Source of the DNA: a virus
Virus record (IMG/VR): IMGVR_UViG_3300043411_002995
Coordinates: 32,001 to 96,000 of that record
Length of the DNA: 64,000 nucleotides
Strand: one strand, 5' to 3'
A program made the translations under genes and the position numbers. The notes under the pieces are model-generated. The model searched no databases. It saw only the letters and a list, made by a program, of their open reading frames with translations, and was not told the DNA's origin. Positions 1 to 64,000 of the stretch are shown piece after piece. How positions within the stretch are numbered: the stretch's first letter is position 1; each line of letters begins with the position of its first letter.

Positions 1-307
1 CGTGGTTGTCGATGGTGAGGGTGTCCCCGGCGGGGTCGACGGCCGCGACGGTGGAGCGGTCGCGGAGCTTGAGCAGGATCTGCTCGTTGGCGATCGTGCC
101 ATCGGCCAGGGTCATGGCCTGGCGCGGCACGCTGGCGTCGATGAGGGCGAGGCTGACGTTGGGGCTGATCGCCCCGGCGGCGGTGTAGACCGCGACGCCG
201 GCGGCGTCGAGGTAGTCATCGAAGTCGTCGAACTTCGCCTTCAGGATCTGGGCGTTGAGGGCGGCGACGGGGCTGCGGACCTGCTTGACGGTGACCTTGG
301 TGCGCAT
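1..307 (-). CDS. Hypothetical, possibly structural protein (partial, runs off the window start)
   Basis: ATG at 307 with GAAAGGA RBS upstream; open frame MRTKVTVKQVRSPVAALNAQILKAKFDDF... to the edge. Confidence 0.65.
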   Translation of the reverse strand, partial: MRTKVTVKQVRSPVAALNAQILKAKFDDFDDYLDAAGVAVYTAAGAISPNVSLALIDASVPRQAMTLADGTIANEQILLKLRDRSTVAAVDPAGDTLTIDNH

Positions 308-408
308 GGTGTCCTTTCGAGTGTCCACGCGACGGAAGTGATCCGTCGCACCAATGCCCACAGTATCCGTTGGGCGCTGGCATACGTCAATCGTACCGGG
401 AGGGTGAG

Positions 409-783
409 ATGTACCTGGATGATCGAGGTGATTCTCGAGTCATGGGGCAACAGAAGCTGCGCGAGGCGCAGGCTTGGTGGGAGTCGTGGGCGAGGGCGAT
501 CCACAAGTACCGCTGCTGGGCGGTGGTCTTCATCTCGAGGCAGTACGCCCTGCACCGGCTGGATCAAATCTACGGCAAGTCGGAGACAGTAGCGCAGGCC
601 ACGAATCTGATCAACGCGCGGAACGCGGCCCACGACTTCATGCTCATCGCGGACGAGGCCGCGCGCGCCTCGTCGGCCTGCGCCGTGGCCTGCGAGAACA
701 TGGCCCGCACCTACTTCGAGGACTACGAGAACCGCGAGGAGCTCGGGGCCTTGGACTACGAGGAGGACGATCTCTATGCGTGA
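409..783 (+). CDS. Hypothetical protein
   Basis: ORF 370..783; more plausible ATG at 409 (GGAGGG upstream) or 442; stop overlaps next start. Confidence 0.65.
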   Translation: MYLDDRGDSRVMGQQKLREAQAWWESWARAIHKYRCWAVVFISRQYALHRLDQIYGKSETVAQATNLINARNAAHDFMLIADEAARASSACAVACENMARTYFEDYENREELGALDYEEDDLYA

Positions 784-1678
784 GGGCAACCTCGAGTGCT
801 GGGACACGGTGTGGAACCCGGTGCGGGGCTGCACGCCCGTCTCGATCGGATGCGAGAACTGCATCGCGGCGCGCCAGGCCGGCTACCTGGAGCGGTACCG
901 CGCGGGCGGGGCCTACGATGGCCTGGTGCGGTGGGACCTCGGCGCCAGGCCGACATGGACGGGGCGGTCCACGAGCGACCCCGAGAAGCTCATGGAGCCG
1001 CTGATGTGGTCGCGCCCCCGCCGCGTCCTGGTGTGCAACGCCGGCGATCTCTTCGGCCCGCGGGTGCCCGACGGCTTCATCAGCGACGTGTTCATGTCGA
1101 TGGCGATGAACGAGCAGCACACGTTCTACGTGGCGACGAAGTACGCGCTGCAGATGGAGCAGTGGTTCGGCAGCTGGGCGTGCAAGACGGTGATGGACCT
1201 CGCCGCCGCGACCAACCGAGAGTGGCCGCTGCCCAACGTCTGGATGGGGATCAGCGCCGAGAACCAGTCGATGCTGGACACGCGCGCCGCGCACCTGGTC
1301 GCGGTCCCGGCAGCCCACCGCTTCCTGTTGCTCGAGCCGCTGCTCGGCCCCATGGAACTCGAGCGCGTGGAGTGCCCGGTGATGCGCGAGGAGACGTGCG
1401 CGTTGTGCTCCGACGGGCTCATGAGCGGGCCGATCACCTGTTGCGCCAACGGCTACTACAACTTGCTGGAGGAGGGCATCGATTGGGTCGTAGCTGGATG
1501 CGAGACTGGCCCACGGACGCGCATCCGGGGAACGATGGACAAGTGGGTGCGCGAGATCCGAGATCAATGCGAAGCGAACAACATCCCGTTCTTCTACAAG
1601 CAGGCCCTGGGCCGGCAGGGGCAGCGTGTCTCCCTGCCGCTGCTCGACAACCGCCAGTGGATGGAGACCCCCGTATGA
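776..1678 (+). CDS. DUF5131 / phage Gp37-Gp68 family protein (radical-SAM-like three-Cys motif)
   Basis: WNPVRGCTPVSIGCENCIA, GDLF, LPNVWMGISAENQ, LEPLLGP, IDWVVAGCETG, PFFYKQ. Confidence 0.88.
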   Translation: MREGNLECWDTVWNPVRGCTPVSIGCENCIAARQAGYLERYRAGGAYDGLVRWDLGARPTWTGRSTSDPEKLMEPLMWSRPRRVLVCNAGDLFGPRVPDGFISDVFMSMAMNEQHTFYVATKYALQMEQWFGSWACKTVMDLAAATNREWPLPNVWMGISAENQSMLDTRAAHLVAVPAAHRFLLLEPLLGPMELERVECPVMREETCALCSDGLMSGPITCCANGYYNLLEEGIDWVVAGCETGPRTRIRGTMDKWVREIRDQCEANNIPFFYKQALGRQGQRVSLPLLDNRQWMETPV

Positions 1679-1986
1679 GCAACCCCGACCAGCCGGCCGC
1701 GGTCACCCCGCCGCCGGCGACCACCGAGCAACCGCCCCCTGCCGAACCGCCCTTGCCCCCGATGCGGCCGATCGCCCCGGAGGTGCAAGCGCTGCTCGCG
1801 CGGGGCCGGCTGATCCAAGAGAGCCTCAGCAGCATCCGGGCTGTCATCGTCGACAGCGTCAAGGAGTTGGTCGAGGCCTACCCGGGCTACAAGAAGCAGA
1901 TCGCCGAGGTGCTCGAGGGCGAGTGCCAGCGCCTGCTGCGGGAGGTGCACCAAGAGAACCAGGAGGCACGGCGTGGGTCGCGGTAG
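1675..1986 (+). CDS. Hypothetical protein
   Basis: ATGA overlap with upstream stop; Pro-rich N-terminus then helical region. Confidence 0.65.
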   Translation: MSNPDQPAAVTPPPATTEQPPPAEPPLPPMRPIAPEVQALLARGRLIQESLSSIRAVIVDSVKELVEAYPGYKKQIAEVLEGECQRLLREVHQENQEARRGSR

Positions 1987-2617
1987 ATACCTCTGCTTCG
2001 AGGGGGTCAACGGCTGCGGCAAGAGCACGGTGACCGCGACCGTCGAAGCGGAGATCATCGCAGCCGGACACCGCGTCTGTCCGATCATGTTCCCCTCGGG
2101 GCGCTCGACGGCCGGCATGCTCGTCCGGTCGTACCTGCGGGGTGATCAGGAGCTGCAGAACCCGAAGGCGATGATCTACCTCTACACCGCGGACGCCCAC
2201 CTGGTGGATCCGTGGCTGCGCGCCAACCTGGCCAGCGGCATGCACGTGGTGGCCGACCGTCACACGAACATCTCGGGGCGGGTCTACCAGCTCGCGCACC
2301 ACACGAAGGAGCACATCGAGCAGCTCTGCGCGACGACGGATCTGATGGTCCCGGACGACCTGTTCATCATCGACGTGCCCGTGGAGGTGGCGCTCGAGCG
2401 GATACAGATGCGAGCGAAGTACGAGTCGAAGCACTACGAGACCAAGGAGGTGGCGCTGTTCGAGGAGTACCGCGCGCGCTACCTGGAGTTGGCGTCGACC
2501 GCGGCGGCCCGCGGTCTGGCGCAGCGCTGCCACGTGCTCAACGGGATGTGGCGGCCGTCGGAACTGGCGGTCAGGGTGTTCGAACTCCTGGGTCTTGGTC
2601 GCGAGGCCCTGGGATGA
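1973..2617 (+). CDS. tmk: Thymidylate (dTMP) kinase
   Basis: FEGVNGCGKST P-loop, VVADRH motif, PDDLFIIDVPVEVALERI. Confidence 0.88.
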   Translation: MGRGRYLCFEGVNGCGKSTVTATVEAEIIAAGHRVCPIMFPSGRSTAGMLVRSYLRGDQELQNPKAMIYLYTADAHLVDPWLRANLASGMHVVADRHTNISGRVYQLAHHTKEHIEQLCATTDLMVPDDLFIIDVPVEVALERIQMRAKYESKHYETKEVALFEEYRARYLELASTAAARGLAQRCHVLNGMWRPSELAVRVFELLGLGREALG

Positions 2618-2628
2618 GGAGTGATGCG

Positions 2629-2751
2629 ATGCAGGGATACCGGAAGGAGTGGAAGGGCCCGCGGTGGCCCCTCACCCACACGGGCACGGTGGCGCTGGTG
2701 GTGCTGGTGGTGGTGCTGATCCTGCTGCTGGCTTGGTGGTTGACACCCTGA
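2629..2751 (+). CDS. Small single-pass membrane protein
   Basis: GAGGAG RBS; hydrophobic VALVVLVVVLILLLAWWL. Confidence 0.5.
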   Translation: MQGYRKEWKGPRWPLTHTGTVALVVLVVVLILLLAWWLTP

Positions 2752-2775
2752 GGCCTCGGGCGTAACCATCCACGG

Positions 2776-2961
2776 ATGGCAAAGACCGCTGGATCTACGG
2801 ACGCATCTACGGAGGCCGTTCGGAACATCCACGTGGGAGCGCCCGAGAGCTTCCACCGCCGGCTGAAGGTGGCGTGTGCGAAGCGCGGGGTGAAGCTGAA
2901 GGAGTACGTGCTGGCCGCGCTGCAGGAGAAGGTCGAGCGCGACGAGAAGGCCGGCCGGTGA
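2776..2961 (+). CDS. Small ribbon-helix-helix-like DNA-binding protein
   Basis: RNIHVGAPESFHRRLKVACAKRGVKLKEYVLAAL pattern. Confidence 0.65.
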   Translation: MAKTAGSTDASTEAVRNIHVGAPESFHRRLKVACAKRGVKLKEYVLAALQEKVERDEKAGR

Positions 2962-3494
2962 GCTGCGCCCGCTGCGGGTCGCAACGCCTCTTCCAGTTCG
3001 AGGCGAGCAAGAGCGCGGTGGTGCCGGAGACGTTGCCGCTGGTCTGCCGCGACTGCGGGCAGATCTCGATCGGTGGCACCGCCGTCCACTTCCCGCCAGC
3101 GATGGAGCAGCACGCCAAGGATCTGGCGGAGCTCGCCGGTGTGGCGGGCAAGGAGGCCAAGGAGGAACTGCTGGCCGATCCGGACCAGCGCATCGAGATC
3201 TACTTCGCGAACGTCTACCGGCGCGCCTACCTCGAGGGGTTCTGGCGCGCCTTGTTGTTCTGGCGCCACAACGGGAAGGAGGGGCGCCTGCGGCGCGTGC
3301 GCGAGCTGTGGGGTGATCATCGCCCCATGGCGCAGCTCGCCGAGAGCGTGCGCATCGCCATCGACCTGCCGAAGACCGCGTATGATGAGCTCCGGCAGCT
3401 GCTCGAGCTCGGAGACCACCATGCCCCGCGTCCTGCGAACGAGCGTCCGTCCCCACCGCCCCGTCGTCCACGAGTGCCGCGACGAACGCGGTGA
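2958..3494 (+). CDS. Zn-finger hypothetical protein
   Basis: GTGA overlap start; CARC...CRDC. Confidence 0.65.
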   Translation: MSCARCGSQRLFQFEASKSAVVPETLPLVCRDCGQISIGGTAVHFPPAMEQHAKDLAELAGVAGKEAKEELLADPDQRIEIYFANVYRRAYLEGFWRALLFWRHNGKEGRLRRVRELWGDHRPMAQLAESVRIAIDLPKTAYDELRQLLELGDHHAPRPANERPSPPPRRPRVPRRTR

Positions 3495-3618
3495 GCGGAT
3501 CCAACGCGAGGGACGTTCCAACACCCGCTGCACGTTCTGCGGCACCCAACTCGTCTACGTGTTCGACAACACGCCCAAGAAGCTGCCAACCGTTCGGAGA
3601 CGCACATGGCCCAGATAG
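3421..3618 (+). CDS. Small hypothetical protein (HEC...CTFC)
   Basis: GGAG RBS and ATG at 3421; overlaps previous ORF by 74 nt. Confidence 0.45.
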   Translation: MPRVLRTSVRPHRPVVHECRDERGERIQREGRSNTRCTFCGTQLVYVFDNTPKKLPTVRRRTWPR

Positions 3619-4001
3619 TCGTCCGCAAGTTCACCTGCGATCGCTGCAAGAAGCCCTACAACGAGACCGAGACCGACGCTGCTGTCGACGCCCAGTCGCA
3701 CAAGCCGAAGGTGATCCTCAGCCTCGAGTCGCACATCCCGAACGAGAAGGCGCTGACCTCGCCGGAGGTCGTCAAGTTCGAGGACCTGTGCCCCAAGTGC
3801 CAGGGCCGCGTGCTCGACCTGGTCTACCAGATCCGCCTGGAGAAGGTGGAGACCGAGCCCAAGGCGGAGGCTTCGGTCGGCGATCCGGTGCCGGCGGCCG
3901 CGGACCCCACCGTGAAGGTGGACAAGCCGCCCGAGAAGACGGACAACAAGCAGAAGGGCCCTCGCGCCGGCAGTTCGGCGGAGCCCACCACCCCGCACTG
4001 A
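3606..4001 (+). CDS. Zn-ribbon hypothetical protein
   Basis: GGAG RBS; CDRC...LCPKC. Confidence 0.65.
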   Translation: MAQIVVRKFTCDRCKKPYNETETDAAVDAQSHKPKVILSLESHIPNEKALTSPEVVKFEDLCPKCQGRVLDLVYQIRLEKVETEPKAEASVGDPVPAAADPTVKVDKPPEKTDNKQKGPRAGSSAEPTTPH

Positions 4002-4018
4002 ACCGAGGAGAGACCGCG

Positions 4019-4141
<123 letters not shown>

Positions 4142-4163
4142 CCACCCTCACCATCAGCCGCGT

Positions 4164-4202
4164 ACGACGGGGGGCCATGCGCCCCCCTTCGTTTTTTTAC
4201 CC
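4164..4202 (+). terminator. Intrinsic terminator
   Basis: GGGGGGC-CATGC-GCCCCCC stem followed by T7 then ACCC. Confidence 0.8.
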
Positions 4203-4246
4203 ATCGCTTGACAGTCATACCGGGTGTGACTGAGTATGAGCGGCAG

Positions 4247-4558
4247 ATGGAAGACCAGCTCTTCGGCGTTCCTGTCACTCGCGACCTGCCGTGCACGCTC
4301 ACCGAGCCCGCGTTGCGCGAGGCCACCGCGCAGAAGGCGGAGATCGAGGACTGCGGCCTGACGATCGTGCGCGTCCACATGGTGGCGCCGGACCAGCCGT
4401 TGCGGTTCTTCATCAAGTTCAAGCCCGGGCAGCCGTCCTTCGCCACGCGGGGCAAGCTCGAGGCGCTCGGATACTCCGTGCGCCAGAAGATGAGCGACAA
4501 GGACCTCTGCTTCTACGCCGTGAAGAGCGTGGTCGAGACCAAGGGCTGGGACGTCTAG
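4247..4558 (+). CDS. Hypothetical protein
   Basis: ORF 4208..4558; ATG at 4247. Confidence 0.6.
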   Translation: MEDQLFGVPVTRDLPCTLTEPALREATAQKAEIEDCGLTIVRVHMVAPDQPLRFFIKFKPGQPSFATRGKLEALGYSVRQKMSDKDLCFYAVKSVVETKGWDV

Positions 4559-4568
4559 GAGCCAACCG

Positions 4569-5450
4569 ATGAACGCAGCGGACTACAACAAGCGCGAGCT
4601 CGAGCAGGGGCGCCTCACCTGGGCGCAACTCGCCGTCCTGTGCGAGTACGCGGACCCGGCGCGGGTGAAGACCAACGTCGCCGGCGGCGCCCTGACCTGG
4701 GCGCGCATCGCCGAGTGCGTCACCACCTTCCAGCGGAAGCGGGGGCTCAACGCCGACGGCATGGCGGGCGAGACCACCCGGGCGCGCATCAAGCTGCCGG
4801 GTGACGCGCTGCCGCCGACCACGGTGGTGCCGGTCCTCTCGATCGAGGACTGCTACAAGCCCTGGGACGGACCGGCGCTGCGCCAGCCGCGCAACCGCAA
4901 GGAGGTCATCGAGATGTTCGGCGACCCCGGGACCGTGGTCGAGAACAAGGCCTGGACCCGCGCCAACCTGGTCGAGTGCCACGAGAAGAACGGCAACCGC
5001 CTGCCGGGCGTGCCGGCGAAGTGGTGGGTCTCGGTGCATCGCGTGGTCGAGCCGTACCTGCGCGAGGCGCTGCGGCGCGTCCAGATCGTGGCCCCCGACT
5101 TCGTCATCGAGGTCCTCGGCTCCCACTGCTGGCGTCCGATCCGGGGCAAGGTCGGCAACCCGCTGTCGCTGCACAGCTGGGCGATCGCCGTCGACCTGAC
5201 CCCGAAGGTCAACCGCGGCATCGACGTGCCCAAGGGCAAGGCGCCGCAGGCGTGGACGCCGGAGTGGGACAAGCTGTTCCCGCCGGACCCGCGCCGCATC
5301 ACCCTGCCGGTGGTGAAGGCCTTCGCGAGCTGCGGCTTCGCGTGGGGCTCGGACTGGGACGAGGACGGCCTCACCACCGACGAGACCTGGCTCGACACCA
5401 TGCACCTCGAGTGGATCGCTCGCGGCAGCAGGATGGCGAACTGGGTATGA
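4569..5450 (+). CDS. Endolysin: peptidoglycan-binding domain plus M15-family Zn peptidase
   Basis: FQRKRGLNADGMAGETT (PG_binding_1-like); SLHSWAIAVD and DTMHLE Zn-ligand motifs. Confidence 0.85.
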   Translation: MNAADYNKRELEQGRLTWAQLAVLCEYADPARVKTNVAGGALTWARIAECVTTFQRKRGLNADGMAGETTRARIKLPGDALPPTTVVPVLSIEDCYKPWDGPALRQPRNRKEVIEMFGDPGTVVENKAWTRANLVECHEKNGNRLPGVPAKWWVSVHRVVEPYLREALRRVQIVAPDFVIEVLGSHCWRPIRGKVGNPLSLHSWAIAVDLTPKVNRGIDVPKGKAPQAWTPEWDKLFPPDPRRITLPVVKAFASCGFAWGSDWDEDGLTTDETWLDTMHLEWIARGSRMANWV

Positions 5451-5629
5451 GCCGGCCCCGCGGCAAGATCGTGGGTGGCTACGTCCGCCGGACGATCAGC
5501 ATCCCCAAGAAGCTGGACGACGAGCTCGAGGGCCACCTCAAGAGCCGGGACGGGGCGACGCTCTCGGCCGTCATGACCGTCGCCGCACAAGACTTCCTGC
5601 GGGCGCAGAAGCCCAAGAAGGATCGCTGA
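5447..5629 (+). CDS. Small ribbon-helix-helix-like protein
   Basis: RRTISIPKKLDDEL...TLSAVM; ATGA overlap. Confidence 0.6.
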   Translation: MSRPRGKIVGGYVRRTISIPKKLDDELEGHLKSRDGATLSAVMTVAAQDFLRAQKPKKDR

Positions 5630-6042
5630 TGCCGCTCTACGACTACGAGTGCCCTCACGGCCACCGCTTCGAGCACTTCTCGTCCATCGCCGAGCGCGAG
5701 GCGCCGATCCCGTGCGAGGGGCAGGTCAACCAGCTCGTCATGGACGACCAGGTCGTGGACAAGTACGCCGACGGGACGGAGCCGCTCCCGGACGATCTCG
5801 CCTGGCAGGAGCTGCCGGTGATCGACGAGGCGGCCGGCCAGGAGACCGAGACGGTCAAGATCCTCGTTCGCAAGGTGCCCTGCCAGCTGCAGGCGCGGCT
5901 GATCATCGGGCAGCACAACAACCCCGGCGGCGCGATCTTCCACAACGCCGCCGCCAACCGGGACGCAGCGCGCGAAGGGCGCTACGACCCAGCGAACCCC
6001 AGCCGGCGGTTCGTCACGAAAGGACGCGGATGGCGCAAGTGA
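5629..6042 (+). CDS. FmdB-like Zn-ribbon protein
   Basis: MPLYDYECPHGHRFE N-terminus. Confidence 0.7.
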   Translation: MPLYDYECPHGHRFEHFSSIAEREAPIPCEGQVNQLVMDDQVVDKYADGTEPLPDDLAWQELPVIDEAAGQETETVKILVRKVPCQLQARLIIGQHNNPGGAIFHNAAANRDAAREGRYDPANPSRRFVTKGRGWRK

Positions 6043-6224
6043 ACGGAGTCCCGGAGCTTTCTCTCCCCAAGGTCCAGCCGGTCGTCCGCGAGACGGGCGA
6101 GGCTGTCGTAGAGCTGCGGCAGAATGGCCAGCTCGTGGGCGAGATCAACTTCACCAAGATCCTGACGACCTGGGCGCAGCAGCTCGGGCTGATCAGCCGT
6201 CCCAAGCTCAAGTCGGTGCCCTGA
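6030..6224 (+). CDS. Hypothetical protein
   Basis: AAGGA RBS, ATG 6030. Confidence 0.55.
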   Translation: MAQVNGVPELSLPKVQPVVRETGEAVVELRQNGQLVGEINFTKILTTWAQQLGLISRPKLKSVP

Positions 6225-6403
6225 TGTCGATGGAGAAGTACGGGGTCGCCGACAAGGCGGCCCAGCAGCGCCAGGAGCTCGCCCAGGTGCGGGCGAAGCT
6301 CGGCGCCGCCCGGTCGGGGGAGAAGACCGCCGCCGCCCAGGAGACCATCCTGGCGCTGGAGGCCCGGGAGCGCGAGCTCCGCCAGGCCCTGACCGACCAG
6401 TAG
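6224..6403 (+). CDS. Small coiled-coil protein (59 aa, below the ORF-track cutoff)
   Basis: TGATG overlap; MSMEKYGVADKAAQQRQELAQ...EKTAAAQE...; TAG 6401-6403. Confidence 0.55.
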   Translation: MSMEKYGVADKAAQQRQELAQVRAKLGAARSGEKTAAAQETILALEARERELRQALTDQ

Positions 6404-6412
6404 CCTGCCCCG

Positions 6413-6431
6413 GGCACAAGCCTTCTGGAAC
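6413..6431 (+). promoter_or_regulatory. Candidate phage-RNAP promoter motif, copy 1
   Basis: GGCACAAG-N7-GAAC, intergenic, upstream of the ATPase/nuclease genes. Confidence 0.6.
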
Positions 6432-6506
6432 CCACCAACGCTCTGCACAATGCCGAGCCTTGGTCCGTGACCGCCGAGCTGAGCTCGGCAACGGAAAGGA
6501 TGACAC

Positions 6507-7685
6507 GTGGCTAAGACCGAGACCGAGACCGAGAACAACGAGAACGCCCCCCTCGACCTTGGGGGCCTGTCCTTCGCCGACGATGTGCACGTCGCCGGCG
6601 ACGCCCAGATCAGCTGGGTGAAGGCGCTGGGCTACGGCGTGTCCGGCAGCGGCAAGAGCAGCGTCATCGCGACGATGCCCGAGCCCCTGCTGGTCCTGCT
6701 GACCGAGAAGCAGGGGGAGATGTCGATCCGTCGGGTGAACCCGCGGGCGCACATCGTCTACATCGAGGAGACGGCGGTGTGCCGGTGTCACCAGCGCAAG
6801 CCGTCGAAGTGCCCGGACGGGGCACGGAAGGGCACGGAGCGGATCTCGGCGAAGGATGTCCTCTACGGGATCATCGACGAGCTCGCGACGAAGGACCACC
6901 CCTTCGTGTCGGTCGGCCTCGACTCGCTGACCGACCTGCAGAAGATCTTGCTGTCGCACATGAAGGGAGGCAAGGCGGCCGCGAAGATCTCCGTGGGTGA
7001 GTGGGGAACGCTGATCGACGAGACCCGCGACATCATCATCCGGCTGCGCAACCTCAACATGCACGTCGGGGTGGTCTGCCTCTCCGACGAGAAGCAGGAC
7101 CAGAACAACAGGGTGATGCAGCGGCCGTCGCTCGCCGGGAAGAAGCTGCCGGGCGACGTCGTGCAGTACTTCAACGTCTGCTTCTTCCAGCGCAAGGTCC
7201 GCGACGCGAACGCGATCGGCGGTGCGACCTACGAGTCGGTGTTCGACGCCGGCGACGAGTACTTCACCAAGGCCCACCCGGCGCTGGCGCCGGTCGAGCC
7301 CCCGCTCTTCCGGCTCTGGGTCGACAAGATCGCGGCGCACGCGAAGGCGAACGCCGAGGGCGACATGCCGTCGGCAAGCTCGCCCGTGTCGCCGGCCGTC
7401 CAGCCCAAGAAGAAGGAGAACTCGCTCAAGGCCCGCATCGAGCAGCCGAAGATCAAGGCGCTCTTCGACGAGCTCGAGTCCCCCGAGGCCAAGCGACTCG
7501 CCGGTGCGGAGAAGTACCGGTCCGACGAGAAGCTCATCGAGGTCCTCGAGAAGCGGGTCGCCGAGCAGCGGGCCAAGATCGAAGAGGACCGCCGCAAGGC
7601 GGCGCGCGAGGCCGGCGGCGGTGATCTGCCGACCACGGTGACCGAGCCGCCCCAGGCGCAGGCGTCGGCGGAGGTGCCGGCGTGA
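6507..7685 (+). CDS. AAA_24 / Sak4-like phage recombination ATPase
   Basis: Walker A YGVSGSGKSS, Walker B VGLDSLTDLQ; adjacent to a PD-(D/E)XK nuclease. Confidence 0.75.
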   Translation: MAKTETETENNENAPLDLGGLSFADDVHVAGDAQISWVKALGYGVSGSGKSSVIATMPEPLLVLLTEKQGEMSIRRVNPRAHIVYIEETAVCRCHQRKPSKCPDGARKGTERISAKDVLYGIIDELATKDHPFVSVGLDSLTDLQKILLSHMKGGKAAAKISVGEWGTLIDETRDIIIRLRNLNMHVGVVCLSDEKQDQNNRVMQRPSLAGKKLPGDVVQYFNVCFFQRKVRDANAIGGATYESVFDAGDEYFTKAHPALAPVEPPLFRLWVDKIAAHAKANAEGDMPSASSPVSPAVQPKKKENSLKARIEQPKIKALFDELESPEAKRLAGAEKYRSDEKLIEVLEKRVAEQRAKIEEDRRKAAREAGGGDLPTTVTEPPQAQASAEVPA

Positions 7686-8845
7686 GGCGGCTGGTGATCA
7701 ACGGCCAGGAGCTGAAGATCCAGAACTCGCCGACGTTCCTCGCGAACTCGGCCTGCCCGCTCAACCTCAAGCTCCACTACGTGGACAAGATCGACGAGCG
7801 GTACGTCCGGGTGGCGGCTGAGCGCGGCAAGACCGCGCACGGGGCGATCGCCGACCTGACCAAGCACTGCCTCGACGAGAAGATGCTGGTGCAGGACCTC
7901 GAGGACGGGATGCTGACGGACGCGCTGCAGCGGCACATCTCGCCCCGGATCCTGAGCGAGACGACGGCGATCTACAGCTGGCTGCGGCTGTGGCGCGAAC
8001 GCTTCAAGCTCCCGAAGAACATCCACGGCATCGAGGAGCGGGTCGCGCTCGACGACGACTTCGACGAGTGCGACTGGAAGGAGGCGAGCTACCGCGGGAT
8101 CATCGACCTGCAGCAGGTCACCGACACCCACGCGGTCATCACGGACTGGAAGAGCCAGTTCCACATCCTCTCCCAGGCCGAGCTCGACGCGCACGAGCAG
8201 GGGACGATGTACTGCTGGCTGATGTGGAAGCAGTACCCGCACCTGCGGACCTTCACCTTCCGCATCTGGTACCTGCGGTACGGCTTCTACCACGAGACGA
8301 CGCGCACCGAGGAGGACCTCGAGGTCTTCGAGAAGACCCTGATGATCCGGGAGAAGGCGCTCGCGGCGCTCGACAACTGGGACCCGGTGCCGGGGCCCCA
8401 CTGCCAGTACTGCGACTTCATCCACCTCTGCCCGATCGCCCAGGACCTCAGCCCGGGGAACCCGGAGATCATCACCCAGGAGCAGGCGACGCTGGCGGCG
8501 CAGCGCCTGGTGGTGCTCGACGTCGTGACCAAGGGTCTCAAGGAGGGTCTCAAGAACTACGTCGACAAGAACGACAGCATCCGGCTCGGCGACAAGTTCC
8601 AGTACGGCTACCGCCACAGCTCGAGCCTGAAGTGGAAGGCGGCCGATGTGGAGCAGGCCCTGCGCGACTACGACCGCGATCTGTCCGAGGTCGCCAACGT
8701 GGACGTCAAGGCGATGAAGAAGCTGATCAAGACGCTCACGCGCGAGGAGCCCGCGCTGGCTGAGCGCCTCGAGGACCTGGCCGAGACCAAGCACCGCACC
8801 GAGTTCCGGGGGTACAAGCCTGGCGCCGAGGACGACGAGGAGTAG
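7682..8845 (+). CDS. PD-(D/E)XK (RecB/Cas4-like) exonuclease
   Basis: GKTAHGAI, RGIIDL, ITDWKS, QGTMY, C-terminal CQYCDFIHLC cluster. Confidence 0.85.
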   Translation: MRRLVINGQELKIQNSPTFLANSACPLNLKLHYVDKIDERYVRVAAERGKTAHGAIADLTKHCLDEKMLVQDLEDGMLTDALQRHISPRILSETTAIYSWLRLWRERFKLPKNIHGIEERVALDDDFDECDWKEASYRGIIDLQQVTDTHAVITDWKSQFHILSQAELDAHEQGTMYCWLMWKQYPHLRTFTFRIWYLRYGFYHETTRTEEDLEVFEKTLMIREKALAALDNWDPVPGPHCQYCDFIHLCPIAQDLSPGNPEIITQEQATLAAQRLVVLDVVTKGLKEGLKNYVDKNDSIRLGDKFQYGYRHSSSLKWKAADVEQALRDYDRDLSEVANVDVKAMKKLIKTLTREEPALAERLEDLAETKHRTEFRGYKPGAEDDEE

Positions 8846-8857
8846 TAGACTCGGGGC

Positions 8858-9313
8858 ATGTCCACCCGCAGAGAGCAGCTGTTCAGCGCCAAGAAGCCGC
8901 CGCCGGGGTCCGCCATGATCCCGGCGACGGTGCGGTTCCGCCACAACAAGAAGAAGGGGCTGATCGAGCCCCTGGGAGCCCAGGAGAAGATGCTCTGCGC
9001 CCTGCGCAAGGTCTTCGCCGACATGAGCAACAAGGACGAGCGCTGGTGCATCGTCGGCAACCAGGTGCAGATCCTCGGCGCACCGACGACCACCGAAGGC
9101 AAGCCCAAGGGGCCGCAGAGCTACCGCGCGAGCGGGCGCTGCAAGGTGGCGATCATGCGGAGCGACGGGATGACGTCCAAGCTGATCGAGTTCTCGATCA
9201 GCTACAAGGACGTCGTGGACGACCGCGGCCTGGCCGACGTCATCTACTTCGATCCGACGACGGTCGATGAGGTCCCGCGGAACTCGCCCATCGATCGCTC
9301 GATGTTCGCGTAG
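8858..9313 (+). CDS. Hypothetical protein
   Basis: Clean ORF between the nuclease gene and a terminator. Confidence 0.7.
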   Translation: MSTRREQLFSAKKPPPGSAMIPATVRFRHNKKKGLIEPLGAQEKMLCALRKVFADMSNKDERWCIVGNQVQILGAPTTTEGKPKGPQSYRASGRCKVAIMRSDGMTSKLIEFSISYKDVVDDRGLADVIYFDPTTVDEVPRNSPIDRSMFA

Positions 9314-9335
9314 CCGCGGCGCCGTCTGCGGTGGT

Positions 9336-9371
9336 GGAGAGCCCCTGGTCTCGGGGGCTCTCCTTTTTTTT
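9336..9371 (+). terminator. Intrinsic terminator
   Basis: GGAGAGCCCC / GGGGCTCTCC 10-bp stem followed by T8. Confidence 0.9.
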
Positions 9372-9372
9372 G

Positions 9373-9391
9373 GGCACAAGGGATGAAGAAG
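9373..9391 (+). promoter_or_regulatory. Candidate phage-RNAP promoter motif, copy 2
   Basis: GGCACAAG-N7-GAAG directly after the terminator, merging into the AGGAGG RBS of the clamp gene. Confidence 0.6.
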
Positions 9392-9400
9392 GAGGTGTCC

Positions 9401-10831
9401 ATGGCCCAATCCACTGCGCTCGCGACCATCCCGATCCCCAAGCCGGCCGACCCGGCGGCTGTTGAGATGCCGCGCCCCCAGGCCTGGCTGTCCGTGGAGG
9501 CAACGATCCCGCACCGCGCCGTCGAGGTCGTCACCCCCGAAGAGCTGCGGCACGAAGAGCAGGTCCGCAGCAAGGTCGAGTTGCCCGACGAGTTCTTCAA
9601 GCGCGCGCCGATCATCGAGCCGCCGCTGGCACCGGGCATCACCGTGGACCTCGAGACCCTGCTCGGGTTCCTCGCGGCGATCGAGACGATCCTGCCGCCC
9701 GACACGAGCTACCCCATCCTGTCGAGCGCCAAGGTGTGGACCTCCGCCGGGCCCGACGACGAGCCCGAGCTCTACCTCGAGGCCGGCAGCCACGCGGTGT
9801 GGACGATGGTGGCGATCAGCGCCACCGCGCCGGCGCCGCGCGGGTTCAGCGCCATGATGCCGGTGCGGCGGGCGAAGAACGTCCTGCGCGCGCTGCGCGA
9901 CGACTACCCCAAGGTGACGGTCGGGGTGGACGAGCACGGCGTCTGCCTGGGGCCCAGGTCCGTGCCCTTCGGCGGCGCCCAGGAGGACTTCCCGTCGCGC
10001 CCCGTGGTGAACGAGTGGACCGCGCGCGCAGCCATGCCCGCCGCGTACTTCCGAGAGATCTGCGACCGGGTGCTGCTGGCCCGGGTCGACGACTTCTGCG
10101 AGCCGGCGCTGCAGGGCGTGCTGCTGGACTTCGAGCTCGTGGCCTCGGACGGCAAGGAGCGGGTGCTCTGCACCGCGGTCGCCACCGACGGCAAGCGCAT
10201 CCACGTGATGCGGCTGCCGCAGATGATGATCGAGATGCGGACCACCCGGCTCCGCGCCGTGCCCCCGACCTGCACCGTCTCGGCCGGGTTCTTCTGGTAC
10301 ATGCGGGAGGTGATCCAGCACGAGTGGGCCGCCATCGAGTTCAGCGAGGACCAGCTCGCCGCGCGCGGCCAGGACTTCATGGTGATCGCGCGCGCGCCGG
10401 CGGATGCCAGGACGTCGATGGGCGAGCTCGGCAACTGGCGGCGCTTCAACATCGAGGGTGAGGGGTACTGGCTGGTGGCGAGAGCGCCGCTCGAGCAGCT
10501 GGTCGCCCGCGCCACGATCGGGGGGACCTCGAGCCTCTGCCGGATCGCCATCGATGGCGTGCGGCAGACCCTGACCATCTCGTCGACCAACGACCAGGAG
10601 GCCCAGTACAGCGAGACGATCTCTGCACGCAGCGTGGGGGGCGCACCGAAGGTGAACGCCCTCTTCGACCAACGCTTCCTGCGCGACGCCATCACGGCGT
10701 CGTCCGGCGGGCTTGTGCGCTTGACGTTCGCGTCGACGCTCAAGGCCCAGCAGTCCTACCCGGTGGTGATCCGGGGCGAGGACGAGCAGTTCAAGGCCAT
10801 CATCATGCCCGTGACCGAAGGAGAGCCATGA
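9401..10831 (+). CDS. dnaN: DNA polymerase III beta sliding clamp-like protein (divergent, N-terminally extended)
   Basis: YPILS, EDFP, PALQGVLLDF, AVATDGKRI, FDQRFLRDAI, IIMPV; AGGAGG RBS before ATG 9401. Confidence 0.78.
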   Translation: MAQSTALATIPIPKPADPAAVEMPRPQAWLSVEATIPHRAVEVVTPEELRHEEQVRSKVELPDEFFKRAPIIEPPLAPGITVDLETLLGFLAAIETILPPDTSYPILSSAKVWTSAGPDDEPELYLEAGSHAVWTMVAISATAPAPRGFSAMMPVRRAKNVLRALRDDYPKVTVGVDEHGVCLGPRSVPFGGAQEDFPSRPVVNEWTARAAMPAAYFREICDRVLLARVDDFCEPALQGVLLDFELVASDGKERVLCTAVATDGKRIHVMRLPQMMIEMRTTRLRAVPPTCTVSAGFFWYMREVIQHEWAAIEFSEDQLAARGQDFMVIARAPADARTSMGELGNWRRFNIEGEGYWLVARAPLEQLVARATIGGTSSLCRIAIDGVRQTLTISSTNDQEAQYSETISARSVGGAPKVNALFDQRFLRDAITASSGGLVRLTFASTLKAQQSYPVVIRGEDEQFKAIIMPVTEGEP

Positions 10832-11313
10832 CCACCGATGCCACGTGTCCCGTCTGCGACAGCCCGACGAACCGGGTCGACGTCCCCCGCCAACACCTGC
10901 GGGTCTGCAGCCTGACCAGCTGCGCCCAGATCATCCAGGTCCTGCCCGATGGGTCGCGCTCGCCCATCTCGAACATGCTCGAGATGAACGCGATCGGCGA
11001 CGACCGGGTCCGCTCGGCGATCACCACCCCCCACATCACGACCGTCCGCAGCTTCCTCGAGGTGTACGAGCAGGCCGAGCGCGCCCGGGCCCTGGCCGTG
11101 GCCCAGGCGGTCGGCGGGCTGCGCGTCGTGCTGGCCCAGCTCGAGAGCCGGATCGACTCGGCGCTCTCCGCCTTCACCGGCTACGACCTGGTCGATGACC
11201 GCGCCGGCGCCGGCCTGGCTGCGCTGCGCGAGGCCCGCGAGTTCGTGTCGGTCCTGTCGAGCCGGTCGCGGGGGCTGCCGCAGGACGAGGGCGGCGGTGC
11301 TGCGTCGGCTTGA
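10828..11313 (+). CDS. Zn-finger hypothetical protein
   Basis: AAGGAG RBS, ATGA overlap; CPVC...CSLTSC. Confidence 0.7.
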   Translation: MTTDATCPVCDSPTNRVDVPRQHLRVCSLTSCAQIIQVLPDGSRSPISNMLEMNAIGDDRVRSAITTPHITTVRSFLEVYEQAERARALAVAQAVGGLRVVLAQLESRIDSALSAFTGYDLVDDRAGAGLAALREAREFVSVLSSRSRGLPQDEGGGAASA

Positions 11314-11947
11314 TCTGGGCCACCCGAGCGACTGCCGGCACTGCGGGCGGATGCGCGCGCTCACCCGCCAGCGTCTGGCGCTGGACAACCCGCGGACGGC
11401 CGCCGTGCAGACGTGGTGCCGGAAGTGCGGGGCGCCCGTGCTCTTGGAGGTGACGCTCGACTACGAGTTCGCCAAGCGGAACTTCTACGCGCTCGACGAT
11501 CAGCCCATGGCCCACAAGCACCTCCATGGGGAGCCGGGCGGATGGGGGGTGCACTGGCGGCTCGACGAGGTGCTGGTGACGCTGTTCCCGCTCGAGCACC
11601 TCGAGGTGTGCTGGCCGAAGCCGATCTGGTACGAGGACCACGAAGCCGAAGACCAGGCCGTCAACGTGGTCGACCCGCGCGACCTCGAGTCGATGGCGCG
11701 GCTCGTCGACGTTGAACTCAAGATGCTGCGGGAGCTGATGGATCGTCATCCGCGGACGCGCGAGGAGCTGCTGGCGATCGCGCAGCCGGTCTACGACCAA
11801 GATCAGCTCCGCGAGCGCTTCGAGATCCTCGGCTTCCGCGCGCCCTTCGTGGTGGTGCGCGAGCGCGGCAGCGGCCGCCAGGGCTCGATGATCTTCCAGA
11901 ACCACCCGCGCTTCTACTTCTCCTTCCAGACGGATCGGGTGATATGA
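11297..11947 (+). CDS. Hypothetical protein with two CxxC motifs
   Basis: GTG 11297; CRHC, CRKC; aromatic C-terminal domain FEILGFRAPFVVV...PRFYF. Confidence 0.65.
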   Translation: MLRRLDLGHPSDCRHCGRMRALTRQRLALDNPRTAAVQTWCRKCGAPVLLEVTLDYEFAKRNFYALDDQPMAHKHLHGEPGGWGVHWRLDEVLVTLFPLEHLEVCWPKPIWYEDHEAEDQAVNVVDPRDLESMARLVDVELKMLRELMDRHPRTREELLAIAQPVYDQDQLRERFEILGFRAPFVVVRERGSGRQGSMIFQNHPRFYFSFQTDRVI

Positions 11948-12141
11948 CCAAGTGCGTGCTGTGCCCCGAGGAGATCCGTCCCGGGACCAAGGCCGTGTCC
12001 ATCGCAGGAGGCATGTTCCCCAGAGAAGAACCCGATCTGTTCATGATCGACGAAGAGGTGTTGCGCGAGTCGCATGCCCACCTCGATTGCCTGCTGCGTG
12101 TGGTGAAGGCCGCCCAGCAACGAGAAAGAGACACCGGATGA
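11944..12141 (+). CDS. Small Cys/His protein
   Basis: ATGA overlaps at both ends; CVLC...HLDC. Confidence 0.6.
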   Translation: MTKCVLCPEEIRPGTKAVSIAGGMFPREEPDLFMIDEEVLRESHAHLDCLLRVVKAAQQRERDTG

Positions 12142-12695
12142 TCCCGTTCCTGATCTTCTCCCGCCTGACGTTGTTCCTGACGGCGTTCCAGCTGAGCGCG
12201 TCCATCGCGCCGCTGAAGGACGCGAAGCACCTCTCCCAGGAGGAGCGCTTCGAGTACTCGGTCTACATCGTCGAGGCCGCGCAGCAGCACAAGCTGGACC
12301 CGTACCTGGTCGCCGCCGTCATCTGGCACGAGTCCAGGTTCCAGAAGGACGTGAAGAGCCGCACGCAGGACTACGGGCTCCTGCAGGTCCACTGGCAGAA
12401 GCTCCACCCGCAGCTCGGGGAGGACTGGCTCGTCGGGCTCACGCGCGAGTCGCTGCTGGACCCGCGGACGAACATCTTCGCGGGCACGCGGGAGCTCGCG
12501 CACAACCGGCACCTCTGCCGGCGCCGGCGCCACGACCCGGGGGATCACCCTTGGTGGGCCCACCACAAGTGGGGTAACGTCGTGGGGAACCCCGCGTACG
12601 GACTGGCGATCCAGAAGCGTCACGCGACGCTGATCCGCAACCGGGGGAGGATCTCGAAACCACATCGCAGTCGGGGACCCAAGCCCACGTCGTGA
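12138..12695 (+). CDS. Lytic transglycosylase (SLT family) with N-terminal hydrophobic segment
   Basis: LVAAVIWHESRF (catalytic Glu), DYGLLQV, LLDPRTNI. Confidence 0.82.
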   Translation: MIPFLIFSRLTLFLTAFQLSASIAPLKDAKHLSQEERFEYSVYIVEAAQQHKLDPYLVAAVIWHESRFQKDVKSRTQDYGLLQVHWQKLHPQLGEDWLVGLTRESLLDPRTNIFAGTRELAHNRHLCRRRRHDPGDHPWWAHHKWGNVVGNPAYGLAIQKRHATLIRNRGRISKPHRSRGPKPTS

Positions 12696-13150
12696 AGATC
12701 AAACGGAAGCCTAACGTCGAGGAGGTCGAGCGGATCAAGGGGCGCCCCAGTCGCCTCTTGACCGCTCGGTGCCCCGACCTGCGCTCCGTTTTCCCATCGA
12801 CGCCGTGCAAGAACCTCGTCTGCGAGTACGCCGTCCACAACTCGATCTACCTGAACTGCAGCTTCGTCGCCGCGACGGCCGAGGTCGACACCGGGCTCGC
12901 TCTCGCAGACATCGGCGCGATGATGGATCCGCCGATGACCCGCGAGGGCGTCCGGCTCATCGAGCGCGCCGCGTTGAAGAAGCTGAAGGCCGCAGGGCTC
13001 GATGGGCCGGCAGGACAAGCTGATGACCCCGCCCTACGTCAACCGCGTCCACCTGCAAGGGGTGGTGTCGTCTCACCCGATCCTGAAGGCGCTGACCGCC
13101 ACCACGAACTTCACGACGTTCGAGGTGTCGCTGGTCGAAAGCTGGGCTAA
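12692..13150 (+). CDS. Sigma-70 region-4-like HTH protein with Cys-rich N-terminus
   Basis: LADIGAMMDPPMTREGVRLIERAALKKL resembles sigma r4 (LEEVG...TRERIRQIEAKALRKL). Confidence 0.65.
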   Translation: MKIKRKPNVEEVERIKGRPSRLLTARCPDLRSVFPSTPCKNLVCEYAVHNSIYLNCSFVAATAEVDTGLALADIGAMMDPPMTREGVRLIERAALKKLKAAGLDGPAGQADDPALRQPRPPARGGVVSPDPEGADRHHELHDVRGVAGRKLG

Positions 13151-13367
13151 CGCCGACGGCGCTCACCGCGCGCGGAAGAACCGCGTGGTGGTGGAGGTCG
13201 TCGGGCGGGACTCGGCGATGGCGCTCGCGCGTGCGCGGGTCGGAGCGTGGGTGACGATCGAGGGCTACATCCGGTCCGAGATCTTCAAGGGCGAGACGCT
13301 CATGAAGGTCAGGACGTTGACGATCGACGTCTGGGAGGAGCCTGTTGGACACCGACCATCAAGCTGA
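13023..13367 (+). CDS. Divergent single-stranded DNA-binding (OB-fold) protein without acidic tail
   Basis: VNRVHLQGVV...P, GAWVTIEGYIRS. Confidence 0.7.
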   Translation: MTPPYVNRVHLQGVVSSHPILKALTATTNFTTFEVSLVESWANADGAHRARKNRVVVEVVGRDSAMALARARVGAWVTIEGYIRSEIFKGETLMKVRTLTIDVWEEPVGHRPSS

Positions 13368-13947
13368 GACCCTGGTGACGCGCACCATGAGCGCGATCCG
13401 GGAAACGATCCTCGAGTCCCTGCCGGGCGTCGAGGCCTACCTCTCGCGGGAGATGAAAGCTGGCGCCTGGGTCGCCGAGCAGGAGGCGAAGATGGCGTCG
13501 GCCCTGCGGGACAACGACCGCATCTTGACCGAGCGCGCGTTCAACACCTGGCGGAAGGCCATCGAGCGGGTCAACGAGATCTTGGCCGAGGAGTACCGCC
13601 AGGCCCATCCCGACGCGACGCTGTGGGAACTGCGGTACCTCAAGTGGATGACCAAGGTGCAGTACGTGCGCTTCGAGTCACCGCTCGGGGAGTTCTTCGT
13701 CTTGCCGCGGATGCCCCTGAAGCGGCCGAAGGCCGCGCACTGGTACACCGTCGACGAGATGATCGACATGCTGCACCCCAGCGTGTCCGCGACCATCCTC
13801 GCCTTCAGCGCCTTGCCTGTACGACCGGGGGCGGTCCCCAAGGTCGGGCCCGGTGAGAAGGTCCTGCACATCGACGCCACCGGTCCTCAGGTGGAGATGC
13901 ACTACGAGATACAAGGAGTCACGAATGGCCGAGAAAGAGTTCGTTGA
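13345..13947 (+). CDS. Hypothetical protein
   Basis: GGAGGAG RBS before TTG; coding-like composition. Confidence 0.7.
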   Translation: MDTDHQAETLVTRTMSAIRETILESLPGVEAYLSREMKAGAWVAEQEAKMASALRDNDRILTERAFNTWRKAIERVNEILAEEYRQAHPDATLWELRYLKWMTKVQYVRFESPLGEFFVLPRMPLKRPKAAHWYTVDEMIDMLHPSVSATILAFSALPVRPGAVPKVGPGEKVLHIDATGPQVEMHYEIQGVTNGRERVR

Positions 13948-14377
13948 CGGGCTCCTGAACTCGATCAAGAAGATGTGGCCCGAGTCGGTCGCGTTGCGCG
14001 CCGTCGACAAGTTCACCCTCGGGGTCCCCGACGTGCTCGCGTGGATCCCGATGCAGCAGGAGTACCCCTGGGCGGTCGCGATCGAGGCGAAGTCGCTCGA
14101 CCCGTGGATGCCTGATCCTCACCACCGCGGCCGCCGCACGGGGCTGATGCTGAAGCATCCGTTCACGGGGCCCCAGATCTCCAAGCTCCGTGAGCTCAAG
14201 CGCGCCGGCGTCGACGCATTCGGGCTGGTCCGCGTCAACGCCGACACCGCCTTCCGCATCGAGCCGGCCGACATCCCGACGACCAACGGCAACTTCACCC
14301 ACGAGGAGCTGGTCGAGCGATCGACTGTCGTACCCCGACGGCACGATGGCGTCTGGCAATTCTGGAGAAGCTGGTGA
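13925..14377 (+). CDS. PD-(D/E)XK endonuclease, Holliday-junction-resolvase/VRR-NUC-like
   Basis: AAGGAG RBS; EKEF, GVPDVL, AIEAK, Q..KL. Confidence 0.7.
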   Translation: MAEKEFVDGLLNSIKKMWPESVALRAVDKFTLGVPDVLAWIPMQQEYPWAVAIEAKSLDPWMPDPHHRGRRTGLMLKHPFTGPQISKLRELKRAGVDAFGLVRVNADTAFRIEPADIPTTNGNFTHEELVERSTVVPRRHDGVWQFWRSW

Positions 14378-15240
14378 GTTCCTATCTGGTGCACGACATC
14401 GAGACGATCCCCGAGACCGAACTGCGGAACGAGTGGGAGGCGGACAAGGCCAAGCAGCAGGCGAAGGGTGTGGCGGATCCGTTCCCCGGCATCCCGTACC
14501 ACAGGGTCATCTGCATCGGCATGCTGACCCTCGATGCGAACCTGCACCCGGTCCGCTCGGGGTGTGCCGAGGGCGGCGTGCGTGGCGGCAAGAGCGAGCA
14601 GGAGATGATCGAGAAGTGGGCACAGGTCGCCGCCGGCGGCGCCACCGATCCGCTCCGCCTGGTCGACTGGCACGGCCGCGGCTTCGACGTGCCCGTGATG
14701 CAGACGCGGGCGTTCCGCTACGGCATCCAGCTGCCCTGGTACTTCGGCAAGCTGCCGGACAACCGCGGCCAGATCTCGAGCTTCTCGAAGGACTACCGCG
14801 ATCGCTACGGCGGGTGGCACGAGGACCTGGCGGAGTTCTGGACGAACCGAGGCGCCTTCCCGCGCCCTCACCTGGCGAGCCTCGCCAAGCTGATGGGGCT
14901 GCCCGGCAAGCTCGACGTCGACGGCAGCAACGTCTACGACCTGTGGAAGGAGTACGCGCACGCGAAGGACACGGCCCGGACTGCGGACGGGACGCTCGAG
15001 CAGCACGAGGCGTGGATCGCGTCGGCCGCGGCGATGGGCCAGAAGATCGACACGTACTGCATGCAGGACGTCTTCCAGACCGGGTTCATCCTGCAGCGCT
15101 GTCGGTACATGGTCGGCGAGCTCAGCCTCGAGGCGTACCGTGCGGCGGCGATGGCGCTGCTCGAGCACGTCAAGCGGCAGCCTGAGCAGGAGGACTTCGT
15201 CAAGGGGGTGGACCTTCCCAGGCTCCTGCTGGAGTCGTAG
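14374..15240 (+). CDS. 3'-5' exonuclease (PolB-exonuclease-related, DEDD)
   Basis: HDIETIP (ExoI), WHGRGFDVPV (ExoII), YCMQDV (ExoIII). Confidence 0.85.
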   Translation: MSSYLVHDIETIPETELRNEWEADKAKQQAKGVADPFPGIPYHRVICIGMLTLDANLHPVRSGCAEGGVRGGKSEQEMIEKWAQVAAGGATDPLRLVDWHGRGFDVPVMQTRAFRYGIQLPWYFGKLPDNRGQISSFSKDYRDRYGGWHEDLAEFWTNRGAFPRPHLASLAKLMGLPGKLDVDGSNVYDLWKEYAHAKDTARTADGTLEQHEAWIASAAAMGQKIDTYCMQDVFQTGFILQRCRYMVGELSLEAYRAAAMALLEHVKRQPEQEDFVKGVDLPRLLLES

Positions 15241-15249
15241 TATCAGGCG

Positions 15250-15603
15250 ATGCCCACCCTGACGATCCAAGGCACGATCTCCTTCCCGCTCGGCGCGGAG
15301 GCCACGCCGCCGTCGCGGGCGTTCAAGTTCGAGCTCGTCTACACGGAGAAGGCCGACCACGACTTCGTGTTCACCGGGCCCGAGGTGGGGGTGGATCTGA
15401 TGGGGCACATCGCCGACGCCAAGGCGGTCTACATCGAGGTCCTCTCGGGGGAGATCACCCTCAACATCAACGGCGCCGAGGAGGATCTGCCGATGACCGG
15501 AGATGGTGGGCAGTGGATCTACGGCAACCCGAACGGTGGGTTGACCGCGCTGACGGCGACGTCGACCGACGACGCCCGCCTGCGCGCCTACATCTTCGCC
15601 TGA
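15250..15603 (+). CDS. Hypothetical beta-rich protein
   Basis: Clean ORF followed by a terminator. Confidence 0.7.
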   Translation: MPTLTIQGTISFPLGAEATPPSRAFKFELVYTEKADHDFVFTGPEVGVDLMGHIADAKAVYIEVLSGEITLNINGAEEDLPMTGDGGQWIYGNPNGGLTALTATSTDDARLRAYIFA

Positions 15604-15608
15604 CGGCG

Positions 15609-15637
15609 ATGCCGGCACCGGCCGGCATTTTTTAGCT
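15609..15637 (+). terminator. Intrinsic terminator
   Basis: ATGCCGGC-ACCG-GCCGGCAT stem then TTTTTAGCT. Confidence 0.8.
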
Positions 15638-15640
15638 GTC

Positions 15641-15669
15641 TTGACGGAAAGATGCGTGATCGGTACGGT
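15641..15669 (+). promoter_or_regulatory. Sigma70-type promoter (probably leaderless transcript)
   Basis: TTGACG-N17-TACGGT, ATG 5 nt downstream. Confidence 0.7.
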
Positions 15670-15674
15670 TGGGC

Positions 15675-16169
15675 ATGAACCGACTGTTCGACGCCAACGC
15701 CAAGGCGCAGAAGGATGCGGGCGCGCGGCGCTCGCGCGAAGAGGTGCGCCAGCGGGCGGAGGCTGTCGACAAGGCGCTCGCCGAGGCCGGCCTCCTCGAC
15801 GATGCCGACAAGCGCCTCCAGGCGAAGCTCTCGCAGTCCGTGCAGCCGATCGTCTACGCGTCGTTCCGCGTGCCCGGCTCGAAGTGGCGGCTCGAGCACG
15901 CGCGCGCCGGCGACGACTACGTCATCCAGCTGTTCCCGCTGAAGCCGCCGCGGCTGGTCTGGCAGGATGTGGTCCTCGCGATCATCGCGACGATGGACAC
16001 GATCTTCCCGCGCAACATCAAGATCACCTACCGCCCACCGCGCGAGGACTACCAGATCAAGTACTACACCATCACGGTGGAGAAGGTGGTCGGGCAACCC
16101 GGATGGGAACGAGCCTGCAAGGAGCGGGCACTACGTGGCCTCGCCGCGATCGACGTCTGGTCGGAGTAG
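15675..16169 (+). CDS. Hypothetical protein
   Basis: ATG 15675 directly after the promoter. Confidence 0.7.
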   Translation: MNRLFDANAKAQKDAGARRSREEVRQRAEAVDKALAEAGLLDDADKRLQAKLSQSVQPIVYASFRVPGSKWRLEHARAGDDYVIQLFPLKPPRLVWQDVVLAIIATMDTIFPRNIKITYRPPREDYQIKYYTITVEKVVGQPGWERACKERALRGLAAIDVWSE

Positions 16170-16412
16170 CCGACCTCGAGGATGGGGGGTCGAGGTCAAG
16201 TCGGGCCGCCGAGCTCGGTGGACCGCGCTGGTGCGCCCCGGGACCGAGACGGTCATGTCCACGTCCTTGGCCTGCGCGCGGGCCTGGGCGGCGGACTACG
16301 CGGCCCGCGGCTGCCTGGTGCGGCTGGTGGAGCTGCAGCAGCCCCGTGGTCATCCCTGCCGCCCGCCGGCGACCGCTGACGCAGCGCCGCTGCCGGGCCA
16401 GCTGGTGCTGTT

Positions 16413-16712
16413 CTAGGGCCGACGGCGGTTGGCCATCCGCCCCAGGGCCTTGAGGAGCACGGCGGCCAGGGCGCCGCCGGCCGCCCCCTTGCCCAGGGCC
16501 CCCAGCGCCGTCCCCTCCGGTCCGTCGTAGGGGTTGCCGGTGGCGAGGGCCTTGGCCTTGGAGGCGCCGTGGAGCACGCCCGAACTCAGGGCGCCGGTCG
16601 CCACCAGGCGCTCGACCAGGCGGTCTGGGCGCGGCGCCAGGAAGCCGGCGGTCTTCCGCAGCGGGCTGACCGCGGTCCGAACGAGCTCGTCGCTGAAGGC
16701 CTGGAGCTTCAT
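16413..16712 (-). CDS. Small virion-associated protein of the FxDELxK family
   Basis: MKLQAFSDELVRTA...RKTAG; start overlaps the tail tube stop. Confidence 0.7.
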   Translation of the reverse strand: MKLQAFSDELVRTAVSPLRKTAGFLAPRPDRLVERLVATGALSSGVLHGASKAKALATGNPYDGPEGTALGALGKGAAGGALAAVLLKALGRMANRRRP

Positions 16713-17503
16713 CACTGGTTCGCGTAGAGCGGCTGGCCGGCGCCGGCGAGCCGCATGCGGATGGGGCGGATCTGGTCGAACTGCAGCGACACGCCCTCCA
16801 TCAGCAGGACCGAGCCCGAGGAGATCGAGAGCTGGTGGCCCTGGATGTAGCACTCCTCGAGGTAGACGGCGCCCACCGTCATGTCGAGCTGGTTGCGGAA
16901 GTAGATCGCCAGCCCGGTCGGCTGGTTGAAGATGTCCGACGCCAGGTTGAGCCACAGGTCGTCGTAGCCCGGGTTGTACTTCACCCGGTGCAGCTGGGAC
17001 TGCAGGAGGGGCAGGTCCAGCATCGAGGCGTTGGGGTCGGGCACCTCGACGCCGCCGACGTTGATCGTCGCGCCCTTGGGCTTGTGGTTGAACTGGAACG
17101 GCGCGTCCGCCGCCGACTGCTTGTAGTGAGCGTAGAGCGCCTTCATCAGCGACGGCCCGTGGTAGAGCACGCGGCCGAGGGTGACCGAGCCGACGGTCCG
17201 GCCCGGGATGAAGTAGCTGCGGTTCGAGCCGATCTCGAAGATGCGCTGCAGCTGCTTCGACTGCGAGAGGCCGACGTTCTCGAGGACGCCGATCGGGAAG
17301 ACCATGTCCCCTTCGTCGGTGGTGTCGAGATCGCCCTCGGCGCCGGGCGGGCCGCCGGTGATGTCCGTGAGGCGCGGCGGCCCGGCGGCGATGAGCGTCG
17401 TCTCGGCGGAGACGAACTCGCCGCCGAGCAGCTCGGCCTGGACGTGGTGGTTGTGGAAGTCCCAGTTGTTGAAGGACGTGGTGGCTGCGGGGCGAAGGGG
17501 CAT
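16712..17503 (-). CDS. Tail tube protein (probable)
   Basis: Directly downstream of the sheath; QRIFEIGS, YLEEC, EGVSLQFD beta-strand pattern. Confidence 0.72.
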   Translation of the reverse strand: MPLRPAATTSFNNWDFHNHHVQAELLGGEFVSAETTLIAAGPPRLTDITGGPPGAEGDLDTTDEGDMVFPIGVLENVGLSQSKQLQRIFEIGSNRSYFIPGRTVGSVTLGRVLYHGPSLMKALYAHYKQSAADAPFQFNHKPKGATINVGGVEVPDPNASMLDLPLLQSQLHRVKYNPGYDDLWLNLASDIFNQPTGLAIYFRNQLDMTVGAVYLEECYIQGHQLSISSGSVLLMEGVSLQFDQIRPIRMRLAGAGQPLYANQ

Positions 17504-17532
17504 CGGCGGGTCTCCTTACCGGAACCGGTCCA

Positions 17533-20358
17533 TCAGACCAGGAGGGTCAGCGTGATGTTGTTGAGGGGCAGCGGCACGCTGATGTCGATGTCGACCTCGA
17601 CGGTGTCCGGCTGCGAGGAGGATTCCTCGATCCGCGACATCTGCCCGCCGCGGAGCGGCGCCCCGACGCGCGGCGCGCGCTGGGACTTGAGGAACTCGAT
17701 GCCGCCCTCGCCGCGGGTCTTCAGGACGTCCATCAGGCCGTCCGTGATGTTGTAGATCCCGAGGAACGGCCGGAACAGCCCGCGGAAGAACCGGGCGATC
17801 AGGTCGACGTTCTTCGTGACCGAGAACTCCTGGAAGTAGATGGTGGAGACGTCGGTGGTGAGCTGGTGGCGGATGCTCAGGGCGGCGTCGACCACCGGCT
17901 GGACGAACACCATGTTGCCGCCGCCGGCGATGGTGTCGAGCTGGGTGTCCGAGAACAGGTCGTCGGAGTGCTCGCGGCCGACGAAGCCGGTCACCGCCAG
18001 GTTGGTCATGCCGGCCTGGCTGGGCAGCCCGGCGGTGAGCCCGGCGATGACCGGCCCAGCGAAGTACCCCGGGACCTTCGTCGCCAGGGCGTTCACCGAG
18101 ATCGCCAGGACGTCGGGCCAGGTGTGGACGCACCGACGCGACGCGAACGACGTCGCGTAGCCGGCGATGAGCTGGGCCTGCTCGGTCAGGCTGAGGTCGC
18201 GGGTGATCCGGTACTCGACGTCCTCGAGCGTGCCGCCGAAGCCGGCCGTCGGGTCGGAGGCCAGGGTGAGCTGGCTCTCCGAGACGATCGCCTCGATCTC
18301 GTGGCGGGTGCCGGTGATGTACGCCTCCTCGTCCGCGGACGGCTCGATCGAGACGATGTCGAGCACGGTCAGCGTGGTGGTGGTGAGGCCGTTGAACTCC
18401 TCGGTCACCGGCACGGTCGTGTTGTCGGTCTTCACCTGGGTGGGCGAGATGACCGTCTCGATCACGTGGTCGTCGTTGTTGGCCCCGTTGGTGGCGCCGG
18501 CGACGCGCAGGACGCGGCCGACGTCGGCCGCCGTGAAGGCCGCGCCGAGGACGGTCCACACCCGCGAGGTGCCGTTGACGCCGTCCGCGTTGACGTCGCG
18601 CCCGGGCTCGCGGTTGATGCCGTAGACGGCCTGGGTGACGCCGCCACCGAAGGTCTCGTTGGCGCCGGGGGCCTCGACCGTCAGCACCGAGGTGGTGCTG
18701 ACGACCGTGCCGATCGTGAACGCGCCGTTGTTGCCGGCGTTGGCGGCGCCGCGCACGAAGAGCAGCTTGCCGACGTCGCCGGCGACGAAGGCCCCGTTGA
18801 CGAACGACCAGGCCTTGGTCGCCGCCACCACCGCGTCCGCGGCGTTGTGGGCGACCTCGCGGTCGAGGTCGCAGATCCACGCTCGCGTGGTCGACAGCAT
18901 GACCTCGGGGGTGTCGGGCTCCGGGTCGACCGTGACGCGCGCGCCGCTGACGATCGTGAGGATCTCGTACTCGACGTCGTTGAGGGCCGTGGTCGCGCCG
19001 TCGACGATGATGAACCGGCCGACGTCGGTGCCGGTGAAGGACGCCGCCGTCATCTGGATCACGTCGGCCGGCGCGTCGTCGAACCAGTCGCGCTCGTTGG
19101 GGGTGACCGAGCGGTGGACGCCCTCGACGGGGAGGTAGTCGGTGATCTCGAGGAAGTACCCGACGCCGACGTCGTCGGTGATGAACTGCCCGTTGGTGGG
19201 GTCCTTGAAGGTCAGGTTGGTCGCACCGCTGGTACCGTTGCCGGTGCCGGCGCTGGTCGCGACGCCGAGGCCGCTGGCCGGCACGACGACCTCGAGCTCG
19301 ACGAGCTTCCGGTTGAAGATGCCGACGCGCTCCTTGCCGACGGTCGACGCCGACATCCCATCGACGTGCGCCTTCACCAGCTGGTGCACCGCGGTGTTGT
19401 GGGTCATCACCGCGATGGCGTAGACGTCCTTGGCCTCGAGGTACTCGAGCGCGTCCTGGAACGCCTGCTCCTCGTCGTCGAGGAAGCCTTCGTCCAGGCC
19501 GACGAAGCTGACCTCGGTGGTCGTGTTCTGGATCGCCAGGTTGACGCCGTAGGCGCCGACGTTGGAGGGGACCACGGCGCCGACGCCGAAGACCGCCTCG
19601 ATCGAGTCGAGGTCGGTGAAGACGGTCAGGGCGTTGGCCAGGTCGGGGCGGATGGCGCGCCACGACAGGACGACGTTGCCCTCGACGACGTCGAGCGGGG
19701 TCGCGTCGGTCACCGACTGGAGGCCCGAGGCGATCTGGACGCCGGTCGCGGTCGGGGTGATGCTGCGGTCGCCGAACGAGGTGACGGGGTAGACCTCCTC
19801 CTCGCGGAACTCGAGCACGCGGTAGACGATGTTCGAGAGGGGCAGGCCTCCGCTCTGCCACTCGGCGGCGACGATCAGCTCGTTGTCGCTGTTCTTGCCG
19901 ATGACGAGCTTCCGCCCGAGGTCCGCGGCGGTGACGCCGCCGCCGGAGATGATGTCGACGTAGAACGTCGGGGCGCCGGCGGCATCGGGGTCGAACGCGG
20001 CGAACGCGTCGGTGGTCACGTCCTGGAAGAGGTTGGGCGTCGCCAGCTTCCCGGTGATGGCCTGCGCCTTCTTCACCAGGTAGGCGTCGGTCAGGGTCAC
20101 GCCGACCGGCTTGTGGGCGTTCGCCTCGGCCTCGGCCTCCGGCACGTCGGAGAGGTCGACGACGGCGCCGGTGGTCAGCCCCGTGTACGGGAAGATGCTG
20201 GTGCCGAGCTCGTCCTCGGAGTAGATCCCCGCCACCACCTCATCGGCGATCTGGAAGCCCGGGGCCACGACGCACACGGGGAGGCTGGGAAGGGACAGCG
20301 AGACGGCGGCATCCTGGAACTCCTGGATGACTTCGATTGCGGGGCGGCGGTAGGCCAT
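17533..20358 (-). CDS. Contractile tail sheath protein with inserted repeat domains
   Basis: 941 aa; C-terminal IRHQLTTD, EFSVTKNVD, VPLPLNNITLTL typical of sheath. Confidence 0.85.
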   Translation of the reverse strand: MAYRRPAIEVIQEFQDAAVSLSLPSLPVCVVAPGFQIADEVVAGIYSEDELGTSIFPYTGLTTGAVVDLSDVPEAEAEANAHKPVGVTLTDAYLVKKAQAITGKLATPNLFQDVTTDAFAAFDPDAAGAPTFYVDIISGGGVTAADLGRKLVIGKNSDNELIVAAEWQSGGLPLSNIVYRVLEFREEEVYPVTSFGDRSITPTATGVQIASGLQSVTDATPLDVVEGNVVLSWRAIRPDLANALTVFTDLDSIEAVFGVGAVVPSNVGAYGVNLAIQNTTTEVSFVGLDEGFLDDEEQAFQDALEYLEAKDVYAIAVMTHNTAVHQLVKAHVDGMSASTVGKERVGIFNRKLVELEVVVPASGLGVATSAGTGNGTSGATNLTFKDPTNGQFITDDVGVGYFLEITDYLPVEGVHRSVTPNERDWFDDAPADVIQMTAASFTGTDVGRFIIVDGATTALNDVEYEILTIVSGARVTVDPEPDTPEVMLSTTRAWICDLDREVAHNAADAVVAATKAWSFVNGAFVAGDVGKLLFVRGAANAGNNGAFTIGTVVSTTSVLTVEAPGANETFGGGVTQAVYGINREPGRDVNADGVNGTSRVWTVLGAAFTAADVGRVLRVAGATNGANNDDHVIETVISPTQVKTDNTTVPVTEEFNGLTTTTLTVLDIVSIEPSADEEAYITGTRHEIEAIVSESQLTLASDPTAGFGGTLEDVEYRITRDLSLTEQAQLIAGYATSFASRRCVHTWPDVLAISVNALATKVPGYFAGPVIAGLTAGLPSQAGMTNLAVTGFVGREHSDDLFSDTQLDTIAGGGNMVFVQPVVDAALSIRHQLTTDVSTIYFQEFSVTKNVDLIARFFRGLFRPFLGIYNITDGLMDVLKTRGEGGIEFLKSQRAPRVGAPLRGGQMSRIEESSSQPDTVEVDIDISVPLPLNNITLTLLV

Positions 20359-20382
20359 CGTCGGTTCTCCTGGTCGCGGCGG

Positions 20383-21045
20383 CTACGGGGTGCTTATCCG
20401 GGTGACGACGGTGCGCAGCTTCTGATCGCCTTGCGGCTCGACGCTCCAGCGTCGTTGAACTCTCGCCTGGAAGGCGACGGGAACTACAGAGATCTCGGGT
20501 CGAGCGCCCCCCTTGACGAGGGCCTCTTCGCCCATCTGGGTGGCTTCGATCTTGAAGAAGCCCAGGTGGGAGGCCTGCATGATACCGCGACTGGCCAATT
20601 TCCGCAGGACGTCGCGGAGCGCCTGGAAGGATTCGAACAGGTACCCGGCGATGAGCTCGGCCTCCGCGCCCGACCGCGAGAAGCAGCTCAGGACCATGCT
20701 GCCTGCCACCAGATCCGTGTAGGTTCGCCGATCCGTTCGCAGGTCCAGCGACTGCATCTGGCGGAAGCCGCTCGTCCTCGACCACTGCATCGGCCCGCGG
20801 TTGGCGACGATCGCCGGCGTCGTCCCGACCCGGGCCAGGTTGAAGGCGTACTTGTCGCAGATCGTGATCTGGGTCTTCTCCTCCTCGGGGGACCAGACCA
20901 GGTTCCCGAGCGGGTTGCCCTCGTAGAACAGGAGCTGGGCCACCTCGAGGGCGAACCCCTTGATGACCTCGTGGGGCCAGACGTACCGACGGTCCTCGTC
21001 GTGGAGGCTGCGGGCGTTCTCCTGCTGCACGACCGGCTCGCTCAC
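20383..21045 (-). CDS. Tail completion/terminator protein (probable)
   Basis: Position just upstream of the sheath; size and alpha/beta pattern. Confidence 0.5.
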   Translation of the reverse strand: MSEPVVQQENARSLHDEDRRYVWPHEVIKGFALEVAQLLFYEGNPLGNLVWSPEEEKTQITICDKYAFNLARVGTTPAIVANRGPMQWSRTSGFRQMQSLDLRTDRRTYTDLVAGSMVLSCFSRSGAEAELIAGYLFESFQALRDVLRKLASRGIMQASHLGFFKIEATQMGEEALVKGGARPEISVVPVAFQARVQRRWSVEPQGDQKLRTVVTRISTP

Positions 21046-21566
21046 GGGGCACCCGGGTGGCGGCGGTTGACGGTGGCCGTGGCCTGGTCGTAGGCGTCGA
21101 CCACGCCGTTCCGCAGGACGTCCGTCGTGGTCTGCTCCACGACCCGATCCTGCTCCTGCTGCTTCTGCTCACCAAACAGGGCGGCGAGCGAGATCGTGCG
21201 GAAGGTCAGCTTGGTCTCGCCGTCGGCCCCCTGGGCTGCGCTGGGCACCCCGGAGCCGGGCGCGAACAACTCCTCGACCGACCCGGCCTCGTCGCCGAGC
21301 TCGCCGGCGACCATCTCCGAGCTCGCGGCCAGGACCGCGCCCTGGTCCTCGGAGTCGATCACCATCCGGTCACCCTCGCTGGTCACGCGCACCGCCTGGG
21401 CCCGCAGGGCGGCCGCGACGTCGATGCCCGGGTCGATGCGACCACGCAAGCGGGTCTGGAGGTTGCCCGCCAGGATCGTCCGCGCCTCGGCGTCGACCTC
21501 ATCCAGCCGGGCGACGCCGGCGGTGTCCTTCGGGCCGAAGAAGATCCAGTCGTTGAACCCGCTCAC
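21042..21566 (-). CDS. Hypothetical virion morphogenesis protein
   Basis: 4-nt overlaps with both neighbours. Confidence 0.6.
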   Translation of the reverse strand: MSGFNDWIFFGPKDTAGVARLDEVDAEARTILAGNLQTRLRGRIDPGIDVAAALRAQAVRVTSEGDRMVIDSEDQGAVLAASSEMVAGELGDEAGSVEELFAPGSGVPSAAQGADGETKLTFRTISLAALFGEQKQQEQDRVVEQTTTDVLRNGVVDAYDQATATVNRRHPGAP

Positions 21567-21820
21567 TCACCGCCCCCGCTCTTCGAGGCGTAGTCCACCA
21601 TCTGGTTCGGCGAGGTCAGGGGCGTGGGCGCGCGCTTCGCGGACGCGGGCTTGGGCTGCAGCGGCGCACCGGACTTCAGCCCTGTCTTGGCGTTGGGGCC
21701 CTGGGTCTGGTCCATGACGTCAGCGACGCCGGCGTCGTACGGCGCCGGCGCCTCGTGCTGCTGGGGGAACGCCCCCAGCTTCACGAGCTCGTCCACGAAT
21801 CCACGGAGGTAGGGTCCCAT
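21563..21820 (-). CDS. Small FxDELxK-family protein
   Basis: MGPYLRGFVDELVKLG; ATG 21820 overlaps upstream stop. Confidence 0.7.
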   Translation of the reverse strand: MGPYLRGFVDELVKLGAFPQQHEAPAPYDAGVADVMDQTQGPNAKTGLKSGAPLQPKPASAKRAPTPLTSPNQMVDYASKSGGGE

Positions 21821-22698
21821 CAGAACATCCGCTCTTCCTTGAGCCGTTCCCATTCTTGCACGACGGCCCGGAGGGTTTCGGCCGGAATGCGCTGGACCAG
21901 CACCTGGTACTCGACCTCGTCACGGCCGACCGCCGAGATCCGGCAGACGTGTTGGATCGTGGTCCCCTGCGGCTGGATCGTGTGGACCTTCGAGACCGCC
22001 CAGAGCGTGCCGGGCATGACCTCGTAGATGATGTCCCCCGGCTTCATCTGGGGGTAGGCCGAGAACCAGCAGTCCTTCTCCTTCTGCTGCATCTCGCCGA
22101 AGCTGGTGATCGACGTCAGCTTCTCGTCGGGGTTGTAGTCGACGTAGAAGGGGATCGGCTCGAAGAACGGGTGCTGCCGACCGGTGTTGAGGCAGAGCGT
22201 GCACCTCGAGGTGGTCTGCCGCTGCATGGTGACGTCCCAGCAGGGGCAACGCGCCGAGTCGGCGGTGCGCTCGATGAAGGCGAAGCTCGGCGTGCCCTGC
22301 AGGTAGCGCAGCACGAAGTCGTGCTGCTCGATGATGCAGAGCTCGTGAGGACGCGGCGAGGTCTCCCAGGTCCGCGTCTCGGAGACGACCTCGCCCTCCG
22401 GCGTCGTCGCCACCACCCGGTAGTAGTACTTCCGCCACCAGCTGATCAGGTTGGGCGTGACGTCGTCGAACTCGTAGACCAGCTGGCGCGCTACGCCTGC
22501 GACCTCGGCCACGAGCTCGACGAACTCGCCGGCGGTGAACTGCGGCGAGAGCGAGCGCTCGACGCGGAAGGTCACCTCCGACAGCCCGCTGTGCTGGGTC
22601 ACCAGCTCCCAGCAGACCATCACGGTCGCGTTCCCATCCGGTGGCGACCCCGGTTGGGCAACGATGATGTCGAGCCGTCGGAAGGCCAGCATGGTCAC
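21820..22698 (-). CDS. Neck/head-closure protein (probable) with Zn finger
   Basis: CPC...CTLCLNTG; located between adaptor and tail genes. Confidence 0.55.
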   Translation of the reverse strand: MTMLAFRRLDIIVAQPGSPPDGNATVMVCWELVTQHSGLSEVTFRVERSLSPQFTAGEFVELVAEVAGVARQLVYEFDDVTPNLISWWRKYYYRVVATTPEGEVVSETRTWETSPRPHELCIIEQHDFVLRYLQGTPSFAFIERTADSARCPCWDVTMQRQTTSRCTLCLNTGRQHPFFEPIPFYVDYNPDEKLTSITSFGEMQQKEKDCWFSAYPQMKPGDIIYEVMPGTLWAVSKVHTIQPQGTTIQHVCRISAVGRDEVEYQVLVQRIPAETLRAVVQEWERLKEERMF

Positions 22699-23171
22699 CA
22701 GAAGTAGTTCAGCAGGGCGTACTCCGACGCCACCCCGCCGGCGAGCGCGTTCATCACGTTGAGGGAGATCTTGTAGTTCGACTTCTTCCGCTCGTACTCG
22801 GCGACGAACTGGGCGATCCAGGCCTGGTAGTTCTGGGTCTTGTCGAAGATCCTCACGGAGACGCCGCCCGAGCTGTACGTGAGCTCGTTGCGCGACTGCA
22901 GGATGCCGGCGCTACGCAGGACCTGGATGGTCGCGCCGTAGATCAGCATGTACAACGACGGGAAGGTCTCGACCCGGTAGGTCGAGATCAACGGCGAGGT
23001 GATGTTGAAGTCGTCCAGGGCCAGCGCGATGGCCAGGTCGAGCTTCGGGTCGTCCGACTCCTGGCGGCGGATGAGCCGGTTGAGCTCGGGCGTGTCGTTC
23101 AGGAACATGCGCAGCAGGCGCCGAGCCTGTTGCTGCGCCCTGTCTGCCGCCGTTCCGGTAGTCGTTGCCAC
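22695..23171 (-). CDS. Head-tail adaptor protein (probable)
   Basis: Helical with YSSGGVSV hairpin; downstream of the capsid gene. Confidence 0.55.
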   Translation of the reverse strand: MATTTGTAADRAQQQARRLLRMFLNDTPELNRLIRRQESDDPKLDLAIALALDDFNITSPLISTYRVETFPSLYMLIYGATIQVLRSAGILQSRNELTYSSGGVSVRIFDKTQNYQAWIAQFVAEYERKKSNYKISLNVMNALAGGVASEYALLNYFW

Positions 23172-23199
23172 GGGCTACTCCCGGCGTCGCCGGGGACGC

Positions 23200-23730
23200 C
23201 TAGTTCTTCTTGCCGACGCGGAGGTTGTCATGGAACCCGGCGACCGCGGCGATCGGCGTCGGCCGCGGGTCCACGAGATCCTCGAGCTTGCCCTTGGCCA
23301 CGTCGGCCTTGGTGACCGACGGGATGTCCAGGTCGTCCTCGTCGTCCGAGGACGCCGCCAGGACCTCGGCCTCGCTGGCGTCCTCGTCGTCGGCCCCCGC
23401 GGCGCGCAGCGGCACGACCTTCGACGACTTCCGCTTGTCGACCGTGACCAGCGTCGCGCGCTCCGTCGACGGCGCCGCCTTGGGGCGCGGCGCGTCGTCG
23501 TCGTCCTTGTCGACGACCTTCGCCTTCTTCGGCGGGACGTAGGGCGGGAACGCCCCCTCCTCGACCTTCAGGTCGAGGCAGTCGACGAGCTCGGAGGTTC
23601 CCTTGTCGAGCCGGTTGATCGGCGCGGCATCTCCTGGCTGGAGCAACCGACCCGCCTCCGTGAGGAAGATCGGCCGCGCGTGGGCGGGCCCACGATCAGC
23701 GGAGGTGTTGGTGACCCTGTACTTGTACAT
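23200..23730 (-). CDS. Hypothetical protein, acidic low-complexity C-terminus
   Basis: ORF with its own promoter. Confidence 0.65.
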   Translation of the reverse strand: MYKYRVTNTSADRGPAHARPIFLTEAGRLLQPGDAAPINRLDKGTSELVDCLDLKVEEGAFPPYVPPKKAKVVDKDDDDAPRPKAAPSTERATLVTVDKRKSSKVVPLRAAGADDEDASEAEVLAASSDDEDDLDIPSVTKADVAKGKLEDLVDPRPTPIAAVAGFHDNLRVGKKN

Positions 23731-23737
23731 GCCTGAA

Positions 23738-23767
23738 ACGGTAAGCCCGCGCAGGCGCCCTGGTCAA
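23738..23767 (-). promoter_or_regulatory. Sigma70-type promoter (leaderless)
   Basis: TTGACC-N18-TACCGT, ATG 7 nt downstream. Confidence 0.65.
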
Positions 23768-23814
23768 GGCGCGAGCGCGGGCCCCTCAGCCAGCGTCGGA
23801 TCAGCTCGAGCCGA

Positions 23815-24711
23815 TCAGGTCAGCGTCATCTTGGCCGCGGCGCGCAGGTTGCCGTAGCCCATGCCGACGTACTCCCAGGTCTGCCACGACACCATGTCAC
23901 CGCGCTTCTCGATGTAGAACTTGGTGTCGTTCAGGATGTAGAAGTTGCCGAGGTACTTCGGGTCCGTGAAGATGTACAGGGTGCCGGGCACCACGATCGA
24001 CGACTTGATCGTCACCACCAGCTTGTGGCCGAGGATGGTGTTGTACTTGTAGCCGTTGACCAGGATCTCGCTGGCCAGCGGGGAGCCGATCACGGCGCCC
24101 TCCTGGGTCATGAAGTCGTCCCAGTCGGCCTTGTGCATCAGGATGGTGCCGACGGCGAGCTCGTCGGTGTCCAGCGCCTTGAAGAGCTTGACCAGGTTCT
24201 CGCTGGTCGCCGGGCCGGCGGCCGCGGGGGCGATGGTCTTGCCGTTCGCCGCGATCACCGCGTCGGTGAACTCGATGAACTTGCCGTCCTCGATCTTCTG
24301 GATGTCCTTGACCGAGTTCTCCTCGATGACCTTGGTCACCGGGTAGTCGTAGGCCAGGAGCTCCGCCTCGTTCTTCTTGAACTTGTCGGACTCGATCTTG
24401 AAGAACGGGATCTCGTAGCGGTCGCTCTCGATGTACCGCTCGTGGGTCTTGCCCCGGAAGTTGACCGCGGCCGCCGAGCTCTGCGGCTCGATGTCGACGA
24501 TCTTGACCAGGGTGTCGTGGTTGACCGACCGCTGGCAGTCGGCCTTGGTGAGGTACTCCGGCGGCAGGATGCTGCGCACGAAGCTGACCTCGCGGAGGCG
24601 CTCGCGCACGAAGGCACCGCCGGCCTGGGCGGCCTTCTCGAGGCCGTCCGCCGTGTCCAGGCGCGAGACGAAGAGGTTGTTGAAGGTGGCCGCGTCGATC
24701 TGGGGGTCCAT
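23815..24711 (-). CDS. Major capsid protein (HK97-like fold, probable)
   Basis: 298 aa after protease, scaffold and decoration genes; strong RBS; IQKIEDGKF, ILGHKLVVT, WEYVGMGYGN. Confidence 0.8.
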   Translation of the reverse strand: MDPQIDAATFNNLFVSRLDTADGLEKAAQAGGAFVRERLREVSFVRSILPPEYLTKADCQRSVNHDTLVKIVDIEPQSSAAAVNFRGKTHERYIESDRYEIPFFKIESDKFKKNEAELLAYDYPVTKVIEENSVKDIQKIEDGKFIEFTDAVIAANGKTIAPAAAGPATSENLVKLFKALDTDELAVGTILMHKADWDDFMTQEGAVIGSPLASEILVNGYKYNTILGHKLVVTIKSSIVVPGTLYIFTDPKYLGNFYILNDTKFYIEKRGDMVSWQTWEYVGMGYGNLRAAAKMTLT

Positions 24712-24764
24712 CTGGTCGTTCTCCTGGCGCTGAGGTGGTTGGTGGGGGTGGGCCTACCGTGGCC

Positions 24765-25271
24765 TCAGAGACCCGGCGACTCGTAGTGGAGGACGCCGCT
24801 GGCGACCTCGATGACGCGCCCGACGACGCCCTGCAGCTGGCGCGCGTCCATGGTCGCCGGGTTGGGGGCGTCGAGGTAGCCGCGGTCCTCGGCGGCGTCG
24901 AACACGACGACCAGGAGGTAGCCGGGGGCGAAGGTGCCGCCGGTGTTGTAGAACGTGGTCTTGGCCTGGTACGTCCCGCTCAGGACGGTGATCGCGCCGG
25001 TGGCCAGGGTGTCGGACTGGCCATCGCCGCCCGGCACGCGGAGGGTCCAGCAGACCTTGGCGCCGAGGGCGGGCGAGTTGATGTCGTCGGCGACGACGAC
25101 CTTGGCGGCCTTGGTGACGCCACCGCTGGTGGCGGGCTTGACCCACTCGCCCGGATCGAACCGGAGGGTGGTGTCGACGACGAGCAGGTCCTGGCGGAGC
25201 ATCTCGTCGCCGCCACGGACGATCTCGAAGTCGCGGGCGGCGCGGACATCCTTGGGAACGGGGAAGGTCAT
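24765..25271 (-). CDS. Capsid decoration/cement protein (probable)
   Basis: Beta-rich 168 aa immediately upstream of the capsid gene. Confidence 0.55.
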   Translation of the reverse strand: MTFPVPKDVRAARDFEIVRGGDEMLRQDLLVVDTTLRFDPGEWVKPATSGGVTKAAKVVVADDINSPALGAKVCWTLRVPGGDGQSDTLATGAITVLSGTYQAKTTFYNTGGTFAPGYLLVVVFDAAEDRGYLDAPNPATMDARQLQGVVGRVIEVASGVLHYESPGL

Positions 25272-25293
25272 CTGTCTCTCCTGGGGTCTGGGG

Positions 25294-25620
25294 TCAGTCG
25301 GCCAGCGTGTGGAAGAACGCCGTCACCGCAGAATCGCCGCCGGCAACCGTGCCGCCAGCGCTGGCGACCTTGCCGAGATCCGGCATGTCGACGTCGAGCT
25401 CGAGCGCCTGCTCGAGCACCTCGAGGTTCTTCTCGAGGAGCGAGGCCACCTTGATCTGGAAGGCCTCGTAGGACTCGAAGGGCGGGATCTTCCCCCGCTC
25501 CACCATCGAGAACGCGAGCTTCGTCGCGTCCTCGCGCTTCTGCGCCCGGTCCAGCGCGTCAGCCGCCTCCTTCAGGAGGTCGTTCTTGTCGTCGATCTTG
25601 ATCACGTCGTTGGTCGCCAT
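25294..25620 (-). CDS. Scaffold-like helical protein
   Basis: GAGGAG RBS, ATG 25620; KEA, KLA, KVA sites. Confidence 0.55.
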   Translation of the reverse strand: MATNDVIKIDDKNDLLKEAADALDRAQKREDATKLAFSMVERGKIPPFESYEAFQIKVASLLEKNLEVLEQALELDVDMPDLGKVASAGGTVAGGDSAVTAFFHTLAD

Positions 25621-25671
25621 GTTCTCCTCGGGGTCGTGTCGATGATCGGCTGACCGTCCGGGAGTCGCAGC

Positions 25672-25701
25672 TTGAGATCCCATCCTCTCACGGGATCTCA
25701 A
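25672..25701. repeat. Perfect 10-bp inverted repeat
   Basis: TTGAGATCCC-N10-GGGATCTCAA, intergenic. Confidence 0.85.
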
Positions 25702-25710
25702 TACGTCAAC

Positions 25711-26568
25711 TCAGCCGTTGACGATGACCACGCCGGACTTCTTCTTCTCGGGCTCGGACTTCCCGCCGTTGATCGCGCGGTACGCGAGCGCGCCGCCGCC
25801 GAGGTACAGCGCCGGCTTCTTCATCTTCTTGAGCTGGTCGTTGGTCACGCCGAGCTGCGTGCCGCCGATGTTGACGCCGAGCGCCTTGCCACCGGCCGCC
25901 CCGCCGCTCGCCGCCGAGGCGGCGGGCGTGACCGCCTGCCGGAGCTCCTTCATGGCGGGCAGGTGGGCGAAGCCCTTGTTGTCGCCCAGGATCGCGTGGA
26001 CGGTGGCGTCGGGGTACTTCTTCCGGAGCTTCTCGACGAACTTCATCTTCTCGATGTCGCCGAGGCCATCGTAGGCCCGCGCCGAGCTCTTCCAGCTGCG
26101 GAGCGCGCTCTCCGCATGCTGCTTCGCCTTGTCGACGGTGGACCCGGCGCGACTGGAGCGCAGGCTCGAGCCGATCTCGCCGAAGAACCGGCGGATGCCG
26201 CCGGGTGCCGCGGCCTTCTCGAGGAACTCGGCGATCGCCTCGGGCGAATGGCCGGCCTCGAGCGCCACCTTGATGAAGGCGGCGGTGTCCACGGTGGGCG
26301 CCGCCGGCGCCGCCGTCTTGGTCTGGCCGCCGTCGATGGCGGCGATCTCCGCCATCGTCCGACGGATGATCTCGACGGACGCGACCTTCTCGGCCAGGGT
26401 CGCGTTCCCCGCCGCGACCTGGTCGGCCGGCGAGGCCTCGGCTGCACGGCGACACCGCGCGGCGAGCTTGGAGAAGTCGGGCTTCGCCGGCGCCGCCGTC
26501 TTGGTGTGCCGAGCGCCGAGGTTGTTCACCCCGGTCTCGTTGAGCAGCTCGTCGAGTGTGAAGCCCAT
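25711..26568 (-). CDS. K-x-A-rich putative head protein
   Basis: KTA, KLA, KVA, KTA, KVA, KAA in N-half; basic C-half with hydrophobic ALYLGGGALAY. Confidence 0.7.
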   Translation of the reverse strand: MGFTLDELLNETGVNNLGARHTKTAAPAKPDFSKLAARCRRAAEASPADQVAAGNATLAEKVASVEIIRRTMAEIAAIDGGQTKTAAPAAPTVDTAAFIKVALEAGHSPEAIAEFLEKAAAPGGIRRFFGEIGSSLRSSRAGSTVDKAKQHAESALRSWKSSARAYDGLGDIEKMKFVEKLRKKYPDATVHAILGDNKGFAHLPAMKELRQAVTPAASAASGGAAGGKALGVNIGGTQLGVTNDQLKKMKKPALYLGGGALAYRAINGGKSEPEKKKSGVVIVNG

Positions 26569-26606
26569 GTGAGTTCCCCCGGATCGAAGATCGGAAGCGA
26601 CGGGGC

Positions 26607-27092
26607 TCAGCGGCCCATGTGCTTGGCGAGCAGCCGCGACACGTACTGCGGATCCGCCGCCATCTTGGCGAGGATCTTCTTCTTCCGCGCCCGGACCTTG
26701 GCGGCCGAGGTCTTCTCCTCGCCGCTGTCCTCCTTGGACTCGCGCGGCTCGGTCTTCTCCTCGTACTCGGAGTCGTCCTCCTCGTCGCCCTCCTTCTTCT
26801 CCTTCTTCTTGCCGCCCATGGCCGCGGCCATGGCCTCCTCGAAGGCGGACTTCTTGTCCGCCTCGCCGGCGCCCGGCATCGCCTCGTCGACGGCGATCTT
26901 CACCATGTCGGCGAAGACGTGGTGGGCGAGGGTACGACCGATCGCGTCGTAGTCCTGCGCCTGCTTGAGGAGGCCGGGGTCGACCTGGCTGAGGTCGCGG
27001 GCGGGCGGGAGCCCCTGCGCGGCGCGCACCTGCGCGACCTTCTCGTGATCGCGCGACTGCATCGCGCCGAAGACTGCCTTGAGCGAGTTCAT
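26607..27092 (-). CDS. K-x-A putative head/scaffold protein (DxxGR paralog)
   Basis: GGAG RBS, ATG 27092; KQAQDYDAIGRTLAHHVFADMVKIA. Confidence 0.7.
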   Translation of the reverse strand: MNSLKAVFGAMQSRDHEKVAQVRAAQGLPPARDLSQVDPGLLKQAQDYDAIGRTLAHHVFADMVKIAVDEAMPGAGEADKKSAFEEAMAAAMGGKKKEKKEGDEEDDSEYEEKTEPRESKEDSGEEKTSAAKVRARKKKILAKMAADPQYVSRLLAKHMGR

Positions 27093-27138
27093 GGTGTGCT
27101 CCGCGTTCGTGGGGGGAGGTGGGTCGGCTACGCCAGGC

Positions 27139-27852
27139 TCAGGCCTGGAGGTCGCGGACCGTGGCGAAGCCGAGCGGCGAGCCGCCACCCAGGCCGATCG
27201 CGGCCGCCTCGGGGTCGGTGCCGGTGCCCTGGCCGGCCGAGATGGTCTTGGTCGGGGCGAGGGTGTCCGAGTAGGTCTGCTTCGGGCCGGGGCCCGAGGT
27301 GACCATCTTCTCGTCGTGGTTCGCCGACCCGGCGAAGTTGGTCTCGAGCGTGGGCAGGCCGCGCTCGCCGAGCGCCGGGGTCTTCGCCCCCGACTCCGAC
27401 TCGGTCATCTGGTTGTCGGGGGCGGTCGTCGCCAGGCCCTCGGCCAGCTTGTGGAACTCGGAGAAGAAGCCGCGCGCCATGATGCGGCCGGCGGCGTCGT
27501 ACTCCTGCGCGACCTTCATGATCTGGCCGTCGTCCTCGTCGGCGACCTGCTCCTCGGCCTCGGCGGCCGCGAGCTTCTCCGCCATGGCGGCGAAGTCGAC
27601 GTCGTCCTGCTCGACCTCGGGCGCCGGCGCGTGAGCGGCGGCCGCGGCCTGCTTGACGTGATCCTGATCGGTGAGCGCGAGGTAGAGGCTGGCGAGCGAG
27701 TTCATCTGGTCTCCTCCGGAGGCGAGCTTGGTGTGGTCGCCGCCGGTGGCGGCAGGCTTGCGCGCCGGCGGCGCGCCGGTCGCGGAATCGTGGGTCGTGG
27801 TCTCGGTGCTGGCGGACGCGAACTTGTTCATCAGGTCGCTGAGGGTGGGCAT
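27139..27852 (-). CDS. K-x-A putative head/scaffold protein (DxxGR paralog)
   Basis: KVAQEYDAAGRIMARGFFSEFHKLA; second strong RBS plus ATG at 27705. Confidence 0.7.
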   Translation of the reverse strand: MPTLSDLMNKFASASTETTTHDSATGAPPARKPAATGGDHTKLASGGDQMNSLASLYLALTDQDHVKQAAAAAHAPAPEVEQDDVDFAAMAEKLAAAEAEEQVADEDDGQIMKVAQEYDAAGRIMARGFFSEFHKLAEGLATTAPDNQMTESESGAKTPALGERGLPTLETNFAGSANHDEKMVTSGPGPKQTYSDTLAPTKTISAGQGTGTDPEAAAIGLGGGSPLGFATVRDLQA

Positions 27853-27854
27853 GG

Positions 27855-29672
27855 TCAGATCTCCTTCATGCGCCGCGCGAGCCGCTGGACCGACTCGAGG
27901 ATCGAGGCGTCGAGAGCCGGATCGCTCATCAGCCCGCCGAACTTGGTGAGGTGGTGAGTCGCGCGATCGTGCGGTGCTGCAACAGACGCGAGTCGCTCGA
28001 AGCCTCCACGGCTCCCGGCTTGCGATCGTTGCTGTTGAACACCTGCATGGATGTACGCGAGTGGGATCAATCCTGTGATCCCGGCCGTCTTGCGCTGATG
28101 GTAGGCTGGGCCGTTTTTTGCGTCAAGTCCGGCACCTGTGCCGTGGGGCTCCAGATCCCGCGGCGCCCCCAGCTGTTGCGCTGCCACGGTCGCCCCGACA
28201 CCTGCGCTGATCAGGAGCGGGAGCATCCAAGGGTGCTTCGCGATCGCGCGCACCGGCGACGGCGCCTTCTCGACCAGCTGGGGGAACGCCCGACGGAAGA
28301 CCATGAACCCGGCGGCGAGTGCGAGGCTGGCGGGCACCACGCCGGGCATACCCGACGAGAGCCGTCGCTGCTCGTTCGTCATGGGATACCACTGGCTGTC
28401 GCGGTTGTACCCCTCGATCTCCCCGCGCTTCTCCATCCGCTCGAGGCGGGCGGCGAGGATCTCGGGATAGCAGCTCCGGTCGGCGATGTAGGGGCGCAGC
28501 TGCAGCGCGACCTTCTCGCTGACGTCGTGCTCGCTCAGGTGCTCGAGCTCGCGTGCCCACTTCGGCATCGGGCCAGGCCGGTGCTCGTCGAACACCAGGC
28601 GGTGGGCCGCCAGCTTGTCCGCGAGGGCACGGGCGCCCTGCTTGACCAGGATGATCCGCTGGAACTCCTGCGGGCGCAGGTCGATCCCCAACGCGGCGAG
28701 CGTGGCGAAGATCTCGCGCAGCGGGAAGCCCGTGAGCTGGTTGAGCAGCGCCGGCGGCAACGCCGGCTCGGTCGACTTGACCGCACCGGCGTCCTCCATG
28801 AAGGCGTCGACCTTCGCCTGGTCGGACGGCGTCACGCCCTCGATCTTCGTCTCGCCCGCCGGGACCTCCTTGGTCAGGTCGGCGGTCTTGCGCGCCGAGC
28901 TCGCCTTCTCGGCGGCCGCGTACTTGGCGTAGAAGCTCTCGCCGAGCTCGGCCGAGCTCGGCCGGATCTCGTAGATGCACCCATCGTGCGCGACCTTCTT
29001 CAAGACGTGGCTCGCCTTCTCGGCACCGATCGTCACGAAGGAAATGTCGAAGAACTTCGGCTTGTCGTTGAACGCGAAGACCCGCCGTCCGTCCGGCAGG
29101 ATCTTGTTCATCTGGTAGCGGAGGTGCGGGCAGTACTCGGCCCGGTTCTTCGCGCGGTTGCCGCAGACGGAGCAGCGGTCCCACGGGACCCGGCACCCCA
29201 TCGAGACGTCCCAGTACCGGTTCGCGGCGAGGTCGCCGAGGATGTCCTGGCACTTCGCGTCGTCGACGCGGACGATCAGCAGGACGCGGTGCATGCCCGG
29301 GTCGTAGGCCGAGAGCGTGACCTTCTCGCCGTACGCCCGCGCCGGGTCCTTGTTGACGTGGTGCTTGAACGGGTAGGCGTAGTGCTGGAACGTCTCGTAG
29401 CCGTACTCGGGACCGGGGTGGCGCAGCGCCTCCTCGGGGAAGTAGTCGCCGTTGACGTTCGACCCGTAGTACTCGCCCGACCCCATCGCGTCGATGAGCA
29501 GCTGGGTCTTGCCCGGGATCGGCGCCGCCGATCGCAGGTACTGCTCGATGGACGCGGGGAGCTCGCGCGCCATCTTGATGTGGCCGATCGACCGCTCGAG
29601 GTTGGCCTCGATCGGGAAGATGTGCGGGCCGGTCCGCGCGTCGTACCCAGCGTAGTTGATCAGCTTGTACAA
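27855..29672 (-). CDS. Prohead maturation protease with Zn-finger insertion and long C-terminal extension
   Basis: TTG 29672; NVNGDYF, HHVNKD, DVSMGC, CSVCGN...CPH, FFDISFVTIGAE; upstream of the capsid gene. Confidence 0.75.
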   Translation of the reverse strand: MYKLINYAGYDARTGPHIFPIEANLERSIGHIKMARELPASIEQYLRSAAPIPGKTQLLIDAMGSGEYYGSNVNGDYFPEEALRHPGPEYGYETFQHYAYPFKHHVNKDPARAYGEKVTLSAYDPGMHRVLLIVRVDDAKCQDILGDLAANRYWDVSMGCRVPWDRCSVCGNRAKNRAEYCPHLRYQMNKILPDGRRVFAFNDKPKFFDISFVTIGAEKASHVLKKVAHDGCIYEIRPSSAELGESFYAKYAAAEKASSARKTADLTKEVPAGETKIEGVTPSDQAKVDAFMEDAGAVKSTEPALPPALLNQLTGFPLREIFATLAALGIDLRPQEFQRIILVKQGARALADKLAAHRLVFDEHRPGPMPKWARELEHLSEHDVSEKVALQLRPYIADRSCYPEILAARLERMEKRGEIEGYNRDSQWYPMTNEQRRLSSGMPGVVPASLALAAGFMVFRRAFPQLVEKAPSPVRAIAKHPWMLPLLISAGVGATVAAQQLGAPRDLEPHGTGAGLDAKNGPAYHQRKTAGITGLIPLAYIHAGVQQQRSQAGSRGGFERLASVAAPHDRATHHLTKFGGLMSDPALDASILESVQRLARRMKEI

Positions 29673-29676
29673 GCGA

Positions 29677-30516
29677 TCACTTCCACCGGGCGTTCCCGCC
29701 CGCGACGGACGCTGACGGCCTGACCCGCGGCGTCTGCGGCGCCTGCTCGCTCCGAGCTTCGGCCGCCTGCATCCGCTGCACCTTCTCCTCGATGGTGACC
29801 GGCCCACGCTTCGGCGCCGTCGGCCGGACTGCGCCGCCCATCCGCCCCTCGCGGATCTCGCCCACGTTGCGGTTGGCATCGGACCAGCGCTGAGCCTTGT
29901 TCGAGGGGGCGTTGTAGGCGGCCTCGGCGCGCGCCTTGGTCGCGGTGTAGTCCGTCCTCCGCGCCTGCATCCGCGCCTTGCGCGCGTCGGCCTCGGCCTG
30001 CGTGAGCTGCTTCCCAGAACCTGACGCGCGCGCCTGGGCGTTGACCAGCTCGCCGCCGACCATCACCTTGCGGCCCGGCGCGTTGTTGGCGTCGAACTTC
30101 TTGTTGTAGGCCTGCTCGCTGATGACGCGCTGCGCGCGCTGCGGGGCTGTCTCCCACGGCACGCCGGGGTCACCGCGACCGCCACCGCCCCCCTGCTTCT
30201 TCGGGGTGGCGGGCGGTGGAGTCGGATCTCCGGCCTTGCTCGGGCGGTAGCCGGGCGACGGACGCCATCCCTGGGGTGCGTTCTTCGCCGGCGACTCCAT
30301 CTTCTGGGTCGGGATGGCGCCGAGCAGGTTGCCGCCGGGCGCGCCCATCTGGTTGGGCGGCTTGGGCGCCGGCGCGCCGGGGACGCCGGTCGAAGGAGGG
30401 CGAACGATGCCGCCGGGCGGCGGCGGACGTGGAACCGACGGCACGCCAGCCGGCGCACCCCAAGGCCCTGCGACCTTGAGGAGCTCGTCGGCGAAGCCTG
30501 CGAGGTATCGGTTCAC
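29677..30516 (-). CDS. FxDELxK-family Pro/Gly-rich basic protein
   Basis: MNRYLAGFADELLKVAG. Confidence 0.7.
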   Translation of the reverse strand: MNRYLAGFADELLKVAGPWGAPAGVPSVPRPPPPGGIVRPPSTGVPGAPAPKPPNQMGAPGGNLLGAIPTQKMESPAKNAPQGWRPSPGYRPSKAGDPTPPPATPKKQGGGGGRGDPGVPWETAPQRAQRVISEQAYNKKFDANNAPGRKVMVGGELVNAQARASGSGKQLTQAEADARKARMQARRTDYTATKARAEAAYNAPSNKAQRWSDANRNVGEIREGRMGGAVRPTAPKRGPVTIEEKVQRMQAAEARSEQAPQTPRVRPSASVAGGNARWK

Positions 30517-30528
30517 GTCGATGGCCGA

Positions 30529-30933
30529 TCAGCCGCCCTGCGGGCGCGGCGGGAGCGGACCGTTGCCCAGGGTGACCTTGGCCTTCGGCGCGGCCTTCGG
30601 CGCGGGCATGCCCGGGTTCTTGTGCTGGCCGGTGACCGGGTTCATCTTGGTCTTGCTGCCGAACGCCTGGCCGGGGGCGTTGGTGTCGGTGGGCGCCGGG
30701 ACCTTGGGCACGCCGCCGCCCGGGCCCTTGCGGCCGGCGCGGCCACCCGCGAACGGGTCGTAGCCCGAACCGGTGGCGTCGGCGAGCTTGCTCAGCTCGT
30801 CGGCGAACGCGCGCGCGGTGATCCGGCCCGCGGCGTCCTCCTCCTCCGCCTGCTTGATGATCTCGGCAGCCTGCTTCTCGAGCTCGGCATCCTTCGACGC
30901 CATGGTGTCGTACACGTCCGTGAGGGTTCGCAT
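30529..30933 (-). CDS. FxDELxK / DxxGR family protein
   Basis: AAGGAG RBS; KQAEEEDAAGRITARAFADELSKLA. Confidence 0.75.
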   Translation of the reverse strand: MRTLTDVYDTMASKDAELEKQAAEIIKQAEEEDAAGRITARAFADELSKLADATGSGYDPFAGGRAGRKGPGGGVPKVPAPTDTNAPGQAFGSKTKMNPVTGQHKNPGMPAPKAAPKAKVTLGNGPLPPRPQGG

Positions 30934-30951
30934 CTCCGTGTCTCCTTCGGG

Positions 30952-31941
30952 CTAGCGCCCCGTGATCAGTTTTCGCACGCCGCCCAGAACAGTACCAGCG
31001 GCGTTGACAGGCGGCTTGCGCCCGAACATCCGCCCCACCCGGCGCGTCGCGCCGCCGGCGAGGCCCAGGCCCATCTTGCCGAGGACCAGGGCGGCGATGG
31101 CCGACCCCTGTGGGCTGCTGGTGATGGCCTTCACGGCCTCGTCGGCCTTGCCGGCCGCGCCGCGCGCGGCGATGCCGACGTTCTTCTTGAACTCGCTGCC
31201 GCGATCGCCGATGTAGTTCGAGGCGCGGTTCGCGTACTCCTCGGCGGAGGCGGCGCTCTTCTCGATCCCGAAGGACGTGCCGAGGAACCGGGGCGAGGCG
31301 TGCTTGCCCATCTGCGAGCTCGAGGTTGCGCGGAGCGACATCGAGCCGCCCTCCACGAGCCCGTGCTTCGCGCCGGGGGCGCCGTGGCTGGGCGCGCGCG
31401 CCTCGCTGCTGTGGAAGCGCTCGCCACCGGCCTCGAGCGGCGCCGGCTGCTCCTTGGCCGGACGGTGGAACCCGGTCGGCAGGCCGCTGTCGGCGTCCCA
31501 GTCGCTGGGCGCCGCGCCCGCGCACTTCACCGCGCCCTTCTTCTTGGGCTGGCCGGTGCCGTACATGCCGCCGCCGGCCTCCTCGCCACCGGAGTCCATC
31601 CCGCCAGGGGTCACGGCGGGGCTGGCGCCGGCCGGCTCGCTCGGCTTGGCCGGCTTGGTCGACGGGTCGTCCTTCGCGGCCTCCGCCATCTTCTGGTGGA
31701 AGGTCGCGTCGTCACGCCCGGGGAGGTCGCGGAAGAACCGCCCGCCGCGCGGCTGCGCGGCCTTCTGGAAGAACATCCCATCGCCAGCGACCTTCCCGAG
31801 CGGCTGGCGCTCGGGGTTGGTCTGCGGGTGCTTCTTCTCGGGGAGGTCGCTCATGTTCGGGGTCTCCTTCGCCCACTCTCGCGCCTTCTTGGGGTTCGTG
31901 GCGAAGAAGAGGCGCTGCTGGGCCTTGGACTCGAAGGGCAC
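30952..31941 (-). CDS. Putative head protein, low complexity
   Basis: MPFESKAQQR...AREWAKET N-terminus; KVA, KAA, KSA sites; C-terminal hydrophobic segment. Confidence 0.7.
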   Translation of the reverse strand: MPFESKAQQRLFFATNPKKAREWAKETPNMSDLPEKKHPQTNPERQPLGKVAGDGMFFQKAAQPRGGRFFRDLPGRDDATFHQKMAEAAKDDPSTKPAKPSEPAGASPAVTPGGMDSGGEEAGGGMYGTGQPKKKGAVKCAGAAPSDWDADSGLPTGFHRPAKEQPAPLEAGGERFHSSEARAPSHGAPGAKHGLVEGGSMSLRATSSSQMGKHASPRFLGTSFGIEKSAASAEEYANRASNYIGDRGSEFKKNVGIAARGAAGKADEAVKAITSSPQGSAIAALVLGKMGLGLAGGATRRVGRMFGRKPPVNAAGTVLGGVRKLITGR

Positions 31942-31945
31942 GCGA

Positions 31946-32797
31946 TCAGCCTTCGCTGGCGCCGCCGCGGAGGCGCTCCTGCAGGGCGGTGTGGTAGGCC
32001 ATCACGCCCTCCTTCCGACCGAGCATCCGGGCCTTCTGGGCGACCTCCATCACGTCGTTGGTCCCCTCGTCGTAGCCCTTCTGCTTGCCCTTGCTGCTGC
32101 CGAGCGCCGCACCACCGACACCGGCGGCGGCGCCGAGGCCGAGCATCTTGGCGACGCCGCGGCCGGCGCTGGGCGCGGTCTGCGCGGCCGGGCGCCCGAA
32201 GCGCATCATGCGGGCGAGGCGCCCCGCACCGGGCGAGGCGACCTTGACGAGTTCGTCCTGGAATCCGCGCATGAAGTTCATCGGCATCGCCTTCTTCTCC
32301 TGGGGCTGACTCGACTGCTCGAGCATACAGCGGACGAACGCCGCCTTGGGTGGAACTGCCTTGCGTGTCGCTACGTGATCGATGAGGTACTCGCTGAACG
32401 TGTCGGCGAAGTCCTCTTCCGGGCTCGTCTTGGCGTACTCGTCGACGAACCCAGCGCCGGCGGTGGACGCCGTCCACGCGGCGAGCAGCCGCGGGTTCGT
32501 TCGCACGATCGTGTGGGCGAGTTCATGAAAGACAGATCGCCGAAACTGCTCAGGATCGATCCGGTCGCCATCGTACACGCCCTTGTCGTAAACGACAATT
32601 GCACCCTCGGCCGGCTCGTACTTCGAGTGCCCCGGTGCGCTCGGCGGCGCATCTTCGAGGACCGGGCGCCGGACGAGCGTGCGGAGGTTCGGGTTCTCCT
32701 CGAGCCAGCGCGCGGGGAGCGGTGCGAGGAACCGCTGCAGCTCGGCCACCTCCGCCGGCGTCCAACGGCCCTCGAGCTCGAGCCCGCGAACCCTCAC
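31946..32797 (-). CDS. Zincin-like metallopeptidase domain fused to an FxDELxK-family protein
   Basis: FHELAH plus YAKTSPEEDFADTF; C-part MPMNFMRGFQDELVKVA with its own RBS at 32287. Confidence 0.65.
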   Translation of the reverse strand: MRVRGLELEGRWTPAEVAELQRFLAPLPARWLEENPNLRTLVRRPVLEDAPPSAPGHSKYEPAEGAIVVYDKGVYDGDRIDPEQFRRSVFHELAHTIVRTNPRLLAAWTASTAGAGFVDEYAKTSPEEDFADTFSEYLIDHVATRKAVPPKAAFVRCMLEQSSQPQEKKAMPMNFMRGFQDELVKVASPGAGRLARMMRFGRPAAQTAPSAGRGVAKMLGLGAAAGVGGAALGSSKGKQKGYDEGTNDVMEVAQKARMLGRKEGVMAYHTALQERLRGGASEG

Positions 32798-34281
32798 AGG
32801 ACCTTCTTGAGGTCGGCGAAGAGCTTCGTGAGGATGCCGCCGGCGAGCGCCGACCCAAGGCCGACCAGGCCGGCGAATCGGAGCGGGTGCTGCTCGCGCC
32901 AGCTCTCGGACGCGTGGCGAATCCCCGGCGTCGGCGTCTTGATGGTGGGGAGCAGCTCGTAGGGGTGTCGCCCGGTGATGAACGCGTCGCGCTCGGAGGG
33001 ATGGATGCGGGCGCGGATGTGCTTGCCGGACTCGGTGCCGTAGAGGTACATCGCGCCCATCGCGGCGGGGATCGCGGTGGTCAACGCGCCGGCGACGAAG
33101 TCCGGGGAGGTCCCGACCTCCTTGGCGGCGCCGGCGATCCGACGGCCGGCACCAGGTGAACCCATGATCTCGGCGGACTGGTGTCCGATCTGCGAGCCGA
33201 TGTGCTTGAGGTCGTCCCAGGTATCACCGACGAAGCGGCCGATGCCGATGGCTCCACCTCTGGCGGCGTCGATGATGCCGCTGGTCTTCTCGATGTCCTC
33301 CGGCGGCTCCTGCGCCTCCACCCGCGCCTGCCGCATGTACTTCCGCGCGAGCGCCAGGCCGACGATCGGCGGGATGGTGCCCAGGAGGTAGCTCGCCCAA
33401 GCCGGACCGAGCCGCTTGAACGACGCCCGCGCGGCCGCGGGGCCTTCGGTCTTGGCGATGTGCGAGAGGGCGAGGATCGAGGCCTTGGCCTCGGGGTAGA
33501 GCTGCGTCGCGGCCAGCGTGGCGCCCATGATCTCCGGGGCGTTGTCCTGCATGAAGGAGATCGCCTTGTCGTCGATCGTGCCTGGCATCATCTCCTTGAT
33601 GCGGTCGCCAGCGATCAGCGCGATCGGCAGCGCCGCGTAGGCGGCGCGCTGCAGGCCGGGGCCGACCTTGGAGCGCACCTTGCCGAGCCGGCTGCCGGTG
33701 AAGTCGGCGGCATGGCCGAGTTCGTGGAGGACCTTCTCCTTGCCGATCTCCTTGAGGAAGACCTCCTTGGTCGCGTGGTTGTAGTAGTTCCCGCTGAGCA
33801 GGCCGTTCTGGAAGTTCAGGCGAACGCCCTTGTTGGCCAGGTCGTGCTTGCCGATGAAGGAGTCGACGACCTTCTGGATCTCGGGGATCTTCTTCGCCGC
33901 CTCCATGATGGCGTCCTTGTCCGCGGCATCGTGGGCCAGCCGCAGACGGGCGGAGACGTTGAAGAGGCCCATCAGCTTGGACGGCTGCACCTGCGGCCGC
34001 GCTTCCGCCAGCGTGGGCGCGTTGCGGAGCTGCAGCGCGTTGTGCCAGGAGACCGATCCCTTGTCCGCCACGTTCCCGAGCGCCCAGCCGGCCCCCATCG
34101 TCGCGAGCCGGCGCGCGAACGGCGCGGTGCCGAGCGCGACGAGGCTCGCGATCGCGCGCTCGCCAGGATCGAGGCTGGTCGGGCTCGTCTCCCGCTCGGG
34201 CGGCAGGTACGGCGCCGTCGACGGCGCGTCGACGGCCGTCTTCTCGCTCAAGAAGACGCGGAGCGGGTCAGGGCGGGCCAT
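32794..34281 (-). CDS. Putative virion zincin-like protein with hydrophobic segments
   Basis: VLHELGHA and downstream YPEAKAS; EKTA near the N-terminus. Confidence 0.65.
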   Translation of the reverse strand: MARPDPLRVFLSEKTAVDAPSTAPYLPPERETSPTSLDPGERAIASLVALGTAPFARRLATMGAGWALGNVADKGSVSWHNALQLRNAPTLAEARPQVQPSKLMGLFNVSARLRLAHDAADKDAIMEAAKKIPEIQKVVDSFIGKHDLANKGVRLNFQNGLLSGNYYNHATKEVFLKEIGKEKVLHELGHAADFTGSRLGKVRSKVGPGLQRAAYAALPIALIAGDRIKEMMPGTIDDKAISFMQDNAPEIMGATLAATQLYPEAKASILALSHIAKTEGPAAARASFKRLGPAWASYLLGTIPPIVGLALARKYMRQARVEAQEPPEDIEKTSGIIDAARGGAIGIGRFVGDTWDDLKHIGSQIGHQSAEIMGSPGAGRRIAGAAKEVGTSPDFVAGALTTAIPAAMGAMYLYGTESGKHIRARIHPSERDAFITGRHPYELLPTIKTPTPGIRHASESWREQHPLRFAGLVGLGSALAGGILTKLFADLKKVL

Positions 34282-34288
34282 GTGGAGA

Positions 34289-34993
34289 TCACACCCCCAT
34301 CGCCTTCGTCGCGAACTCGCCGGCCTTGATCGGCGAGGGGCGCCCGCTGCCGCGGCGCTGCTCGTTCATCTCGTCGATGCTGGCCTGGGCCTCGGCGAGC
34401 ATCTTGACCTCGCCGGGGGCGACGTTCCGGCTCATCGTGCTCGCGGTCAGCCACGTGCCCGCGACGAGCGGATCGGCGGCGAGGGTGGGGGCGTAGCGGG
34501 CGAGCACCCCGAAGTGGCTCGCCACCAGCCCCGGCTTGGTCTCCTCGACGTCCTTCAGGTTCGGATGCACGTCGTAGAGCTGCGCGTAGGACGACTGGAT
34601 GTCGTTGTCGACCTGCTTGTCGCGGCTGTGGCGCAGCAGGCCCTGCACGCCCGCGGTGGCGCCCGCGGTCATCGCGGACAGCGCGAGCATCTTGGCCAGG
34701 TTGAGCCCGACGTCCGACCAGCCCGGCGAGAGCCGGCCCGCGCCCTCGGCCACCTCCTTCACGCCGGTCGCTCCGCCCGTGCGGAGCTTCTCGAGGAGGC
34801 TCAGCGGTGGCTGGACGACCTTCTTGGCCACGTCGTCGGCGCCGCCGCGGAGCCGACTGAACCAGCTGGCAGCCTCTTTCTGGAGGGCCTGCTTGATCAG
34901 GCGCTGGCGAACGGTCGCGACCTCGTCCGCGGCCTGCTTGGACAGGAGACCGTTGGCGAGGCAGGCATCAAGGAGCTCGGCGGACGTGGCCAT
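34289..34993 (-). CDS. K-x-A putative head protein
   Basis: GAGGTG RBS, ATG 34993; SKQA, IKQA, QKEA. Confidence 0.7.
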   Translation of the reverse strand: MATSAELLDACLANGLLSKQAADEVATVRQRLIKQALQKEAASWFSRLRGGADDVAKKVVQPPLSLLEKLRTGGATGVKEVAEGAGRLSPGWSDVGLNLAKMLALSAMTAGATAGVQGLLRHSRDKQVDNDIQSSYAQLYDVHPNLKDVEETKPGLVASHFGVLARYAPTLAADPLVAGTWLTASTMSRNVAPGEVKMLAEAQASIDEMNEQRRGSGRPSPIKAGEFATKAMGV

Positions 34994-34997
34994 CTGA

Positions 34998-35336
34998 TCA
35001 CCTCTTGAACTTGGCGGCATCGTAGTCCCGGTGGAGCCGCTTCAGCTGGCCCTTGGCGGGGCGCTTGTTGAAGAGGTCGTTGAAGTTCGTGTAGGCGGCC
35101 TCGCTCGCCTGTGCGTGGCCCGTGTTCGGGTCGACGGCCGCGGCCAGGTAGCGCGGCTTGTCGCCACCGCGGAGCCCGCGCTTGTAGGCGCTCGAGCTCG
35201 CCATGCCCGTGGCCGCGACCGTGCCGGCCGCGGTGACCGCGATCAAGGGGTGCTTGACCGTGAACTTGCCCACGCCCTTCAGCACGCCGCCGACCTTGAC
35301 GAGCTCGTCCGCGAAGCCGGTGAGGAACGCATCCAT
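34998..35336 (-). CDS. Small FxDELxK-family protein
   Basis: MDAFLTGFADELVKVGG; TGATG overlap. Confidence 0.72.
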   Translation of the reverse strand: MDAFLTGFADELVKVGGVLKGVGKFTVKHPLIAVTAAGTVAATGMASSSAYKRGLRGGDKPRYLAAAVDPNTGHAQASEAAYTNFNDLFNKRPAKGQLKRLHRDYDAAKFKR

Positions 35337-36271
35337 CACAGATCCCGGAGCTTCTGCTGGTTGATCGTGATCTCGTCGTCGATGCGCAGGATGTCGCGCA
35401 GGCCGTTCTTGATCTCGTCGGTCTTGCGCTGGATGGTGTCGAGCGACACGAGCACCGGGTGCGCGCCGTTGATGATGGTCGTGTTGCCGAGGTTCTCGCT
35501 GATCAGGTCGGCGGCGACCGGCGCGATCGCGAGCTTCACCAGCCGGGACCGCACGTCCCCGTGCGTGTCGGCGATGAGGCGGGCCTCGAACTTGGGGATG
35601 AGCTCGCCCGCGAGCTTGGCGTGCCCGGCGATCACCGAGGCGACCAGGACCTGGCGCATCGTGGCGCCACCGAGCACGGTCTGCTTGACCTGCTCGAACG
35701 CCCGCTTCTCGAGGGACTCGACCTCCATGCCCAGGCGCATGACCTGGTCGGCGAGCTGCTGGCGTGCGGCCGCCTGCTTCTGCAGGATGACGATCACTCG
35801 CTGGCGATCGCTGGGCCCCGCGAGCCCGTTGTGCACCGCGGCGGGGTCGACGCCCATCATCGAGGCCATCGATGGGCCGGGCTGCGGGATGCCGCGCGGC
35901 GGGCCGGCGTAGTCGGAGGTGGTGACAGGCAGCGTCTCCGGGTCGACCGATCCGTCGCCGGCCCCGCAGCCGCAGGCTGCGAGCACGACCTTCGAGTCGG
36001 CGAGGGGGAAGGCGATCTTCTCCTTCTGCGCGGTCTTCGACCAGAGCCCCTGGTGCGTGGCGATGTTCGCCATCTCGCAGACCCGGGCGATCTGGTTCGC
36101 GTTGAGCTCGTTCTCCTTCGCGAGCTTCGTGATCACGTCGTTGAGCTTGGAGCCCTCCTCGAGGTAGCGCTTCGCCGCGATCTTGGCGAACGACTCGAGC
36201 CGATCCGACGCCACCTTCGAGACCTGCGGCTTGCGGCCCTCGAGCAGGTATGAGAAATGCCCAACGTTCAT
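35336..36271 (-). CDS. K-x-A-rich putative head protein
   Basis: MNVGHFSYL; KVA, KIA, KLA, KTA, KQA, KRA, KLA. Confidence 0.72.
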   Translation of the reverse strand: MNVGHFSYLLEGRKPQVSKVASDRLESFAKIAAKRYLEEGSKLNDVITKLAKENELNANQIARVCEMANIATHQGLWSKTAQKEKIAFPLADSKVVLAACGCGAGDGSVDPETLPVTTSDYAGPPRGIPQPGPSMASMMGVDPAAVHNGLAGPSDRQRVIVILQKQAAARQQLADQVMRLGMEVESLEKRAFEQVKQTVLGGATMRQVLVASVIAGHAKLAGELIPKFEARLIADTHGDVRSRLVKLAIAPVAADLISENLGNTTIINGAHPVLVSLDTIQRKTDEIKNGLRDILRIDDEITINQQKLRDL

Positions 36272-36299
36272 CGAGGCCTCGCTTCTGGTGTTGACGTCG

Positions 36300-36328
36300 A
36301 GGGTATAGGCTACGCCAGGTCGGGTCAA
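36300..36328 (-). promoter_or_regulatory. Sigma70-type promoter for the head-protein operon
   Basis: TTGACC-N17-TACCCT. Confidence 0.65.
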
Positions 36329-36359
36329 GGAAGCGGAAGTACACCGAAAGGACCGCCAG

Positions 36360-37034
36360 ATGAAGTTCTGTCCTCACTGCGGGGGCGACCTCTCGCAGTA
36401 CAGCATGGCCGGCGCGCCACACGCGCCGGCCACCACCGGCACCGTCTACAACCAGACCACGATGTGGAAGGCGCTCGTGGAGCGCGCTCGTGCGATCGAG
36501 GGCACGCCGCCGCCGCTCGAGAACCTGGTGCTGCCCATCGTCTCTCAGATGACTGCGGCGTTCGCGGCGCGCCCGGACCGGGAACGAGACGCGCCGCTGA
36601 AGACGGTCGTGCACTTGGCCTTCGACCGCGACGTCGTGCCACGCGGCGGCGCGCTCCACTACATCACGATGACCGAGGGTCGGGGCGCGATGGACCTCGG
36701 CCGCCTGCAGGCGATGGGCTACGCCGTGCTGGACGGGAAGGTCCAGGTGGTCGACGACGTGCCCGTGGGGCCGGCCTACCAGCTGCTCAGCTACTGGGGC
36801 GGCGCTCGGCAGCACAAGCGCTGGCACCTCGAGGCGCCCTGCGAGATCAACCCGTCGCGGAACGGGGACCCGGCGTTCATGGACGCGAACATGATCGGAT
36901 TCGTGGCGACGTGGAAGGACACGGAGCGGATGACGGAGGCGCTGATCGAGCTGCTCGAGATGTTCGCGCACGGGTTCGGCGAGCATCGCGTGACGATCGC
37001 CATGCCGCTGGTGCTCGAGCTGGCGGCGCGCTGA
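36360..37034 (+). CDS. Zn-ribbon hypothetical protein
   Basis: AAGGA RBS; MKFCPHCG. Confidence 0.75.
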   Translation: MKFCPHCGGDLSQYSMAGAPHAPATTGTVYNQTTMWKALVERARAIEGTPPPLENLVLPIVSQMTAAFAARPDRERDAPLKTVVHLAFDRDVVPRGGALHYITMTEGRGAMDLGRLQAMGYAVLDGKVQVVDDVPVGPAYQLLSYWGGARQHKRWHLEAPCEINPSRNGDPAFMDANMIGFVATWKDTERMTEALIELLEMFAHGFGEHRVTIAMPLVLELAAR

Positions 37035-37056
37035 TCGGGATCACTCCTCCTTTGCG

Positions 37057-37076
37057 GGCATAAGAAAGGACAGAAG
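37057..37076 (+). promoter_or_regulatory. Candidate phage-RNAP promoter motif, copy 3
   Basis: GGCATAAG-N8-GAAG then RBS. Confidence 0.65.
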
Positions 37077-37086
37077 GAGCCACACC

Positions 37087-37422
37087 ATGTCCATCGATCC
37101 CAAGTCGCAGTCCACCGTTTCCCCCATCACCCCGCCGACGAAGGTCGACGAGTCCCCCACCCGCGAGCAGCAGGCGTTGGACCTCCACAGCAAGCTGCTG
37201 TCCGCCAACCCCGGCTGCGATCTGGAGGTGACGCTCGGTGCCAAGTACGGCCCCGACGCGATCAACCTCGAGACGCGCAACCGGGGTGCGGACAAGTTCG
37301 CTGCGGGGGTCCTCGCCGGCATCGCGTTCGCGGGACTCGCCGGCCTCATCGGCGTGGCGGTGGCGAAGGCCGTGACGCCGCGCCCCCAGGTCAAGAGCCT
37401 CGGGGACGACGACACCAAGTAG
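37087..37422 (+). CDS. Small membrane protein
   Basis: AAGGAG RBS; transmembrane FAAGVLAGIAFAGLAGLIGVAVA. Confidence 0.7.
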   Translation: MSIDPKSQSTVSPITPPTKVDESPTREQQALDLHSKLLSANPGCDLEVTLGAKYGPDAINLETRNRGADKFAAGVLAGIAFAGLAGLIGVAVAKAVTPRPQVKSLGDDDTK

Positions 37423-37433
37423 CAACCTCAACC

Positions 37434-37498
37434 ACCACTCGTGAGAGTGTTTTCCGCCGCGCAAGCGGCGAAACACCCTCGCGGGTGGTTTCTTACCC
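37434..37498 (+). terminator. Long hairpin with GCAA tetraloop plus TTTCTTACCC tail
   Basis: About 24-bp imperfect stem (2 G-U pairs, 1 mismatch, 2-nt bulge). Confidence 0.65.
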
Positions 37499-37518
37499 AT
37501 GACCAGGATCGCTCCGCG

Positions 37519-37536
37519 GGCATAAGAAGAGGGAAC
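37519..37536 (+). promoter_or_regulatory. Candidate phage-RNAP promoter motif, copy 4
   Basis: GGCATAAG-N6-GAAC. Confidence 0.65.
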
Positions 37537-37556
37537 CCCCAACCAAAGGATTCCCC

Positions 37557-37979
37557 ATGCGCAACAAGCTCGTGGCGACGCTCGACATCGTGTTGAGCGC
37601 CCGCCTCATCCATGCAGAGATTGAACGCACCGTGGAGCAGGCCCACAAGGTCTGCGACCCCCACCTGGCGATCTCGTTCGCCAACGCCCGGCAGACCGTG
37701 TCGAACCCCGTCGACATGGCCGTCGAGCTCGAGATGCTCGACGCCGCCATCGACCTCTCGAAGGAGAACCTGGCAGAGATCGAGGGCCTGAAGCGCTCGA
37801 TCGCCAAGTCGCTCCAGGGCCACGAGGTCCTGGAAGCGCTCGGCAGCGCGCTCGTGTCGCAAGACATGATCGACGCCGTCGAGGAGAAGTTCCAGGTCAC
37901 CGGGCTCAGGCTCGAGGAGATGGAGAAGCTGCGGGACCTCACCGTGTCCCGCGCCCGCGACCTCACCAGCCAGCTCTAG
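37557..37979 (+). CDS. Helical hypothetical protein
   Basis: AAAGGA RBS; coiled-coil character. Confidence 0.7.
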   Translation: MRNKLVATLDIVLSARLIHAEIERTVEQAHKVCDPHLAISFANARQTVSNPVDMAVELEMLDAAIDLSKENLAEIEGLKRSIAKSLQGHEVLEALGSALVSQDMIDAVEEKFQVTGLRLEEMEKLRDLTVSRARDLTSQL

Positions 37980-38017
37980 GGCTGGTGGGTGCGCGGGGCT
38001 TCTCTGCTCTCTTAGCC
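37964..38017 (+). terminator. Hairpin plus pyrimidine tract ending CTTAGCC
   Basis: CACCAGCC / GGCTGGTG stem spanning the stop codon, then TTCTCTGCTCTCTTAGCC. Confidence 0.5.
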
Positions 38018-38036
38018 TTCGGGTACACTCGCCACC

Positions 38037-38534
38037 ATGACGCCGTTCCTCCAGGCCTTCACCGATGAGCTGGTCAAGCTCGGCGCGGACAACGACCTGG
38101 TCGACGTCTTCCGGGAGGCCAAGAAGGAGACCCGGAGGCAGCCGGCGCGGGACAGCGCCCTGAGCGCGCTGCGCGGGAACGGCACCCCGGTCAGCCGCAA
38201 CTACCTCGCGTCGATGTTGATCGGCGGGATCTCGGTGCCGGCGGTGGCGGTCATGAGCAAGCGGATCTCGCGGGCCCTGAACAACAAGACCGTGCAGCGT
38301 GAGCTCCGCGGCCTTGGGCCGATGGCGCACCCGAAGAAGGTCCGGGCGCTGCGCGACGAGTTGCACACCGGCCCGTCGTTCGGGCGCGCGCGCCCCGGCA
38401 CGCCGTTGAACACCCGGCCGCTCATCACGCACGGCGAGGCCGCCGGTCTTGCGGCGAGCGGCGTCGCGACCGGTGGCCTGGTGCAGATGATCCGGGACTA
38501 CTTCGCGGGCAGCGCGCCGACGACCCCGCGCTAG
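38037..38534 (+). CDS. FxDELxK-family protein (on the opposite strand to the rest)
   Basis: MTPFLQAFTDELVKLG; TACACT -10 element 7 nt upstream of ATG. Confidence 0.72.
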   Translation: MTPFLQAFTDELVKLGADNDLVDVFREAKKETRRQPARDSALSALRGNGTPVSRNYLASMLIGGISVPAVAVMSKRISRALNNKTVQRELRGLGPMAHPKKVRALRDELHTGPSFGRARPGTPLNTRPLITHGEAAGLAASGVATGGLVQMIRDYFAGSAPTTPR

Positions 38535-40306
38535 AAGCGGTTCGAGCTGATGTCGGCGGCGAGCTTGCAGTAGACCAGCGAGTGCAGCCCGTCGTCGGGC
38601 TGGTCGATCGGGTGGTCGTAGTTCATCGTGCGCGTGCGCTCGTTGTACTCGATGTACTCGGCGAGGATGTCCTTGCCGAAGGACTCGAACTCGGCCCACT
38701 CGGGGAGGATGAACTTCTTCTGCTTGAAGCCGAGGAAGGTGTCGGCGAGGACGGCGTTGCGGTTGATGATGAACTTGTGGGCCTCAGGGTCGTACTTCTT
38801 CCGCTCGCCGAGGCTGGTGGAGTAGGCGAACTGCATGACGCCGGTGCGGCCGCGGGCCTTGAAGAGGCGGCTGTTGACGCCCCAGCCGTGGCCCCAGTCG
38901 GCGCCGAGGACCTCGACACCCCAGTGGCCGCAGATGTTGAGCACGTCGGGGACGATGATCTCGGGATCGATGTCCTTGCCGGTGTAGCGCTTCCAGAGGA
39001 AGGGCCAGAAGAGCTCGTCGTTGACGTAGGCCCCGAGCGTGAGCACGGTCCACGACGCGAACTTCTTCCGCCCCTTCTCGGCCGAGCCCTCCTGGCGTCC
39101 TTCGCCCCAGTCGATCCCGCCGAAGATGCGGAGGCCGTGCATCTTCGAGTTCTTGGTGTGGATGATCTTGCGCGTCTCGCGCGTGGGGATCTGCTTGTCG
39201 GGGTAGCAGCACTTCTGCAGGTCCATCCGCGTCACGGGGGCGGACGCGGTGTCGTACGAGAAGCCGAGGATCTCGTTCTGGAACTTGTTCTCGGGCCACT
39301 TCTCGTAGGGGAGGACGATCTCCTTCCGCCAGGCGTTCTCCCCCTGCTTCCAGGGGACCATCAGCTGGGAGATGTGGTAGCCGACGTAGTACTCGCCGGG
39401 GCAGAAGGTGACCCACTGACCCTGGGAGGCGTCGAGGGCCTTGCCGCAGTTGGAGCAGATCAGGCCGGTCTTGCCGATGTTCCGCTCGTCGAGGAAGTTC
39501 CAGTAGCTCCCCGCCTCGCCGCTCTTGCAGTCGCAGGGGACGAGCCACTCGTTCTGCGTGGACCACTGCCAGTACTCCTCGAGGGTGTTGGAGTGGGTCA
39601 GCGGCGTGCCGGTGATCATCTCCGAGCCCTGGACGCCGGCGGAAAGCAACGAGGCCGACAGCGACTGGCTGATGACCTTGATGTTGTCCTTGAGCAAGTC
39701 CTGGGCTTCGTCGAAGAACACGCGCGACGCCGGGATGCCGCGGGCGCGGGCGGCGGTCAGGTACGCCGCGCGCAAGAAGATGTACGACCCGTTCATCAGG
39801 GTCTTCTCGAAGACCTGATCGATGACGCCCTTGCCGAGGTACAGGTTCTTCAGGAAGGGCGAGTCGTAGAGGGTCGGCCGCAGCTTCTCGTTCGAGTACT
39901 GCCGGGTCTGTTGGTGCGACGGCGAGACGTAGAGCGTGCGCCAGTGGGGGTGGAGCACGGCCTCGAGGATCTGGAGGCAGCAGACCGTCGTCGACTTCGC
40001 GACCTGGCGCGAGGTCTTCATGACCAGCTGGCTGTCCTGGTCGTTGTAGATCGGGATCAGGAAGGCGTGGTTGTCGAGCCGGAGCGGCTTGCCGAGGTGG
40101 TAGAGGATCGCCTGGGCGATGTCGGATCGGCGCCCGTGGAACGTGGGGATGCCGCCCTCGGACTTCGCGGCGAACTCCTTCAGCTGCGGCGCCCACTTGT
40201 AGGCCGCGTTCCAGTTGATGTCCCGGATCATCGCCGGGCGCGCTTCCCCCTTGCCCTCGAAGTCGAAGGGGTCGTCCTCGAGGACGCCATCGGCTTCGTC
40301 CAGCAC
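38531..40306 (-). CDS. terL: Terminase large subunit
   Basis: MKTSRQVAKST (Walker A), VFFDEAQD (Walker B), ITGTP, GGIDWG and DDGLHS nuclease motifs; GTG 40306 with AAGGAG RBS. Confidence 0.9.
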   Translation of the reverse strand: MLDEADGVLEDDPFDFEGKGEARPAMIRDINWNAAYKWAPQLKEFAAKSEGGIPTFHGRRSDIAQAILYHLGKPLRLDNHAFLIPIYNDQDSQLVMKTSRQVAKSTTVCCLQILEAVLHPHWRTLYVSPSHQQTRQYSNEKLRPTLYDSPFLKNLYLGKGVIDQVFEKTLMNGSYIFLRAAYLTAARARGIPASRVFFDEAQDLLKDNIKVISQSLSASLLSAGVQGSEMITGTPLTHSNTLEEYWQWSTQNEWLVPCDCKSGEAGSYWNFLDERNIGKTGLICSNCGKALDASQGQWVTFCPGEYYVGYHISQLMVPWKQGENAWRKEIVLPYEKWPENKFQNEILGFSYDTASAPVTRMDLQKCCYPDKQIPTRETRKIIHTKNSKMHGLRIFGGIDWGEGRQEGSAEKGRKKFASWTVLTLGAYVNDELFWPFLWKRYTGKDIDPEIIVPDVLNICGHWGVEVLGADWGHGWGVNSRLFKARGRTGVMQFAYSTSLGERKKYDPEAHKFIINRNAVLADTFLGFKQKKFILPEWAEFESFGKDILAEYIEYNERTRTMNYDHPIDQPDDGLHSLVYCKLAADISSNRF

Positions 40307-41202
40307 TAGGACTCCTTCTTGTCGGCGGTCTTCTTCGTGGGAACCGCGACCTGGCCGGCCAGCTGCGCCAGGGAGATGTGGGAGGACTTCTCGGGCTTCA
40401 CCGAGAAGAGCCCCTGGAAGTCGGCGGTGCTGGGGGTGCCGTCGCTCTTCGGCACGCCGAGCCCGGCGGTCTTCTTGACGCTGAGCGCGCGCAGGGTGAG
40501 CTCGGCCCACCGCATGGCGCCAGCGAGCTCGGGTTGGGGGGTGTCCATCGCCAGCTTGAACTGCTGGTACGTCTTGTTGATGATCGTGTTGACGATCTGC
40601 TCGTCGCTGTGGACCGACGCGACGCCGAGCATGTCCCGCACCTCCTCCGCGGTGGGCGAGGCGACGCCGAAGGCGACGTAGCTGCGCTCCTCCTGGGAGA
40701 TGAGCTTCTTGTAGAAGTCGTCCCAGGCCTTGCGGCTGAGCAGCTTGACGTCCCAGTAGATGTGCCGGTAGGTGCTCAGGGCGTCGTTGCTGAGCTCGAT
40801 CCCGTAGTGCTCGAAGAGGAGCTTCTGGATCTCGCCGGCGCTGGCGCGCGAGAGCAGCAGGCAGCCCAGGATGGCGCGCGTGTGGACGTTCGTGAAGAGC
40901 CGGAAGGCCAGGTCGGCGTGGGGCGGCGCGGCCGCGCGGCCGAACTCGCGCTGCATCCGCCAGAGGTCACCGACGCCCTCGGCGTCGGCCCAGGCGAGCA
41001 CTCCCTCCAGGTCGGTGATCTCGGTGTCGGTGCCGTCGATGAACGCGCCGACCGACGTCGGCGCGGTGTCGCGGAGGTGCTGGCGGCAGTCGGCGAGCCA
41101 CAGGTCGCCGACGCGCGGCAGCTCGTAGCGCTCAAGCGTCGAGTTGATCTCGATCTTGCGCGAGACGAGGAACCGGAGGAATCGCTCGTAGGGGTACCTC
41201 AC
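40306..41202 (-). CDS. Hypothetical protein, candidate terminase small subunit
   Basis: Translationally coupled directly upstream of terL; helical. Confidence 0.45.
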   Translation of the reverse strand: MRYPYERFLRFLVSRKIEINSTLERYELPRVGDLWLADCRQHLRDTAPTSVGAFIDGTDTEITDLEGVLAWADAEGVGDLWRMQREFGRAAAPPHADLAFRLFTNVHTRAILGCLLLSRASAGEIQKLLFEHYGIELSNDALSTYRHIYWDVKLLSRKAWDDFYKKLISQEERSYVAFGVASPTAEEVRDMLGVASVHSDEQIVNTIINKTYQQFKLAMDTPQPELAGAMRWAELTLRALSVKKTAGLGVPKSDGTPSTADFQGLFSVKPEKSSHISLAQLAGQVAVPTKKTADKKES

Positions 41203-41208
41203 GCGAGC

Positions 41209-43389
41209 TCATCGAGCCATCCCGATGGGCTGGCCGTCTCGCAGGAGGCGGCCCCCCACGTGTCGGGGCGCCACCGCGGCCGCGGTCTTGGTCTTCTGTT
41301 CCTCGAGCATCCTCAGGCGGCTGAGGCCATCGATGACGCGCTGCAGGTGCCCGAGCGCCGAGCGCACCGCCTCTTCCGGGATGTCGTCCATCCCGAGCCG
41401 GCTCGCCAGCAGCAGGTTCGCCAGCATGTGGCTGGTCTCCCAGAGCAGCGGCTTGACCGAGGCGAAGCGGGCGATGTTCTCCTCGTTGACGAACCCCAGG
41501 GACAGGACCGAGTCAACGGTCTGCGCGTCCTCGAGGTTGGCGGCGATCTTGAGCAGCTCGCTGAATGGCGCACGCATGCTGGCCACGACCATCTGGCGCA
41601 TGGGGCTGGCGACCTTCTCGGCCCGGCCCGGCAGATCCCGCGTCCGCAGGTGGTGGAGCTGCAGCTCGAGGCGATCGCGGACGCCATCGAGCACCTGCGC
41701 GCGCTTCTCCCCGGGCAGGCCCCAGGTGGCGAGCAGGAAGTCGGCCTCGTGCCGCGGCAGCGAGGCGAAGTCGAAGGCCGCCTTGACCATCTTGGCGTTG
41801 CCGCGGATGGGCGTCTGGCGGCACGCCGCGTACTTCTCGAGGCGGCCACCCCGGAAGATGTAGCGCCCGTTGGCGGCCGCCACCTTCACCGGCTGGGTGT
41901 CGAGCCACGAGGCGGTGATCCGCTTGAAGTCGTCGGGCGCCTCCGACACCGGGCACAGCCGCGGCATGCGGATGAACGACATCTTGGCCGAGACGATGTA
42001 GTTCGCCTTCGGGCCCAGCAGCGGTCGCATCTCCGGCGACTTGTTGGTGTCGGAGAGCCGGACGATCCCGTCGACCGTCGGCGAGATGATCAGGTTGATG
42101 ATGTTGCCCTTGTAGTCGACCGCCGCGATCGCGCGGAGGTTCTTGTAGACCGTCACCCCGGTGACCTGGAAGGGCACGGTCGCGAGGACGTCCTTCCCGT
42201 CGCGGTAGACCAGGGTGCCCATCTTGCCCGGCTCGGGCCGGTCGGCCTGCAGGCTGGTGTCGGGGTCGTCGGGCAGCGGGATGCCGGCGAAGCGCGACTG
42301 GATGGAGGCCAGGGCCTTGCCGAGGAAGAGCTTGGTGTCGGCCTTCCCGCCCTCGAACGTGACCACGTTGGGGATGACCCAACCCTTGGCCATGACGCCG
42401 TCCCGATCGCGCACGCCGTAGCGGCCGTACTCGTCGATCTGCTTGACGGTGCGGTCGTCGCTGCGCGGGTCGAAGACGAACGGGTTCTTGTGCACGCCCA
42501 GCTCGCCGGGCGGTCCCTCCATGTCCTTGCCGTAGACGGTCGCCGGCGGGTCGAGGGTGAAGTGGCCGACCTGGTCGGCGACGGTCAGTGGGTCCTTCTC
42601 GTAGTTCTGGAGCTCGGCCTTCCGCAGCTCGAGGAGCGAGCGGATGCCCTGCCGGTTGGTCGTGATGATGACCGGGTCGAAGACCTCGTCCGAGGAGGTG
42701 TAGAGCCGGTAGACGTCGGGGCCGTCCTTCTTGACGGTGAAGACCGCCTGCGCGCGCTCCTTGTTGAGCTCGTCCTGCTCGGTCACCGCCGGCGTCTCCG
42801 CCGCGTACTTCTTCAGGACGTCGAAGGTCTTGCGGCGGTAGAAGCCACCGAGCAGCGTCGGCTGCTCCGCCACGGCCTGCTTGAACAGGCGGAGGTCGTC
42901 GGCGCCCAGGGTGCCGCCGAGGAGGTCCACCATCGACAGCGGCGCGGAGTAGGAGTACTTGCCGCCCAGGGGCGGGTTGCGGCTGTCGGCGAAGGTGTCG
43001 TCCGCCATGCTCGGCGGCGGCGTCGCCGATGCCACGCCCGCGCCCAGGCTGTTCTGGTAGAAGATCTTCGCCAGGTTGTCGTCCGTGAGCGGGTAGAGCT
43101 TCCCGCTCTCGAAGAACAGGTCGAGCGGCGCCATGTGCCACGACTTGATGATGATCGGGACGCCGATCGACGACCCGTCGTTGCCCGCCTTGGCGATCGC
43201 CGTGCCGTAGCCGTAGCCCTTCTCGTCGTCGAGGTCCTGGAAGACGACCGTGACGGTGACGCCCAGGTCCTTCGGGAGCTTCTCCGCGACCATCGCGGAG
43301 ATCTCCTGCTGCCACTCGCGGACGTTGTCCGAGAGCTTCTTGTACTGGGTCCGGCGGAACATCGGATCGTCGGAGAACAGGTTGTCCAT
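41209..43389 (-). CDS. Large putative virion protein (726 aa)
   Basis: Long ORF with GGAG RBS; KYA, KAA, KVA, KIA, KTA sites in the C-terminal part. Confidence 0.7.
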   Translation of the reverse strand: MDNLFSDDPMFRRTQYKKLSDNVREWQQEISAMVAEKLPKDLGVTVTVVFQDLDDEKGYGYGTAIAKAGNDGSSIGVPIIIKSWHMAPLDLFFESGKLYPLTDDNLAKIFYQNSLGAGVASATPPPSMADDTFADSRNPPLGGKYSYSAPLSMVDLLGGTLGADDLRLFKQAVAEQPTLLGGFYRRKTFDVLKKYAAETPAVTEQDELNKERAQAVFTVKKDGPDVYRLYTSSDEVFDPVIITTNRQGIRSLLELRKAELQNYEKDPLTVADQVGHFTLDPPATVYGKDMEGPPGELGVHKNPFVFDPRSDDRTVKQIDEYGRYGVRDRDGVMAKGWVIPNVVTFEGGKADTKLFLGKALASIQSRFAGIPLPDDPDTSLQADRPEPGKMGTLVYRDGKDVLATVPFQVTGVTVYKNLRAIAAVDYKGNIINLIISPTVDGIVRLSDTNKSPEMRPLLGPKANYIVSAKMSFIRMPRLCPVSEAPDDFKRITASWLDTQPVKVAAANGRYIFRGGRLEKYAACRQTPIRGNAKMVKAAFDFASLPRHEADFLLATWGLPGEKRAQVLDGVRDRLELQLHHLRTRDLPGRAEKVASPMRQMVVASMRAPFSELLKIAANLEDAQTVDSVLSLGFVNEENIARFASVKPLLWETSHMLANLLLASRLGMDDIPEEAVRSALGHLQRVIDGLSRLRMLEEQKTKTAAAVAPRHVGGRLLRDGQPIGMAR

Positions 43390-43399
43390 GAGAGGGCTC

Positions 43400-43849
43400 C
43401 TAGAGCAGGGGGGCGATGACGCCCGGCGGCACCGTCACCTTGACGGCCCCCAAGGTCAGGCGGCTGATGAGCAGGGCCACGCCGTTGGCTTGCTGCTCCG
43501 GGGTGGCGTTGGCAGGCTGCGGGCTGTTGAGGTTGGTGGTGGTGGGGATGAAGGCCGTCACGACGCCGGCCTGGGCGGGGATGGTCATCCCCATCCAGTA
43601 GAGCTGCAGCGCGCTCATGAAGAGCACCGGGCCGCTGCCGGCGAGCTCGGGGGCGAAGGCCCGCTCGAGCGAGTTCGCCAGCGAGGACCTCCGGGACTGC
43701 GCCTCGGGGATGCCGCCGGCGACGAGGTAGCCGGCGTAGGCCTTGGCCCAGTCGACGGCCGCCTTGCGCGTCGAGGTCGGCGCGGTCGCGGCTCGGAAGA
43801 GCGGGACCAGGCCGGCGGTCAGGACCGGGGTGACGACGGCGACAGGCAT
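43400..43849 (-). CDS. Baseplate-associated hypothetical protein
   Basis: ATG 43849 just after the spike-like gene. Confidence 0.5.
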   Translation of the reverse strand: MPVAVVTPVLTAGLVPLFRAATAPTSTRKAAVDWAKAYAGYLVAGGIPEAQSRRSSLANSLERAFAPELAGSGPVLFMSALQLYWMGMTIPAQAGVVTAFIPTTTNLNSPQPANATPEQQANGVALLISRLTLGAVKVTVPPGVIAPLL

Positions 43850-43853
43850 GGGG

Positions 43854-44825
43854 CTAGAGGTCCGCGGGATCTTTCGAGAAGAAGGCGAAGGTCGACAGGA
43901 TCTTATCAGAAAGCTCGGAGCGCAGTTTCTCGAGATCGATGGGCGTCGGTGGCAGCGGCGGCGTGGACGGCCCCCACGCCGTGTTGACCTTGAGCGCCTT
44001 GATGATGTCGAACAGCCGCCCGAAGACCTCGACGAGCGCCAGCCCGAGCACGGCCGGCTCGTTGGCGCCCGCGCCGCCCCACTGGTACTTCGGCCCGGAT
44101 CCGACCCACTCGCCATCGCGGTTGTAGGTCTCGCGGGTCTTCACCGTGACGGTCTCAGCTCCGGCCACGGTCGCCACCGCAGCGAGCTCGAGCTCACGCC
44201 GGACGCCGTCCTCGAGGGCGCCGTGGCGCACGGTGAACCGGTCGGCGCTCGGGCCCACCTGGTGGAGGAACGTCTCGTCGTGCACGGTCGCCGGGTCGGT
44301 CTTGCCGACGACCTTGCGTCCCCGCGCGGCGCTGTAGCCGTCGGCGATGTGACCGAAGTTCGTCGCGCGGAGGGTCATCGTGTTGTTCAAGGGGTTGAGG
44401 ATCACCCCCGTGCCTGCGCCGCCTTCGATGATCACCGCCCCCCCGCGCTTCAGGATCAGCGTGGCCTCGCCCGCTGTGCGGTAGACCTTGTCGCCGGCCG
44501 ACTGGTTGTCGTCGGGGTTGCCGACCGAGGGAGGATCGTCGGTCTCCTCGTCGACCGTGGGCAGGCGCAGGAAGCCGATGATGCAGCACTGGGCGCCGTT
44601 GGTCGTCATGACGGCGATGCAGTAGGAGCCCGGCCGGGGCCGGGTGTTCTCGCCACCGCCGTCCGTGTCCACATCGGGGCTGAGGATGTGAGCGTCGTTG
44701 ACGACGAACCCATCGCTCGAGGAGAACCGGTAGGTGCCGGGGTGGTTCGGGTGTTCCTCGCCCAGCCGCCCGAACAGGATGGCGCCGGCGGGGACTCCTC
44801 GTCCTGCCCAGAACTTGTCGTTCAC
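43854..44825 (-). CDS. Baseplate central spike (gpV/Gp5-like) protein, probable
   Basis: OB-like N-terminus with PRPGSYC..IIGFL, beta-rich middle, EPAVLG...TAWGPSTPP C-terminus; likely GTG start at 44825. Confidence 0.55.
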   Translation of the reverse strand: MNDKFWAGRGVPAGAILFGRLGEEHPNHPGTYRFSSSDGFVVNDAHILSPDVDTDGGGENTRPRPGSYCIAVMTTNGAQCCIIGFLRLPTVDEETDDPPSVGNPDDNQSAGDKVYRTAGEATLILKRGGAVIIEGGAGTGVILNPLNNTMTLRATNFGHIADGYSAARGRKVVGKTDPATVHDETFLHQVGPSADRFTVRHGALEDGVRRELELAAVATVAGAETVTVKTRETYNRDGEWVGSGPKYQWGGAGANEPAVLGLALVEVFGRLFDIIKALKVNTAWGPSTPPLPPTPIDLEKLRSELSDKILSTFAFFSKDPADL

Positions 44826-44862
44826 GAGGCCATCGTACAGCAAAGAGGACTCCTCCCCCCCT

Positions 44863-44880
44863 GGCATAAGGAACACGAAG
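44863..44880 (+). promoter_or_regulatory. Candidate phage-RNAP promoter motif, copy 5
   Basis: GGCATAAG-N6-GAAG upstream of ssb. Confidence 0.65.
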
Positions 44881-44914
44881 CAGCATCCAATCTGCTGAGA
44901 ACAAGGAGCCAACC

Positions 44915-45370
44915 ATGTCTTCCGTGAACAAGATGATCCTGATCGGCCACCTCGGAGCCGATCCCGAACTCAAGCACATCCCATCGGGGCAGCCCGTCTG
45001 CACCTTCACGATCGCCACCAACGAGGTCTGGAAGGACAAGTCGGGTGAGAAGCAAGAGCGCGTCGAGTGGACCAACATCGTCGCGTGGGGTCCGCTCGCC
45101 GAGGTCTGCGCGAAGTACCTGGCCAAGGGCCGGCAGGTCTACGTCGAGGGCCGCAAGCAGACGCGGACCTACGACGACAAGGAGGGCGTGAAGCGCTACT
45201 TCACCGAGTGCGTCGCCCAGGAGGTGAAGTTCCTCGGCGACGGCAAGGGTGACGGGGACGGTCGCGGTGAGAGCCGCGGCCGCAGCGACAGCAAGCCGTC
45301 GGGCCGCCGCGATGACGGCCCTCCGCCCCGTGGCCCGGGCCCCGGCGCGGACGACGACATCCCGTTCTGA
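44915..45370 (+). CDS. ssb: Single-stranded DNA-binding protein
   Basis: [27 protein letters not shown]-terminal DDDIPF. Confidence 0.95.
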
Positions 45371-45396
45371 TCCCCTGCAACCAATGGGGGTGATCA

Positions 45397-45906
45397 ATGT
45401 CTTCGTATCTCGTCATCATGAGACACCGAGCCAAGTCTCTCGTGGCTAAGGCCACGGATTGTCGGCTCACCCTGGGCGAGTTCCTGCTCGACCAGACGGG
45501 CATCGTGGCGCGGCTCAACGGCGCGCTGGCGAAGTACTCGCGCCACATCGGCTGGCCCTACGTGCCCATCGGGTTCGCGACGCTGCGCGCCCTGATGGAG
45601 GACATCCGCTACGGCGAGGCCGACACGTTCGATCTGGTCTGCCGGCGGTTCGGGTTCTCGGAGTCCGCCTCAGCGCCGATCGTCGAACGGGCGATCGGCC
45701 GGGTCGAGTGGCACATCGGTCCTGACGCACCGTGCGAGACCATGTGGCACGAGTCCGACCTGATCGAGGACGCCCAACGGCTCATCCGCTGGGGCGAGAG
45801 CCTCGTCACCCGCTGCCCCAACGGCGTCGTCGCGCACCAGCTGCAGGCGCTGGTGGCGATGTCGCGCGAGGACCTCGGGCGGTACGTCGCCCGCGCTCTG
45901 GGGTAG
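45397..45906 (+). CDS. Hypothetical protein
   Basis: ORF following ssb, GGGGGTG RBS. Confidence 0.65.
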   Translation: MSSYLVIMRHRAKSLVAKATDCRLTLGEFLLDQTGIVARLNGALAKYSRHIGWPYVPIGFATLRALMEDIRYGEADTFDLVCRRFGFSESASAPIVERAIGRVEWHIGPDAPCETMWHESDLIEDAQRLIRWGESLVTRCPNGVVAHQLQALVAMSREDLGRYVARALG

Positions 45907-45916
45907 CATCCTCGGG

Positions 45917-46396
45917 ATGCGGAAGCCCCCCGAGGACATGACCAGCACGGAGGACCTCTGGCTCCGTGCGCTCGATCGCCAATGGCAGGAAACCCCCGAG
46001 CACCTCAAGGAGCTCGGGCAGGTCCTGCGCCGCAGCGTCGACCACGATGTGGACGAGCTCGCGGCATTCCTTTCCAAGCACGAGATCCAGGTCGCCGCGG
46101 AACACCTCGCGGAGTTCCGCGACGTCCTGATCGTCAAGCGCATCGACATGAAGGACCTCGAGCCAGCGGCGCGCGCCCGCCTGCGCGCCCGCCTCCTTCA
46201 AGCCGACGACCCGCGCCACATGACGGCGGACTACGCCGCGGCCATCCAGGCCGGCGAAGTCCCGCGGTGCCGCAGCTGCCGATGGTTCGTCACCGCACCC
46301 GGTGACACCACCGCCGGCGGCGACAAGCCCTGCACCAGCTTCGGAACCAAGGGCGCCGACCAGGCGTGCTTCGGCTTCACGAAGACCGATCTCTGA
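45917..46396 (+). CDS. Hypothetical protein with Cys-rich C-terminus
   Basis: CRSCRWF...C...C. Confidence 0.7.
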   Translation: MRKPPEDMTSTEDLWLRALDRQWQETPEHLKELGQVLRRSVDHDVDELAAFLSKHEIQVAAEHLAEFRDVLIVKRIDMKDLEPAARARLRARLLQADDPRHMTADYAAAIQAGEVPRCRSCRWFVTAPGDTTAGGDKPCTSFGTKGADQACFGFTKTDL

Positions 46397-46427
46397 AAAG
46401 GCTCTCGCTCCTTCATGAGCCTTTTCG

Positions 46428-46476
46428 ACGGCGCACGGGGCGGTTGGCTCCCAACCCCTGCGCCGTTTTTTTAGCC
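46428..46476 (+). terminator. Intrinsic terminator (at convergent gene ends)
   Basis: ACGGCGCA...TGCGCCGT outer stem, GGTTGG/CCAACC inner stem, T-tract then AGCC. Confidence 0.8.
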
Positions 46477-47574
46477 TGAGGGCGTCGCGAGCCGCGAGCC
46501 GCGAGCCGGGTTGTAGAGCGACTCGACCATGTCCTTGTAGAAGGCGGTCTTGCTCGGCGGCTTCGCCTGGGCGCGCTCCTTCGCCGGCCCGCCGACCTGC
46601 CCAGGACCGATGCTCTTCGGCTTGGGCGGGCTGGTCCCCATGCGCCAGGCCGAGCTCGCGCTCGAGCGCAAGGCCCCCGGTGCCTTGACCTCGGCGCCGG
46701 CCGCCGCCGCCCCGAGCTTCTCCTCCTGCGCTTCGAGCTCGCCCGCCCGCCGCTTCGCCGCCGCCCCTTCCCTCAGCGCCTCGACCAGCCGCTTGGCCAG
46801 GATGGTCGCCAGGACCGGCGCCGCCGCCGCCGCGACGTAGGTGCCGAAGGACGGGGCGAGCTCCTTCAGTGCGCGCATGGTGCCGTAGCCGCTGTGGCGA
46901 GCCCCCTGCAACGCCTTGTAGGACGCCCGCGCCTCCTCGATGAGTTCGGGGGCGGTGGTGGCGGCCACCAGCGCGGGGGCGTGGTCGTAGACGAACCGCC
47001 GGACCCGCTCCCCCTCCTGGGGCTCCGAGATCGTGCTGGCCGCGAGCCCCGCCCGAACCAGGTGGCCGATGGTGGACCCCGTGCCGAGCGTCTTGCCCAT
47101 CGACTGGAGGGCCCGCCGCAGGTCGTGGCTGCCGGCGATCGGCGAGGCGTGGCCGATCTCGTGGAACGCCTGTGGGACCGACGACCGGTTGAGCCCGATG
47201 TGGGGGGTGACGTCGCCGACGGGCTCGCCGGCGATGCGCATGAGCAGGCTGCGGAGCGGGCCGGGGCGGTCCATGAAGTAGCCGGACTCGAACCCCGGCC
47301 CACCGGCGATGATGGGGACGGTGACGCCGCTCTTGCGGGCGAAGTCGGCGATTGCCTCCGCCTCGGCGCGCGTGAACTTCGAGAGCCGCTTCAGCGGCGT
47401 GCCGGTGTCGTCGTCGAGCGGCACGCCGGACATGAGCAGCTTCGCGAGCCCGTGCGGAGCGTCGCTCGTGAGCGGAGAGATCACGCGAGGAAGCCCTTCG
47501 TACGCGGCCGCGGCCGCGAGCGCTGGCGCGACGCCGAGCCCCCCACCGTCTTCCTGGTCCCGATCGTCGGACAT
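46471..47574 (-). CDS. Zincin-like protein, paralog of 32794..34281
   Basis: AFHEIGHA, downstream IEEARAS, shared DHAPALVAAT and LAPSFGTY blocks; start overlaps the RNAP stop. Confidence 0.65.
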   Translation of the reverse strand: MSDDRDQEDGGGLGVAPALAAAAAYEGLPRVISPLTSDAPHGLAKLLMSGVPLDDDTGTPLKRLSKFTRAEAEAIADFARKSGVTVPIIAGGPGFESGYFMDRPGPLRSLLMRIAGEPVGDVTPHIGLNRSSVPQAFHEIGHASPIAGSHDLRRALQSMGKTLGTGSTIGHLVRAGLAASTISEPQEGERVRRFVYDHAPALVAATTAPELIEEARASYKALQGARHSGYGTMRALKELAPSFGTYVAAAAAPVLATILAKRLVEALREGAAAKRRAGELEAQEEKLGAAAAGAEVKAPGALRSSASSAWRMGTSPPKPKSIGPGQVGGPAKERAQAKPPSKTAFYKDMVESLYNPARGSRLATPSG

Positions 47575-50500
47575 CAGTAGACGCCTTCCTTCCTGGAACG
47601 ACCCTGCGGGGCATCACCGAACTCGGCGCCGTAGGCGAAGGCCGGGACCGGTGAGTACCCGTGGAGGTCTGACTCGCTCATGGTGGCAGCGCCTTCGATG
47701 AGGCCCCTGGCCAGCTCACGATACCCCATCTGCCCCATCCAGTCGTCGCGGAGGAGGGGTACCCGCTGGATGCCGGCGAGGAAGGGTTCGTGGACGACCC
47801 GCTTCGGGCCCACGCCGATCGTCTTCTTCCCGCGGCGCTCCAAGACCGCCTTCATCGTCTCGTCGAAGGTCTCGCCCTTGGTAGCGCCGGGCACATCGTC
47901 CTCGTGCACGACATGCCCGACGGCTTCCTCGAGAGGCAGGTCACCGACCTTCTTGTTGTTGTAGTCGTTGACGACGGTCCACGACGCCACGTCACCCGGC
48001 AGGTAGGGGCCATCGCCAGGATCCAACACCCGCGTGGTGTTCCCCGCCGCGCGCACGACGGTCTCGATCGCCCGCCGCTTCAGCTTCACACCCTGGCCGT
48101 CGAAGGCCTTGTGGATCTCCTCGACGACGTAGTTCATCGCAGGGAGCATGCCCTTGAGGCGAACGAGGTCCTGCGGCTGCGCGATGCCCTTCGACAGGAT
48201 GTCACCACGCTTCACCTCGGACCCGACCCGGACGCGATCGCTGTCCCAGAGCCCCTGCTCGACGAAGACCGGCTCCTTCGAACCGCGGATGAAGATGTTC
48301 GTGCCGCCGCCGCCGGGCACGTCCTCGATCCGGTCGACCTTGCCGTCGGCCTCGGCCAAGGCCGCGCGGCCGCGCTTGATCTGGTGCAGCTTGAAGAGCT
48401 TGTCGATCGCGGCGTACCCATCGAGGACGCCGCGCGTGCCCGAGACGCCGCCCTGGTGGAAGGTGCGCATCGTCATCTGGGTCAGCGGCTCGGACATCGC
48501 CTGACCGGAGATCGCCCCGACGTTGTCGCCGATCGCCGGCAGCTTGCCGTTCTCGGTGATGCCGTAGCTCTTGGCGCTGATGCCGTGGGGCGTCGGGTCG
48601 GTCAACGGCGACATCACCCACAGCGTCTTCTGCTTGCGGTCGCGCAGGGTGTTCAGCAGCGCCGCGGTGACCTGGTCGCCGGCGTGGGCGATGACCGTCC
48701 CGCCGATGCGGATGTCCTTCGACAGGAAGCGGTCCTCGAGGTCGTTCGACCGGTTGTCGACCGGCAGCTCGATGCCTTCCTGCGGCCCCGAGTCGTGCCG
48801 CGAGACCACCTGGGTCACCGAGGTGGCCATGATGTCCTTGTTGAAGGCGCCGGGCTCGGAGGTCTGCATCTGCTTGTCCACCGCGGCGGCCCGCGCGCCG
48901 TAGAGGGTCGCCCAGTAGTCGGACAGCGGCAGCCCCTCGGCGAACGAGCGCATCACCGGCGCGAGCTGGGCGTTGCCCCGGTGGTCGTCGACCATGAACG
49001 GCGCCGAGACGATCTGCTTGAGCTGGTTGCGGTTGCCGCGCGCGCCCGACCGCACCATCAGGTCGAAGTTGTTGTCCTGCTCGGGCAGGCGGACCTTGAG
49101 CATCGCGTTGAGCTCGTCGTTGGCCGCCGAGATGAGCTGCTCGCCGCTCGCACGCCCCTCGGGGGTGTCGAGCTTCAGCCCCAAGAGCCCCTTCCGGGTG
49201 CGCTCGAAGATCGCCTTCTTCTCGGGCAGGTCGGGGAGCAGGTCCTTCAGGCTCACGGTGAACCCGGTCTTGTAGGTGTGGAGGTCCCCCATCTTCTTGA
49301 GCTTGTCGACGACCCCGCCGTGGTCCTTCGGCAGCACGCGCGCGAGGTCGCGCATCAGCTCGTCGAGCCCCTTGCTGTCGAGCTCGCGGTCCGCGAACTT
49401 CGTCTGCAGCTCGGGTGGCAGCACCTGCAGCAACTCGGGCTTGTACTTCGGGTCGCGCGACATCTGGTACAGCCCCAGCGCCGCCTCGTTCTGCGGCTTG
49501 ATCATGATGCCGCCGGTGCCCGGGTTGAAGAGGTTCCGCGACGGCATCATCCGGTACGCCTCCTCGATCGCGTCCTCGAGGATGGGCACGTGGACGTTCA
49601 TGGCGTCGCCGTCGAAGTCGGCGTTGAAGCCCTTCACGACGAGCGGCGGGATCTTGATCGCCCTCCCATCGGTCATCTGCGGCGTGAAGCCCATCACCGA
49701 GAACTTGTGGAGCGAGGGGGCGCGGTTGAGCAGCACCGGGCGCGAGGCCATCTCGGCCTGCAGCGCCGATAGCGCGATGGGGGATCGCTTGTCGATCTCC
49801 TCCTCCGCGGCGAGCGGCTTCATGCCCGAGTGGTTCACCAAGCGCCGGGTCACGAACGGGCGGAAGAGCGTCCAGGACATCTCCTCGGGGAGTCCGACCT
49901 CGTCGACGCCGAGCTTGGGCTCGGGGATGATGGTGCCGCGGCCGACCAGGTTCTGTCGCCGGCGCAGCACCTCGTACTGGAAGTAGCCGGTCTTCGCCGG
50001 CTTGCCCTTGACCTGCTCGAGCACGCCCTTGGGCCGGCGGGCCTCGGGGTAGAAGGCGATCGGCTTGCCGATGCCCGAGAGCGCCTGCATGCCCTTGTAG
50101 AGGTCCTCGCGGAGCGGCGCGCTCACCGAGTCGGGGATGAACGGGATGTCGTTCTGCCACTTCAGCTCGTTGTTCACGAGCGCAAGGTCGCGGTAGAGCG
50201 TGTTGAGCCCGGGCGTCGACAACGACCCATCCTCCATCTCGACGACGGGGCGGAAGTTGGGGGGGATGACGGGGAGCTTCGTCTGGACGTAGGCGTCCTC
50301 GGGGCGGATCTTGAGCTTCTTGAGCGCGGAGAGGTACTTCAGGCTCTTGTTCGCCTTGTCGAGCTCCTCGGGGGTCCGTGCCTGCTTGGCCTCCTCGGTC
50401 CACTGGGAGATCTGGTCGTCGACGTTGATCTTGCCGAGCAGCGCCTTCACGGCGGCGCCGCTGGTGACGGTGACGGGATCCTTCTCGTCGCCGAACTCCC

Positions 50501-53500
50501 CGGTCTCGGGGTTCACCCAGAGCTTGCCGGTGACCAGGCCACTGAACTGCTGCTCGTTGAGCCCGGTGAGCTGTCGGATCGGCTTCTCGAAGATGGGGTT
50601 CGGGACGGGCTCGGCCAGATCGATGTGCCCCCAGCGGTCGCCCTTGCGGCCGCCGAAGACCGTGCGGTCGAGCAACCCGCCGCGCTCCTCCTTCAGGTCC
50701 TTGGCGTTGACGAAGACCGGATCGACGACCGCGCCGTTGCTGATCTTGTCGACGTCGGCGTCCGTCATCGGCTGCAGGACCATCTTCGAGCCGTTCCGCT
50801 TCACGTTGATGCCGGCGGCCTGGAGGTAGCCCTCGAACTTCTTGTAGGCGAAGGTCGGGGTCGGCGGCGGCTTCATCAGCCCTGAGCCGGCGCCGCCGGC
50901 GAGCCAGGTCCAGAACGGCTCGTTCTTGGACGCCTTGTAGGTCGCCATCTCGCGCAGGTTCGCGCGCGCGCCATGCGACAGCATCGAGTAGAAGGTGATG
51001 AGGTCGAGCGCCTTGGCGCCTTCCTCGCCGCCGCTCACGGGGTTCCCGTTGGAGTCGTACTTGCCCTCGCCGCGCGCCGAGTACTGGGTAGTCGCCTGCT
51101 TTCCGAGCTTCAGGATGTACTGCGGCCCGGTCATGACCTGCCCCAACGCCTCCTTGCTGTGGGGGTCGTAGAGCGTCTCGGTGTCGGAGACGCCGGCCTT
51201 GGCCAGCTCGTCGCTGACCCGCTGGGCGTACCCGTCCTTGCTCGTGATCGCGTTGTCGACGATGTAGGGCTTGCCCCGGTGCTCGGCGAGCTTGGCGGCC
51301 GCCGTCTCGAGCATCTGGGACGGGTTCACGCGGCTGGTGATGCCGTGCGGGTTGAGGAGGATATCGATCGGCTCGTGCGTGCCGTCGGGCTTGATCGAGT
51401 ACGGCGCCTCCGCATCCTCGATGATCTTCGTGATGATGCCCTTGCCGCCGTGACGGTTCGTGACCTTGTCGCCGATCTGCGCTGGCTCGCGCGTGCGGAC
51501 GTAGACCTTCACCTTCTTGCCCGTGCGGACGACGTCGACGACCTCGCCGTCGTAGTCCTCGGTCCACTCCTCGGCGACCCCCCGCTTCGGGGGCATGTTG
51601 GCGCCGAGGCGACGCATCGCGAGGTAGTCGGGGTCGTTCTTGTTGTCCTTGGTGCCGACCCAGAGCGGGTCGCCCTTGCGGACGATCTGTCCCTTCCGGA
51701 TGACCCCATCCTTGTCGAGCTTGGCCGAGGTCTCGTCGTCGATCGCCCCGGGCTTCCACGCCCGGTACTGGTCGAGCGAGAGGGTCGTCTGCTCGTTGAG
51801 CATCGTCGAGTACTGGTGCATGTGCTCGCTGGTGAGCTTTTTGCGCGCGCTCTCGGTGATGACGATGCCGTCCTCGAAGTTGTAGCCCTTCCAGGGGATG
51901 TAGGCGGCCTTGAGGTTGGTGCCGATCGCCATCACCCCGTCGGAGGTGAAGTTGGTGTCGGCCAGGGTCTCGCCCTTCTTGACGGCCTGCCCCTCGACCA
52001 CGCGCACCGTCGAGTCGACGAACGCCTTGTTGTTCAGCGGGAGGTTGCTGAACAGCGGATGCTCGTTCTCGCCGTCCTTGGTCTTGACCACGATCTTGTT
52101 CTTCGAGATCGACTGGACGACGCCGTCCTCGAGGGCGGCGGTGGAGAAACTCCCGCCGATCGCCCGCTCGATCGTGCCGCCCCCGACCTTCACCTGCACG
52201 AGCGGCGCCTCGCGGTTGACCAGCGGGATCGCCTGCTCGAGCATCTTGGTCGCCATCTGCGCCCGGACGCCCATGGCGGCGGGCAAGAAGGGGATGGTGT
52301 TCGAGGCGATCGAGAAGGCCTGCCGTGGTGAGTGCAGCACCACGTCGACCTGGTCGGCATCGACCAGCCGGCGCTCCCCGTTGACGTGGGCCAGCACCTT
52401 CTTGTCGATCGCCACGCCGTCCTCGAACTGGTCGGAGAAGGAGAGCGTGAGGTTCGCGGCCTCGGCCGCGGTGATCTTCCGGTTCTTCTTCGTCTTGACG
52501 TCGTAGACGGTGGTCTCGAGCTCGTCGCCGCGCTTGCTCACGCCCACCGGCAGGTGCATCGTCAGGCCGATGTGGCCGGAGTCGGGCGTGTGGATCGGAT
52601 CGATGAACCCGAGCTGCGACGGGTGGACGGCGCGCTCCTCCGCCCGGACGTTCTGCGCGTTGGACCCCGCGCCGCCCTCGCCCATGATGGTGACCTTGGT
52701 CATCCCGTTGAGCATGTGGATCGGGTTCGTCTGATCGGGCACGTGGGCGTGCCCGCCGGTCTGCGTGAAGAACGACGAGAGCGTCGAGGAGAGCTGGTTC
52801 GAGCTCACGAGCTGCCCGACCTGCGTCGGGGGCTGCCGCTGGTTGTTCAGCTTCCGCAGGATCTTCCTGCGGTACTCGTTGAGGAACGGCTGGATCTCGC
52901 CGTTGTCCTTGACGAGACGCTCGCGCATCAGGTCCGAGACGGACATGATCTTCTTGAACTCGAGGGACTGGCGATCGTCGGGCGCCCGCTTCCCAGCGGC
53001 GGCGGCGATCAGCTCCTTGGAGCTGGCGACGATGGCCTCGGGGGAGACCTTGTCGAAGGCCTGGCCCACCGTCTTCTTGGTGACCTCGGGGCGGAGCTCG
53101 GTCTGGTCGAAGTAGGCCAGGAGCGCCTTGCCGGCCTCGTCAGGCGTCTCGAACCGCGGGCGCGTGTCACCCGCCCGCAGCCGCTTCAGGTCGGCGGCCT
53201 TGTCGGCGGCGAAGTACTCGGCGGCCTTCTTGACGGACTCGTTCGCCTTCTTCTTCGAGGCGGCCTTGTTCGCGCTGAGGATCTGGTCGCCCCAGGCCCG
53301 CGCCAGGGTTGAGTCGGCCACGCCCATGGCCGAGAGGATGGGGTAGAGCGCCGGGCCGCTCTTGTCCTCGGCGCCGCCGGCGCGGCGGGCGAGGCGGAAG
53401 ACCGTGGAGGCGGGGTTGAACTCGACGTCGAAGGCGCGGCCGGCGACGTTGATCTCGGCCTTCGTCTCGCCGTTCTTCTTCTCGGTGACGTAGATGCCCG

Positions 53501-53867
53501 GCTTGCGGCGCAGCTGGCTCTGCACCTGGTAGTGCTTGCCGTCGACGATGAAACTGCCGAAGTTGGTGGCCTTGGGCAGGGTCGCGATCTTCATGCGCTT
53601 CTGCGTGGAGATCACCTTCCCGGTCTTGCGGTCGGTGAGCTCGAGGTTCGCGTAGACCGGGACGCCCCAGGTCTTGTCCTTCCGCACGGCCTCGCGCTGG
53701 CCCTCGGCGTCCCCGGGATCAGCCGAGTCGTCGACCCAGACCTCCTTGGCCCGGAGGCGGAGGCCGGTCTGCTCGGCCTGGACGTCGAGGGCCTTGGTGA
53801 AGGCCTCCGCGATGTCCTTCTTCACCTTCTCGAACTGGCTCTGGTAGTCGAAGCTCTCCATGGTCAC
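47574..53867 (-). CDS. DNA-directed RNA polymerase, single-chain beta-beta' fusion (phage-encoded)
   Basis: Beta motifs HPSQLGFIDPIHTPD, GYNFEDGI, GDKVTNRHGGKG, LLNPHGITSRVN; beta' motifs LPVIPPNFRP, LLNRAPSLH, NADFDGD (49605-49625), SGARG, SEPLTQMTMRTFH; start GTG 53867 or ATG 53861. Confidence 0.95.
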   Translation of the reverse strand: MTMESFDYQSQFEKVKKDIAEAFTKALDVQAEQTGLRLRAKEVWVDDSADPGDAEGQREAVRKDKTWGVPVYANLELTDRKTGKVISTQKRMKIATLPKATNFGSFIVDGKHYQVQSQLRRKPGIYVTEKKNGETKAEINVAGRAFDVEFNPASTVFRLARRAGGAEDKSGPALYPILSAMGVADSTLARAWGDQILSANKAASKKKANESVKKAAEYFAADKAADLKRLRAGDTRPRFETPDEAGKALLAYFDQTELRPEVTKKTVGQAFDKVSPEAIVASSKELIAAAAGKRAPDDRQSLEFKKIMSVSDLMRERLVKDNGEIQPFLNEYRRKILRKLNNQRQPPTQVGQLVSSNQLSSTLSSFFTQTGGHAHVPDQTNPIHMLNGMTKVTIMGEGGAGSNAQNVRAEERAVHPSQLGFIDPIHTPDSGHIGLTMHLPVGVSKRGDELETTVYDVKTKKNRKITAAEAANLTLSFSDQFEDGVAIDKKVLAHVNGERRLVDADQVDVVLHSPRQAFSIASNTIPFLPAAMGVRAQMATKMLEQAIPLVNREAPLVQVKVGGGTIERAIGGSFSTAALEDGVVQSISKNKIVVKTKDGENEHPLFSNLPLNNKAFVDSTVRVVEGQAVKKGETLADTNFTSDGVMAIGTNLKAAYIPWKGYNFEDGIVITESARKKLTSEHMHQYSTMLNEQTTLSLDQYRAWKPGAIDDETSAKLDKDGVIRKGQIVRKGDPLWVGTKDNKNDPDYLAMRRLGANMPPKRGVAEEWTEDYDGEVVDVVRTGKKVKVYVRTREPAQIGDKVTNRHGGKGIITKIIEDAEAPYSIKPDGTHEPIDILLNPHGITSRVNPSQMLETAAAKLAEHRGKPYIVDNAITSKDGYAQRVSDELAKAGVSDTETLYDPHSKEALGQVMTGPQYILKLGKQATTQYSARGEGKYDSNGNPVSGGEEGAKALDLITFYSMLSHGARANLREMATYKASKNEPFWTWLAGGAGSGLMKPPPTPTFAYKKFEGYLQAAGINVKRNGSKMVLQPMTDADVDKISNGAVVDPVFVNAKDLKEERGGLLDRTVFGGRKGDRWGHIDLAEPVPNPIFEKPIRQLTGLNEQQFSGLVTGKLWVNPETGEFGDEKDPVTVTSGAAVKALLGKINVDDQISQWTEEAKQARTPEELDKANKSLKYLSALKKLKIRPEDAYVQTKLPVIPPNFRPVVEMEDGSLSTPGLNTLYRDLALVNNELKWQNDIPFIPDSVSAPLREDLYKGMQALSGIGKPIAFYPEARRPKGVLEQVKGKPAKTGYFQYEVLRRRQNLVGRGTIIPEPKLGVDEVGLPEEMSWTLFRPFVTRRLVNHSGMKPLAAEEEIDKRSPIALSALQAEMASRPVLLNRAPSLHKFSVMGFTPQMTDGRAIKIPPLVVKGFNADFDGDAMNVHVPILEDAIEEAYRMMPSRNLFNPGTGGIMIKPQNEAALGLYQMSRDPKYKPELLQVLPPELQTKFADRELDSKGLDELMRDLARVLPKDHGGVVDKLKKMGDLHTYKTGFTVSLKDLLPDLPEKKAIFERTRKGLLGLKLDTPEGRASGEQLISAANDELNAMLKVRLPEQDNNFDLMVRSGARGNRNQLKQIVSAPFMVDDHRGNAQLAPVMRSFAEGLPLSDYWATLYGARAAAVDKQMQTSEPGAFNKDIMATSVTQVVSRHDSGPQEGIELPVDNRSNDLEDRFLSKDIRIGGTVIAHAGDQVTAALLNTLRDRKQKTLWVMSPLTDPTPHGISAKSYGITENGKLPAIGDNVGAISGQAMSEPLTQMTMRTFHQGGVSGTRGVLDGYAAIDKLFKLHQIKRGRAALAEADGKVDRIEDVPGGGGTNIFIRGSKEPVFVEQGLWDSDRVRVGSEVKRGDILSKGIAQPQDLVRLKGMLPAMNYVVEEIHKAFDGQGVKLKRRAIETVVRAAGNTTRVLDPGDGPYLPGDVASWTVVNDYNNKKVGDLPLEEAVGHVVHEDDVPGATKGETFDETMKAVLERRGKKTIGVGPKRVVHEPFLAGIQRVPLLRDDWMGQMGYRELARGLIEGAATMSESDLHGYSPVPAFAYGAEFGDAPQGRSRKEGVY

Positions 53868-53879
53868 CTGGTGCCGTCG

Positions 53880-53897
53880 GGCATAAGCCTCGTGAAG
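53880..53897 (+). promoter_or_regulatory. Candidate phage-RNAP promoter motif, copy 6
   Basis: GGCATAAG-N6-GAAG, divergent from and 12 nt from the RNAP start. Confidence 0.65.
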
Positions 53898-54005
53898 GAG
53901 GGATGTTACGCGTGAGCCATCGTAGCAAGAACCCCCCGCGGCCGCTGCGCTCCGTCACCGTCGGAGCGTTCGATGCCGTCTTGACCTGCTGGCACGAGGA
54001 GATAC

Positions 54006-54230
54006 ATGTCCGCGCTGATCGTCCTGCTCAACCCGCGGCCGCGGGGCCGCTCTGCACCCAGTCGCCAGTCGCCCCCGACCCGGATCCGGGCACTGGCCGA
54101 CGCTAGCATCCAGTTCGGCCGCACCCTGATCGCAGGCTGGATGCTGCTGGCCTGGGTCCTCATCCTGACGAAAGAGGCGATGCGCGGCATCGCGTGGCTC
54201 ACCGGCGCCACCGCCGATCTGTCGGCATAA
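54006..54230 (+). CDS. Small membrane protein
   Basis: GAGGAG RBS; transmembrane LIAGWMLLAWVLIL. Confidence 0.55.
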   Translation: MSALIVLLNPRPRGRSAPSRQSPPTRIRALADASIQFGRTLIAGWMLLAWVLILTKEAMRGIAWLTGATADLSA

Positions 54231-54242
54231 GCCAGGGAGAAG
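54224..54242 (+). promoter_or_regulatory. Candidate phage-RNAP promoter motif, copy 7
   Basis: GGCATAAG-N7-GAAG; its TAA is the stop of the preceding ORF. Confidence 0.62.
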
Positions 54243-54248
54243 GAGACT

Positions 54249-54704
54249 ATGTCCTCGTACATCTGCCTGAGGCGCTACGGCCTCATCCGCAAGGCGGCGC
54301 CGGCACCCCAGCCCGTCCGCTTCTACAAGACCATGCAGAGCCTCGCGGCGATCACCGCGAGCGTCACGGTGCCAGCCCACGGCATGCTGGTCTCGGGCTT
54401 CTCCCACCAGTCCATCCCCATGCGATCCCAGATCTGGACCTTCTTCAAGCAGCTCCTCCGGGGGTGCGCTTGGGCCGCGGCGATCGCCGCGGGCATGTTG
54501 GTCTACACGGCGTTCGTCTCCAAGTGGAAGGAGAACGGCTTCCCCACCATCCCCATCAGCGCGCTCGTGGCGATCGATCAGGCCATGCCCAAGAACGGTC
54601 CGTCGAACGTCGTCACGCTCGGTGGCGGCAGTGCGCAGGTCCCATCTCCGCGACCCGCCAACACCCGGCAGACGAACCTCATCGACATCGAGTACGAGGG
54701 CTAG
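54249..54704 (+). CDS. Membrane-anchored hypothetical protein
   Basis: AAGGAG RBS; central hydrophobic helix. Confidence 0.65.
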   Translation: MSSYICLRRYGLIRKAAPAPQPVRFYKTMQSLAAITASVTVPAHGMLVSGFSHQSIPMRSQIWTFFKQLLRGCAWAAAIAAGMLVYTAFVSKWKENGFPTIPISALVAIDQAMPKNGPSNVVTLGGGSAQVPSPRPANTRQTNLIDIEYEG

Positions 54705-55165
54705 TCGAGCGCGCGCGCTACCAGCATCCCCGCCAACAAGGAGGTCGAGATCGCAGCAACCGTCCACGCGACCGGCGACCCCCACATCGGCTTGACCCGC
54801 TCGAGCTGGTACTTCTTGTCGAGTGCGATCAGATCGGAGGAGAGCTTGTCGGTGCGTGCGACAAGCAGCGCCTGGCTCTTGGCGTAGGTCGCCACCTGGT
54901 CCTGCAGGGACGTCACCTGCAGCGCCAGGTTGGCGGCGCGCTCGCCCTCTTTCTTAGCCACCACCCGCTGGTGGATCAGCTCGGCGTCGACCTCGAGGAC
55001 GGCCTTCCAGTCGTCGATGTTGACGTAGCCGCAGATGGTTCCGATTCCCGGCACCACGTACTTCGTGCAGGGGGGAACCAGCTGCGGCTGGTAGACGTCG
55101 TCAGCGTGTGCCGGGGACGTCGTCCCAAGAACGGATGCGATCGATAGCGCGACGATCAGCCTCAT
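54701..55165 (-). CDS. Secreted coiled-coil protein with C-terminal hydrophobic anchor (spanin-like position)
   Basis: GAGGAGG RBS, ATG 55165; signal peptide ending AHA; C-terminal VAWTVAAISTSLLAGMLV. Confidence 0.6.
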   Translation of the reverse strand: MRLIVALSIASVLGTTSPAHADDVYQPQLVPPCTKYVVPGIGTICGYVNIDDWKAVLEVDAELIHQRVVAKKEGERAANLALQVTSLQDQVATYAKSQALLVARTDKLSSDLIALDKKYQLERVKPMWGSPVAWTVAAISTSLLAGMLVARALD

Positions 55166-55550
55166 AGCGTGCCTCCTCGGCCCGTAGGTCGGCCGCGATG
55201 ACCCGCAGGGTCTCCTGCGCAGCGTCGATCTCCTTCTGGCGCTCGGCGAGCACCAGGCTGTCCTTGGCGATCTGGGCGTGCATGGTGGCCTGGTCGGCCT
55301 GGATGCGCGCCTTCTCCTTCTCGTGGCGCAGCATCGCGAGCTCGCGGTTCCGCCGCCACGAGACCCAGGCCCAGATGGCGGCGGCCGCGAGCACCACCGC
55401 GAGGATGATGATCGTCCCCAGCCACGACTTGCTGCCGCCGCCCGCCGCCGCGGGTTGCTGGTTGCGCTTGATGACCGCCTCGAGCTTCGAGAGGATCTCG
55501 GCCGGGTCGAGGGGCGGCTTCGCGACGCCCGTCGTGTCCTGGTCAGGCAT
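55101..55550 (-). CDS. Inner-membrane spanin-like protein
   Basis: N-terminal transmembrane helix then coiled coil; follows the holin-like gene. Confidence 0.55.
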   Translation of the reverse strand: MPDQDTTGVAKPPLDPAEILSKLEAVIKRNQQPAAAGGGSKSWLGTIIILAVVLAAAAIWAWVSWRRNRELAMLRHEKEKARIQADQATMHAQIAKDSLVLAERQKEIDAAQETLRVIAADLRAEEARYEADRRAIDRIRSWDDVPGTR

Positions 55551-56139
55551 GCGTCAGACCTTCTCGGGCGCCGCGGAGGCCTTCGACGCGCAGCTTGAAG
55601 AGCTCGGCCTCGATGAGGCCCTCGAGGCGGCCGCGGGCGAGCTCGGGCAGCCCCTGGGACACGGCCATGTCGGTGGCCCAGTTGACGGCGACATCGAGCA
55701 CCTCGGGACCCGGGACCTTCTTGTCGTCCGTCAGCTCCTTGGCCTTCTTGCGCGCCCACTCGGCGCCGCGCAGCGCGGCCTGGCGCGCCAACGACTTCCA
55801 CTGCTCGGTCGTCTTGTCGGAGACGTCGAGGTGCAGCTTCTGCTTCGCCTTGTTGAGGAGCAGTCCGACGAGGCCAGCGATGAAGGTCGCGAACACGGGG
55901 ATCAGCACGGCCAGCAGCTGGTCGCTCAGATTCTGGAGCCCCGTCTTGGCCGCCGGCGTCGGGGCGACCGTGGCGGGGGGCGTGGTGACCGCGATGGGTG
56001 CCGGAGCGGCTGGCTCCGTCACGGCGGCAACACCGCCATCGTCCGCCACTGCCGGCGCCGGCGCGCCGGCCAGGCAGCACAGGACCAGCAGGCTACCCAG
56101 CAGGCGCGATACGGCGGCGGTCTTCTTCGTCATCTTCAT
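55543..56139 (-). CDS. Holin-like membrane protein (LL-H-like architecture)
   Basis: Hydrophobic N-terminus and LLAVLIPVFATFIAGLVGLLL helix; C-terminal LEGLIEAEL. Confidence 0.55.
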   Translation of the reverse strand: MKMTKKTAAVSRLLGSLLVLCCLAGAPAPAVADDGGVAAVTEPAAPAPIAVTTPPATVAPTPAAKTGLQNLSDQLLAVLIPVFATFIAGLVGLLLNKAKQKLHLDVSDKTTEQWKSLARQAALRGAEWARKKAKELTDDKKVPGPEVLDVAVNWATDMAVSQGLPELARGRLEGLIEAELFKLRVEGLRGAREGLTHA

Positions 56140-56437
56140 CGGAGTCTCCTCTGGTACGGGAAGGGGTCTTGGCCCAGTAGTGAACGAGGAGGATGATCTC
56201 CTCGGTCGTCGTGCTGATGTTGCTCCCGCCCTCCATCGTCTCGGTGATGGTCTTCTTGCGAGAGTACTCCTTGATCATGTCGACCTTGATCCCTTCGGAG
56301 AGGTCGTTCATCCGGTTGCGGAGCTCCGCGTAGGCCTCGCGATCCCCCTGCTCGAAGAGGTTGAACTCCTCGCAGTAGAACGTCCCGAGGTTGCGCCCGC
56401 CGACGCCGCCGAAGTTGACGGGGGTAGCCTTCGCCAT
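56093..56437 (-). CDS. Hypothetical protein
   Basis: TGATG overlap with the portal stop. Confidence 0.6.
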   Translation of the reverse strand: MAKATPVNFGGVGGRNLGTFYCEEFNLFEQGDREAYAELRNRMNDLSEGIKVDMIKEYSRKKTITETMEGGSNISTTTEEIILLVHYWAKTPSRTRGDSDEDDEEDRRRIAPAG

Positions 56438-58470
56438 CAGATCGGCCCTCCGTCACGCCGCGGAGGCGCCGCCTGGGGCAGTGGCTTCTGCTGGTCGGCG
56501 ACGTCGCCGGCGGTGGCGCCGGGCGCCATCTGGGACAGGAGCTGCTCGACCAGGCGGGCCATGTTGGGCATCTTCGCGCGCAGCTCGTTGAGGACCTGGA
56601 CGCGCTGGCCCTGGTCCATCTTGGAGATCTTGTTGGCCCACTGCTTGGCGACCCGGGCCGCATCGAGCTGCACGACCTGGCCGCCCTGGCCGCCCACGTC
56701 CGTCCCGCCGGCTTGAGTCCCCGCCTCGCCGGCGACGGCCGCCTGCTGCTGGGATGCCTGTTGCTGGGCCGCCTGCTGCGCCATCTGCTGGTCCTGGGCC
56801 ATCTGCTCGGGCCCTGCGGCAGGCGCCGGCGCGCCGCCCATGGCCGGGTCCTGGGCCTGCCCTGGAGGCAACGCGCCCTGAGGCCCGGCGTTGCCCTGCT
56901 GCTCGTTCTGGGCCTGCCCCTCCATGCCCGGCTGTCCGCCGGCGGACGCGCCCTGGGCCTCCGCGAAGGCTTCCTGGGCGCGGGCCTGGTAGCGGGCCTG
57001 GACGATCGACGACTCTCCCTGGGCCTCGGTCTGGGCCTTCATGGTGATCGCCTGGATGCGGTTCCGCTGCTCCGCCTCCTTCTCGATCATGTTGAGCTCG
57101 TCGTCGTAGTCGAACCCGAGCTCGGTGAGCATCGTGTGGTCCGAGATCTTGTTGGCAGCGTTCAGCTGGATGACGATCTGCTTGCGCTGGATGTCGTCCG
57201 CCATCTTGAACTCGGTGAACCCGATGACGACATCGGGCATCCCGAGGTAGAGGCGCACGCGGTTCTTCGCCCAGTTGACGAAGCGCAGCAGCAGCCGGCG
57301 GTACAAGAGGAAGTGGTTCTCGAGGGTGCGCAGCGAGACGGAGCTGCCCGACCACGAGAGGCCGCCGAAGACGAACTCGAGCGGCACGCCCATGCCGCCG
57401 GTGATCTCCTTGTTCGTCACCTCGATCTCGGGCCCAAGGAGTAGGGCCCGGCCGTCGCCGCCCAAGCGCTCGAACCCGAGCGGTACAGCGACGACCGAGA
57501 CGTAGTTCGGGTCGATGCGCCACTTGCGGATCTCCTCCTGCACCGTGCCCTGCCACGTGGACAGGTTGACGTGCTGGTAGGGGTCCTGCTGGGCGTTCGC
57601 CTGGGGGAAGATGAACTCGAGCGGGAGGATGCGCTGCAGCGCGATCGCCTCCTGCGCGCGGCGCAGGACGTAGAGGTAGAACATCCGCCCCATCGAGTGG
57701 ATGATCAGCGGCTTGCCCCACCCCATGTCCTGCTCGGCCAAGGTCGGGCGCTTGAAGTGGAAGAGGTTCTGGTCCGAGAGCGCGACGTCGCGGCTCAGCT
57801 TCAGCGCCAACAGGAAGACCGCGGGGATGTCGACCAAGATCTCGCGCGACCCTTCCTGGATCGCCTTGCGGATCTTGTTCGGGATCTTGTAGCGGTACTT
57901 CGACCGCCCCGTGATCGGGTTGTAGTGGATGTCGATGTTCTTCGGGTCCCACCGAACGAAGTTGATGCCGGTCCGGTCCTTGATCGGCCTGTCGACGATC
58001 TCCCCGACGACCTCGGCGCGGCAGGCCTGGCAACCGTAGTGGAACTGGAAGTTGCGGAACTTGTAGCTGAACGACTCGTCGGAGAGTCGAGCCATCGACT
58101 TGCAGGCTGGGCAGCGCAGCCACCGCACGAACGGCAGGTTCATCGAGATGAACGCGTTGCCGTAGCAGAAGTAGTCGAGGCCGATCTCGATCAGGAAGGG
58201 CTTGAGGTTGAGCTCGTCCTCGAGGAGGGTCTTCCACCCGTCACGGACGTGCTTCTCGTCGGCGTTGTAGACGAAGTCCGTGACCGGGTACTCGGCGATC
58301 TTGGTGACCACCGACCCGATCATCGGGTCCTTGTAGAAGAAGTACTGGCACCACCGGAAGAGCTCCTTCACGGTCGGCGGCATGTACGTCTGCGCGATGT
58401 CGAAGAACGGGGACGGGTACACCGTCCCCCGTCGCCGATCGAGTCGCCCTTGGAACATGCCGTCGGACAT
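56437..58470 (-). CDS. Portal protein with Q/A/G-rich C-terminal extension
   Basis: LDYFCYGNAF, FHFKR, GWGKPLI, GMGVPLEFVFG, LTELGFD pattern. Confidence 0.8.
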   Translation of the reverse strand: MSDGMFQGRLDRRRGTVYPSPFFDIAQTYMPPTVKELFRWCQYFFYKDPMIGSVVTKIAEYPVTDFVYNADEKHVRDGWKTLLEDELNLKPFLIEIGLDYFCYGNAFISMNLPFVRWLRCPACKSMARLSDESFSYKFRNFQFHYGCQACRAEVVGEIVDRPIKDRTGINFVRWDPKNIDIHYNPITGRSKYRYKIPNKIRKAIQEGSREILVDIPAVFLLALKLSRDVALSDQNLFHFKRPTLAEQDMGWGKPLIIHSMGRMFYLYVLRRAQEAIALQRILPLEFIFPQANAQQDPYQHVNLSTWQGTVQEEIRKWRIDPNYVSVVAVPLGFERLGGDGRALLLGPEIEVTNKEITGGMGVPLEFVFGGLSWSGSSVSLRTLENHFLLYRRLLLRFVNWAKNRVRLYLGMPDVVIGFTEFKMADDIQRKQIVIQLNAANKISDHTMLTELGFDYDDELNMIEKEAEQRNRIQAITMKAQTEAQGESSIVQARYQARAQEAFAEAQGASAGGQPGMEGQAQNEQQGNAGPQGALPPGQAQDPAMGGAPAPAAGPEQMAQDQQMAQQAAQQQASQQQAAVAGEAGTQAGGTDVGGQGGQVVQLDAARVAKQWANKISKMDQGQRVQVLNELRAKMPNMARLVEQLLSQMAPGATAGDVADQQKPLPQAAPPRRDGGPI

Positions 58471-58484
58471 GGTGGCCTACCGGC

Positions 58485-59813
58485 TCAGATGATGCCTTCG
58501 CCGCCGGTGACCGCGCCCTTGCCGGTGACCATGCGGTAGCCCGCGGCGCCGAGCGCGCCGGCACGGATGAGCGCGCCCTTCTCCTGCGGGCTCAGCGAGC
58601 CCCAGCCGTTGTTCGTCCACTTCTTGAACGAGTCCATCGCCTTGACCTCGCCCGGAGGATCCGCCGGCGGTTTGGGGCCGTCGGCGTCGACCTTGGCCTT
58701 CGGCGAGATGTCCGGCGCGGGACCGTCGGTCCCCGTCCCCTTGCCGCCCTGAACGACTGCCAGCTCGGGCTTGCCACGATCGGCCTTGGGCGAGGCCGCG
58801 TCGGCCGCATCGGCGGTCGCCTTGGCACGCTCGCCCTCGGCCTTGACGACCTTCGCCTCGCCGAGCTGCGCCGGGGGCGGCGTCGGGGCCTTGGTCGCGT
58901 TGGCGGGACTGCCCGCCGCGGCGTTGCCGCGCGCCACCGACGTGTTCGCCGGCGCGGCCGGGGCATCGTCCCAGCCAGCGTCGATCTTCTTCATCGTGGT
59001 GTCGCGCTTGTCGATCGCCCGCCGCGCCTTCTCCTGGGCCACCGCGACGTTCTTCTGCGCGGCCGGCAAGGCACCCTTCGCGGCCGCGCCGCGGAGGCCG
59101 GCCGCCTGGGTCGCGGCCTGGACCCGCGCGAGTTCGGCCCGCGCCTTGTCGGGCGCGTTGATCGTGCGCAGGTGGCGAGCCTCGCGAGCCTTGGTACCGA
59201 CGAAGGGGGCGTTCTTGGCGACGCTGCGGCCCGCGGCCGCCACGGGCTTCGCAGCCGCCCGCGCCGCACCTGCGACGGGCTTCGCAACCGCCCGCGCCGC
59301 GCCGCCACCGAGGTGGCGTGCCACGCCCTTGAGGGCGCCGAAGCCGCCGCGGATGGCGCCGATCAGCGCCTCCTTCTCCATCATGGCCATGGAGACGAGG
59401 TCGTGGCCCACCTTGGCCAGCTCGGCCTCGACCACCGGATGCAGGTCCGGGGGGACCTCGCTGCAGAGCGAGGCGAACATCGCCTCGAGGTCGCCCTGGA
59501 TCGCTGCCGCCGCGACCTTGTCGAACACCTCGCCGAACTCCTCCGGGCTCAGGTCGACCTGGTTGAGGATCTGGTCGATGTAGACGTCGGCGCGCTTCTG
59601 CATGCCGGCGTTGGCGCCGCGCATCCCGACCGATCGAAGGATCTCGATGTCACGGTCCAGTCGCCGCGCCACCTTCTCGAACGGGGTGGCCGCGGCTGCG
59701 GTCTTCGCCATCGGCGCCGGCGCGCGCGGCTTCACGCCGGCCTCGGCGTTCGCCAGCTTCTGGAAGAAGGCGTTGCTGGACTCGGCGGTGAGGTAGGAGA
59801 AGTGGTCGCGCAT
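58485..59813 (-). CDS. K-x-A-rich putative head protein
   Basis: MRDHFSYL; KLA, KTA, KVA, KRA, KVA, KVG, KEA, then basic Ala-rich C-half. Confidence 0.72.
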   Translation of the reverse strand: MRDHFSYLTAESSNAFFQKLANAEAGVKPRAPAPMAKTAAAATPFEKVARRLDRDIEILRSVGMRGANAGMQKRADVYIDQILNQVDLSPEEFGEVFDKVAAAAIQGDLEAMFASLCSEVPPDLHPVVEAELAKVGHDLVSMAMMEKEALIGAIRGGFGALKGVARHLGGGAARAVAKPVAGAARAAAKPVAAAGRSVAKNAPFVGTKAREARHLRTINAPDKARAELARVQAATQAAGLRGAAAKGALPAAQKNVAVAQEKARRAIDKRDTTMKKIDAGWDDAPAAPANTSVARGNAAAGSPANATKAPTPPPAQLGEAKVVKAEGERAKATADAADAASPKADRGKPELAVVQGGKGTGTDGPAPDISPKAKVDADGPKPPADPPGEVKAMDSFKKWTNNGWGSLSPQEKGALIRAGALGAAGYRMVTGKGAVTGGEGII

Positions 59814-59815
59814 GG

Positions 59816-60016
59816 TCAGCCTCCGGCGGCCCAGGCCGGGCCGCGGCCGCGGCCGCGCGCAGGGTCGAAGCCGTCTTCGACTACCTGGGCGAGTTCGCGT
59901 TCGAAGTCCTGGCGGGTCTTGTCCATGAACTCTCTGCGGAACTCGGAGATCGTGGCCGCCAGTTCTCTGGCTGCCTCGACTTCCGAGGGCGGGGTCGGGT
60001 CGTCAGACTGCATCAT
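59816..60016 (-). CDS. Small hypothetical protein
   Basis: ATGA overlap with upstream stop. Confidence 0.5.
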   Translation of the reverse strand: MMQSDDPTPPSEVEAARELAATISEFRREFMDKTRQDFERELAQVVEDGFDPARGRGRGPAWAAGG

Positions 60017-61053
60017 GGCACAGGAGGCGCAACCGTTGAAGCGCCGGCCGGGGCTCCGGGCACCGCCTGGCGTAGCACGCCGCGCTCGTCCAGGTACGCC
60101 TTGACCACCACGAGCTTCAGCAGGTGGATGTCCAGCGGGTGATCCGGTCGCCATTCGATCGTGGTTGGGTCGACGTCCTTGATCCGCTCCCACGCCGCGG
60201 CGACGTCCATGCGGAAGCCGACGGTCCACTTCTTCCGGTCGAGGAGCCCCTGCACCGGCCCGAAGAACTCCTCGGGAGCGTAGACCCAGCCGTGGTCCTC
60301 GAGGATCGCCCCGATGTACGCGATGACCTCGGCGTCGAACTCCTCATCGGCGCGGATCGCGCGGAGGATGGACACGGCGAACGCCGTCTGCGCAGGGCTC
60401 ATCGGCTGGAAGGCACCGATGATCGGGACGATGTCGTTCCAGGCCAGGCCGCTGTCCTCGAAGATGTCCCAGTCCAGCCACGGCATGTCGCTTGTCACGG
60501 CGACCCGCAGGGCCATGATCTTGTTGCGGGTCAGGTCTCCGACCGGGCCGAAGTCCTTGCGCAGTGCCCACCACAGCGTGGCGGGCTCCCAGTCGGCCCA
60601 GGCGGTGCGATAGCGCATCGTGAGGGTGTCGAGCAGCTGCAGCGGGTGGGCGCGCTTGTCGGTGAAGATCCGCCCGTGCGTCCGGCGGGATGGCAGCGCC
60701 GGCTCGGGCGCCGGCTCTTCGCCCTCCTCGAGCTCGGGCTCAGCGTCCGCGCGATCGAACCCGTCCACTTCCATGGCCGCCGATGGGGCGACGGCCTCGA
60801 GGCCATCGTCCTGGGCATCCTGGGCCTCCTGGACCTCCTGGGGCTCTTGGGCTGTGTCTGCCACCGCCGGCGCCGTGGTGGCCGCCGGCGCCTGCCGCTC
60901 GAGCTCCTTCAGGATCGATGGCGAAACGGTCGGCAGGTCCAGCGCCTCGGCCACGCCGGGGTCAAGGTCGACGGCGGTCTTCGCCAGTGGGCCGCGCCCC
61001 ATGACCGTGGCGAAGAAGCTCTGCTCCGCCGAGTTGGGGATGTGCCGGGTCAA
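60013..61053 (-). CDS. Hypothetical virion-module protein
   Basis: AKTA near the N-terminus, acidic linker, Trp-rich globular domain. Confidence 0.7.
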   Translation of the reverse strand: MTRHIPNSAEQSFFATVMGRGPLAKTAVDLDPGVAEALDLPTVSPSILKELERQAPAATTAPAVADTAQEPQEVQEAQDAQDDGLEAVAPSAAMEVDGFDRADAEPELEEGEEPAPEPALPSRRTHGRIFTDKRAHPLQLLDTLTMRYRTAWADWEPATLWWALRKDFGPVGDLTRNKIMALRVAVTSDMPWLDWDIFEDSGLAWNDIVPIIGAFQPMSPAQTAFAVSILRAIRADEEFDAEVIAYIGAILEDHGWVYAPEEFFGPVQGLLDRKKWTVGFRMDVAAAWERIKDVDPTTIEWRPDHPLDIHLLKLVVVKAYLDERGVLRQAVPGAPAGASTVAPPVP

Positions 61054-61054
61054 G

Positions 61055-62200
61055 CTACGCCTCGCCGGAGATGACCTGCTTGATCAGCGCCTTCTCGGGG
61101 GCCGGGAGCGACTCGTAGATCTCGACCGGGTTGGCCGCGAACTGGCTGGCGAAGCTCGACCCCATGTAGCCGGCGATCTTCTTCTGGACAGCCTCCTTGC
61201 GCAGGTCGGCCTCGGTGATCGTCATCCCGTCGACCTCGTCGGACCACCCCTCGGCGACCTTGCCCATGGTGCTGGCATAAGGGTCGCTGAGCCCCCGATC
61301 GTAGTACCGCGACAGCCCGGTCGCGGCGTCGATGGCCTGGAGGGCTGCTGCAGCGTCCTCCGGGCTGGTCTCCCCCAGGGAGGCCGCCAGCTTGTCGAGG
61401 ACCGACCGAGCGTCCTGGTTGCGAGGAAGGAGGGACTTGCGCTGCTCGATGTGGGCCAGCACGTGGCGGTTCCAGCCCGGCGACGCCCACTTCTCGAGGA
61501 GGTCGTGACCGGAGACGTCCACCTCGAGCTCGGCCGCGCGGGCCTGCACGTTGCGCGCGAACTGGTGACGGTGCGGAGGCGAGAGGTCCATGGCGTACTT
61601 GTCGAAATACTCGGCCGCCACCTTCACGTACTCGGCCGTCGGCATCGCGTACTTGCGCAGGATGGTCCCGTCCTCCGAGCGCACCACGAGCCCCCAGTGC
61701 TCGTTGGGCAGGTTGACGAAGGCCTCGATCTCCGCGGCCTGGGCCTGCTTCTCGATGAACTCGCGCTCGGCGAGCTTGCGCAGCATCCACCCAGTCTCCG
61801 ATCCCTCGACGAAGGTGTTGCTCGTCGCCTCGTCATCACCCACCCGCGCCGCGTACGCGGCCACCATCTTCGAGTTCGGCACCCCGTACGCGTCGCATGC
61901 GGTCTTGATGAACTTGGCGGCGATGAACCTCGCCGGCCAGGCCAGCTTCTCGTGCGTCGCCTGGAAGTACTGGGCGCTCAACCAGGCGTTGCCCGGGTCG
62001 TTCACCGGGTAGCGCCGCATCACCGCCGCGCGCTTGGTCAGGACGATCAAGCCGAAGTCGGTGTCCGGCAACGCGGCGTGCTGGTCCGCCGTCAAGACCG
62101 TGGTCTGCGCGCGCGCGATCGCGGCAGGCATGGCGATCTTGCTCATCAACTCGTGCTTGCTGTCGTCGTAGAAGTCGAGGACCGCGGCTGCGATGGTCAT
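61055..62200 (-). CDS. K-x-A-rich putative head protein with internal duplication
   Basis: Two copies of LP..(D/H)(F/W)GL.V....R(R/K)Y......(S/A)A.YF; KIA, KLA, KQA, KVA, KWA, KEA. Confidence 0.72.
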   Translation of the reverse strand: MTIAAAVLDFYDDSKHELMSKIAMPAAIARAQTTVLTADQHAALPDTDFGLIVLTKRAAVMRRYPVNDPGNAWLSAQYFQATHEKLAWPARFIAAKFIKTACDAYGVPNSKMVAAYAARVGDDEATSNTFVEGSETGWMLRKLAEREFIEKQAQAAEIEAFVNLPNEHWGLVVRSEDGTILRKYAMPTAEYVKVAAEYFDKYAMDLSPPHRHQFARNVQARAAELEVDVSGHDLLEKWASPGWNRHVLAHIEQRKSLLPRNQDARSVLDKLAASLGETSPEDAAAALQAIDAATGLSRYYDRGLSDPYASTMGKVAEGWSDEVDGMTITEADLRKEAVQKKIAGYMGSSFASQFAANPVEIYESLPAPEKALIKQVISGEA

Positions 62201-62228
62201 TCTGATCGCCTTTCCCTGCGCAGCAGGA

Positions 62229-62258
62229 ACGGTATCACGCGCCTCGAAGGGGGGTCAA
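62229..62258 (-). promoter_or_regulatory. Sigma70-type promoter for the portal operon
   Basis: TTGACC-N18-TACCGT with extended TG. Confidence 0.68.
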
Positions 62259-62284
62259 CGCAGGGGAACCACTCGACCTTTCCA

Positions 62285-62302
62285 GGCATAAGAACCTTGA
62301 AC
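62285..62302 (+). promoter_or_regulatory. Candidate phage-RNAP promoter motif, copy 8
   Basis: GGCATAAG-N6-GAAC. Confidence 0.65.
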
Positions 62303-62390
62303 GAGGAGCAATACCTCGATCACCTCCGTCGATGGTGCGCCACCACCGCCGGAGTTTCTTCAACGGCGCAGATACAGGGAGCCACCCATC

Positions 62391-62732
62391 ATGACCACCG
62401 CCGCCAACACCGCCGCCAAGTCCGAGTCCGCCACCCCCGTCGTCGAGAAGCCCGGGCTGTTCAGCCGCGTCGGTTCCTCGCTCACCGACTTCCAGACCAA
62501 CGTCACGGTCGCCAACCCCTTCCTCGGCACTGCCGCCGGGGTCGCCCTCTACTCCGGGGTCGCCGCTGTCGCGGCGCCCCTGGCCAAGAAGGCGATCTCC
62601 GGCGCGCAGAGCCTGTTCGGGCGCGGCGCCAAGACGGCGGTCGAGGAGGCGAGCAAGGAAGCCGCGCAGGAGCAGGCCGCGAACTTCGCGAGCGGCGGGG
62701 GCAGCATCCTCGGCCTCTTCGGCCGCAAGTAG
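62391..62732 (+). CDS. Small Ala/Gly-rich membrane-associated protein
   Basis: GGGAG RBS; FLGTAAGVALYSGVAAVAAPL. Confidence 0.7.
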   Translation: MTTAANTAAKSESATPVVEKPGLFSRVGSSLTDFQTNVTVANPFLGTAAGVALYSGVAAVAAPLAKKAISGAQSLFGRGAKTAVEEASKEAAQEQAANFASGGGSILGLFGRK

Positions 62733-62741
62733 CGCCACCGT

Positions 62742-62789
62742 CACCCCCGCCCGCAAGGGCGGGGGTGGTCTCACCCGTTTCTCTTAGCC
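62742..62789 (+). terminator. 11-bp hairpin with GCAA loop, then TTTCTCTTAGCC
   Basis: CACCCCCGCCC-GCAA-GGGCGGGGGTG. Confidence 0.7.
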
Positions 62790-62790
62790 T

Positions 62791-63081
62791 TCAGATCAGC
62801 GTCGTGAAGTCGACGGTGACCTGGGCGGGGACGAGGATCTCCTTGCGGAGGTTGATCGTCGGGATCTCGAGCAGCACCGTGGCGCCCTGGATGAGATCGA
62901 TCCCGAAGCTCCCGTCGTCCTCGCTGAACGCCTCGATCGGATCCGAGACAACGCCCTTCGTGCCCGCGACCTGGCCGCCCTGGTCCTGCTGCGTCGACTT
63001 GATCGTGGCCTTCACCAGCTGGTTCGCCAGCGGGGTCTCGTCGGCCTTGCAGATGGTGCCGGTCACGGTACAGATCGCCAT
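62791..63081 (-). CDS. Small beta-sandwich (prealbumin/Ig-like) protein
   Basis: AAGGAGG RBS; CTVTGTI...SEDDGSFGIDL. Confidence 0.65.
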   Translation of the reverse strand: MAICTVTGTICKADETPLANQLVKATIKSTQQDQGGQVAGTKGVVSDPIEAFSEDDGSFGIDLIQGATVLLEIPTINLRKEILVPAQVTVDFTTLI

Positions 63082-63083
63082 GG

Positions 63084-63392
63084 CTACTGGGCCTCCTTCT
63101 TGCGCTGGTCAGGGAACCGGAGCTTCGAGCGGTGGAAGGCGTAGTGCGCGCAGAGCGCCGTCAGGATCGACGCGCCGGCCGTCGAGTAGACGACCAGGTC
63201 GACGTCGGCGGCGCCGGTGATCAGCCAGATCCCAGCGATCGCCCACCACATGATGAGCAAGATCGCCGCCGCCAGCGCGAGGCTCACCGGGTTGCTGCGA
63301 CGGCGCCACTGCGCCAGGAAGTTGCGGAGGATCGGGGCCCAGAGCAGCACGCTGATCCCGGCGACCACGCCGTAGTAGTAGGAGTTCGACAT
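63084..63392 (-). CDS. Three-transmembrane membrane protein
   Basis: Three hydrophobic helices, basic C-terminus. Confidence 0.65.
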   Translation of the reverse strand: MSNSYYYGVVAGISVLLWAPILRNFLAQWRRRSNPVSLALAAAILLIMWWAIAGIWLITGAADVDLVVYSTAGASILTALCAHYAFHRSKLRFPDQRKKEAQ

Positions 63393-63395
63393 GGG

Positions 63396-63659
63396 CTAGC
63401 GGTGCTTCGCGGCCTTCTTCGTCGGAGGGTACCAGGAGACGTGGGCCTGCCTTGGACCGGCGGGCTGCGGGAGGTTGGTGGGCGGCCTGCCGAAGCGGGC
63501 GGTGTGGGCGCGCTCGGCGATCTCGCCGATCTGCGGCAGGGTCTGCTGCGCCACCCGTTCGGTCTCGTCCTGGACGACGTCGCGGCGGTGGCGCGTCGTG
63601 CGCGCGAGGATGAGCACCGTCACGACGAACATCACGAGGAACACGACGAAGGTGATCAT
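63396..63659 (-). CDS. Small single-pass membrane protein
   Basis: GGAGGG RBS, ATG 63659; MITFVVFLVMFVVTVLIL. Confidence 0.6.
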   Translation of the reverse strand: MITFVVFLVMFVVTVLILARTTRHRRDVVQDETERVAQQTLPQIGEIAERAHTARFGRPPTNLPQPAGPRQAHVSWYPPTKKAAKHR

Positions 63660-63889
63660 GGTGTCTTGCCCTCCTGCAGCACCGGGTGGGGCCCGGTGAG
63701 GTTCGCTCGGTGAGGATGGACGAGGTGATCGTCCACCGACTTGGCGAGCAACGCCGTCGCTTGCATGAGCGAGGTCATCAGCTCGAACAGGCGATCCATC
63801 CGCTTCTCCAGCCTCCACATGAACCACATGGAGACGAAGACCGGGAAGCCGAACTCCCGCAGGAGGGCAACGCCTGATTCGAACGTCAC
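63656..63889 (-). CDS. YvrJ-like / holin-like small membrane protein
   Basis: EFGFPVFVSMWFMWRLEKRMDRL pattern. Confidence 0.55.
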   Translation of the reverse strand: MTFESGVALLREFGFPVFVSMWFMWRLEKRMDRLFELMTSLMQATALLAKSVDDHLVHPHRANLTGPHPVLQEGKTP

Positions 63890-63911
63890 GGCCTCAGGCT
63901 AACACGGTGGG

Positions 63912-64000
63912 TCAGAGAGCGGTGAACAGGACCGAGGTGGCGTCAGGGATGGTGACCTTGCGGTCGAACCCCACCGCCAGAACCTGCAAGCGGAACACCC
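63912..64000 (-). CDS. 3' end of a gene entering from beyond the window
   Basis: ...VFRLQVLAVGFDRKVTIPDATSVLFTAL*, similar to the C-terminus of 62791..63081. Confidence 0.5.
   Translation of the reverse strand, partial: VFRLQVLAVGFDRKVTIPDATSVLFTAL

Follow-up and report, generated by a model that had tools for sequence, protein, structure and literature searches.

Genes and motif copies at the locus

The window analysed here is a 64,000-nt stretch of a 111.7-kb viral contig that is about 71% complete. A multisubunit-type RNA polymerase, fused beta-beta' in a single chain, is encoded on its - strand; it matches Rpb2_6 (3.7e-44), Rpb1_2 (2.4e-26), Rpb1_5 and other Pfam families and contains the motif NADFDGD. 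A pattern scan of the window for GGCAYAAG-N6-8-GAAS returned eight matches, all on the + strand, at exactly the places given in the original prediction (Table 1). The genes said to lie downstream were also borne out, namely those for a Sak4-like protein, an exonuclease, a clamp-like processivity factor and SSB, as well as small proteins (four with a single hydrophobic segment each). For most copies, a Shine-Dalgarno sequence and a start codon are found 10 to 130 nt downstream.

The placement of the copies is promoter-like, as had been claimed. They occupy three divergent intergenic regions, lie 5' of + strand units, and in two cases follow a hairpin with a T-rich tail. The hairpin before copy 2 has a minimum free energy of -31 kcal/mol and is followed by TTTTTTTT, and the tail before copy 4 has 5 T in 9 bases. 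Because several + strand units lack a copy, other promoters must also serve the non-structural genes.

Table 1 Motif copies, neighbouring genes and other candidate signals in the window and contig ('Candidate' marks a sigma-70-like promoter candidate)
Feature	Position	Strand	Context
Motif copy 1, GGCACAAG ... GAAC	6413..6431	+	About 94 nt 5' of Sak4-like gene
Sak4-like gene	6507-7685		Downstream of copy 1
Exonuclease gene	7682-8845		Follows Sak4-like gene
Terminator-like hairpins, T8 run	9320..9371	+	Directly 5' of copy 2
Motif copy 2	9373..9391	+	5' of clamp-like gene
Clamp-like processivity-factor gene	9401-10831		Probable ATG at 9401
Candidate TTGACG-N17-TACGGT	15641..15669	+	3' of T-run
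Candidate TTGACC-N18-TACCGT	23738..23767	-	Within - strand head and tail block
Candidate TTGACC-N17-TACCCT	36300..36328	-	Head of - strand virion block
Motif copy 3	37057..37076	+	30 nt 5' of gene for 111-aa protein (37087-37422; one hydrophobic segment)
Terminator-like hairpins, T-rich tail	37455..37496	+	About 25 nt 5' of copy 4
Motif copy 4	37519..37536	+	5' of genes for 140-aa (37557-37979) and 165-aa (38037-38534) proteins
Motif copy 5	44863..44880	+	Divergent region; ssb (44915-45370) 52 nt downstream; orthologous copies in relatives L001-L004
Fused beta-beta' RNA polymerase, 2097 aa	47574..53867	-	
Motif copy 6	53880..53897	+	13 nt from polymerase start codon, directed away from that gene; small ORF downstream (GTG, 53912-54106); orthologous copies in L001-L006
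Motif copy 7	54224..54242	+	5' of gene for 151-aa protein (54249-54704; one hydrophobic segment)
Ninth core, GGCATAAG, without GAAS part	61274..61281	+	Antisense within - strand gene 61055-62200
Candidate TTGACC-N18-TACCGT	62229..62258	-	For divergent - strand unit; TTGACC kept in L001, L002, L004
Motif copy 8	62285..62302	+	Divergent region; 106 nt 5' of gene for 113-aa protein (62391-62732; one hydrophobic segment); orthologous copies in L001, L002, L004
Sigma-70-family protein, 282 aa	contig 110283-111131 (= L040:14283-15131)	-	Outside the window

Frequency and strand bias

Dinucleotide-preserving shuffles of the window gave an expected 0.03 copies of the motif against the eight observed. 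TAAG, which had been described as rare, occurs 10 times on the + strand and seven times on the - strand of the window, and the motif accounts for seven of the 10. Across the whole contig the core GGCAYAAG was found 13 times, always on the + strand, and each of the nine CATAAG hexamers lies within the motif on that strand. Non-coding DNA, which makes up 15% of the contig as defined by crude gene calls, holds 10 of the 13 cores (p about 1e-6). The ninth core of the window uses a rare TAT codon, and G001 has the same codon context.

A reversed-pattern control gave no matches. No sense-strand excess of one-mismatch cores with a downstream GAA was found, so the core is sharply defined. Besides the motif, a k-mer enrichment of intergenic DNA returned only homopolymer runs, CTAG-containing words, which sit at gene junctions where inspected, and several further words. 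A search for near-identical phage records found none, and the 20 public runs containing the sequence were all DNA metagenomes (activated sludge, wastewater, freshwater, groundwater and bioreactors), with no RNA run among them.

Conservation of the core in related phages

Three related contigs with polymerases 55-62% identical were added to the analysis, bringing the total to 38 cores in four genomes. The split between strands was 13/0, 12/0, 0/7 and 6/0, and all 38 cores lie on the strand opposite the polymerase gene, several of them at orthologous positions. Recurrence in relatives carrying the same polymerase, which had been proposed as a check, held here and extended to distant phages. In most of the distant relatives (35-61% GC) a YATAAG core adjoins the polymerase gene. 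In Salmonella phage Arash (OQ632216), GGTATAAG is the commonest 8-mer of the genome, with 30 copies on one strand and one on the other; by the annotation, which was checked for this phage, these sites lie 17-55 nt 5' of non-structural genes, and one copy lies 13 nt 5' of a tRNA gene. In Vibrio phage D69 (OZ195729), TATAAG-N5-TG was found 23 times versus four times on the other strand. The core is conserved in relatives that span 35% to 68% GC and whose hosts must differ, which argues that the motif is phage-specific.

Architecture of the element

Over the 38 sites the full element can be written CAC-N12-GGCAYAAG-N5-TGAA. Its second half, originally given as GAA(G/C), is best described as T13 G14 A15 A16 in core-relative numbering. 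The half as first defined was partly confounded with ribosome-binding sites, the GAAG of several window copies doubling as the start of the Shine-Dalgarno sequence GAAGGAG. At +13/+14, TG was found in 18 of 38 sites against a background of 6.5%, and at -15/-14, CA was found in 19 of 38 against 5%. When orthologous intergenic regions were aligned, the positions invariant outside coding sequence were limited to CAC, GGCAYAAG and G(+14).

As a promoter, the element would place CAYAAG at -12 to -7, GG at -14/-13 and the start of transcription at the G of TGAA. This geometry fits a -10 box and a putative start 7 nt further 3', and the conservation of T13/G14 fits a start 6-8 nt 3' of the hexamer. 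All sites have A at what would be -11. In the G000 clade CAC lies 14 nt 5' of the hexamer and there is no box at the canonical -35 distance; AT-rich relatives do have a -35-like box, which in D69 and Arash reads TCAACA or TCCAWA and lies 16-17 nt 5' of the hexamer (TCAACA before the TATAAG box of D69). The earlier label 'non-sigma70' is accordingly half right: the layout is sigma-type, but the box departs from the host consensus in ending in G.

The element is very probably a phage-specific promoter. It is very improbable that it is an ordinary host-holoenzyme promoter, or that it is no promoter at all and acts instead in RNA processing, as a translational operator or as a polar signal for replication or packaging, although TGGTATAAG in Arash resembles an extended -10 promoter and strand-exclusive motifs may be replication-related. 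All 38 sites here and all 30 in Arash have G at the last hexamer position (-7), at which sigma-70 promoters carry a highly conserved T; the T at -12 is also lost in the 68% GC phage, and the same box is retained in phages with unrelated hosts. A role other than that of a promoter fits poorly with copies that follow terminators and with the variable distance to the start codon, and a translational element is hard to reconcile with the Arash copy before a tRNA gene.

A phage-encoded sigma-70-family protein and other promoter-like sites

A tblastn search with Arash gp10 found a homolog on the contig (1e-18). The profile of this protein matches chains of both RpoS and SigA (about 1e-13) across regions 2-4, its predicted fold matches sigma chains in holoenzymes (Foldseek), and it matches PHROG 351, sigma factor. 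A search of the contig with Pfam Sigma70_r2 returned nothing, and the protein was found only by way of gp10. Region 2.3 is without the Trp pair of standard sigmas, which would be consistent with an altered -10 specificity. The score of a predicted complex between the sigma and polymerase residues 1080-1480 was too close to that of a control to count as evidence. The phage factor suggested in the original prediction as a reader of the motif now has a concrete candidate in this protein.

The GGCAYAAG class is absent from the - strand virion genes and the polymerase gene. Several of these genes are preceded by host-type sites of the form TTGACN-N16-18-TANNNT, and six such sigma-70-like sites were counted 5' of - strand units versus 1.4 in shuffles. 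Upstream of the polymerase gene, no convincing conserved -35/-10 pair was found in five genomes. The likeness of the sigma to RpoS and SigA means that it might read the TTGACN/TANNNT sites instead. In one alternative the fused polymerase would read the box without the sigma, either by itself or, as in AR9 or phiKZ, helped by an unrelated factor, and the sigma would serve TTGACN-N17-TANNNT at virion genes. The excess of sigma-70-like sites before - strand units favours such a division, as does the use by jumbo-phage virion polymerases of a ~10-nt AT-rich motif without a sigma-family subunit (PMC7598289). We consider it distinctly unlikely nonetheless. The geometry is that of sigma-type recognition: the hexamer spans -12 to -7 and has A at -11, a 6-nt gap separates it from a purine at the putative start, and D69 and Arash have the -35-like box. 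Moreover, the polymerase resembles cellular enzymes closely, and these depend on sigma.

The core enzyme and the timing of expression

A phage sigma that redirects the host core polymerase is the textbook case (T4 gp55, SPO1 gp28). Here too the sigma might act on the host core, leaving the phage beta-beta' enzyme to other signals; its recognisable regions 2-4, as in cellular sigmas, would suit this, and jumbo phages that lack their own polymerase usually encode sigma homologs (PMC7598289). We judge this rather unlikely, since motif, sigma and polymerase occur together in phages whose hosts vary widely in GC, and since no further conserved phage-specific motif turned up that the phage polymerase could use. 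The virions of Arash point the same way: this phage carries homologous polymerase and sigma genes, and mass spectrometry of its virions detected the beta subunit (with most spectra), beta' and the sigma gp10 together (PMC10585845).

The explanation that we prefer, and as a whole consider likely, is a class of phage-specific promoters with GGCAYAAG as their -10 box, at which the phage sigma acts with the phage's own polymerase. The class would head + strand non-structural units (primase-helicase, Sak4-like/exonuclease, clamp, SSB and small membrane proteins). Its box would most likely be recognised by the phage-encoded sigma-70-family protein, which probably works with the fused beta-beta' enzyme. 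If both are packaged in the virion, as is reported for their Arash homologs, these promoters would be early ones; the 'early' regulon of the original prediction is plausible by analogy with the Arash homologs present in virions (PMC10585845). More tentatively, the lineage may package a full initiation apparatus of bacterial type, a single-chain beta-beta' polymerase with a true sigma-70-family factor, inject it for early genes at GGYATAAG and leave late virion genes to the host enzyme.

In the literature searched, nothing relevant describing GGTATAAG or GGCATAAG sites was found. The multisubunit polymerases of this lineage, that of the 'mReC' phages (PMC7481178), have been treated as phylogenetic markers only; the paper on mReC phages contains neither the word 'promoter' nor 'sigma' (PMC7481178), and 'promoter' is absent from the Arash paper (PMC10585845). 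A sharply defined, lineage-wide box with a candidate sigma offers a testable model of how phage and host transcription are separated, and the 30 copies in the cultured Salmonella phage Arash make a direct bench test possible. The box can serve annotators as a simple marker of non-structural operons, and box and sigma might form an orthogonal expression pair. Were the packaged-holoenzyme reading true, the lineage would offer the first case of an injected multisubunit polymerase that depends on a sigma, and a natural holoenzyme pared down to a minimum, in which neither alpha nor omega is recognised.

Comparison with known systems

The sites share with those of Arash and D69 the YATAAG core, T/G five bases downstream and the strand opposite the polymerase gene, and with those of Arash also a position 5' of non-structural genes and homologous polymerase and sigma genes in the genome. 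They show the features by which a GGYATAAG promoter class of this Arash-like lineage is defined here: an invariant core with T/G downstream, strand exclusivity, a place before non-structural genes, and polymerase and sigma homologs. They differ in the box, which is GYTATAAG in D69 but here takes the form GGCAYAAG, having C at -12 and in some sites at -10 as well; in the start region (TGAA here rather than TGTA); and in the upstream element, CAC at 14 nt here versus TCAACA or TCCAWA at 16-17 nt.

Sigma-70-family promoters have the form TTGACA-N17-TATAAT, with TGn in the extended -10 type. The element resembles them in its hexamer, which occupies -12 to -7 and has A at -11 and at -9/-8, and in the conserved bases just 5' of it. 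A purine at the putative start, behind a 6-nt gap and preceded by T at -1, would also agree, and the phage encodes a sigma-family protein as probable cognate factor. It differs in always having G for T at -7, often C for T at -12, no TTGACA, and a sigma without the region 2.3 Trp pair. Of the A(-11) and T(-7) that define a sigma-70 -10 box, A is present and T is replaced by G, which makes the match partial. A sigma-54 reading (GG-N10-GC) was set aside, as the spacing, judged by eye, does not fit.

T4 late promoters have TATAAATA at -10 and depend on gp55, gp33 and the clamp. A lone -10-type box and a phage sigma-like reader, here a probable one, are common to both systems, but the genes concerned here are for replication and recombination, not for the virion, and the sigma here has regions 2-4; TATAAATA itself has no occurrence on either strand of the contig. 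T7-type promoters, read by a single-subunit polymerase, are conserved over about 20 contiguous nt (-17 to +6), whereas the element has only eight contiguous invariant bases and the polymerase is of the two-barrel multisubunit type. The early promoters of the N4 virion polymerase have a conserved DNA hairpin; no such hairpin was found at the 13 sites, where 40-nt windows have weaker folds than random ones (-8.0 vs -12.0 kcal/mol).

The motif used by the virion polymerases of jumbo phages is AT-rich, highly conserved and about 10 nt long, with its centre near -10 (PMC7598289). The early promoters of phiKZ and AR9 resemble the element in having such a motif 5' of non-structural operons, in having been found bioinformatically and in belonging to phages that encode a multisubunit polymerase (PMC7598289). 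Their enzymes are split, highly diverged and without a sigma-family subunit (PMC7598289), and in AR9 it is the template strand of uracil DNA that the nvRNAP reads; the polymerase described here is, in contrast, a single fused chain near to cellular enzymes, with a true sigma homolog alongside.

The GGCAYAAG core is confined to one strand

A search of the window for GGCAYAAG-N6-8-GAAS returned exactly the eight + strand copies of the original prediction (6413, 9373, 37057, 37519, 44863, 53880, 54224 and 62285), against 0.03 expected from dinucleotide-preserving shuffles. The bare core GGCAYAAG has a ninth + strand copy in the window, at 61274. The window covers bases 32001-96000 of its source contig, a single IMG/VR virus contig of 111,705 bp, 68% GC and estimated to be 71% complete; all 13 copies on this contig are on the + strand. 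The proposed rarity of TAAG was borne out by counts of 10 on the + strand and seven on the - strand of the window, and none of the nine CATAAG hexamers on the contig lies outside the motif. Of the 13 cores, 10 lie in non-coding DNA, which makes up 15% of the contig by a crude gene call from codon-position GC. The sites at 9373 and 37519 come after terminator-like elements, as had been proposed; these consist of hairpins and a T-rich tail. A hairpin associated with the element was looked for around the sites, and none was found.

Downstream of the copies, as first described, are genes for a Sak4-like protein, an exonuclease, a clamp-like processivity factor, SSB and small proteins; four of the small proteins contain a single hydrophobic segment. 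A further copy, beyond the window, precedes the gene of a 1143-aa primase-helicase. The - strand of the window encodes a tail-sheath-like protein, the major head protein, a protease-like protein, the large terminase and a 2097-aa fused beta-beta' RNA polymerase. This polymerase (47574-53867, -) contains no cysteine; among 14 aligned relatives, at least 90% have cysteine at alignment columns 1693, 1757, 1764 and 1767. The next gene downstream of the polymerase (46471-47574, -; 367 aa) had no Pfam or PHROG match, and no promoter of the polymerase gene itself was identified upstream.

The core at 61274-61281 (+) lies inside a - strand gene (61055-62200), where it is encoded by CCT TAT GCC AGC (PYAS). 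TAT, used there for Tyr, is a rare codon: the contig's long genes have it 14 times among 697 Tyr codons. At the homologous codon, TAT GCC AGC is kept in one related contig (G001) and not in two others (G002 and G003). This core may act as an antisense promoter within the gene, or it may be a product of chance.

Anatomy of the element

Position counts were made on 38 cores pooled from the study contig and three related contigs, numbering from the core's first G (position 0). GGCA(T/C)AAG is invariant (0 to 7) and is preceded by T-rich sequence from -6 to -4 and by C(-15) A(-14), with CA in 19 of 38 sites (background 5%). Downstream, T13, G14, A15 and A16 are conserved (TG in 18 of 38 sites, background 6.5%). 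The GAA(G/C) half of the original pattern therefore stood in part: it is real, and in this GC-rich genome it is often merged with the Shine-Dalgarno sequence GAAGGAG. Cores with one mismatch are not in excess on the sense strand, and the box is thus sharply defined.

Setting CAYAAG at -12 to -7 would bring the conserved T/G to -1/+1. Bacterial-type open complexes are spaced in this way. PMC7598289 is also cited for this spacing.

The element is conserved in close and distant relatives

A polymerase-guided protein scan of IMG/VR gave 37 loci. Throughout the six closest (55-62% identity, 55-61% GC), every GGCAYAAG is on the other strand from the polymerase gene. Copies recur at three orthologous positions: beside the start codon of the polymerase gene, ahead of ssb and at the site that corresponds to window 62285. 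Strand counts for three close-relative contigs fetched whole were 12/0, 0/7 and 6/0, and with the study contig 38 of 38 cores share one orientation; in most, a Shine-Dalgarno sequence and start codon follow within 10-130 nt. When two orthologous intergenic regions were aligned, invariance outside coding sequence was limited to CAC, the core and G(+14). The box may have a role other than that of a promoter; the GGCAYAAG element is, however, very probably a promoter.

Downstream of the polymerase-adjacent promoter, three related loci share AAGGAG-N8-CTG (L001 ~9890-9930, L003 ~7490-7530 and L005 ~9890-9930, all -). An open frame follows the CTG, which suggests a small basic protein starting there; the study contig has GTG (53912) at the equivalent place. 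The gene that diverges from ssb has an apparent ATG overlapped by a TAnnAT-like hexamer on the - strand (44830-44845), and the overlap recurs in all five genomes compared (the study contig and L001-L004) as an invariant CCATnnTAC on the + strand. The hexamer may represent a -10 box serving a more downstream start, or N-terminal codons.

In distant relatives (polymerase 32-39% identical, 35-61% GC) the polymerase-adjacent site reads GGTATAAG, GTCATAAG, GTTATAAG, GCTATAAG and similar, and N6-GAAG often comes next. The cultured Salmonella phage Arash, with a polymerase 34% identical to that of the study contig, has GGTATAAG as the commonest 8-mer of its genome, with 30 copies on the - strand and one on the + strand (2 and 3 for a reversed-pattern control). 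Among the Arash sites that were checked against the annotation, most are 17-55 nt upstream of - strand genes, one precedes a tRNA-Asn gene by 13 nt, and two are further from the next annotated start.

Host-type sites and a candidate sigma factor

The contig carries six TTGACN-N16-18-TANNNT sites, where shuffles give 1.4. Five are on the - strand, and most of the candidates precede - strand virion units (Table). TTGACC at 62258 is retained in L001, L002 and L004. These sites look host-type.

Table. Candidate host-type promoters and the sigma-70-family gene
Feature	Position	Strand	Basis	Remark
TTGACN-N16-18-TANNNT candidate	window 15641-15669	+	sequence pattern	
TTGACN-N16-18-TANNNT candidate	window 23738-23767	-	sequence pattern	directly ahead of - strand unit
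TTGACN-N16-18-TANNNT candidate	window 36300-36328	-	sequence pattern	directly ahead of - strand unit
TTGACN-N16-18-TANNNT candidate	window 62229-62258	-	sequence pattern	directly ahead of - strand unit
TTGACN-N16-18-TANNNT candidate	contig 103098	-	sequence pattern	directly ahead of - strand unit
sigma-70-family gene	contig 110283-111131 (window-equivalent 78283-79131, beyond window end)	-	extent from codon-position GC pattern	282 aa

Arash gp10 matched Pfam Sigma70_r3 above the cut-off, and tblastn located homologs of it on the study contig (110628-110996, -; 36% identity, 1e-18) and in G002. Metagenomes contain 113 homologs of the 282-aa protein, on contigs of up to 178 kb; several of the homologs match Sigma70_r2 or r3, and a profile from 46 of them matched RpoS, SigA and RpoD chains at ~1e-13 across regions 2-4. 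Its AlphaFold model (pLDDT 82) resembles sigma chains in holoenzyme structures, and PHROGs assigned it to sigma family 351. Where RpoS has 'STYATWWIR' (region 2.3), the Trp pair is missing from the phage family, which can be read as compatible with a changed -10 specificity. The neighbours of the gene are large - strand genes, mostly without a PHROGs match and one with weak tail-protein matches; Arash gp10 likewise lies among structural genes.

This phage sigma is the most economical candidate for reading the box. Because box, sigma and polymerase occur together across widely differing hosts, the phage's own polymerase is likewise the most economical choice of core enzyme. The phage sigma may instead act on host core, host holoenzyme may read the box, or the box may be recognised independently of sigma; analogous early motifs are described in a jumbo-phage review, but for sigma-less, highly diverged enzymes (PMC7598289). 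With the phage's own holoenzyme as the preferred reading, the early regulon of the original prediction would follow if the enzyme were injected, a step suggested solely by analogy with the Arash proteome. Mass spectrometry of Arash virions gave most spectra for the beta homolog gp206, and the beta' subunit gp216 and the 'sigma factor' gp10 were likewise found; its authors caution that abundant enzymes may be carried along inside particles (PMC10585845).

Comparison with known systems

The words 'promoter' and 'sigma' are both absent from the paper on the mReC phage lineage (PMC7481178), as is 'promoter' from the Arash paper (PMC10585845). The Arash consensus is tGGTATAAG-N5-TGTA with TCCAWA ~17 nt upstream. 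Vibrio phage D69 has TATAAG-N5-TG (23 vs 4), with consensus G(T/C)TATAAG-N5-TGTA; about a third of its sites have TCAACA, or a sequence close to it, 16-17 nt upstream. The study contig differs from both in its box, with C at -12 and sometimes at -10, and in its upstream element, CAC at 14 nt. It thus contributes a GC-rich form of the box, the CAC upstream element and the coexistence of the box with host-type sites on the virion strand.

Follow-up and report, generated by a model that had tools for sequence, protein, structure and literature searches.

An F-x-D-E-L-x-K-x-[AG] helix on otherwise unrelated phage proteins as a candidate head-targeting tag

What does a short peptide do that recurs on seven otherwise unrelated proteins of a single phage locus? 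We addressed this question for a 64,000-nucleotide stretch of viral DNA (IMG/VR record IMGVR_UViG_3300043411_002995, positions 32,001 to 96,000), referred to as the window here. It belongs to the genome of a tailed phage, as indicated by terminase, portal, sheath, and tube genes; the portal gene lies at 56437 to 58476. A six-frame translation recovered all seven tag copies listed in a preliminary description of the locus, and the motif F-x-D-E-L-x-[KR]-x-[AG] was found seven times in the window and eight times in the 111.7-kb genome. The expected count for the genome, given its six-frame amino acid frequencies, is 0.0096, and none of 100 dinucleotide shuffles of the genome gave the tag. The first base of the Phe codon is located at 16697(-), 21799(-), 30495(-), 30807(-), 32263(-), 35315(-), and 38058(+) in the window, while the eighth copy lies outside it, at genome position 105775(-); the coordinates reported earlier are the start codons of the tagged open reading frames (ORFs), not tag positions. 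Since synonymous codons vary among the copies of this genome, the tag is conserved at the protein level and not by recent DNA duplication. We likewise rejected a DNA-level repeat or promoter, given that the codons are not the same between copies.

With the Phe as position 0, the tag consists of a hydrophobic residue at each of -4 and -3, followed by [AG] (-1), F (0), D (+2), E (+3), L (+4), K (+6), [ILV] (+7), and [AG] (+8), and its conservation stops sharply at position +9. It is predicted to form an amphipathic α-helix of about 15 residues. In an AlphaFold2 model of a tagged protein, the helix spans residues 3 to 21 (mean pLDDT of 89 for the first ten residues) and is followed by low-confidence sequence. 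The tag carriers in the window are the following.

16413 to 16712, minus strand: tagged protein A, 99 amino acids, starts MKLQAFSDELVRTA, net charge of +9 after the tag
21563 to 21820, minus strand: tagged protein B, 85 amino acids, starts MGPYLRGFVDELVKLGA
29677 to 30516, minus strand: tagged protein C, 279 amino acids, GTG start, VNRYLAGFADELLKVAG
30529 to 30933, minus strand: protein D, 134 amino acids, internal tag at residues 43 to 52
31946 to 32797, minus strand: protein E, 283-amino-acid ORF, tag at about residue 179, coding in a single frame throughout
34998 to 35336, minus strand: tagged protein F, 112 amino acids, starts MDAFLTGFADELVKVGG, basic, with a hydrophobic stretch
38037 to 38534, plus strand: tagged protein G, 165 amino acids, starts MTPFLQAFTDELVKLGA, basic, with a hydrophobic helix

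Of these seven copies, five are N-terminal, one internal, and one ambiguous. The earlier placement of the tag within the first 20 residues thus holds for proteins A, B, C, F, and G and fails for D, while the copy at 32263 can be read either way: an AGGAG-like site and an ATG immediately precede the tag in protein E, so a nested form of 113 amino acids starting at 32287 (MPMNFMRGFQDELVKVA) may exist, which we list as a candidate. Protein A contains a hydrophobic Gly/Ala-rich stretch, and its gene comes after a tail-tube-like gene. The tag of protein B is retained by its positional orthologues in close relatives. Protein C is Pro/Gly rich and then basic (net charge of +23), encoded immediately upstream of the protease gene, and the gene of protein G adjoins the large terminase gene, with orthologues in the related loci L090 and L041.

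Once the tag is removed, the bodies of these proteins are unrelated, as first proposed (the best pairwise BLASTP match among the eight proteins has an E value of 0.025 over 13 residues). The description of the sequence after the tag as basic applies to most of them, with net charges of +9, 0, +23, +8, +8, +11, +12, and +2, and the combined Gly, Ala, and Pro share of the tagged proteins is 0.30 to 0.51. Searches of the seven tagged proteins against Pfam and PHROGs gave nothing below an E value of 0.1, and no family there covers the tag. A profile search with a 42-residue tag alignment against 5.8 billion proteins, a database in which the tag is too short to reach significance, returned 11 matches at an E value of ≤10, all of them "hypothetical"; cluster look-ups of the tag matches yielded no names, and the ESM Atlas held unnamed clusters only. 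A full-text literature search with the tag strings found no biology paper. Most likely, the tag is an undescribed motif.

The head genes of the window, two of which encode further tag-like sequences, are listed here in order of position.

23815 to 24711, minus strand: major capsid protein, HK97 fold, related to gp27 of phage G
26607 to 27092, minus strand: second scaffold-like paralogue, 161 amino acids, with a more degenerate tag copy YDAIGRTLAHHVFADMVKIA
27139 to 27852, minus strand: scaffold-like acidic protein, 237 amino acids, pI 4.5, with a degenerate internal tag YDAAGRIMARGFFSEFHKLA
27855 to 29657, minus strand: prohead maturation protease, start uncertain, N-terminal domain with the fold of T4 gp21 and herpesvirus assemblin

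As judged from structure modeling, the prohead protease encoded among these head genes is of the gp21/assemblin fold. When the AlphaFold2 model of 28680 to 29657(-) was aligned with T4 gp21 (5jbl_A) using VIA-align, 140 of 165 residues were superimposed with a Z score of 10.1 and an rmsd of 3.3, followed by the proteases of varicella-zoster virus (VZV; Z = 6.1) and human cytomegalovirus (HCMV; Z = 5.0). Foldseek placed T4 gp21 second with a probability of 0.51, and the gene has a weak PHROG protease match; the C-terminal half of the protein is hydrophobic and Gly/Ala rich. The acidic protein at 27139 to 27852, for which no fold or family match was obtained, is scaffold-like by position and composition only and is thus a candidate scaffold. 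The tag of protein D closes a longer helix (EEDAAGRITARAFADELSKLA) that D has in common with the two scaffold-like paralogues, at 27139 to 27852 and 26607 to 27092 (E = 1e-8 and 7e-4). In all relatives, close and distant, the scaffold-like gene lies 2.5 to 4 kb upstream of the capsid gene, and without exception the helix-bearing paralogues are encoded between that gene and the protease gene. In the related locus L099, 15 residues follow the tag before the end of the scaffold-like ORF, which makes the tag C-terminal there. The second half of the tag has similar counterparts in the capsid N-arm (DGLEKAAQ) and at the scaffold N terminus (DLEKTAQ); both fell below the threshold of the tag model and were rejected as members. 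A relaxed regex scan near the capsid gene of phage G found no tag.

We give about even chances to the tag being a head-targeting peptide that works like the capsid-targeting sequence (CTS) of T4 and that may mimic a scaffold helix. It would then be a portable docking peptide that draws otherwise unrelated proteins into the assembling prohead. The cargo, mostly small and basic and including enzymes in relatives, would use the same helix as the phage's scaffold-like paralogues and dock on the partner of these proteins, be it the scaffold core or the inward-facing side of the capsid protein, and it would end up in the head alongside the DNA, possibly to be ejected upon infection. Loading of tagged proteins into the head is plausible on circumstantial grounds, namely, the extended helix inside the scaffold-like paralogues near the protease and capsid genes, the enrichment of tagged genes near structural genes, the strongly basic cargo, and the abundance of an untagged orthologue of a tagged helicase in the virion preparation of the cultured relative Salmonella phage Arash. 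From these observations we infer that tagged proteins physically enter heads; the partner they would bind and any cleavage are inferred likewise. A more specific version, which we regard as tentative and rather less probable than not, is that cargo enters by scaffold mimicry, the N-terminal tag being a portable copy of the helix that binds the scaffold-like paralogues to the prohead; if so, one sequence model would predict the whole set of packaged or ejected proteins of the clade.

The proximity of the scaffold-like tag copies to the gp21-fold protease also suits a different function, in which the tag serves chiefly for recognition and cleavage by this enzyme and other parts of the proteins achieve incorporation. 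The distribution of the tag, at cargo N termini and in scaffold-like proteins, is like that of gp21 sites in T4, and given that gp21 and phiKZ-type proteases cut after Glu (PMC5694885), such a site could extend from P4 to P3' across the invariant F, D, E, L, and K. A cleavage site is compatible with targeting, as both hold in T4. However, a conserved amphipathic helix of 13 to 15 residues far exceeds the known 3-residue motifs of prohead proteases, the N terminus of the capsid protein fails to match the tag model, and, position +1 being variable, the tag conserves neither the L/I-x-E motif of T4 nor the [SAG]-x-E motif of phiKZ. We therefore consider a primarily proteolytic role fairly unlikely. 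The proposal that the tag is clipped at K-x-[AG] found no support either: K-[ILV]-[AG] merely closes the conserved helix, and about one-fifth of the copies are internal or C-terminal. As a cleavage code, K-x-A has too low an information content and was set aside as the helix end.

Head targeting through a portable helix implies varied carriers, and these are abundant in relatives. A DNA-pattern scan of IMG/VR gave at least 117 stretches with the tag, and among the matches listed, nearly all read "M + 5-13 residues + [AG]F.DEL.K[IL][AG]" on contigs of 130 to 210 kb. The tag is widespread in a clade of uncultured phages of 85 to 210 kb, with 6 to 10 copies per genome record, and the relatives hold hundreds more tagged proteins. 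Positional orthologues keep the tag though the downstream sequence diverges, in phages whose capsid proteins are 90 to 97% identical. About three quarters of the copies listed are N-terminal; for 51 of the 115 distinct copies listed this is necessarily so, because an in-frame stop lies within 30 codons upstream, whereas ∼24 of the 115 look internal (∼21% internal or C-terminal). The domains behind the tag in relatives include SNF2 helicase, DUF6321, HNH, Peptidase_C92/NlpC-P60 (amidase-like), and MazG with a P-loop. Such unrelated Pfam domains across the clade bear out the modular part of the address-tag proposal, and the sequences strongly support a modular tag on varied cargo. The charge of the cargo has a median of +8.4 per 100 amino acids and is positive in 95% of cases, in contrast to background ORFs with 0 to 1 and ∼50 to 57% positive (p = 5e-22).

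This range of carriers bears on two further explanations. The tag could be an amphipathic helix that binds membranes, carried by small membrane proteins involved in lysis, exclusion, or channel formation, since several tagged proteins have Gly/Ala-rich hydrophobic stretches (Kyte-Doolittle 19-residue maximum of 1.2 to 1.7) and the Atlas structure neighbors of protein G are membrane proteins, with TM-scores only up to 0.52. We find this very unlikely, given that these stretches are mostly under the usual transmembrane threshold, that the tag is found on soluble enzymes and inside the acidic, soluble scaffold-like proteins, and that invariant D, E, and K indicate a specific protein contact rather than lipid binding. 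Short conserved terminal peptides on unrelated proteins also often act as linear motifs for a host factor or as degrons, recognized by a clamp, a chaperone, or an AAA+ protease. The tag sequence is the same across contigs of 51 to 68% GC, presumably from different hosts, which favors a phage-encoded partner; copies also occur in scaffold-like proteins, and to our knowledge the tag is unlike the known clamp-binding or ClpX motifs, so that we deem a host-factor motif or degron very unlikely as well.

Where the tagged genes lie is informative for head targeting as well. In the related genome G003, every strong tag falls within the portal-to-tail block, and a structural-gene homologue is present in 59 of the 117 loci listed, which were found by the tag pattern only, versus 28% of random windows of G003, an enrichment of only ∼1.8-fold. 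Some tagged genes are located in tail/baseplate operons or beyond the structural block (three of six in genome G002). These genes, like the internal and C-terminal copies, count against head targeting. They would fit a tag that docks proteins on another hub of late infection, which could be a common assembly chaperone, tail or baseplate, the RNA polymerase of the phage, or a replication compartment containing DNA; tagged genes also come after tail-tube, neck, and baseplate-operon genes, and the enzymes among the cargo are DNA or nucleotide directed (SNF2 helicase, HNH, and MazG). Yet in each relative the helix is part of the scaffold-like paralogues encoded between the protease and capsid genes, an NlpC/P60-like amidase among the cargo better suits a virion-borne enzyme, and the virion preparation of Arash contains the helicase orthologue in abundance (PMC10585845), leaving this kind of docking distinctly unlikely in our judgment.

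The comparison with Arash deserves a closer reading. The tagged helicase of locus L148 is 39% identical to Arash gp217 (E = 3e-99), which is without the first ∼17 residues of its counterpart, corresponding to the tag, and which accounts for 1148 spectra in the virion preparation (PMC10585845, Table 2). Because gp217 occurs there untagged, the tag is not needed for its presence, an observation that counts against head targeting. Arash gp221, with 355 spectra in the same preparation (PMC10585845), carries a degenerate tag, LREGLVDGLLKAAG. The preparation is dominated by RNA polymerase subunits, and its mass spectrometry list comprises 116 proteins, ribonucleotide reductases among them (PMC10585845), making presence in this list weak evidence. 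Scanned with the tag model, Arash gave no match; at syntenic genes, both this phage and Vibrio phage D69 contain nothing closer than degenerate tags, e.g., L-x-D-G-L-x-K-A-A. By analogy with Arash, the RNA polymerase of 2,126 amino acids of the phage studied here is probably packaged as well, and its lack of a tag is a further point against head targeting.

Loading of heads by the tag, if confirmed, would provide a second case of the principle known from T4 capsid targeting, without sequence relationship to the first and in a lineage of HK97-fold phages to which Arash is related and phage G more distantly so. The packaged or ejected proteins of a large uncultured clade, which are the likeliest to counter host defense at entry, could then be read straight from metagenomic sequence. 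Under scaffold mimicry, the predicted set would include the SNF2 helicase, HNH, MazG, and NlpC/P60-like amidase proteins as well as many small, basic, glycine-zipper-like proteins, and the tag copies in scaffold-like proteins suggest a testable mechanism of origin, in which cargo came to mimic the scaffold. The tag would also offer a candidate handle with which foreign proteins could be brought into phage capsids and whose sequence is not related to the T4 CTS. Should the tag instead be cut by the protease or dock proteins on another hub, it would still be an undescribed motif under strong conservation, and one by which a functional class of late proteins can be recognized.

Among known systems, the closest parallel is T4, whose internal proteins are diverse and have nothing in common except a capsid-targeting sequence, by which they are loaded into the scaffolding core (PMC3012670). 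Like the tag, the CTS of IPI to IPIII, Alt, and gp24 is a short N-terminal peptide (10 to 20 residues) on unrelated, mostly basic proteins (PMC3012670, PMC5694885). Both phages have a gp21-fold prohead protease in the head module, a multiprotein scaffold core is plausible in both, and in both the cargo is diverse and fast evolving. However, the tag has no sequence relationship with the CTS (MKTYQEFIAE or MATLTSEVIAE) beyond a loose aromatic...F...E spacing, and it does not conserve the L/I-x-E site of gp21. In contrast to the CTS, it is also found inside scaffold-like proteins, at internal or C-terminal sites, and on enzymes such as the SNF2 helicase.

Capsid-binding helices are present in the C-terminal helix-turn-helix of P22 gp8 and in the common C terminus of the 80alpha scaffold and SaPI1 CpmB. 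By analogy, a scaffold helix would dock on the shell here and other carriers of it would be coincorporated, and the scaffold-like ORF of L099, with its C-terminal tag, resembles these classical scaffolds. In the window, the helix is instead in the middle of the scaffold-like paralogues and N-terminal in the cargo. Encapsulin cargo-loading peptides are similar to the proposed head targeting in that a short peptide brings diverse cargo to the inside of an HK97-fold shell. These peptides are usually C-terminal and Gly/Leu rich, and no protease or scaffold is involved, whereas the tag is an acidic-basic amphipathic helix, mostly N-terminal, in a tailed-phage genome. Finally, phiKZ-like giant phages package a virion RNA polymerase, and members such as SPN3US and 201phi2-1 have head-internal or ejected proteins, some with hydrophobic or transmembrane segments, that undergo gp21-type processing (PMC5694885). 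Their propeptides differ from the tag in being 80 to 130 residues long with only a 3-residue cleavage motif in common, while the tag is a single conserved helix of 15 residues.

The source contig is a linear uncultivated viral genome in IMG/VR (111,705 bp, 68% GC, CheckV completeness 71%), of which the window covers bases 32001-96000, and the tag-bearing span of the window corresponds to a virion module on the minus strand, with a tail-tube-like gene inside it. The proteins carrying the tag, F-x-D-E-L-x-[KR]-x-[AG] within a helix of about 15 residues numbered from Phe as position 0, and the other assigned genes are as follows:

16413-16712, minus strand, tag-bearing protein A
17533-20358, sheath-like gene (phrog_279)
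21563-21820, minus strand, tag-bearing protein B
23815-24711, major capsid protein, HK97 fold (phrog_2522 at 1e-15; PDB 6wkk, phage G gp27, at 7e-10)
27855 to about 29660, protease
29677-30516, minus strand, tag-bearing protein C
30529-30933, minus strand, tag-bearing protein D
31946-32797, minus strand, tag-bearing protein E (copy at 32263)
34998-35336, minus strand, tag-bearing protein F
38037-38534, plus strand, tag-bearing protein G
38531-40510, large terminase (phrog_675 at 2e-51)
47574-53954, minus strand, single-chain RNA polymerase of 2,126 amino acids, homologous to relatives' RNA polymerase genes
56437-58476, portal

The named relatives are all distant (Salmonella phage Arash; Vibrio phages D69, D148, and D181; Bacillus phage G), the Arash capsid protein being 31% identical to that of the window. 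By capsid-protein identity, the relatives in IMG/VR form a close group of 8 contigs at 90-97% (GC 51-68%) and a more distant one of ∼27 contigs at 42-46%, with sizes up to 210 kb. In the close loci L001 to L008 the capsid protein is 90-97% identical despite local GC contents of 51-68%, and the adjoining genes have strongly diverged; this conservation is unusually high for hosts that are probably different.

The seven tag copies of the preliminary description are all present where it had placed them, and an eighth lies outside the window at genome position 105775 on the minus strand. Six-frame composition predicts 0.0096 copies, and none arose in 100 dinucleotide shuffles. Since synonymous codons differ among the copies, the tag is conserved at the protein level. 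Once the tag is taken away, no significant similarity is left among the eight proteins (best E value 0.025, over 13 residues), bearing out the view that they are otherwise unrelated. A placement within the first 20 residues holds for A, B, C, F, and G, where, as in the eighth copy, Phe is residue 6 or 8 counted from the start codon, but not for D (residues 43-52, internal) or for the copy at 32263. The latter is at about residue 179 of a 283-amino-acid protein, because its frame is coding by GC3 from about 32790 down to 31946 and is open for more than 200 codons upstream in all close relatives, one of them at 51% GC. An AGGAG-like site and an ATG lie directly 5′ of this copy, from which a nested short product may be made. 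On the minus strand, a 495-amino-acid gene (32794-34281) overlaps the 283-amino-acid gene by GTGA, and in L001 (779-2947) the counterparts of both form one unbroken 723-codon frame, so that a fusion or nested-gene arrangement is possible at 31946-34281. The terminal TGA of D is in frame with the GTG start of C, four codons upstream of it (30516-30531, minus strand), and its read-through would fuse these two tag-bearing proteins. Two further minus-strand genes have N termini of note: a basic 285-amino-acid protein (25711-26568) begins with MGFTLDELLNETG, a near-tag with one extra residue separating F from D and with N replacing K, which the tag model did not detect; and the protein at 30952-31941 begins with VPFESKAQQRLFFA, which matches phrog_1375 (function unknown, E = 3e-4) and may be another short N-terminal motif common to phage proteins.

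To extend the tag beyond this genome, we scanned IMG/VR with a DNA pattern restricted to GC-rich codons. It matched at least 117 stretches; almost all of those listed read Met, 5 to 13 residues, and [AG]F.DEL.K[IL][AG] and lie on contigs of 130-210 kb, often several to a contig. Searching with a model of the tag, as the preliminary description had proposed, recovered 8 copies here and 6 to 10 in each of three complete 191- to 202-kb genomes; by this profile, a close relative has 9 and the Arash genome has none. At syntenic genes, Arash and D69 have degenerate forms of the tag (gp221 of Arash starts ...LREGLVDGLLKAAG and its D69 counterpart ...TLTDGMDKVAS), and none turned up when the coding sequences flanking the phage G capsid gene were scanned with a relaxed pattern. 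In positional orthologues of close relatives, the tag is kept and the remaining sequence has diverged.

Aligning the 115 distinct copies among the matches listed on Phe, we found hydrophobic residues at −4 and −3, Ala or Gly at −1, Ile, Leu, or Val at +7 (87%), and Ala or Gly at +8 (96%), with conservation collapsing beyond +9; positions 0, +2, +3, +4, and +6 are partly fixed by the search that retrieved most copies. Profile-found copies in whole genomes share this core, with occasional changes of D to T, Q, S, or N. In a helical wheel, the hydrophobic residues cluster on one side, opposite D, E, and K. From the 42-residue N terminus of protein F and 42 aligned tags, AlphaFold2 predicted residues 3-21 to be helical (mean pLDDT 89 for residues 1-10 and 76 for 11-20); beyond them, confidence is low and no secondary structure is predicted.

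The tag is chiefly N-terminal, with exceptions. In 51 of the 115 listed copies the frame is closed by a stop no more than 30 codons upstream, so that they must be N-terminal, and in 50 of these a start codon lies 2 to 16 codons before Phe. The upstream frame is open for 31-49 codons in 20 copies and for longer in 44, of which ∼17 have an apparently noncoding upstream frame and ∼24 look truly internal. A scaffold-like open reading frame in locus L099 stops 15 residues past its tag. Such internal and C-terminal copies indicate that a free N terminus is not essential. Tandem double tags occur in one protein each of L063 (1314-2219) and L085 (1403-1759).

The 90 distinct N-terminally tagged proteins among the matches listed range from 18 to 748 amino acids. 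Unrelated domains begin after the tag in the larger ones, namely, SNF2 helicase (three proteins), DUF6321 (residues 25-98), HNH endonuclease, Peptidase_C92/NlpC-P60, and MazG with a P-loop NTPase, confirming that the tag is modular. The cargo has a median of +8.4 charges per 100 residues and is net positive in 95% of cases, against ∼0-1 and 50-57% for background open reading frames (crude sets from two genomes; Mann-Whitney p = 5e-22). The basic character ascribed to the proteins holds for most of the eight in this genome, their net charges without the tag being +9, 0, +23, +8, +8, +11, +12, and +2. Many tagged proteins contain Gly/Ala-rich hydrophobic stretches; glycine-zipper-like ones occur at 16413-16712, 31946-32287, 34998-35336, and 38037-38534, and likewise in the C-terminal half of the protease (27855-28700) and in the syntenic Arash virion proteins gp220 and gp221 (L036). 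One 155-kb contig (L140, 1279-2924, minus strand) has three tagged genes in succession (HNH, DUF6321, and one of unknown function).

Several findings connect the tag with head assembly. A ∼30-residue helix ending in the tag is common to D and the products of 27139-27852 (acidic, pI 4.5) and 26607-27092 (BLASTP E = 1e-8 and 7e-4), whose genes lie directly downstream of the protease gene on the capsid-gene side. Every relative examined has a gene with this extended helix 2.5-4 kb upstream of the capsid gene, reading ...GRVMAH[AS][FY]TQE[LM]xKI[AG] in distant relatives. We suggest specifically that these scaffold-like paralogues may dock through the helix and that cargo proteins may use a portable copy of it. 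The adjacent protease, 31% identical to Arash gp222, is modeled with the T4 gp21 fold (5jbl_A, Z = 10.1, rmsd 3.3, 140/165 residues; herpesvirus proteases next). The capsid N-arm (DGLEKAAQ here, EGKEKIAE in distant relatives) and the N-terminal region of scaffold-like proteins in L017, L024, L025, and L027 (DLEKTAQ or DLEKIAQ) are similar to the latter half of the tag, and both score below the threshold of the tag model. Gene order from portal to tail tube in the complete relative G003 (111-165 kb) is that of our contig; this block holds all seven strong G003 tags, and its two weak ones adjoin the counterpart of the operon carrying the eighth copy here. In genomes G001 and G002, 7 of 10 and 3 of 6 tags, respectively, lie inside the tube-to-portal block. 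A homologue of any of 14 structural genes occurs in 59 of the 117 listed loci retrieved by the tag pattern alone, and in 28% of random G003 windows of equal sizes. The 2,126-amino-acid RNA polymerase has no tag; relatives' homologues adjoin tagged genes (38% identity over ∼1,500 amino acids in G003).

L148 encodes a tagged helicase whose orthologue, over its full length, is Arash gp217 (39% identity, E = 3e-99), which begins at the equivalent of L148 residue 18, without the first ∼17 residues that constitute the tag. Spectral counts in the Arash virion preparation were 1148 for gp217 and 355 for gp221, and the separate β and β′ RNA polymerase subunits rank first or near the top in abundance (PMC10585845, Table 2 for the spectra). 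With 116 virion-associated proteins, ribonucleotide reductases included (PMC10585845), that list is permissive.

The main rival reading, compatible with targeting, is that the helix is chiefly a recognition site of the prohead protease. Against it, the tag does not preserve the motifs known for gp21 and the phiKZ-type proteases, and its 13 to 15 conserved residues exceed what such sites need. No evidence supports the clipping at K-x-[AG] proposed in the preliminary description. Docking onto another hub, membrane binding, and binding of a host factor are less well supported; they are disfavored because scaffold-like proteins also have copies of the tag, its charged residues are invariant, soluble enzymes carry it, and it stays constant across contigs of very different GC.

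Among the sources searched, the tag falls within no Pfam or PHROG model, the tagged proteins are named nowhere, and the peptide strings appear in no paper. In T4, diverse internal proteins have only a 10- to 20-residue N-terminal capsid-targeting sequence in common, which directs their loading into the scaffolding core and is cleaved off by gp21 (PMC3012670, PMC5694885). The pattern here matches that system, and for this reason we regard targeting to the prohead as the likeliest function, giving it an even chance of being correct. The tag would be a capsid-targeting-like peptide in another lineage, with copies embedded in scaffold-like proteins as its unusual feature.

What the first reader, a model, noticed from the sequence alone, without database searches (positions are those of the whole stretch)
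47574..53867. Streamlined single-chain beta-beta' RNA polymerase embedded in the virion module
Seen: one uninterrupted 2,097-aa ORF has bacterial-type beta motifs followed by beta' motifs, including an intact NADFDGD and trigger loop. The junction is at about 50766-50830 (EGYLQAAGINVKRNGSKMVLQPMTDADV), where a beta C-terminal-like helix runs into the first beta' strand. No alpha, omega or full sigma gene is in the window. Known: E. coli beta plus beta' is about 2,750 aa; beta-beta' fusions occur in Helicobacter and Wolbachia; phiKZ-type phage RNAPs are split into several chains; crAss-like and YonO single-chain enzymes are far more diverged. Inference: this is a minimised, host-derived RNAP, possibly packaged and injected because it lies among structural genes.
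Basis: partly seen in the sequence, partly recalled or inferred. Interest (0 to 1): 0.88.

Follow-up and report, generated by a model that had tools for sequence, protein, structure and literature searches.

The report
Cysteine-free single-chain phage RNA polymerase
An uncultured phage from wastewater and freshwater encodes both large subunits of a bacterial-type RNA polymerase as one intact 2,097-residue protein that has lost both zinc sites and every cysteine, and it also encodes its own sigma factor, so it probably runs, and may carry in its particle, a private two-protein transcription machine that I found no bench study of.

Summary
Window 47574-53867 (-) is one open frame of 2,097 aa, with a complete beta module followed by a complete beta' module. 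Contigs from three independent studies bridge the junction without gaps. All 80 best IMG/VR relatives have the same single frame.

- The enzyme is not recently host-derived. It sits in a large phage-only clade, at most 25-30% identical to bacterial rpoB/rpoC.
- It is not alone. A sigma-70-family gene lies about 14 kb beyond the window on the same contig and co-occurs with the polymerase across the family.
- No alpha or omega homologue exists, even in four complete related genomes.
- "Streamlined" means loss of lineage-specific inserts plus the beta' N-terminal zinc domain. This subclade has also replaced the four Cys of the second zinc site and has 0 Cys in 2,097 residues.

Packaging is plausible but not shown here. 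The supports are virion proteomics of Salmonella phage Arash, the conserved portal-RNAP-TerL block and a cysteine-poor make-up.

A GGCATAAG promoter-like box, conserved across relatives, heads the opposite-strand genes.

This scan has already found the same family on other DNA. I found no paper describing the fused architecture.

The parts
47574..53867 (-). Single ORF of 2,097 aa (2,095 aa if it starts at ATG 53861): fused beta-beta' RNA polymerase
   Evidence: AlphaFold2 models of the two halves have pLDDT 83.7 and 82.2.
50793..53867 (-). Beta module, residues 1 to about 1025. It holds the GYNFEDG motif (51861-51887), the catalytic Lys loop GDK..RHGGKG (51426-51473), a flap-tip-like helix (51603-51635) and the Rif-pocket segment (52671-52772).
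   Evidence: The family HMM aligns to E. coli beta 51-220, 421-932, 1048-1129 and 1183-1338. Foldseek gives TM 0.68 to Thermus beta over its whole length.
50751..50834 (-). Beta/beta' junction. The beta C-terminal helix (..YLQAAGINVK) runs with almost no linker into the first beta' strand (..MVLQPMTD..).
   Evidence: The junction columns are conserved at 80% or more across 100 relatives. Independent contigs bridge it.
47577..50792 (-). Beta' module, residues about 1026-2097. It holds the clamp helices (50154-50219), NADFDGD (49605-49625), the bridge helix (48819-48902) and the trigger-loop helix (48447-48506).
   Evidence: Foldseek gives TM 0.70-0.77 to bacterial beta'.
50625..50657 (-). Site of the deleted beta' N-terminal zinc-binding domain. 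About 36 residues carrying four Cys in E. coli are replaced by ..GGRKGD..
   Evidence: Read directly from the sequence. The family alignment leaves E. coli beta' 66-150 against 27 profile positions.
48561..48797 (-). Former second zinc site. The four Cys ligands (E. coli beta' C814, C888, C895, C898) are S1693, D1757, S1764 and S1767.
   Evidence: Of 100 relatives, 91 keep CCCC. This protein and its six closest relatives have SDSS.
56437..58470 (-). Portal gene, upstream on the same strand
   Evidence: PHROG portal hits. 29% identical to the Arash portal gp204. Upstream of the RNAP in 57 of 80 relatives.
38531..40510 (-). Large terminase gene, downstream on the same strand
   Evidence: phrog_675, E 2e-51. 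Downstream of the RNAP in 50 of 80 relatives.
41209..43389 (-). 726-aa gene of unknown function, the most faithful neighbour of the RNAP gene
   Evidence: Downstream on the same strand in 72 of 80 relatives. No Pfam, PHROG, NCBIfam, PDB or Atlas match.
46471..47574 (-). 367-aa cysteine-free gene whose ATG overlaps the RNAP stop codon (TGATG)
   Evidence: Homologues lie at the same place in 11 of the closer relatives.
53880..53887 (+). GGCATAAG box 13 nt beyond the RNAP start, pointing away from it. It is one of 7 copies in the window, all on the + strand: 37057, 37519, 44863, 53880, 54224, 61274 and 62285.
   Evidence: 7 found, 0.44 expected, and 0 of 100 shuffles reach 7. The same box sits opposite the RNAP start in relatives.

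Best explanation
This is the intact gene for the catalytic core of a phage-encoded, bacterial-type (two-barrel, 'multisubunit') RNA polymerase made as one polypeptide. It belongs to an uncultured tailed phage of 68% GC and about 157 kb.

Shown here: beta and beta' are joined end to end where their termini meet in cellular enzymes. All catalytic elements are present. The protein belongs to a large phage-only clade in which the beta-beta' joint is universal.

Inferred:
1. The covalent joint replaces the alpha-dimer assembly platform. No alpha or omega gene exists in the family.
2. The core is directed to promoters by the phage's own 282-aa group-3-like sigma factor, through the retained beta' clamp helices and the beta flap tip.
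3. The holoenzyme reads the conserved GGCATAAG-type promoters that head the non-structural genes on the opposite strand.
4. The enzyme should be insensitive to rifampicin, because H526, S531 and Q513 of the pocket are changed.
5. It is made late, from within the portal-to-terminase block. It is probably packed into the head and delivered with the DNA, which would explain the lack of cysteine and of zinc sites.

My odds: real fused active RNAP 0.97; works with the phage sigma 0.7; packaged and injected 0.5.
For: Fused and intact.

Fold. pLDDT is 83.7 and 82.2, and TM is 0.68-0.77 to bacterial beta and beta' over their full length.

Not a chimera: contigs from three studies bridge the junction; 80 of 80 relatives fused.

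Phage clade: a beta'N tree in which fused forms and Arash-type forms together sit 99* apart from 47 bacterial rows.

No alpha or omega: for this contig, and for Arash, D69 and two 100%-complete IMG/VR genomes.

One RNAP and one sigma per genome.

Sigma:
- The Arash gp10 homologue is 36% identical, E 1e-19.
- The family profile hits RpoS and SigA structures at E 3e-14 over regions 2-4.

Complex model of sigma with beta' residues 1020-1489:
- Score 0.79, best control 0.00. That mark was reached by 58 of 80 solved complexes and 2 of 110 mismatched pairs.
- The runs agree in at least 65% of contacts, and the partner pLDDT is at least 68.
- The interface is the clamp helices (residues 1208-1255) against sigma 82-98 and 129-137.
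- The pair resembles solved holoenzymes, so this pass shows likeness, not binding.

Promoter box. The exact 8-mer is kept, always opposite to the RNAP gene, in relatives with 35-62% identical RNAPs and 42-65% GC.

Packaging:
- In Arash, Gp206 is the most detected protein of purified particles (3,516 spectra). Gp216 (1,210 spectra) and sigma Gp10 (467 spectra) are also found (PMC10585845).
- The portal-RNAP-TerL order is conserved.
- The protein has 0 Cys in 2,097 residues against 1.17% in the other proteins, P about 2e-11. Sigma also has 0 Cys. The - strand block proteins are Cys-poor and the + strand proteins Cys-rich.
Against: No activity, subunit make-up or virion content has been measured for this phage or for any fully fused member.

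The Arash preparation yielded 116 'virion' proteins, including ribonucleotide reductases and RNA ligases. Its authors themselves allow carry-over of abundant proteins.

The contig is only about 71% complete, so a very divergent alpha- or omega-like protein, or a second factor, could be missed. Host alpha and omega could also be recruited.

The sigma could instead serve the host polymerase.

Rifampicin insensitivity is inferred from three residue changes only.

The sigma's own Pfam score is below the gathering threshold (20.9 against 25.3 bits).
Confidence: 0.7

Rival explanations
1. Non-virion polymerase. The fused enzyme is made only inside the infected cell and transcribes middle or late genes. 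The host polymerase, perhaps with the phage sigma, starts the infection, and nothing is injected.
For: The gene lies in what looks like a late block. The Arash particle proteome is broad enough (116 proteins, with metabolic enzymes) to suggest contamination. Only one RNAP gene exists per genome, whereas phiKZ-type phages use separate virion and non-virion sets (PMC7824862).
Against: Gp206 tops the Arash spectrum counts, above the major capsid protein, and sigma is present too. The GGCATAAG box heads the non-structural, presumably early genes, and is conserved across phages with GC from 42 to 65%, which presumably infect different hosts; that is hard to square with recognition by host factors alone. 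The protein is cysteine-free like the virion-block proteins.
Confidence: 0.3
2. Sigma-independent core. The fused enzyme finds promoters by itself or with an unrelated phage factor, as phiKZ and AR9 non-virion RNAPs do. The phage sigma instead redirects the host polymerase.
For: Many large phages without their own RNAP encode sigma factors for the host enzyme (PMC7824862). The complex model can pass from likeness to solved holoenzymes alone.
Against: Sigma and the fused RNAP co-occur in 5 of 5 genomes and on at least 13 shared contigs. The sigma docking surfaces (clamp helices, flap tip) are retained although other surface elements were lost. Sigma is found with the RNAP in Arash particles.
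Confidence: 0.15
3. Recently captured or contaminating cellular rpoBC, or an assembly or frameshift artefact that joins two genes.
For: Natural beta-beta' fusions exist in some bacteria. The best NCBIfam model is the cellular beta/beta' fusion family.
Against: That model scores 462 bits against a cut-off of 5,372. Identity to bacterial sequences is 25-30%. A 99* branch separates the phage clade from bacteria. The flanks are phage portal, SSB and terminase genes. Independent assemblies bridge the joint, and 80 of 80 relatives are fused.
Confidence: 0.02

Closest known systems
RNA polymerase of Salmonella phage Arash (Gp206 + Gp216, with sigma Gp10; OQ632216, PMC10585845) and of Vibrio phages D69, D148 and D181
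   Same: It belongs to the same phage clade and is 28-32% identical. The beta-beta' joint is the same. Each genome has a homologous sigma, the gene lies beside the portal gene, and no alpha or omega is present. The enzyme and sigma were detected in Arash particles.
   Different: In those phages beta' is cut after the catalytic barrel, giving 1,525 + 606 aa, at about residues 1471-1483 of this protein. Here the chain is continuous. Arash keeps the four Cys of the second zinc site in Gp216, and this protein has none. The Arash paper annotates the genes as 'beta' and 'beta'' and does not discuss the architecture.
mReC, multisubunit-RNAP-encoding Caudovirales (Weinheimer & Aylward 2020, PMC7481178)
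   Same: These are uncultured tailed phages whose beta and beta' are recognisable with cellular profiles and form a clade apart from cells. Several come from the same metagenomes as relatives found here.
   Different: Every mReC entry I read in Supplementary Data 2 (two of its 14 text parts) lists beta (986-1,521 aa) and beta' (887-1,391 aa) as two different proteins. The paper mentions fusion only for crAssphage. Whether the fused family nests inside mReC was not tested, because the mReC sequences were not on hand.
Cellular beta-beta' fusions (Helicobacter and Wolbachia type; NCBIfam NF007172 and NF011417)
   Same: One ORF runs from beta into beta', joined at the same termini.
   Different: The cellular proteins are about 2,840-2,890 aa (profile lengths). 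By my own knowledge they keep both zinc sites and work with alpha2 and omega. This protein scores 462 bits against a cut-off of 5,372.
phiKZ- and AR9-type jumbo-phage multisubunit RNAPs
   Same: They are phage-encoded two-barrel enzymes without alpha or omega. One set is packaged in the virion (PMC7824862).
   Different: Those are split into four or five polypeptides, have no sigma factor, and come as two paralogous sets per genome. Here there is one chain, one sigma and one set.
Single-chain two-barrel phage RNAPs: crAss-like gp66, YonO, and the P23-45 tape-measure-fused virion RNAP (PMC10770324)
   Same: A single polypeptide carries both barrels. Some are virion-borne.
   Different: Those are too diverged for the cellular beta and beta' profiles to detect (PMC7481178). 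This protein matches six Rpb1/Rpb2 Pfam domains, four of them above and two just below their gathering scores, and it aligns over full-length bacterial subunits.

Membership tests
Bacterial RNAP beta (rpoB; TIGR02013, NF001616) | Rpb2 catalytic barrel with the ..NFED.. motif and the two active-site lysines | tested here: met
   PF00562 at E 4e-44. GYNFEDG and GDK..RHGGKG align to E. coli 805-820 and 1060-1080.
Bacterial RNAP beta (rpoB; TIGR02013, NF001616) | Score at or above the curated equivalog cut-off | tested here: not met
   319.6 bits against 896, and 295.9 against 801.
Bacterial RNAP beta' (rpoC; TIGR02386) | NADFDGD, bridge helix and trigger loop | tested here: met
Bacterial RNAP beta' (rpoC; TIGR02386) | N-terminal zinc-binding domain (four Cys) and second zinc site (four Cys) | tested here: not met
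   The domain is deleted. The second site reads S, D, S, S. The whole protein has 0 Cys.
Bacterial RNAP beta' (rpoC; TIGR02386) | Score at or above the curated equivalog cut-off | tested here: not met
   454.6 bits against 963.5.
Cellular beta/beta' fusion (NF007172, NF011417) | Single ORF from beta to beta', and a score at or above the cut-off | tested here: not met
   It is a single ORF, but it scores 462 against 5,372 and 401 against 4,632 bits. It sits in a phage clade.
Arash/D69-type phage RNAP | Beta fused to the N-terminal half of beta', with a homologous sigma in the genome and the portal gene nearby | tested here: met
Arash/D69-type phage RNAP | The C-terminal half of beta' encoded as a separate gene | tested here: not met
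   The frame is continuous through residues 1471-1483.
mReC (PMC7481178) | A tailed-phage contig whose beta and beta' are detectable with cellular profiles and branch apart from cells | tested here: met
mReC (PMC7481178) | Clusters with the published mReC sequences | not tested
All entries read in two of the 14 parts of Supplementary Data 2 have two separate genes.
Sigma-70 family (for the partner protein P0127) | Regions 2, 3 and 4 recognisable | tested here: met
   The family profile hits RpoS and SigA chains at E 3e-14 over positions 90-265. NCBIfam finds SigB/F/G and FliA-like hits, all far below their cut-offs. The protein's own Pfam r3 hit is 20.9 bits against 25.3.
phiKZ/AR9-type phage RNAP | Beta and beta' each split into two or more polypeptides, with no sigma | tested here: not met
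   One chain, and sigma is present.

The most novel reading that the evidence does not exclude
Together with its 282-aa sigma, this protein is a complete two-polypeptide, sigma-dependent transcription machine. It needs no alpha, omega, zinc or cysteine, and it is insensitive to rifampicin. It is packed into the phage head and injected to read the lineage-wide GGCATAAG promoters from the first minute of infection. That would make it the smallest self-sufficient holoenzyme of the cellular RNAP type.
Probability: 0.3. Interest if true: 0.8.

Novelty: new variant of a known kind. Interest (0 to 1): 0.6.

Why it matters
Cellular-type RNA polymerases are thought to need the alpha dimer to assemble, and they carry two structural zinc sites. 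This natural lineage does without alpha, omega and the first zinc domain, and this subclade also does without the second zinc site and any cysteine.

If the enzyme is active with its one sigma, it offers four things:
- a very simple model for assembly and promoter recognition by two-barrel polymerases;
- an orthogonal, possibly rifampicin-proof expression system with a short defined promoter;
- a test of whether virion-borne proteins are selected to be free of cysteine and metal;
- a fully fused architecture not seen among the published mReC entries I read (two of 14 parts of that table), which list only two-gene forms.

Cultured relatives (Arash on Salmonella, D69 on Vibrio) make all of this testable.

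Tried and rejected
Assembly chimera or a stop at the junction: rejected.

Nesting among host rpoBC: rejected. The genome-contig scan depends on six peptide patterns, and it returned only Bacteroidota rpoBC at 25-29% identity. It therefore shows no close cellular relative, but it is not exhaustive.

Alpha and omega: Pfam PF01000, PF01193 and PF01192 found nothing on the contig. PF01000 and PF01192 also found nothing in four complete related genomes. Very divergent analogues cannot be excluded.

Expression: no RNA holder is listed among the public runs that hold this DNA.

Literature: five searches for a description of a fused phage beta-beta' enzyme found none. The library lacks most subscription journals.

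The 726-aa conserved neighbour: no hit in Pfam, PHROGs, NCBIfam, PDB sequences or the ESM Atlas.

A second promoter-like motif for the - strand (structural) genes: k-mer enrichment in intergenic DNA gave nothing beyond GGCATAAG.

tRNA genes: none in the 111.7 kb.

A first try at exact repeated k-mers over the whole genome returned only GC-rich coding words.

Rooting: the tree is a FastTree of one 449-column region with a midpoint root. I do not claim an order of fusion and fission events from it.
Full report
WHAT IS THERE

The window is bases 32001-96000 of a 111,705-bp IMG/VR virus record that CheckV rates about 71% complete. It is 66-73% GC throughout.

The minus-strand frame 47574-53867 is open for 2,097 codons from GTG. 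The public protein cluster starts two codons later, at ATG 53861, giving 2,095 aa. Its GC3 of 0.96 is that of real genes in this genome.

Pfam finds Rpb2 domains 3 and 6 at residues 377-938, followed by Rpb1 domains 1, 2, 4 and 5 at residues 1148-1824. Against solved structures, the two stretches that match best align to bacterial beta' at E about 1e-100.

The quoted junction peptide is at residues 1012-1039, which is 50751-50834.

IS THE FUSION REAL?

Public runs from at least ten further studies (wastewater, activated sludge, bioreactor, freshwater) hold half or more of the sampled words of the junction kilobase; the two best holders, a freshwater and a groundwater run, may be the source sample. 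Contigs from three other studies cover 48894-51022 (1 mismatch), 49771-51961 (12 mismatches) and 50567-51122 (1 mismatch) without a gap.

In the protein collection, hundreds of proteins of 2,000-2,100 aa match end to end at 40-83% identity, on contigs up to 186 kb. All 80 best IMG/VR loci, down to 33% identity, carry beta, beta'N and beta'C in one frame.

The columns around the joint (..P.P...F.Y.KF..YLK..G......G....L.P.TD..) are conserved at 80% or more. The joint is an old, selected feature and not an artefact.

ANATOMY

A family HMM aligned to E. coli beta and beta' shows what is kept and what is lost.

Kept:
- the beta NFED motif and catalytic lysine loop;
- a flap-tip-like helix;
- the beta' clamp helices and lid region;
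- NADFDGD, the bridge helix and the N-terminal trigger-loop helix with M932, R933 and H936 equivalents.

Lost:
- beta SI1 and SI2 and beta' SI3, which are lineage-specific inserts of E. coli;
- E. coli beta' 515-572;
- the beta' N-terminal zinc-binding domain, whose roughly 36-residue Cys loop is replaced by ..GGRKGD...

AlphaFold2 models of residues 1-1130 and 1020-2097 are confident, with pLDDT 83.7 and 82.2. They superpose on full-length Thermus beta (TM 0.68) and on Clostridioides and Bacillus beta' (TM 0.75-0.77).

"Streamlined" therefore means this. The beta module (about 1,025 aa) is as small as the smallest bacterial beta. The beta' module (about 1,070 aa) is somewhat smaller than the shortest bacterial beta' chains that matched here (about 1,150-1,200 aa).

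A ZINC-FREE, CYSTEINE-FREE SUBCLADE

The protein has no cysteine at all. The other predicted proteins of the contig hold 1.17% Cys, so the chance of none in 2,097 residues is about 2e-11.

Of 100 intein-free relatives, 91 have Cys at the four ligand positions of the second beta' zinc site, and most of them have exactly four Cys in all. This protein and its six closest relatives (78-83% identical) have S, D, S, S there. One further relative (65% identical) has H, S, Y, D.

The family as a whole avoids cysteine, and this branch has given up the last zinc site. The sigma factor also has 0 Cys. The minus-strand block proteins are Cys-poor, while the plus-strand replication-type proteins hold 5-14 Cys each.

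ACCESSORY SUBUNITS

No alpha (PF01000, PF01193) or omega (PF01192) homologue is on the contig. PF01000 and PF01192 also find nothing in Arash, D69 and two IMG/VR genomes rated 100% complete, while the controls ring in 14 of 14 cellular genomes.

A homologue of the Arash sigma Gp10 lies at G000:C1:110283-111131 (-), about 14 kb beyond the window's end. A profile of its family matches RpoS and SigA chains at E 3e-14 over regions 2.3 to 4. NCBIfam places it nearest to SigB/F/G and FliA/WhiG, far below their cut-offs.

It is present once in each of 5 related genomes, and each of those also has one RNAP locus.

A complex model of sigma with beta' residues 1020-1489 scored 0.79 against a best control of 0.00.
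- That mark was reached by 58 of 80 solved complexes and 2 of 110 mismatched pairs.
- The runs agree in at least 65% of contacts, and the partner pLDDT is at least 68.
- The clamp helices (residues 1208-1255) lie against sigma 82-98 and 129-137.
- Solved holoenzymes look the same, so this shows that the docking surfaces are preserved, not that the two proteins bind.

RELATIVES AND ORIGIN

The nearest cultured relatives are Vibrio phages D69, D148 and D181 and Salmonella phage Arash, at about 30% identity. In these, beta is fused to the N-terminal half of beta' (1,525-1,527 aa) and the rest of beta' is a separate gene of 606-609 aa. The break falls at residues 1471-1483 of this protein.

A FastTree of the beta' N-terminal region (119 rows, 449 columns) puts all fused and Arash-type forms on one side of a 99* branch and 47 bacterial beta' on the other. 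The query sits deep among fused forms. The Arash-type forms make one group.

A pattern-limited scan of one genome for each of 185,579 species found only ordinary rpoBC at 25-29% identity. NCBIfam equivalog cut-offs for rpoB, rpoC and the cellular rpoBC fusion are all missed by a wide margin. So the enzyme is not a recent host capture.

The published "mReC" phages (PMC7481178) are the nearest concept in print. Every entry I read in their Supplementary Data 2, in two of its 14 text parts, lists beta and beta' as two different proteins. The text mentions fusion only for crAssphage. I found no paper that describes the fused architecture.

Other agents of this scan have reported the same family on other genomes.

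CONTEXT AND THE PACKAGING QUESTION

On the same strand lie the portal gene (56437-58470) upstream and, downstream, a 726-aa gene of unknown function (41209-43389) and the large terminase (38531-40510).

This order is conserved. The portal is upstream in 57 of 80 relatives, the 726-aa gene is downstream in 72 of 80, and TerL is downstream in 50 of 80. The next gene (46471-47574, 367 aa, no Cys) overlaps the RNAP stop codon as TGATG.

In Arash, mass spectrometry of purified particles detected Gp206 more often than any other protein (3,516 spectra). It also found Gp216 (1,210 spectra) and sigma Gp10 (467 spectra). However, 116 proteins were found in all, including metabolic enzymes, and the authors allow carry-over (PMC10585845).

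Packaging is therefore a fair hypothesis. It is supported by analogy, by position and by the cysteine-free make-up, and nothing measured here shows it.

A CONSERVED PROMOTER-LIKE BOX

GGCATAAG occurs 7 times in the window, always on the plus strand. The expectation is 0.44, and 0 of 100 shuffles reach 7. Across the contig it occurs 9 times.

Seven of the nine copies lie between genes, five of them 24-105 nt before the called start of a plus-strand gene such as SSB. Each is preceded 12-14 nt upstream by a TCAC-like element. It is the most enriched intergenic word.

One copy sits 13 nt beyond the RNAP start codon and points the other way. Relatives with RNAPs only 35-62% identical and with 42-65% GC keep the exact 8-mer. 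In nearly all of them every copy is on the strand opposite to the RNAP gene, and often one sits at that same spot.

A word kept exactly across phages of such different base composition, which presumably infect different hosts, argues for a phage-encoded reader, most simply the sigma-RNAP pair. Earlier agents reached the same reading in other genomes and noted a likeness to sigma-28 promoters.

RIFAMPICIN POCKET

Anchored on the conserved D516-Q-x-N-P, the phage residues at E. coli positions 513, 526, 529, 531 and 533 are H, G, K, T and M in place of Q, H, R, S and L. By my own knowledge, positions 526 and 531 are the main resistance hot spots. Insensitivity is an inference from these changes.

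VERDICT

The reading is partly right on three points: a real, compact single chain, no alpha or omega, and a plausible virion enzyme. It is partly wrong on two: the enzyme is not host-derived, and it is not without a sigma.

The thing is a member of a very large lineage that I found undescribed in print and for which no biochemistry exists. It is related to the Arash/D69 enzymes and probably to mReC.

The particular interest of this copy is the complete loss of zinc ligands and cysteine.

Noticed in passing
window 37057, 37519, 44863, 53880, 54224, 61274, 62285 (+); also G000:C1:22200 and 29546: The exact 8-mer GGCATAAG occurs only on the + strand, and the intergenic copies carry a TCAC-like element 12-14 nt upstream. 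Seven of the nine copies lie between genes, five of them 24-105 nt before the called start of a + strand (non-structural) gene. The copy at 61274 lies inside a - strand gene, antisense. The same word is kept, nearly always opposite to the RNAP gene, in relatives of 42-65% GC. It is a candidate promoter of the phage holoenzyme.
   Followed up: partly
window 12692-13150 (+): A small ORF with a Cys-rich N-terminus and a C-terminal helix-turn-helix that weakly matches sigma-70 region 4 (17.4 bits, E 4e-4, below the cut-off). It could be a minimal sigma-4-like factor or a regulator.
   Followed up: no
window 41209-43389 (-): This 726-aa gene lies downstream of the RNAP gene in 72 of 80 relatives, more faithfully than the portal or terminase genes. 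It has no match in Pfam, PHROGs, NCBIfam, PDB sequences or the ESM Atlas.
   Followed up: partly
window 46471-47574 (-): The start codon of this 367-aa cysteine-free gene overlaps the RNAP stop codon (TGATG), which suggests translational coupling. Another first-stage note flags an HExxH motif in it.
   Followed up: no
relatives P0010, P0039, P0052, P0058, P0060 and others; L119, L126, L133, L161: Many relatives carry one or more inteins (Pfam LAGLIDADG_3 and Intein_splicing) inside the fused RNAP gene, stretching it to 2,400-3,200 aa. This copy has none.
   Followed up: no
whole contig G000: Cysteine content differs by strand. Most large proteins of the - strand (virion-side) block have 0-3 Cys, and several of 346-760 aa have none. 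The + strand replication-type proteins mostly have 5-14 Cys.
   Followed up: partly
relative P0006: A relative 65% identical has H, S, Y, D at the four ligand positions of the second zinc site. This is possibly a second, independent loss of the site.
   Followed up: no
window 4019-4150 (+): A short, very acidic ORF contains a tandem GAGACC repeat (Glu-Thr repeats followed by Asp/Glu runs), just before a terminator-like hairpin with a T-run.
   Followed up: no
window 50300-51300: Near-identical DNA is held by runs from wastewater, activated sludge, bioreactor, groundwater and freshwater metagenomes of at least ten studies between 2017 and 2025, so the phage is widespread in engineered and fresh waters. 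No tRNA gene occurs in the 111.7 kb.
   Followed up: partly
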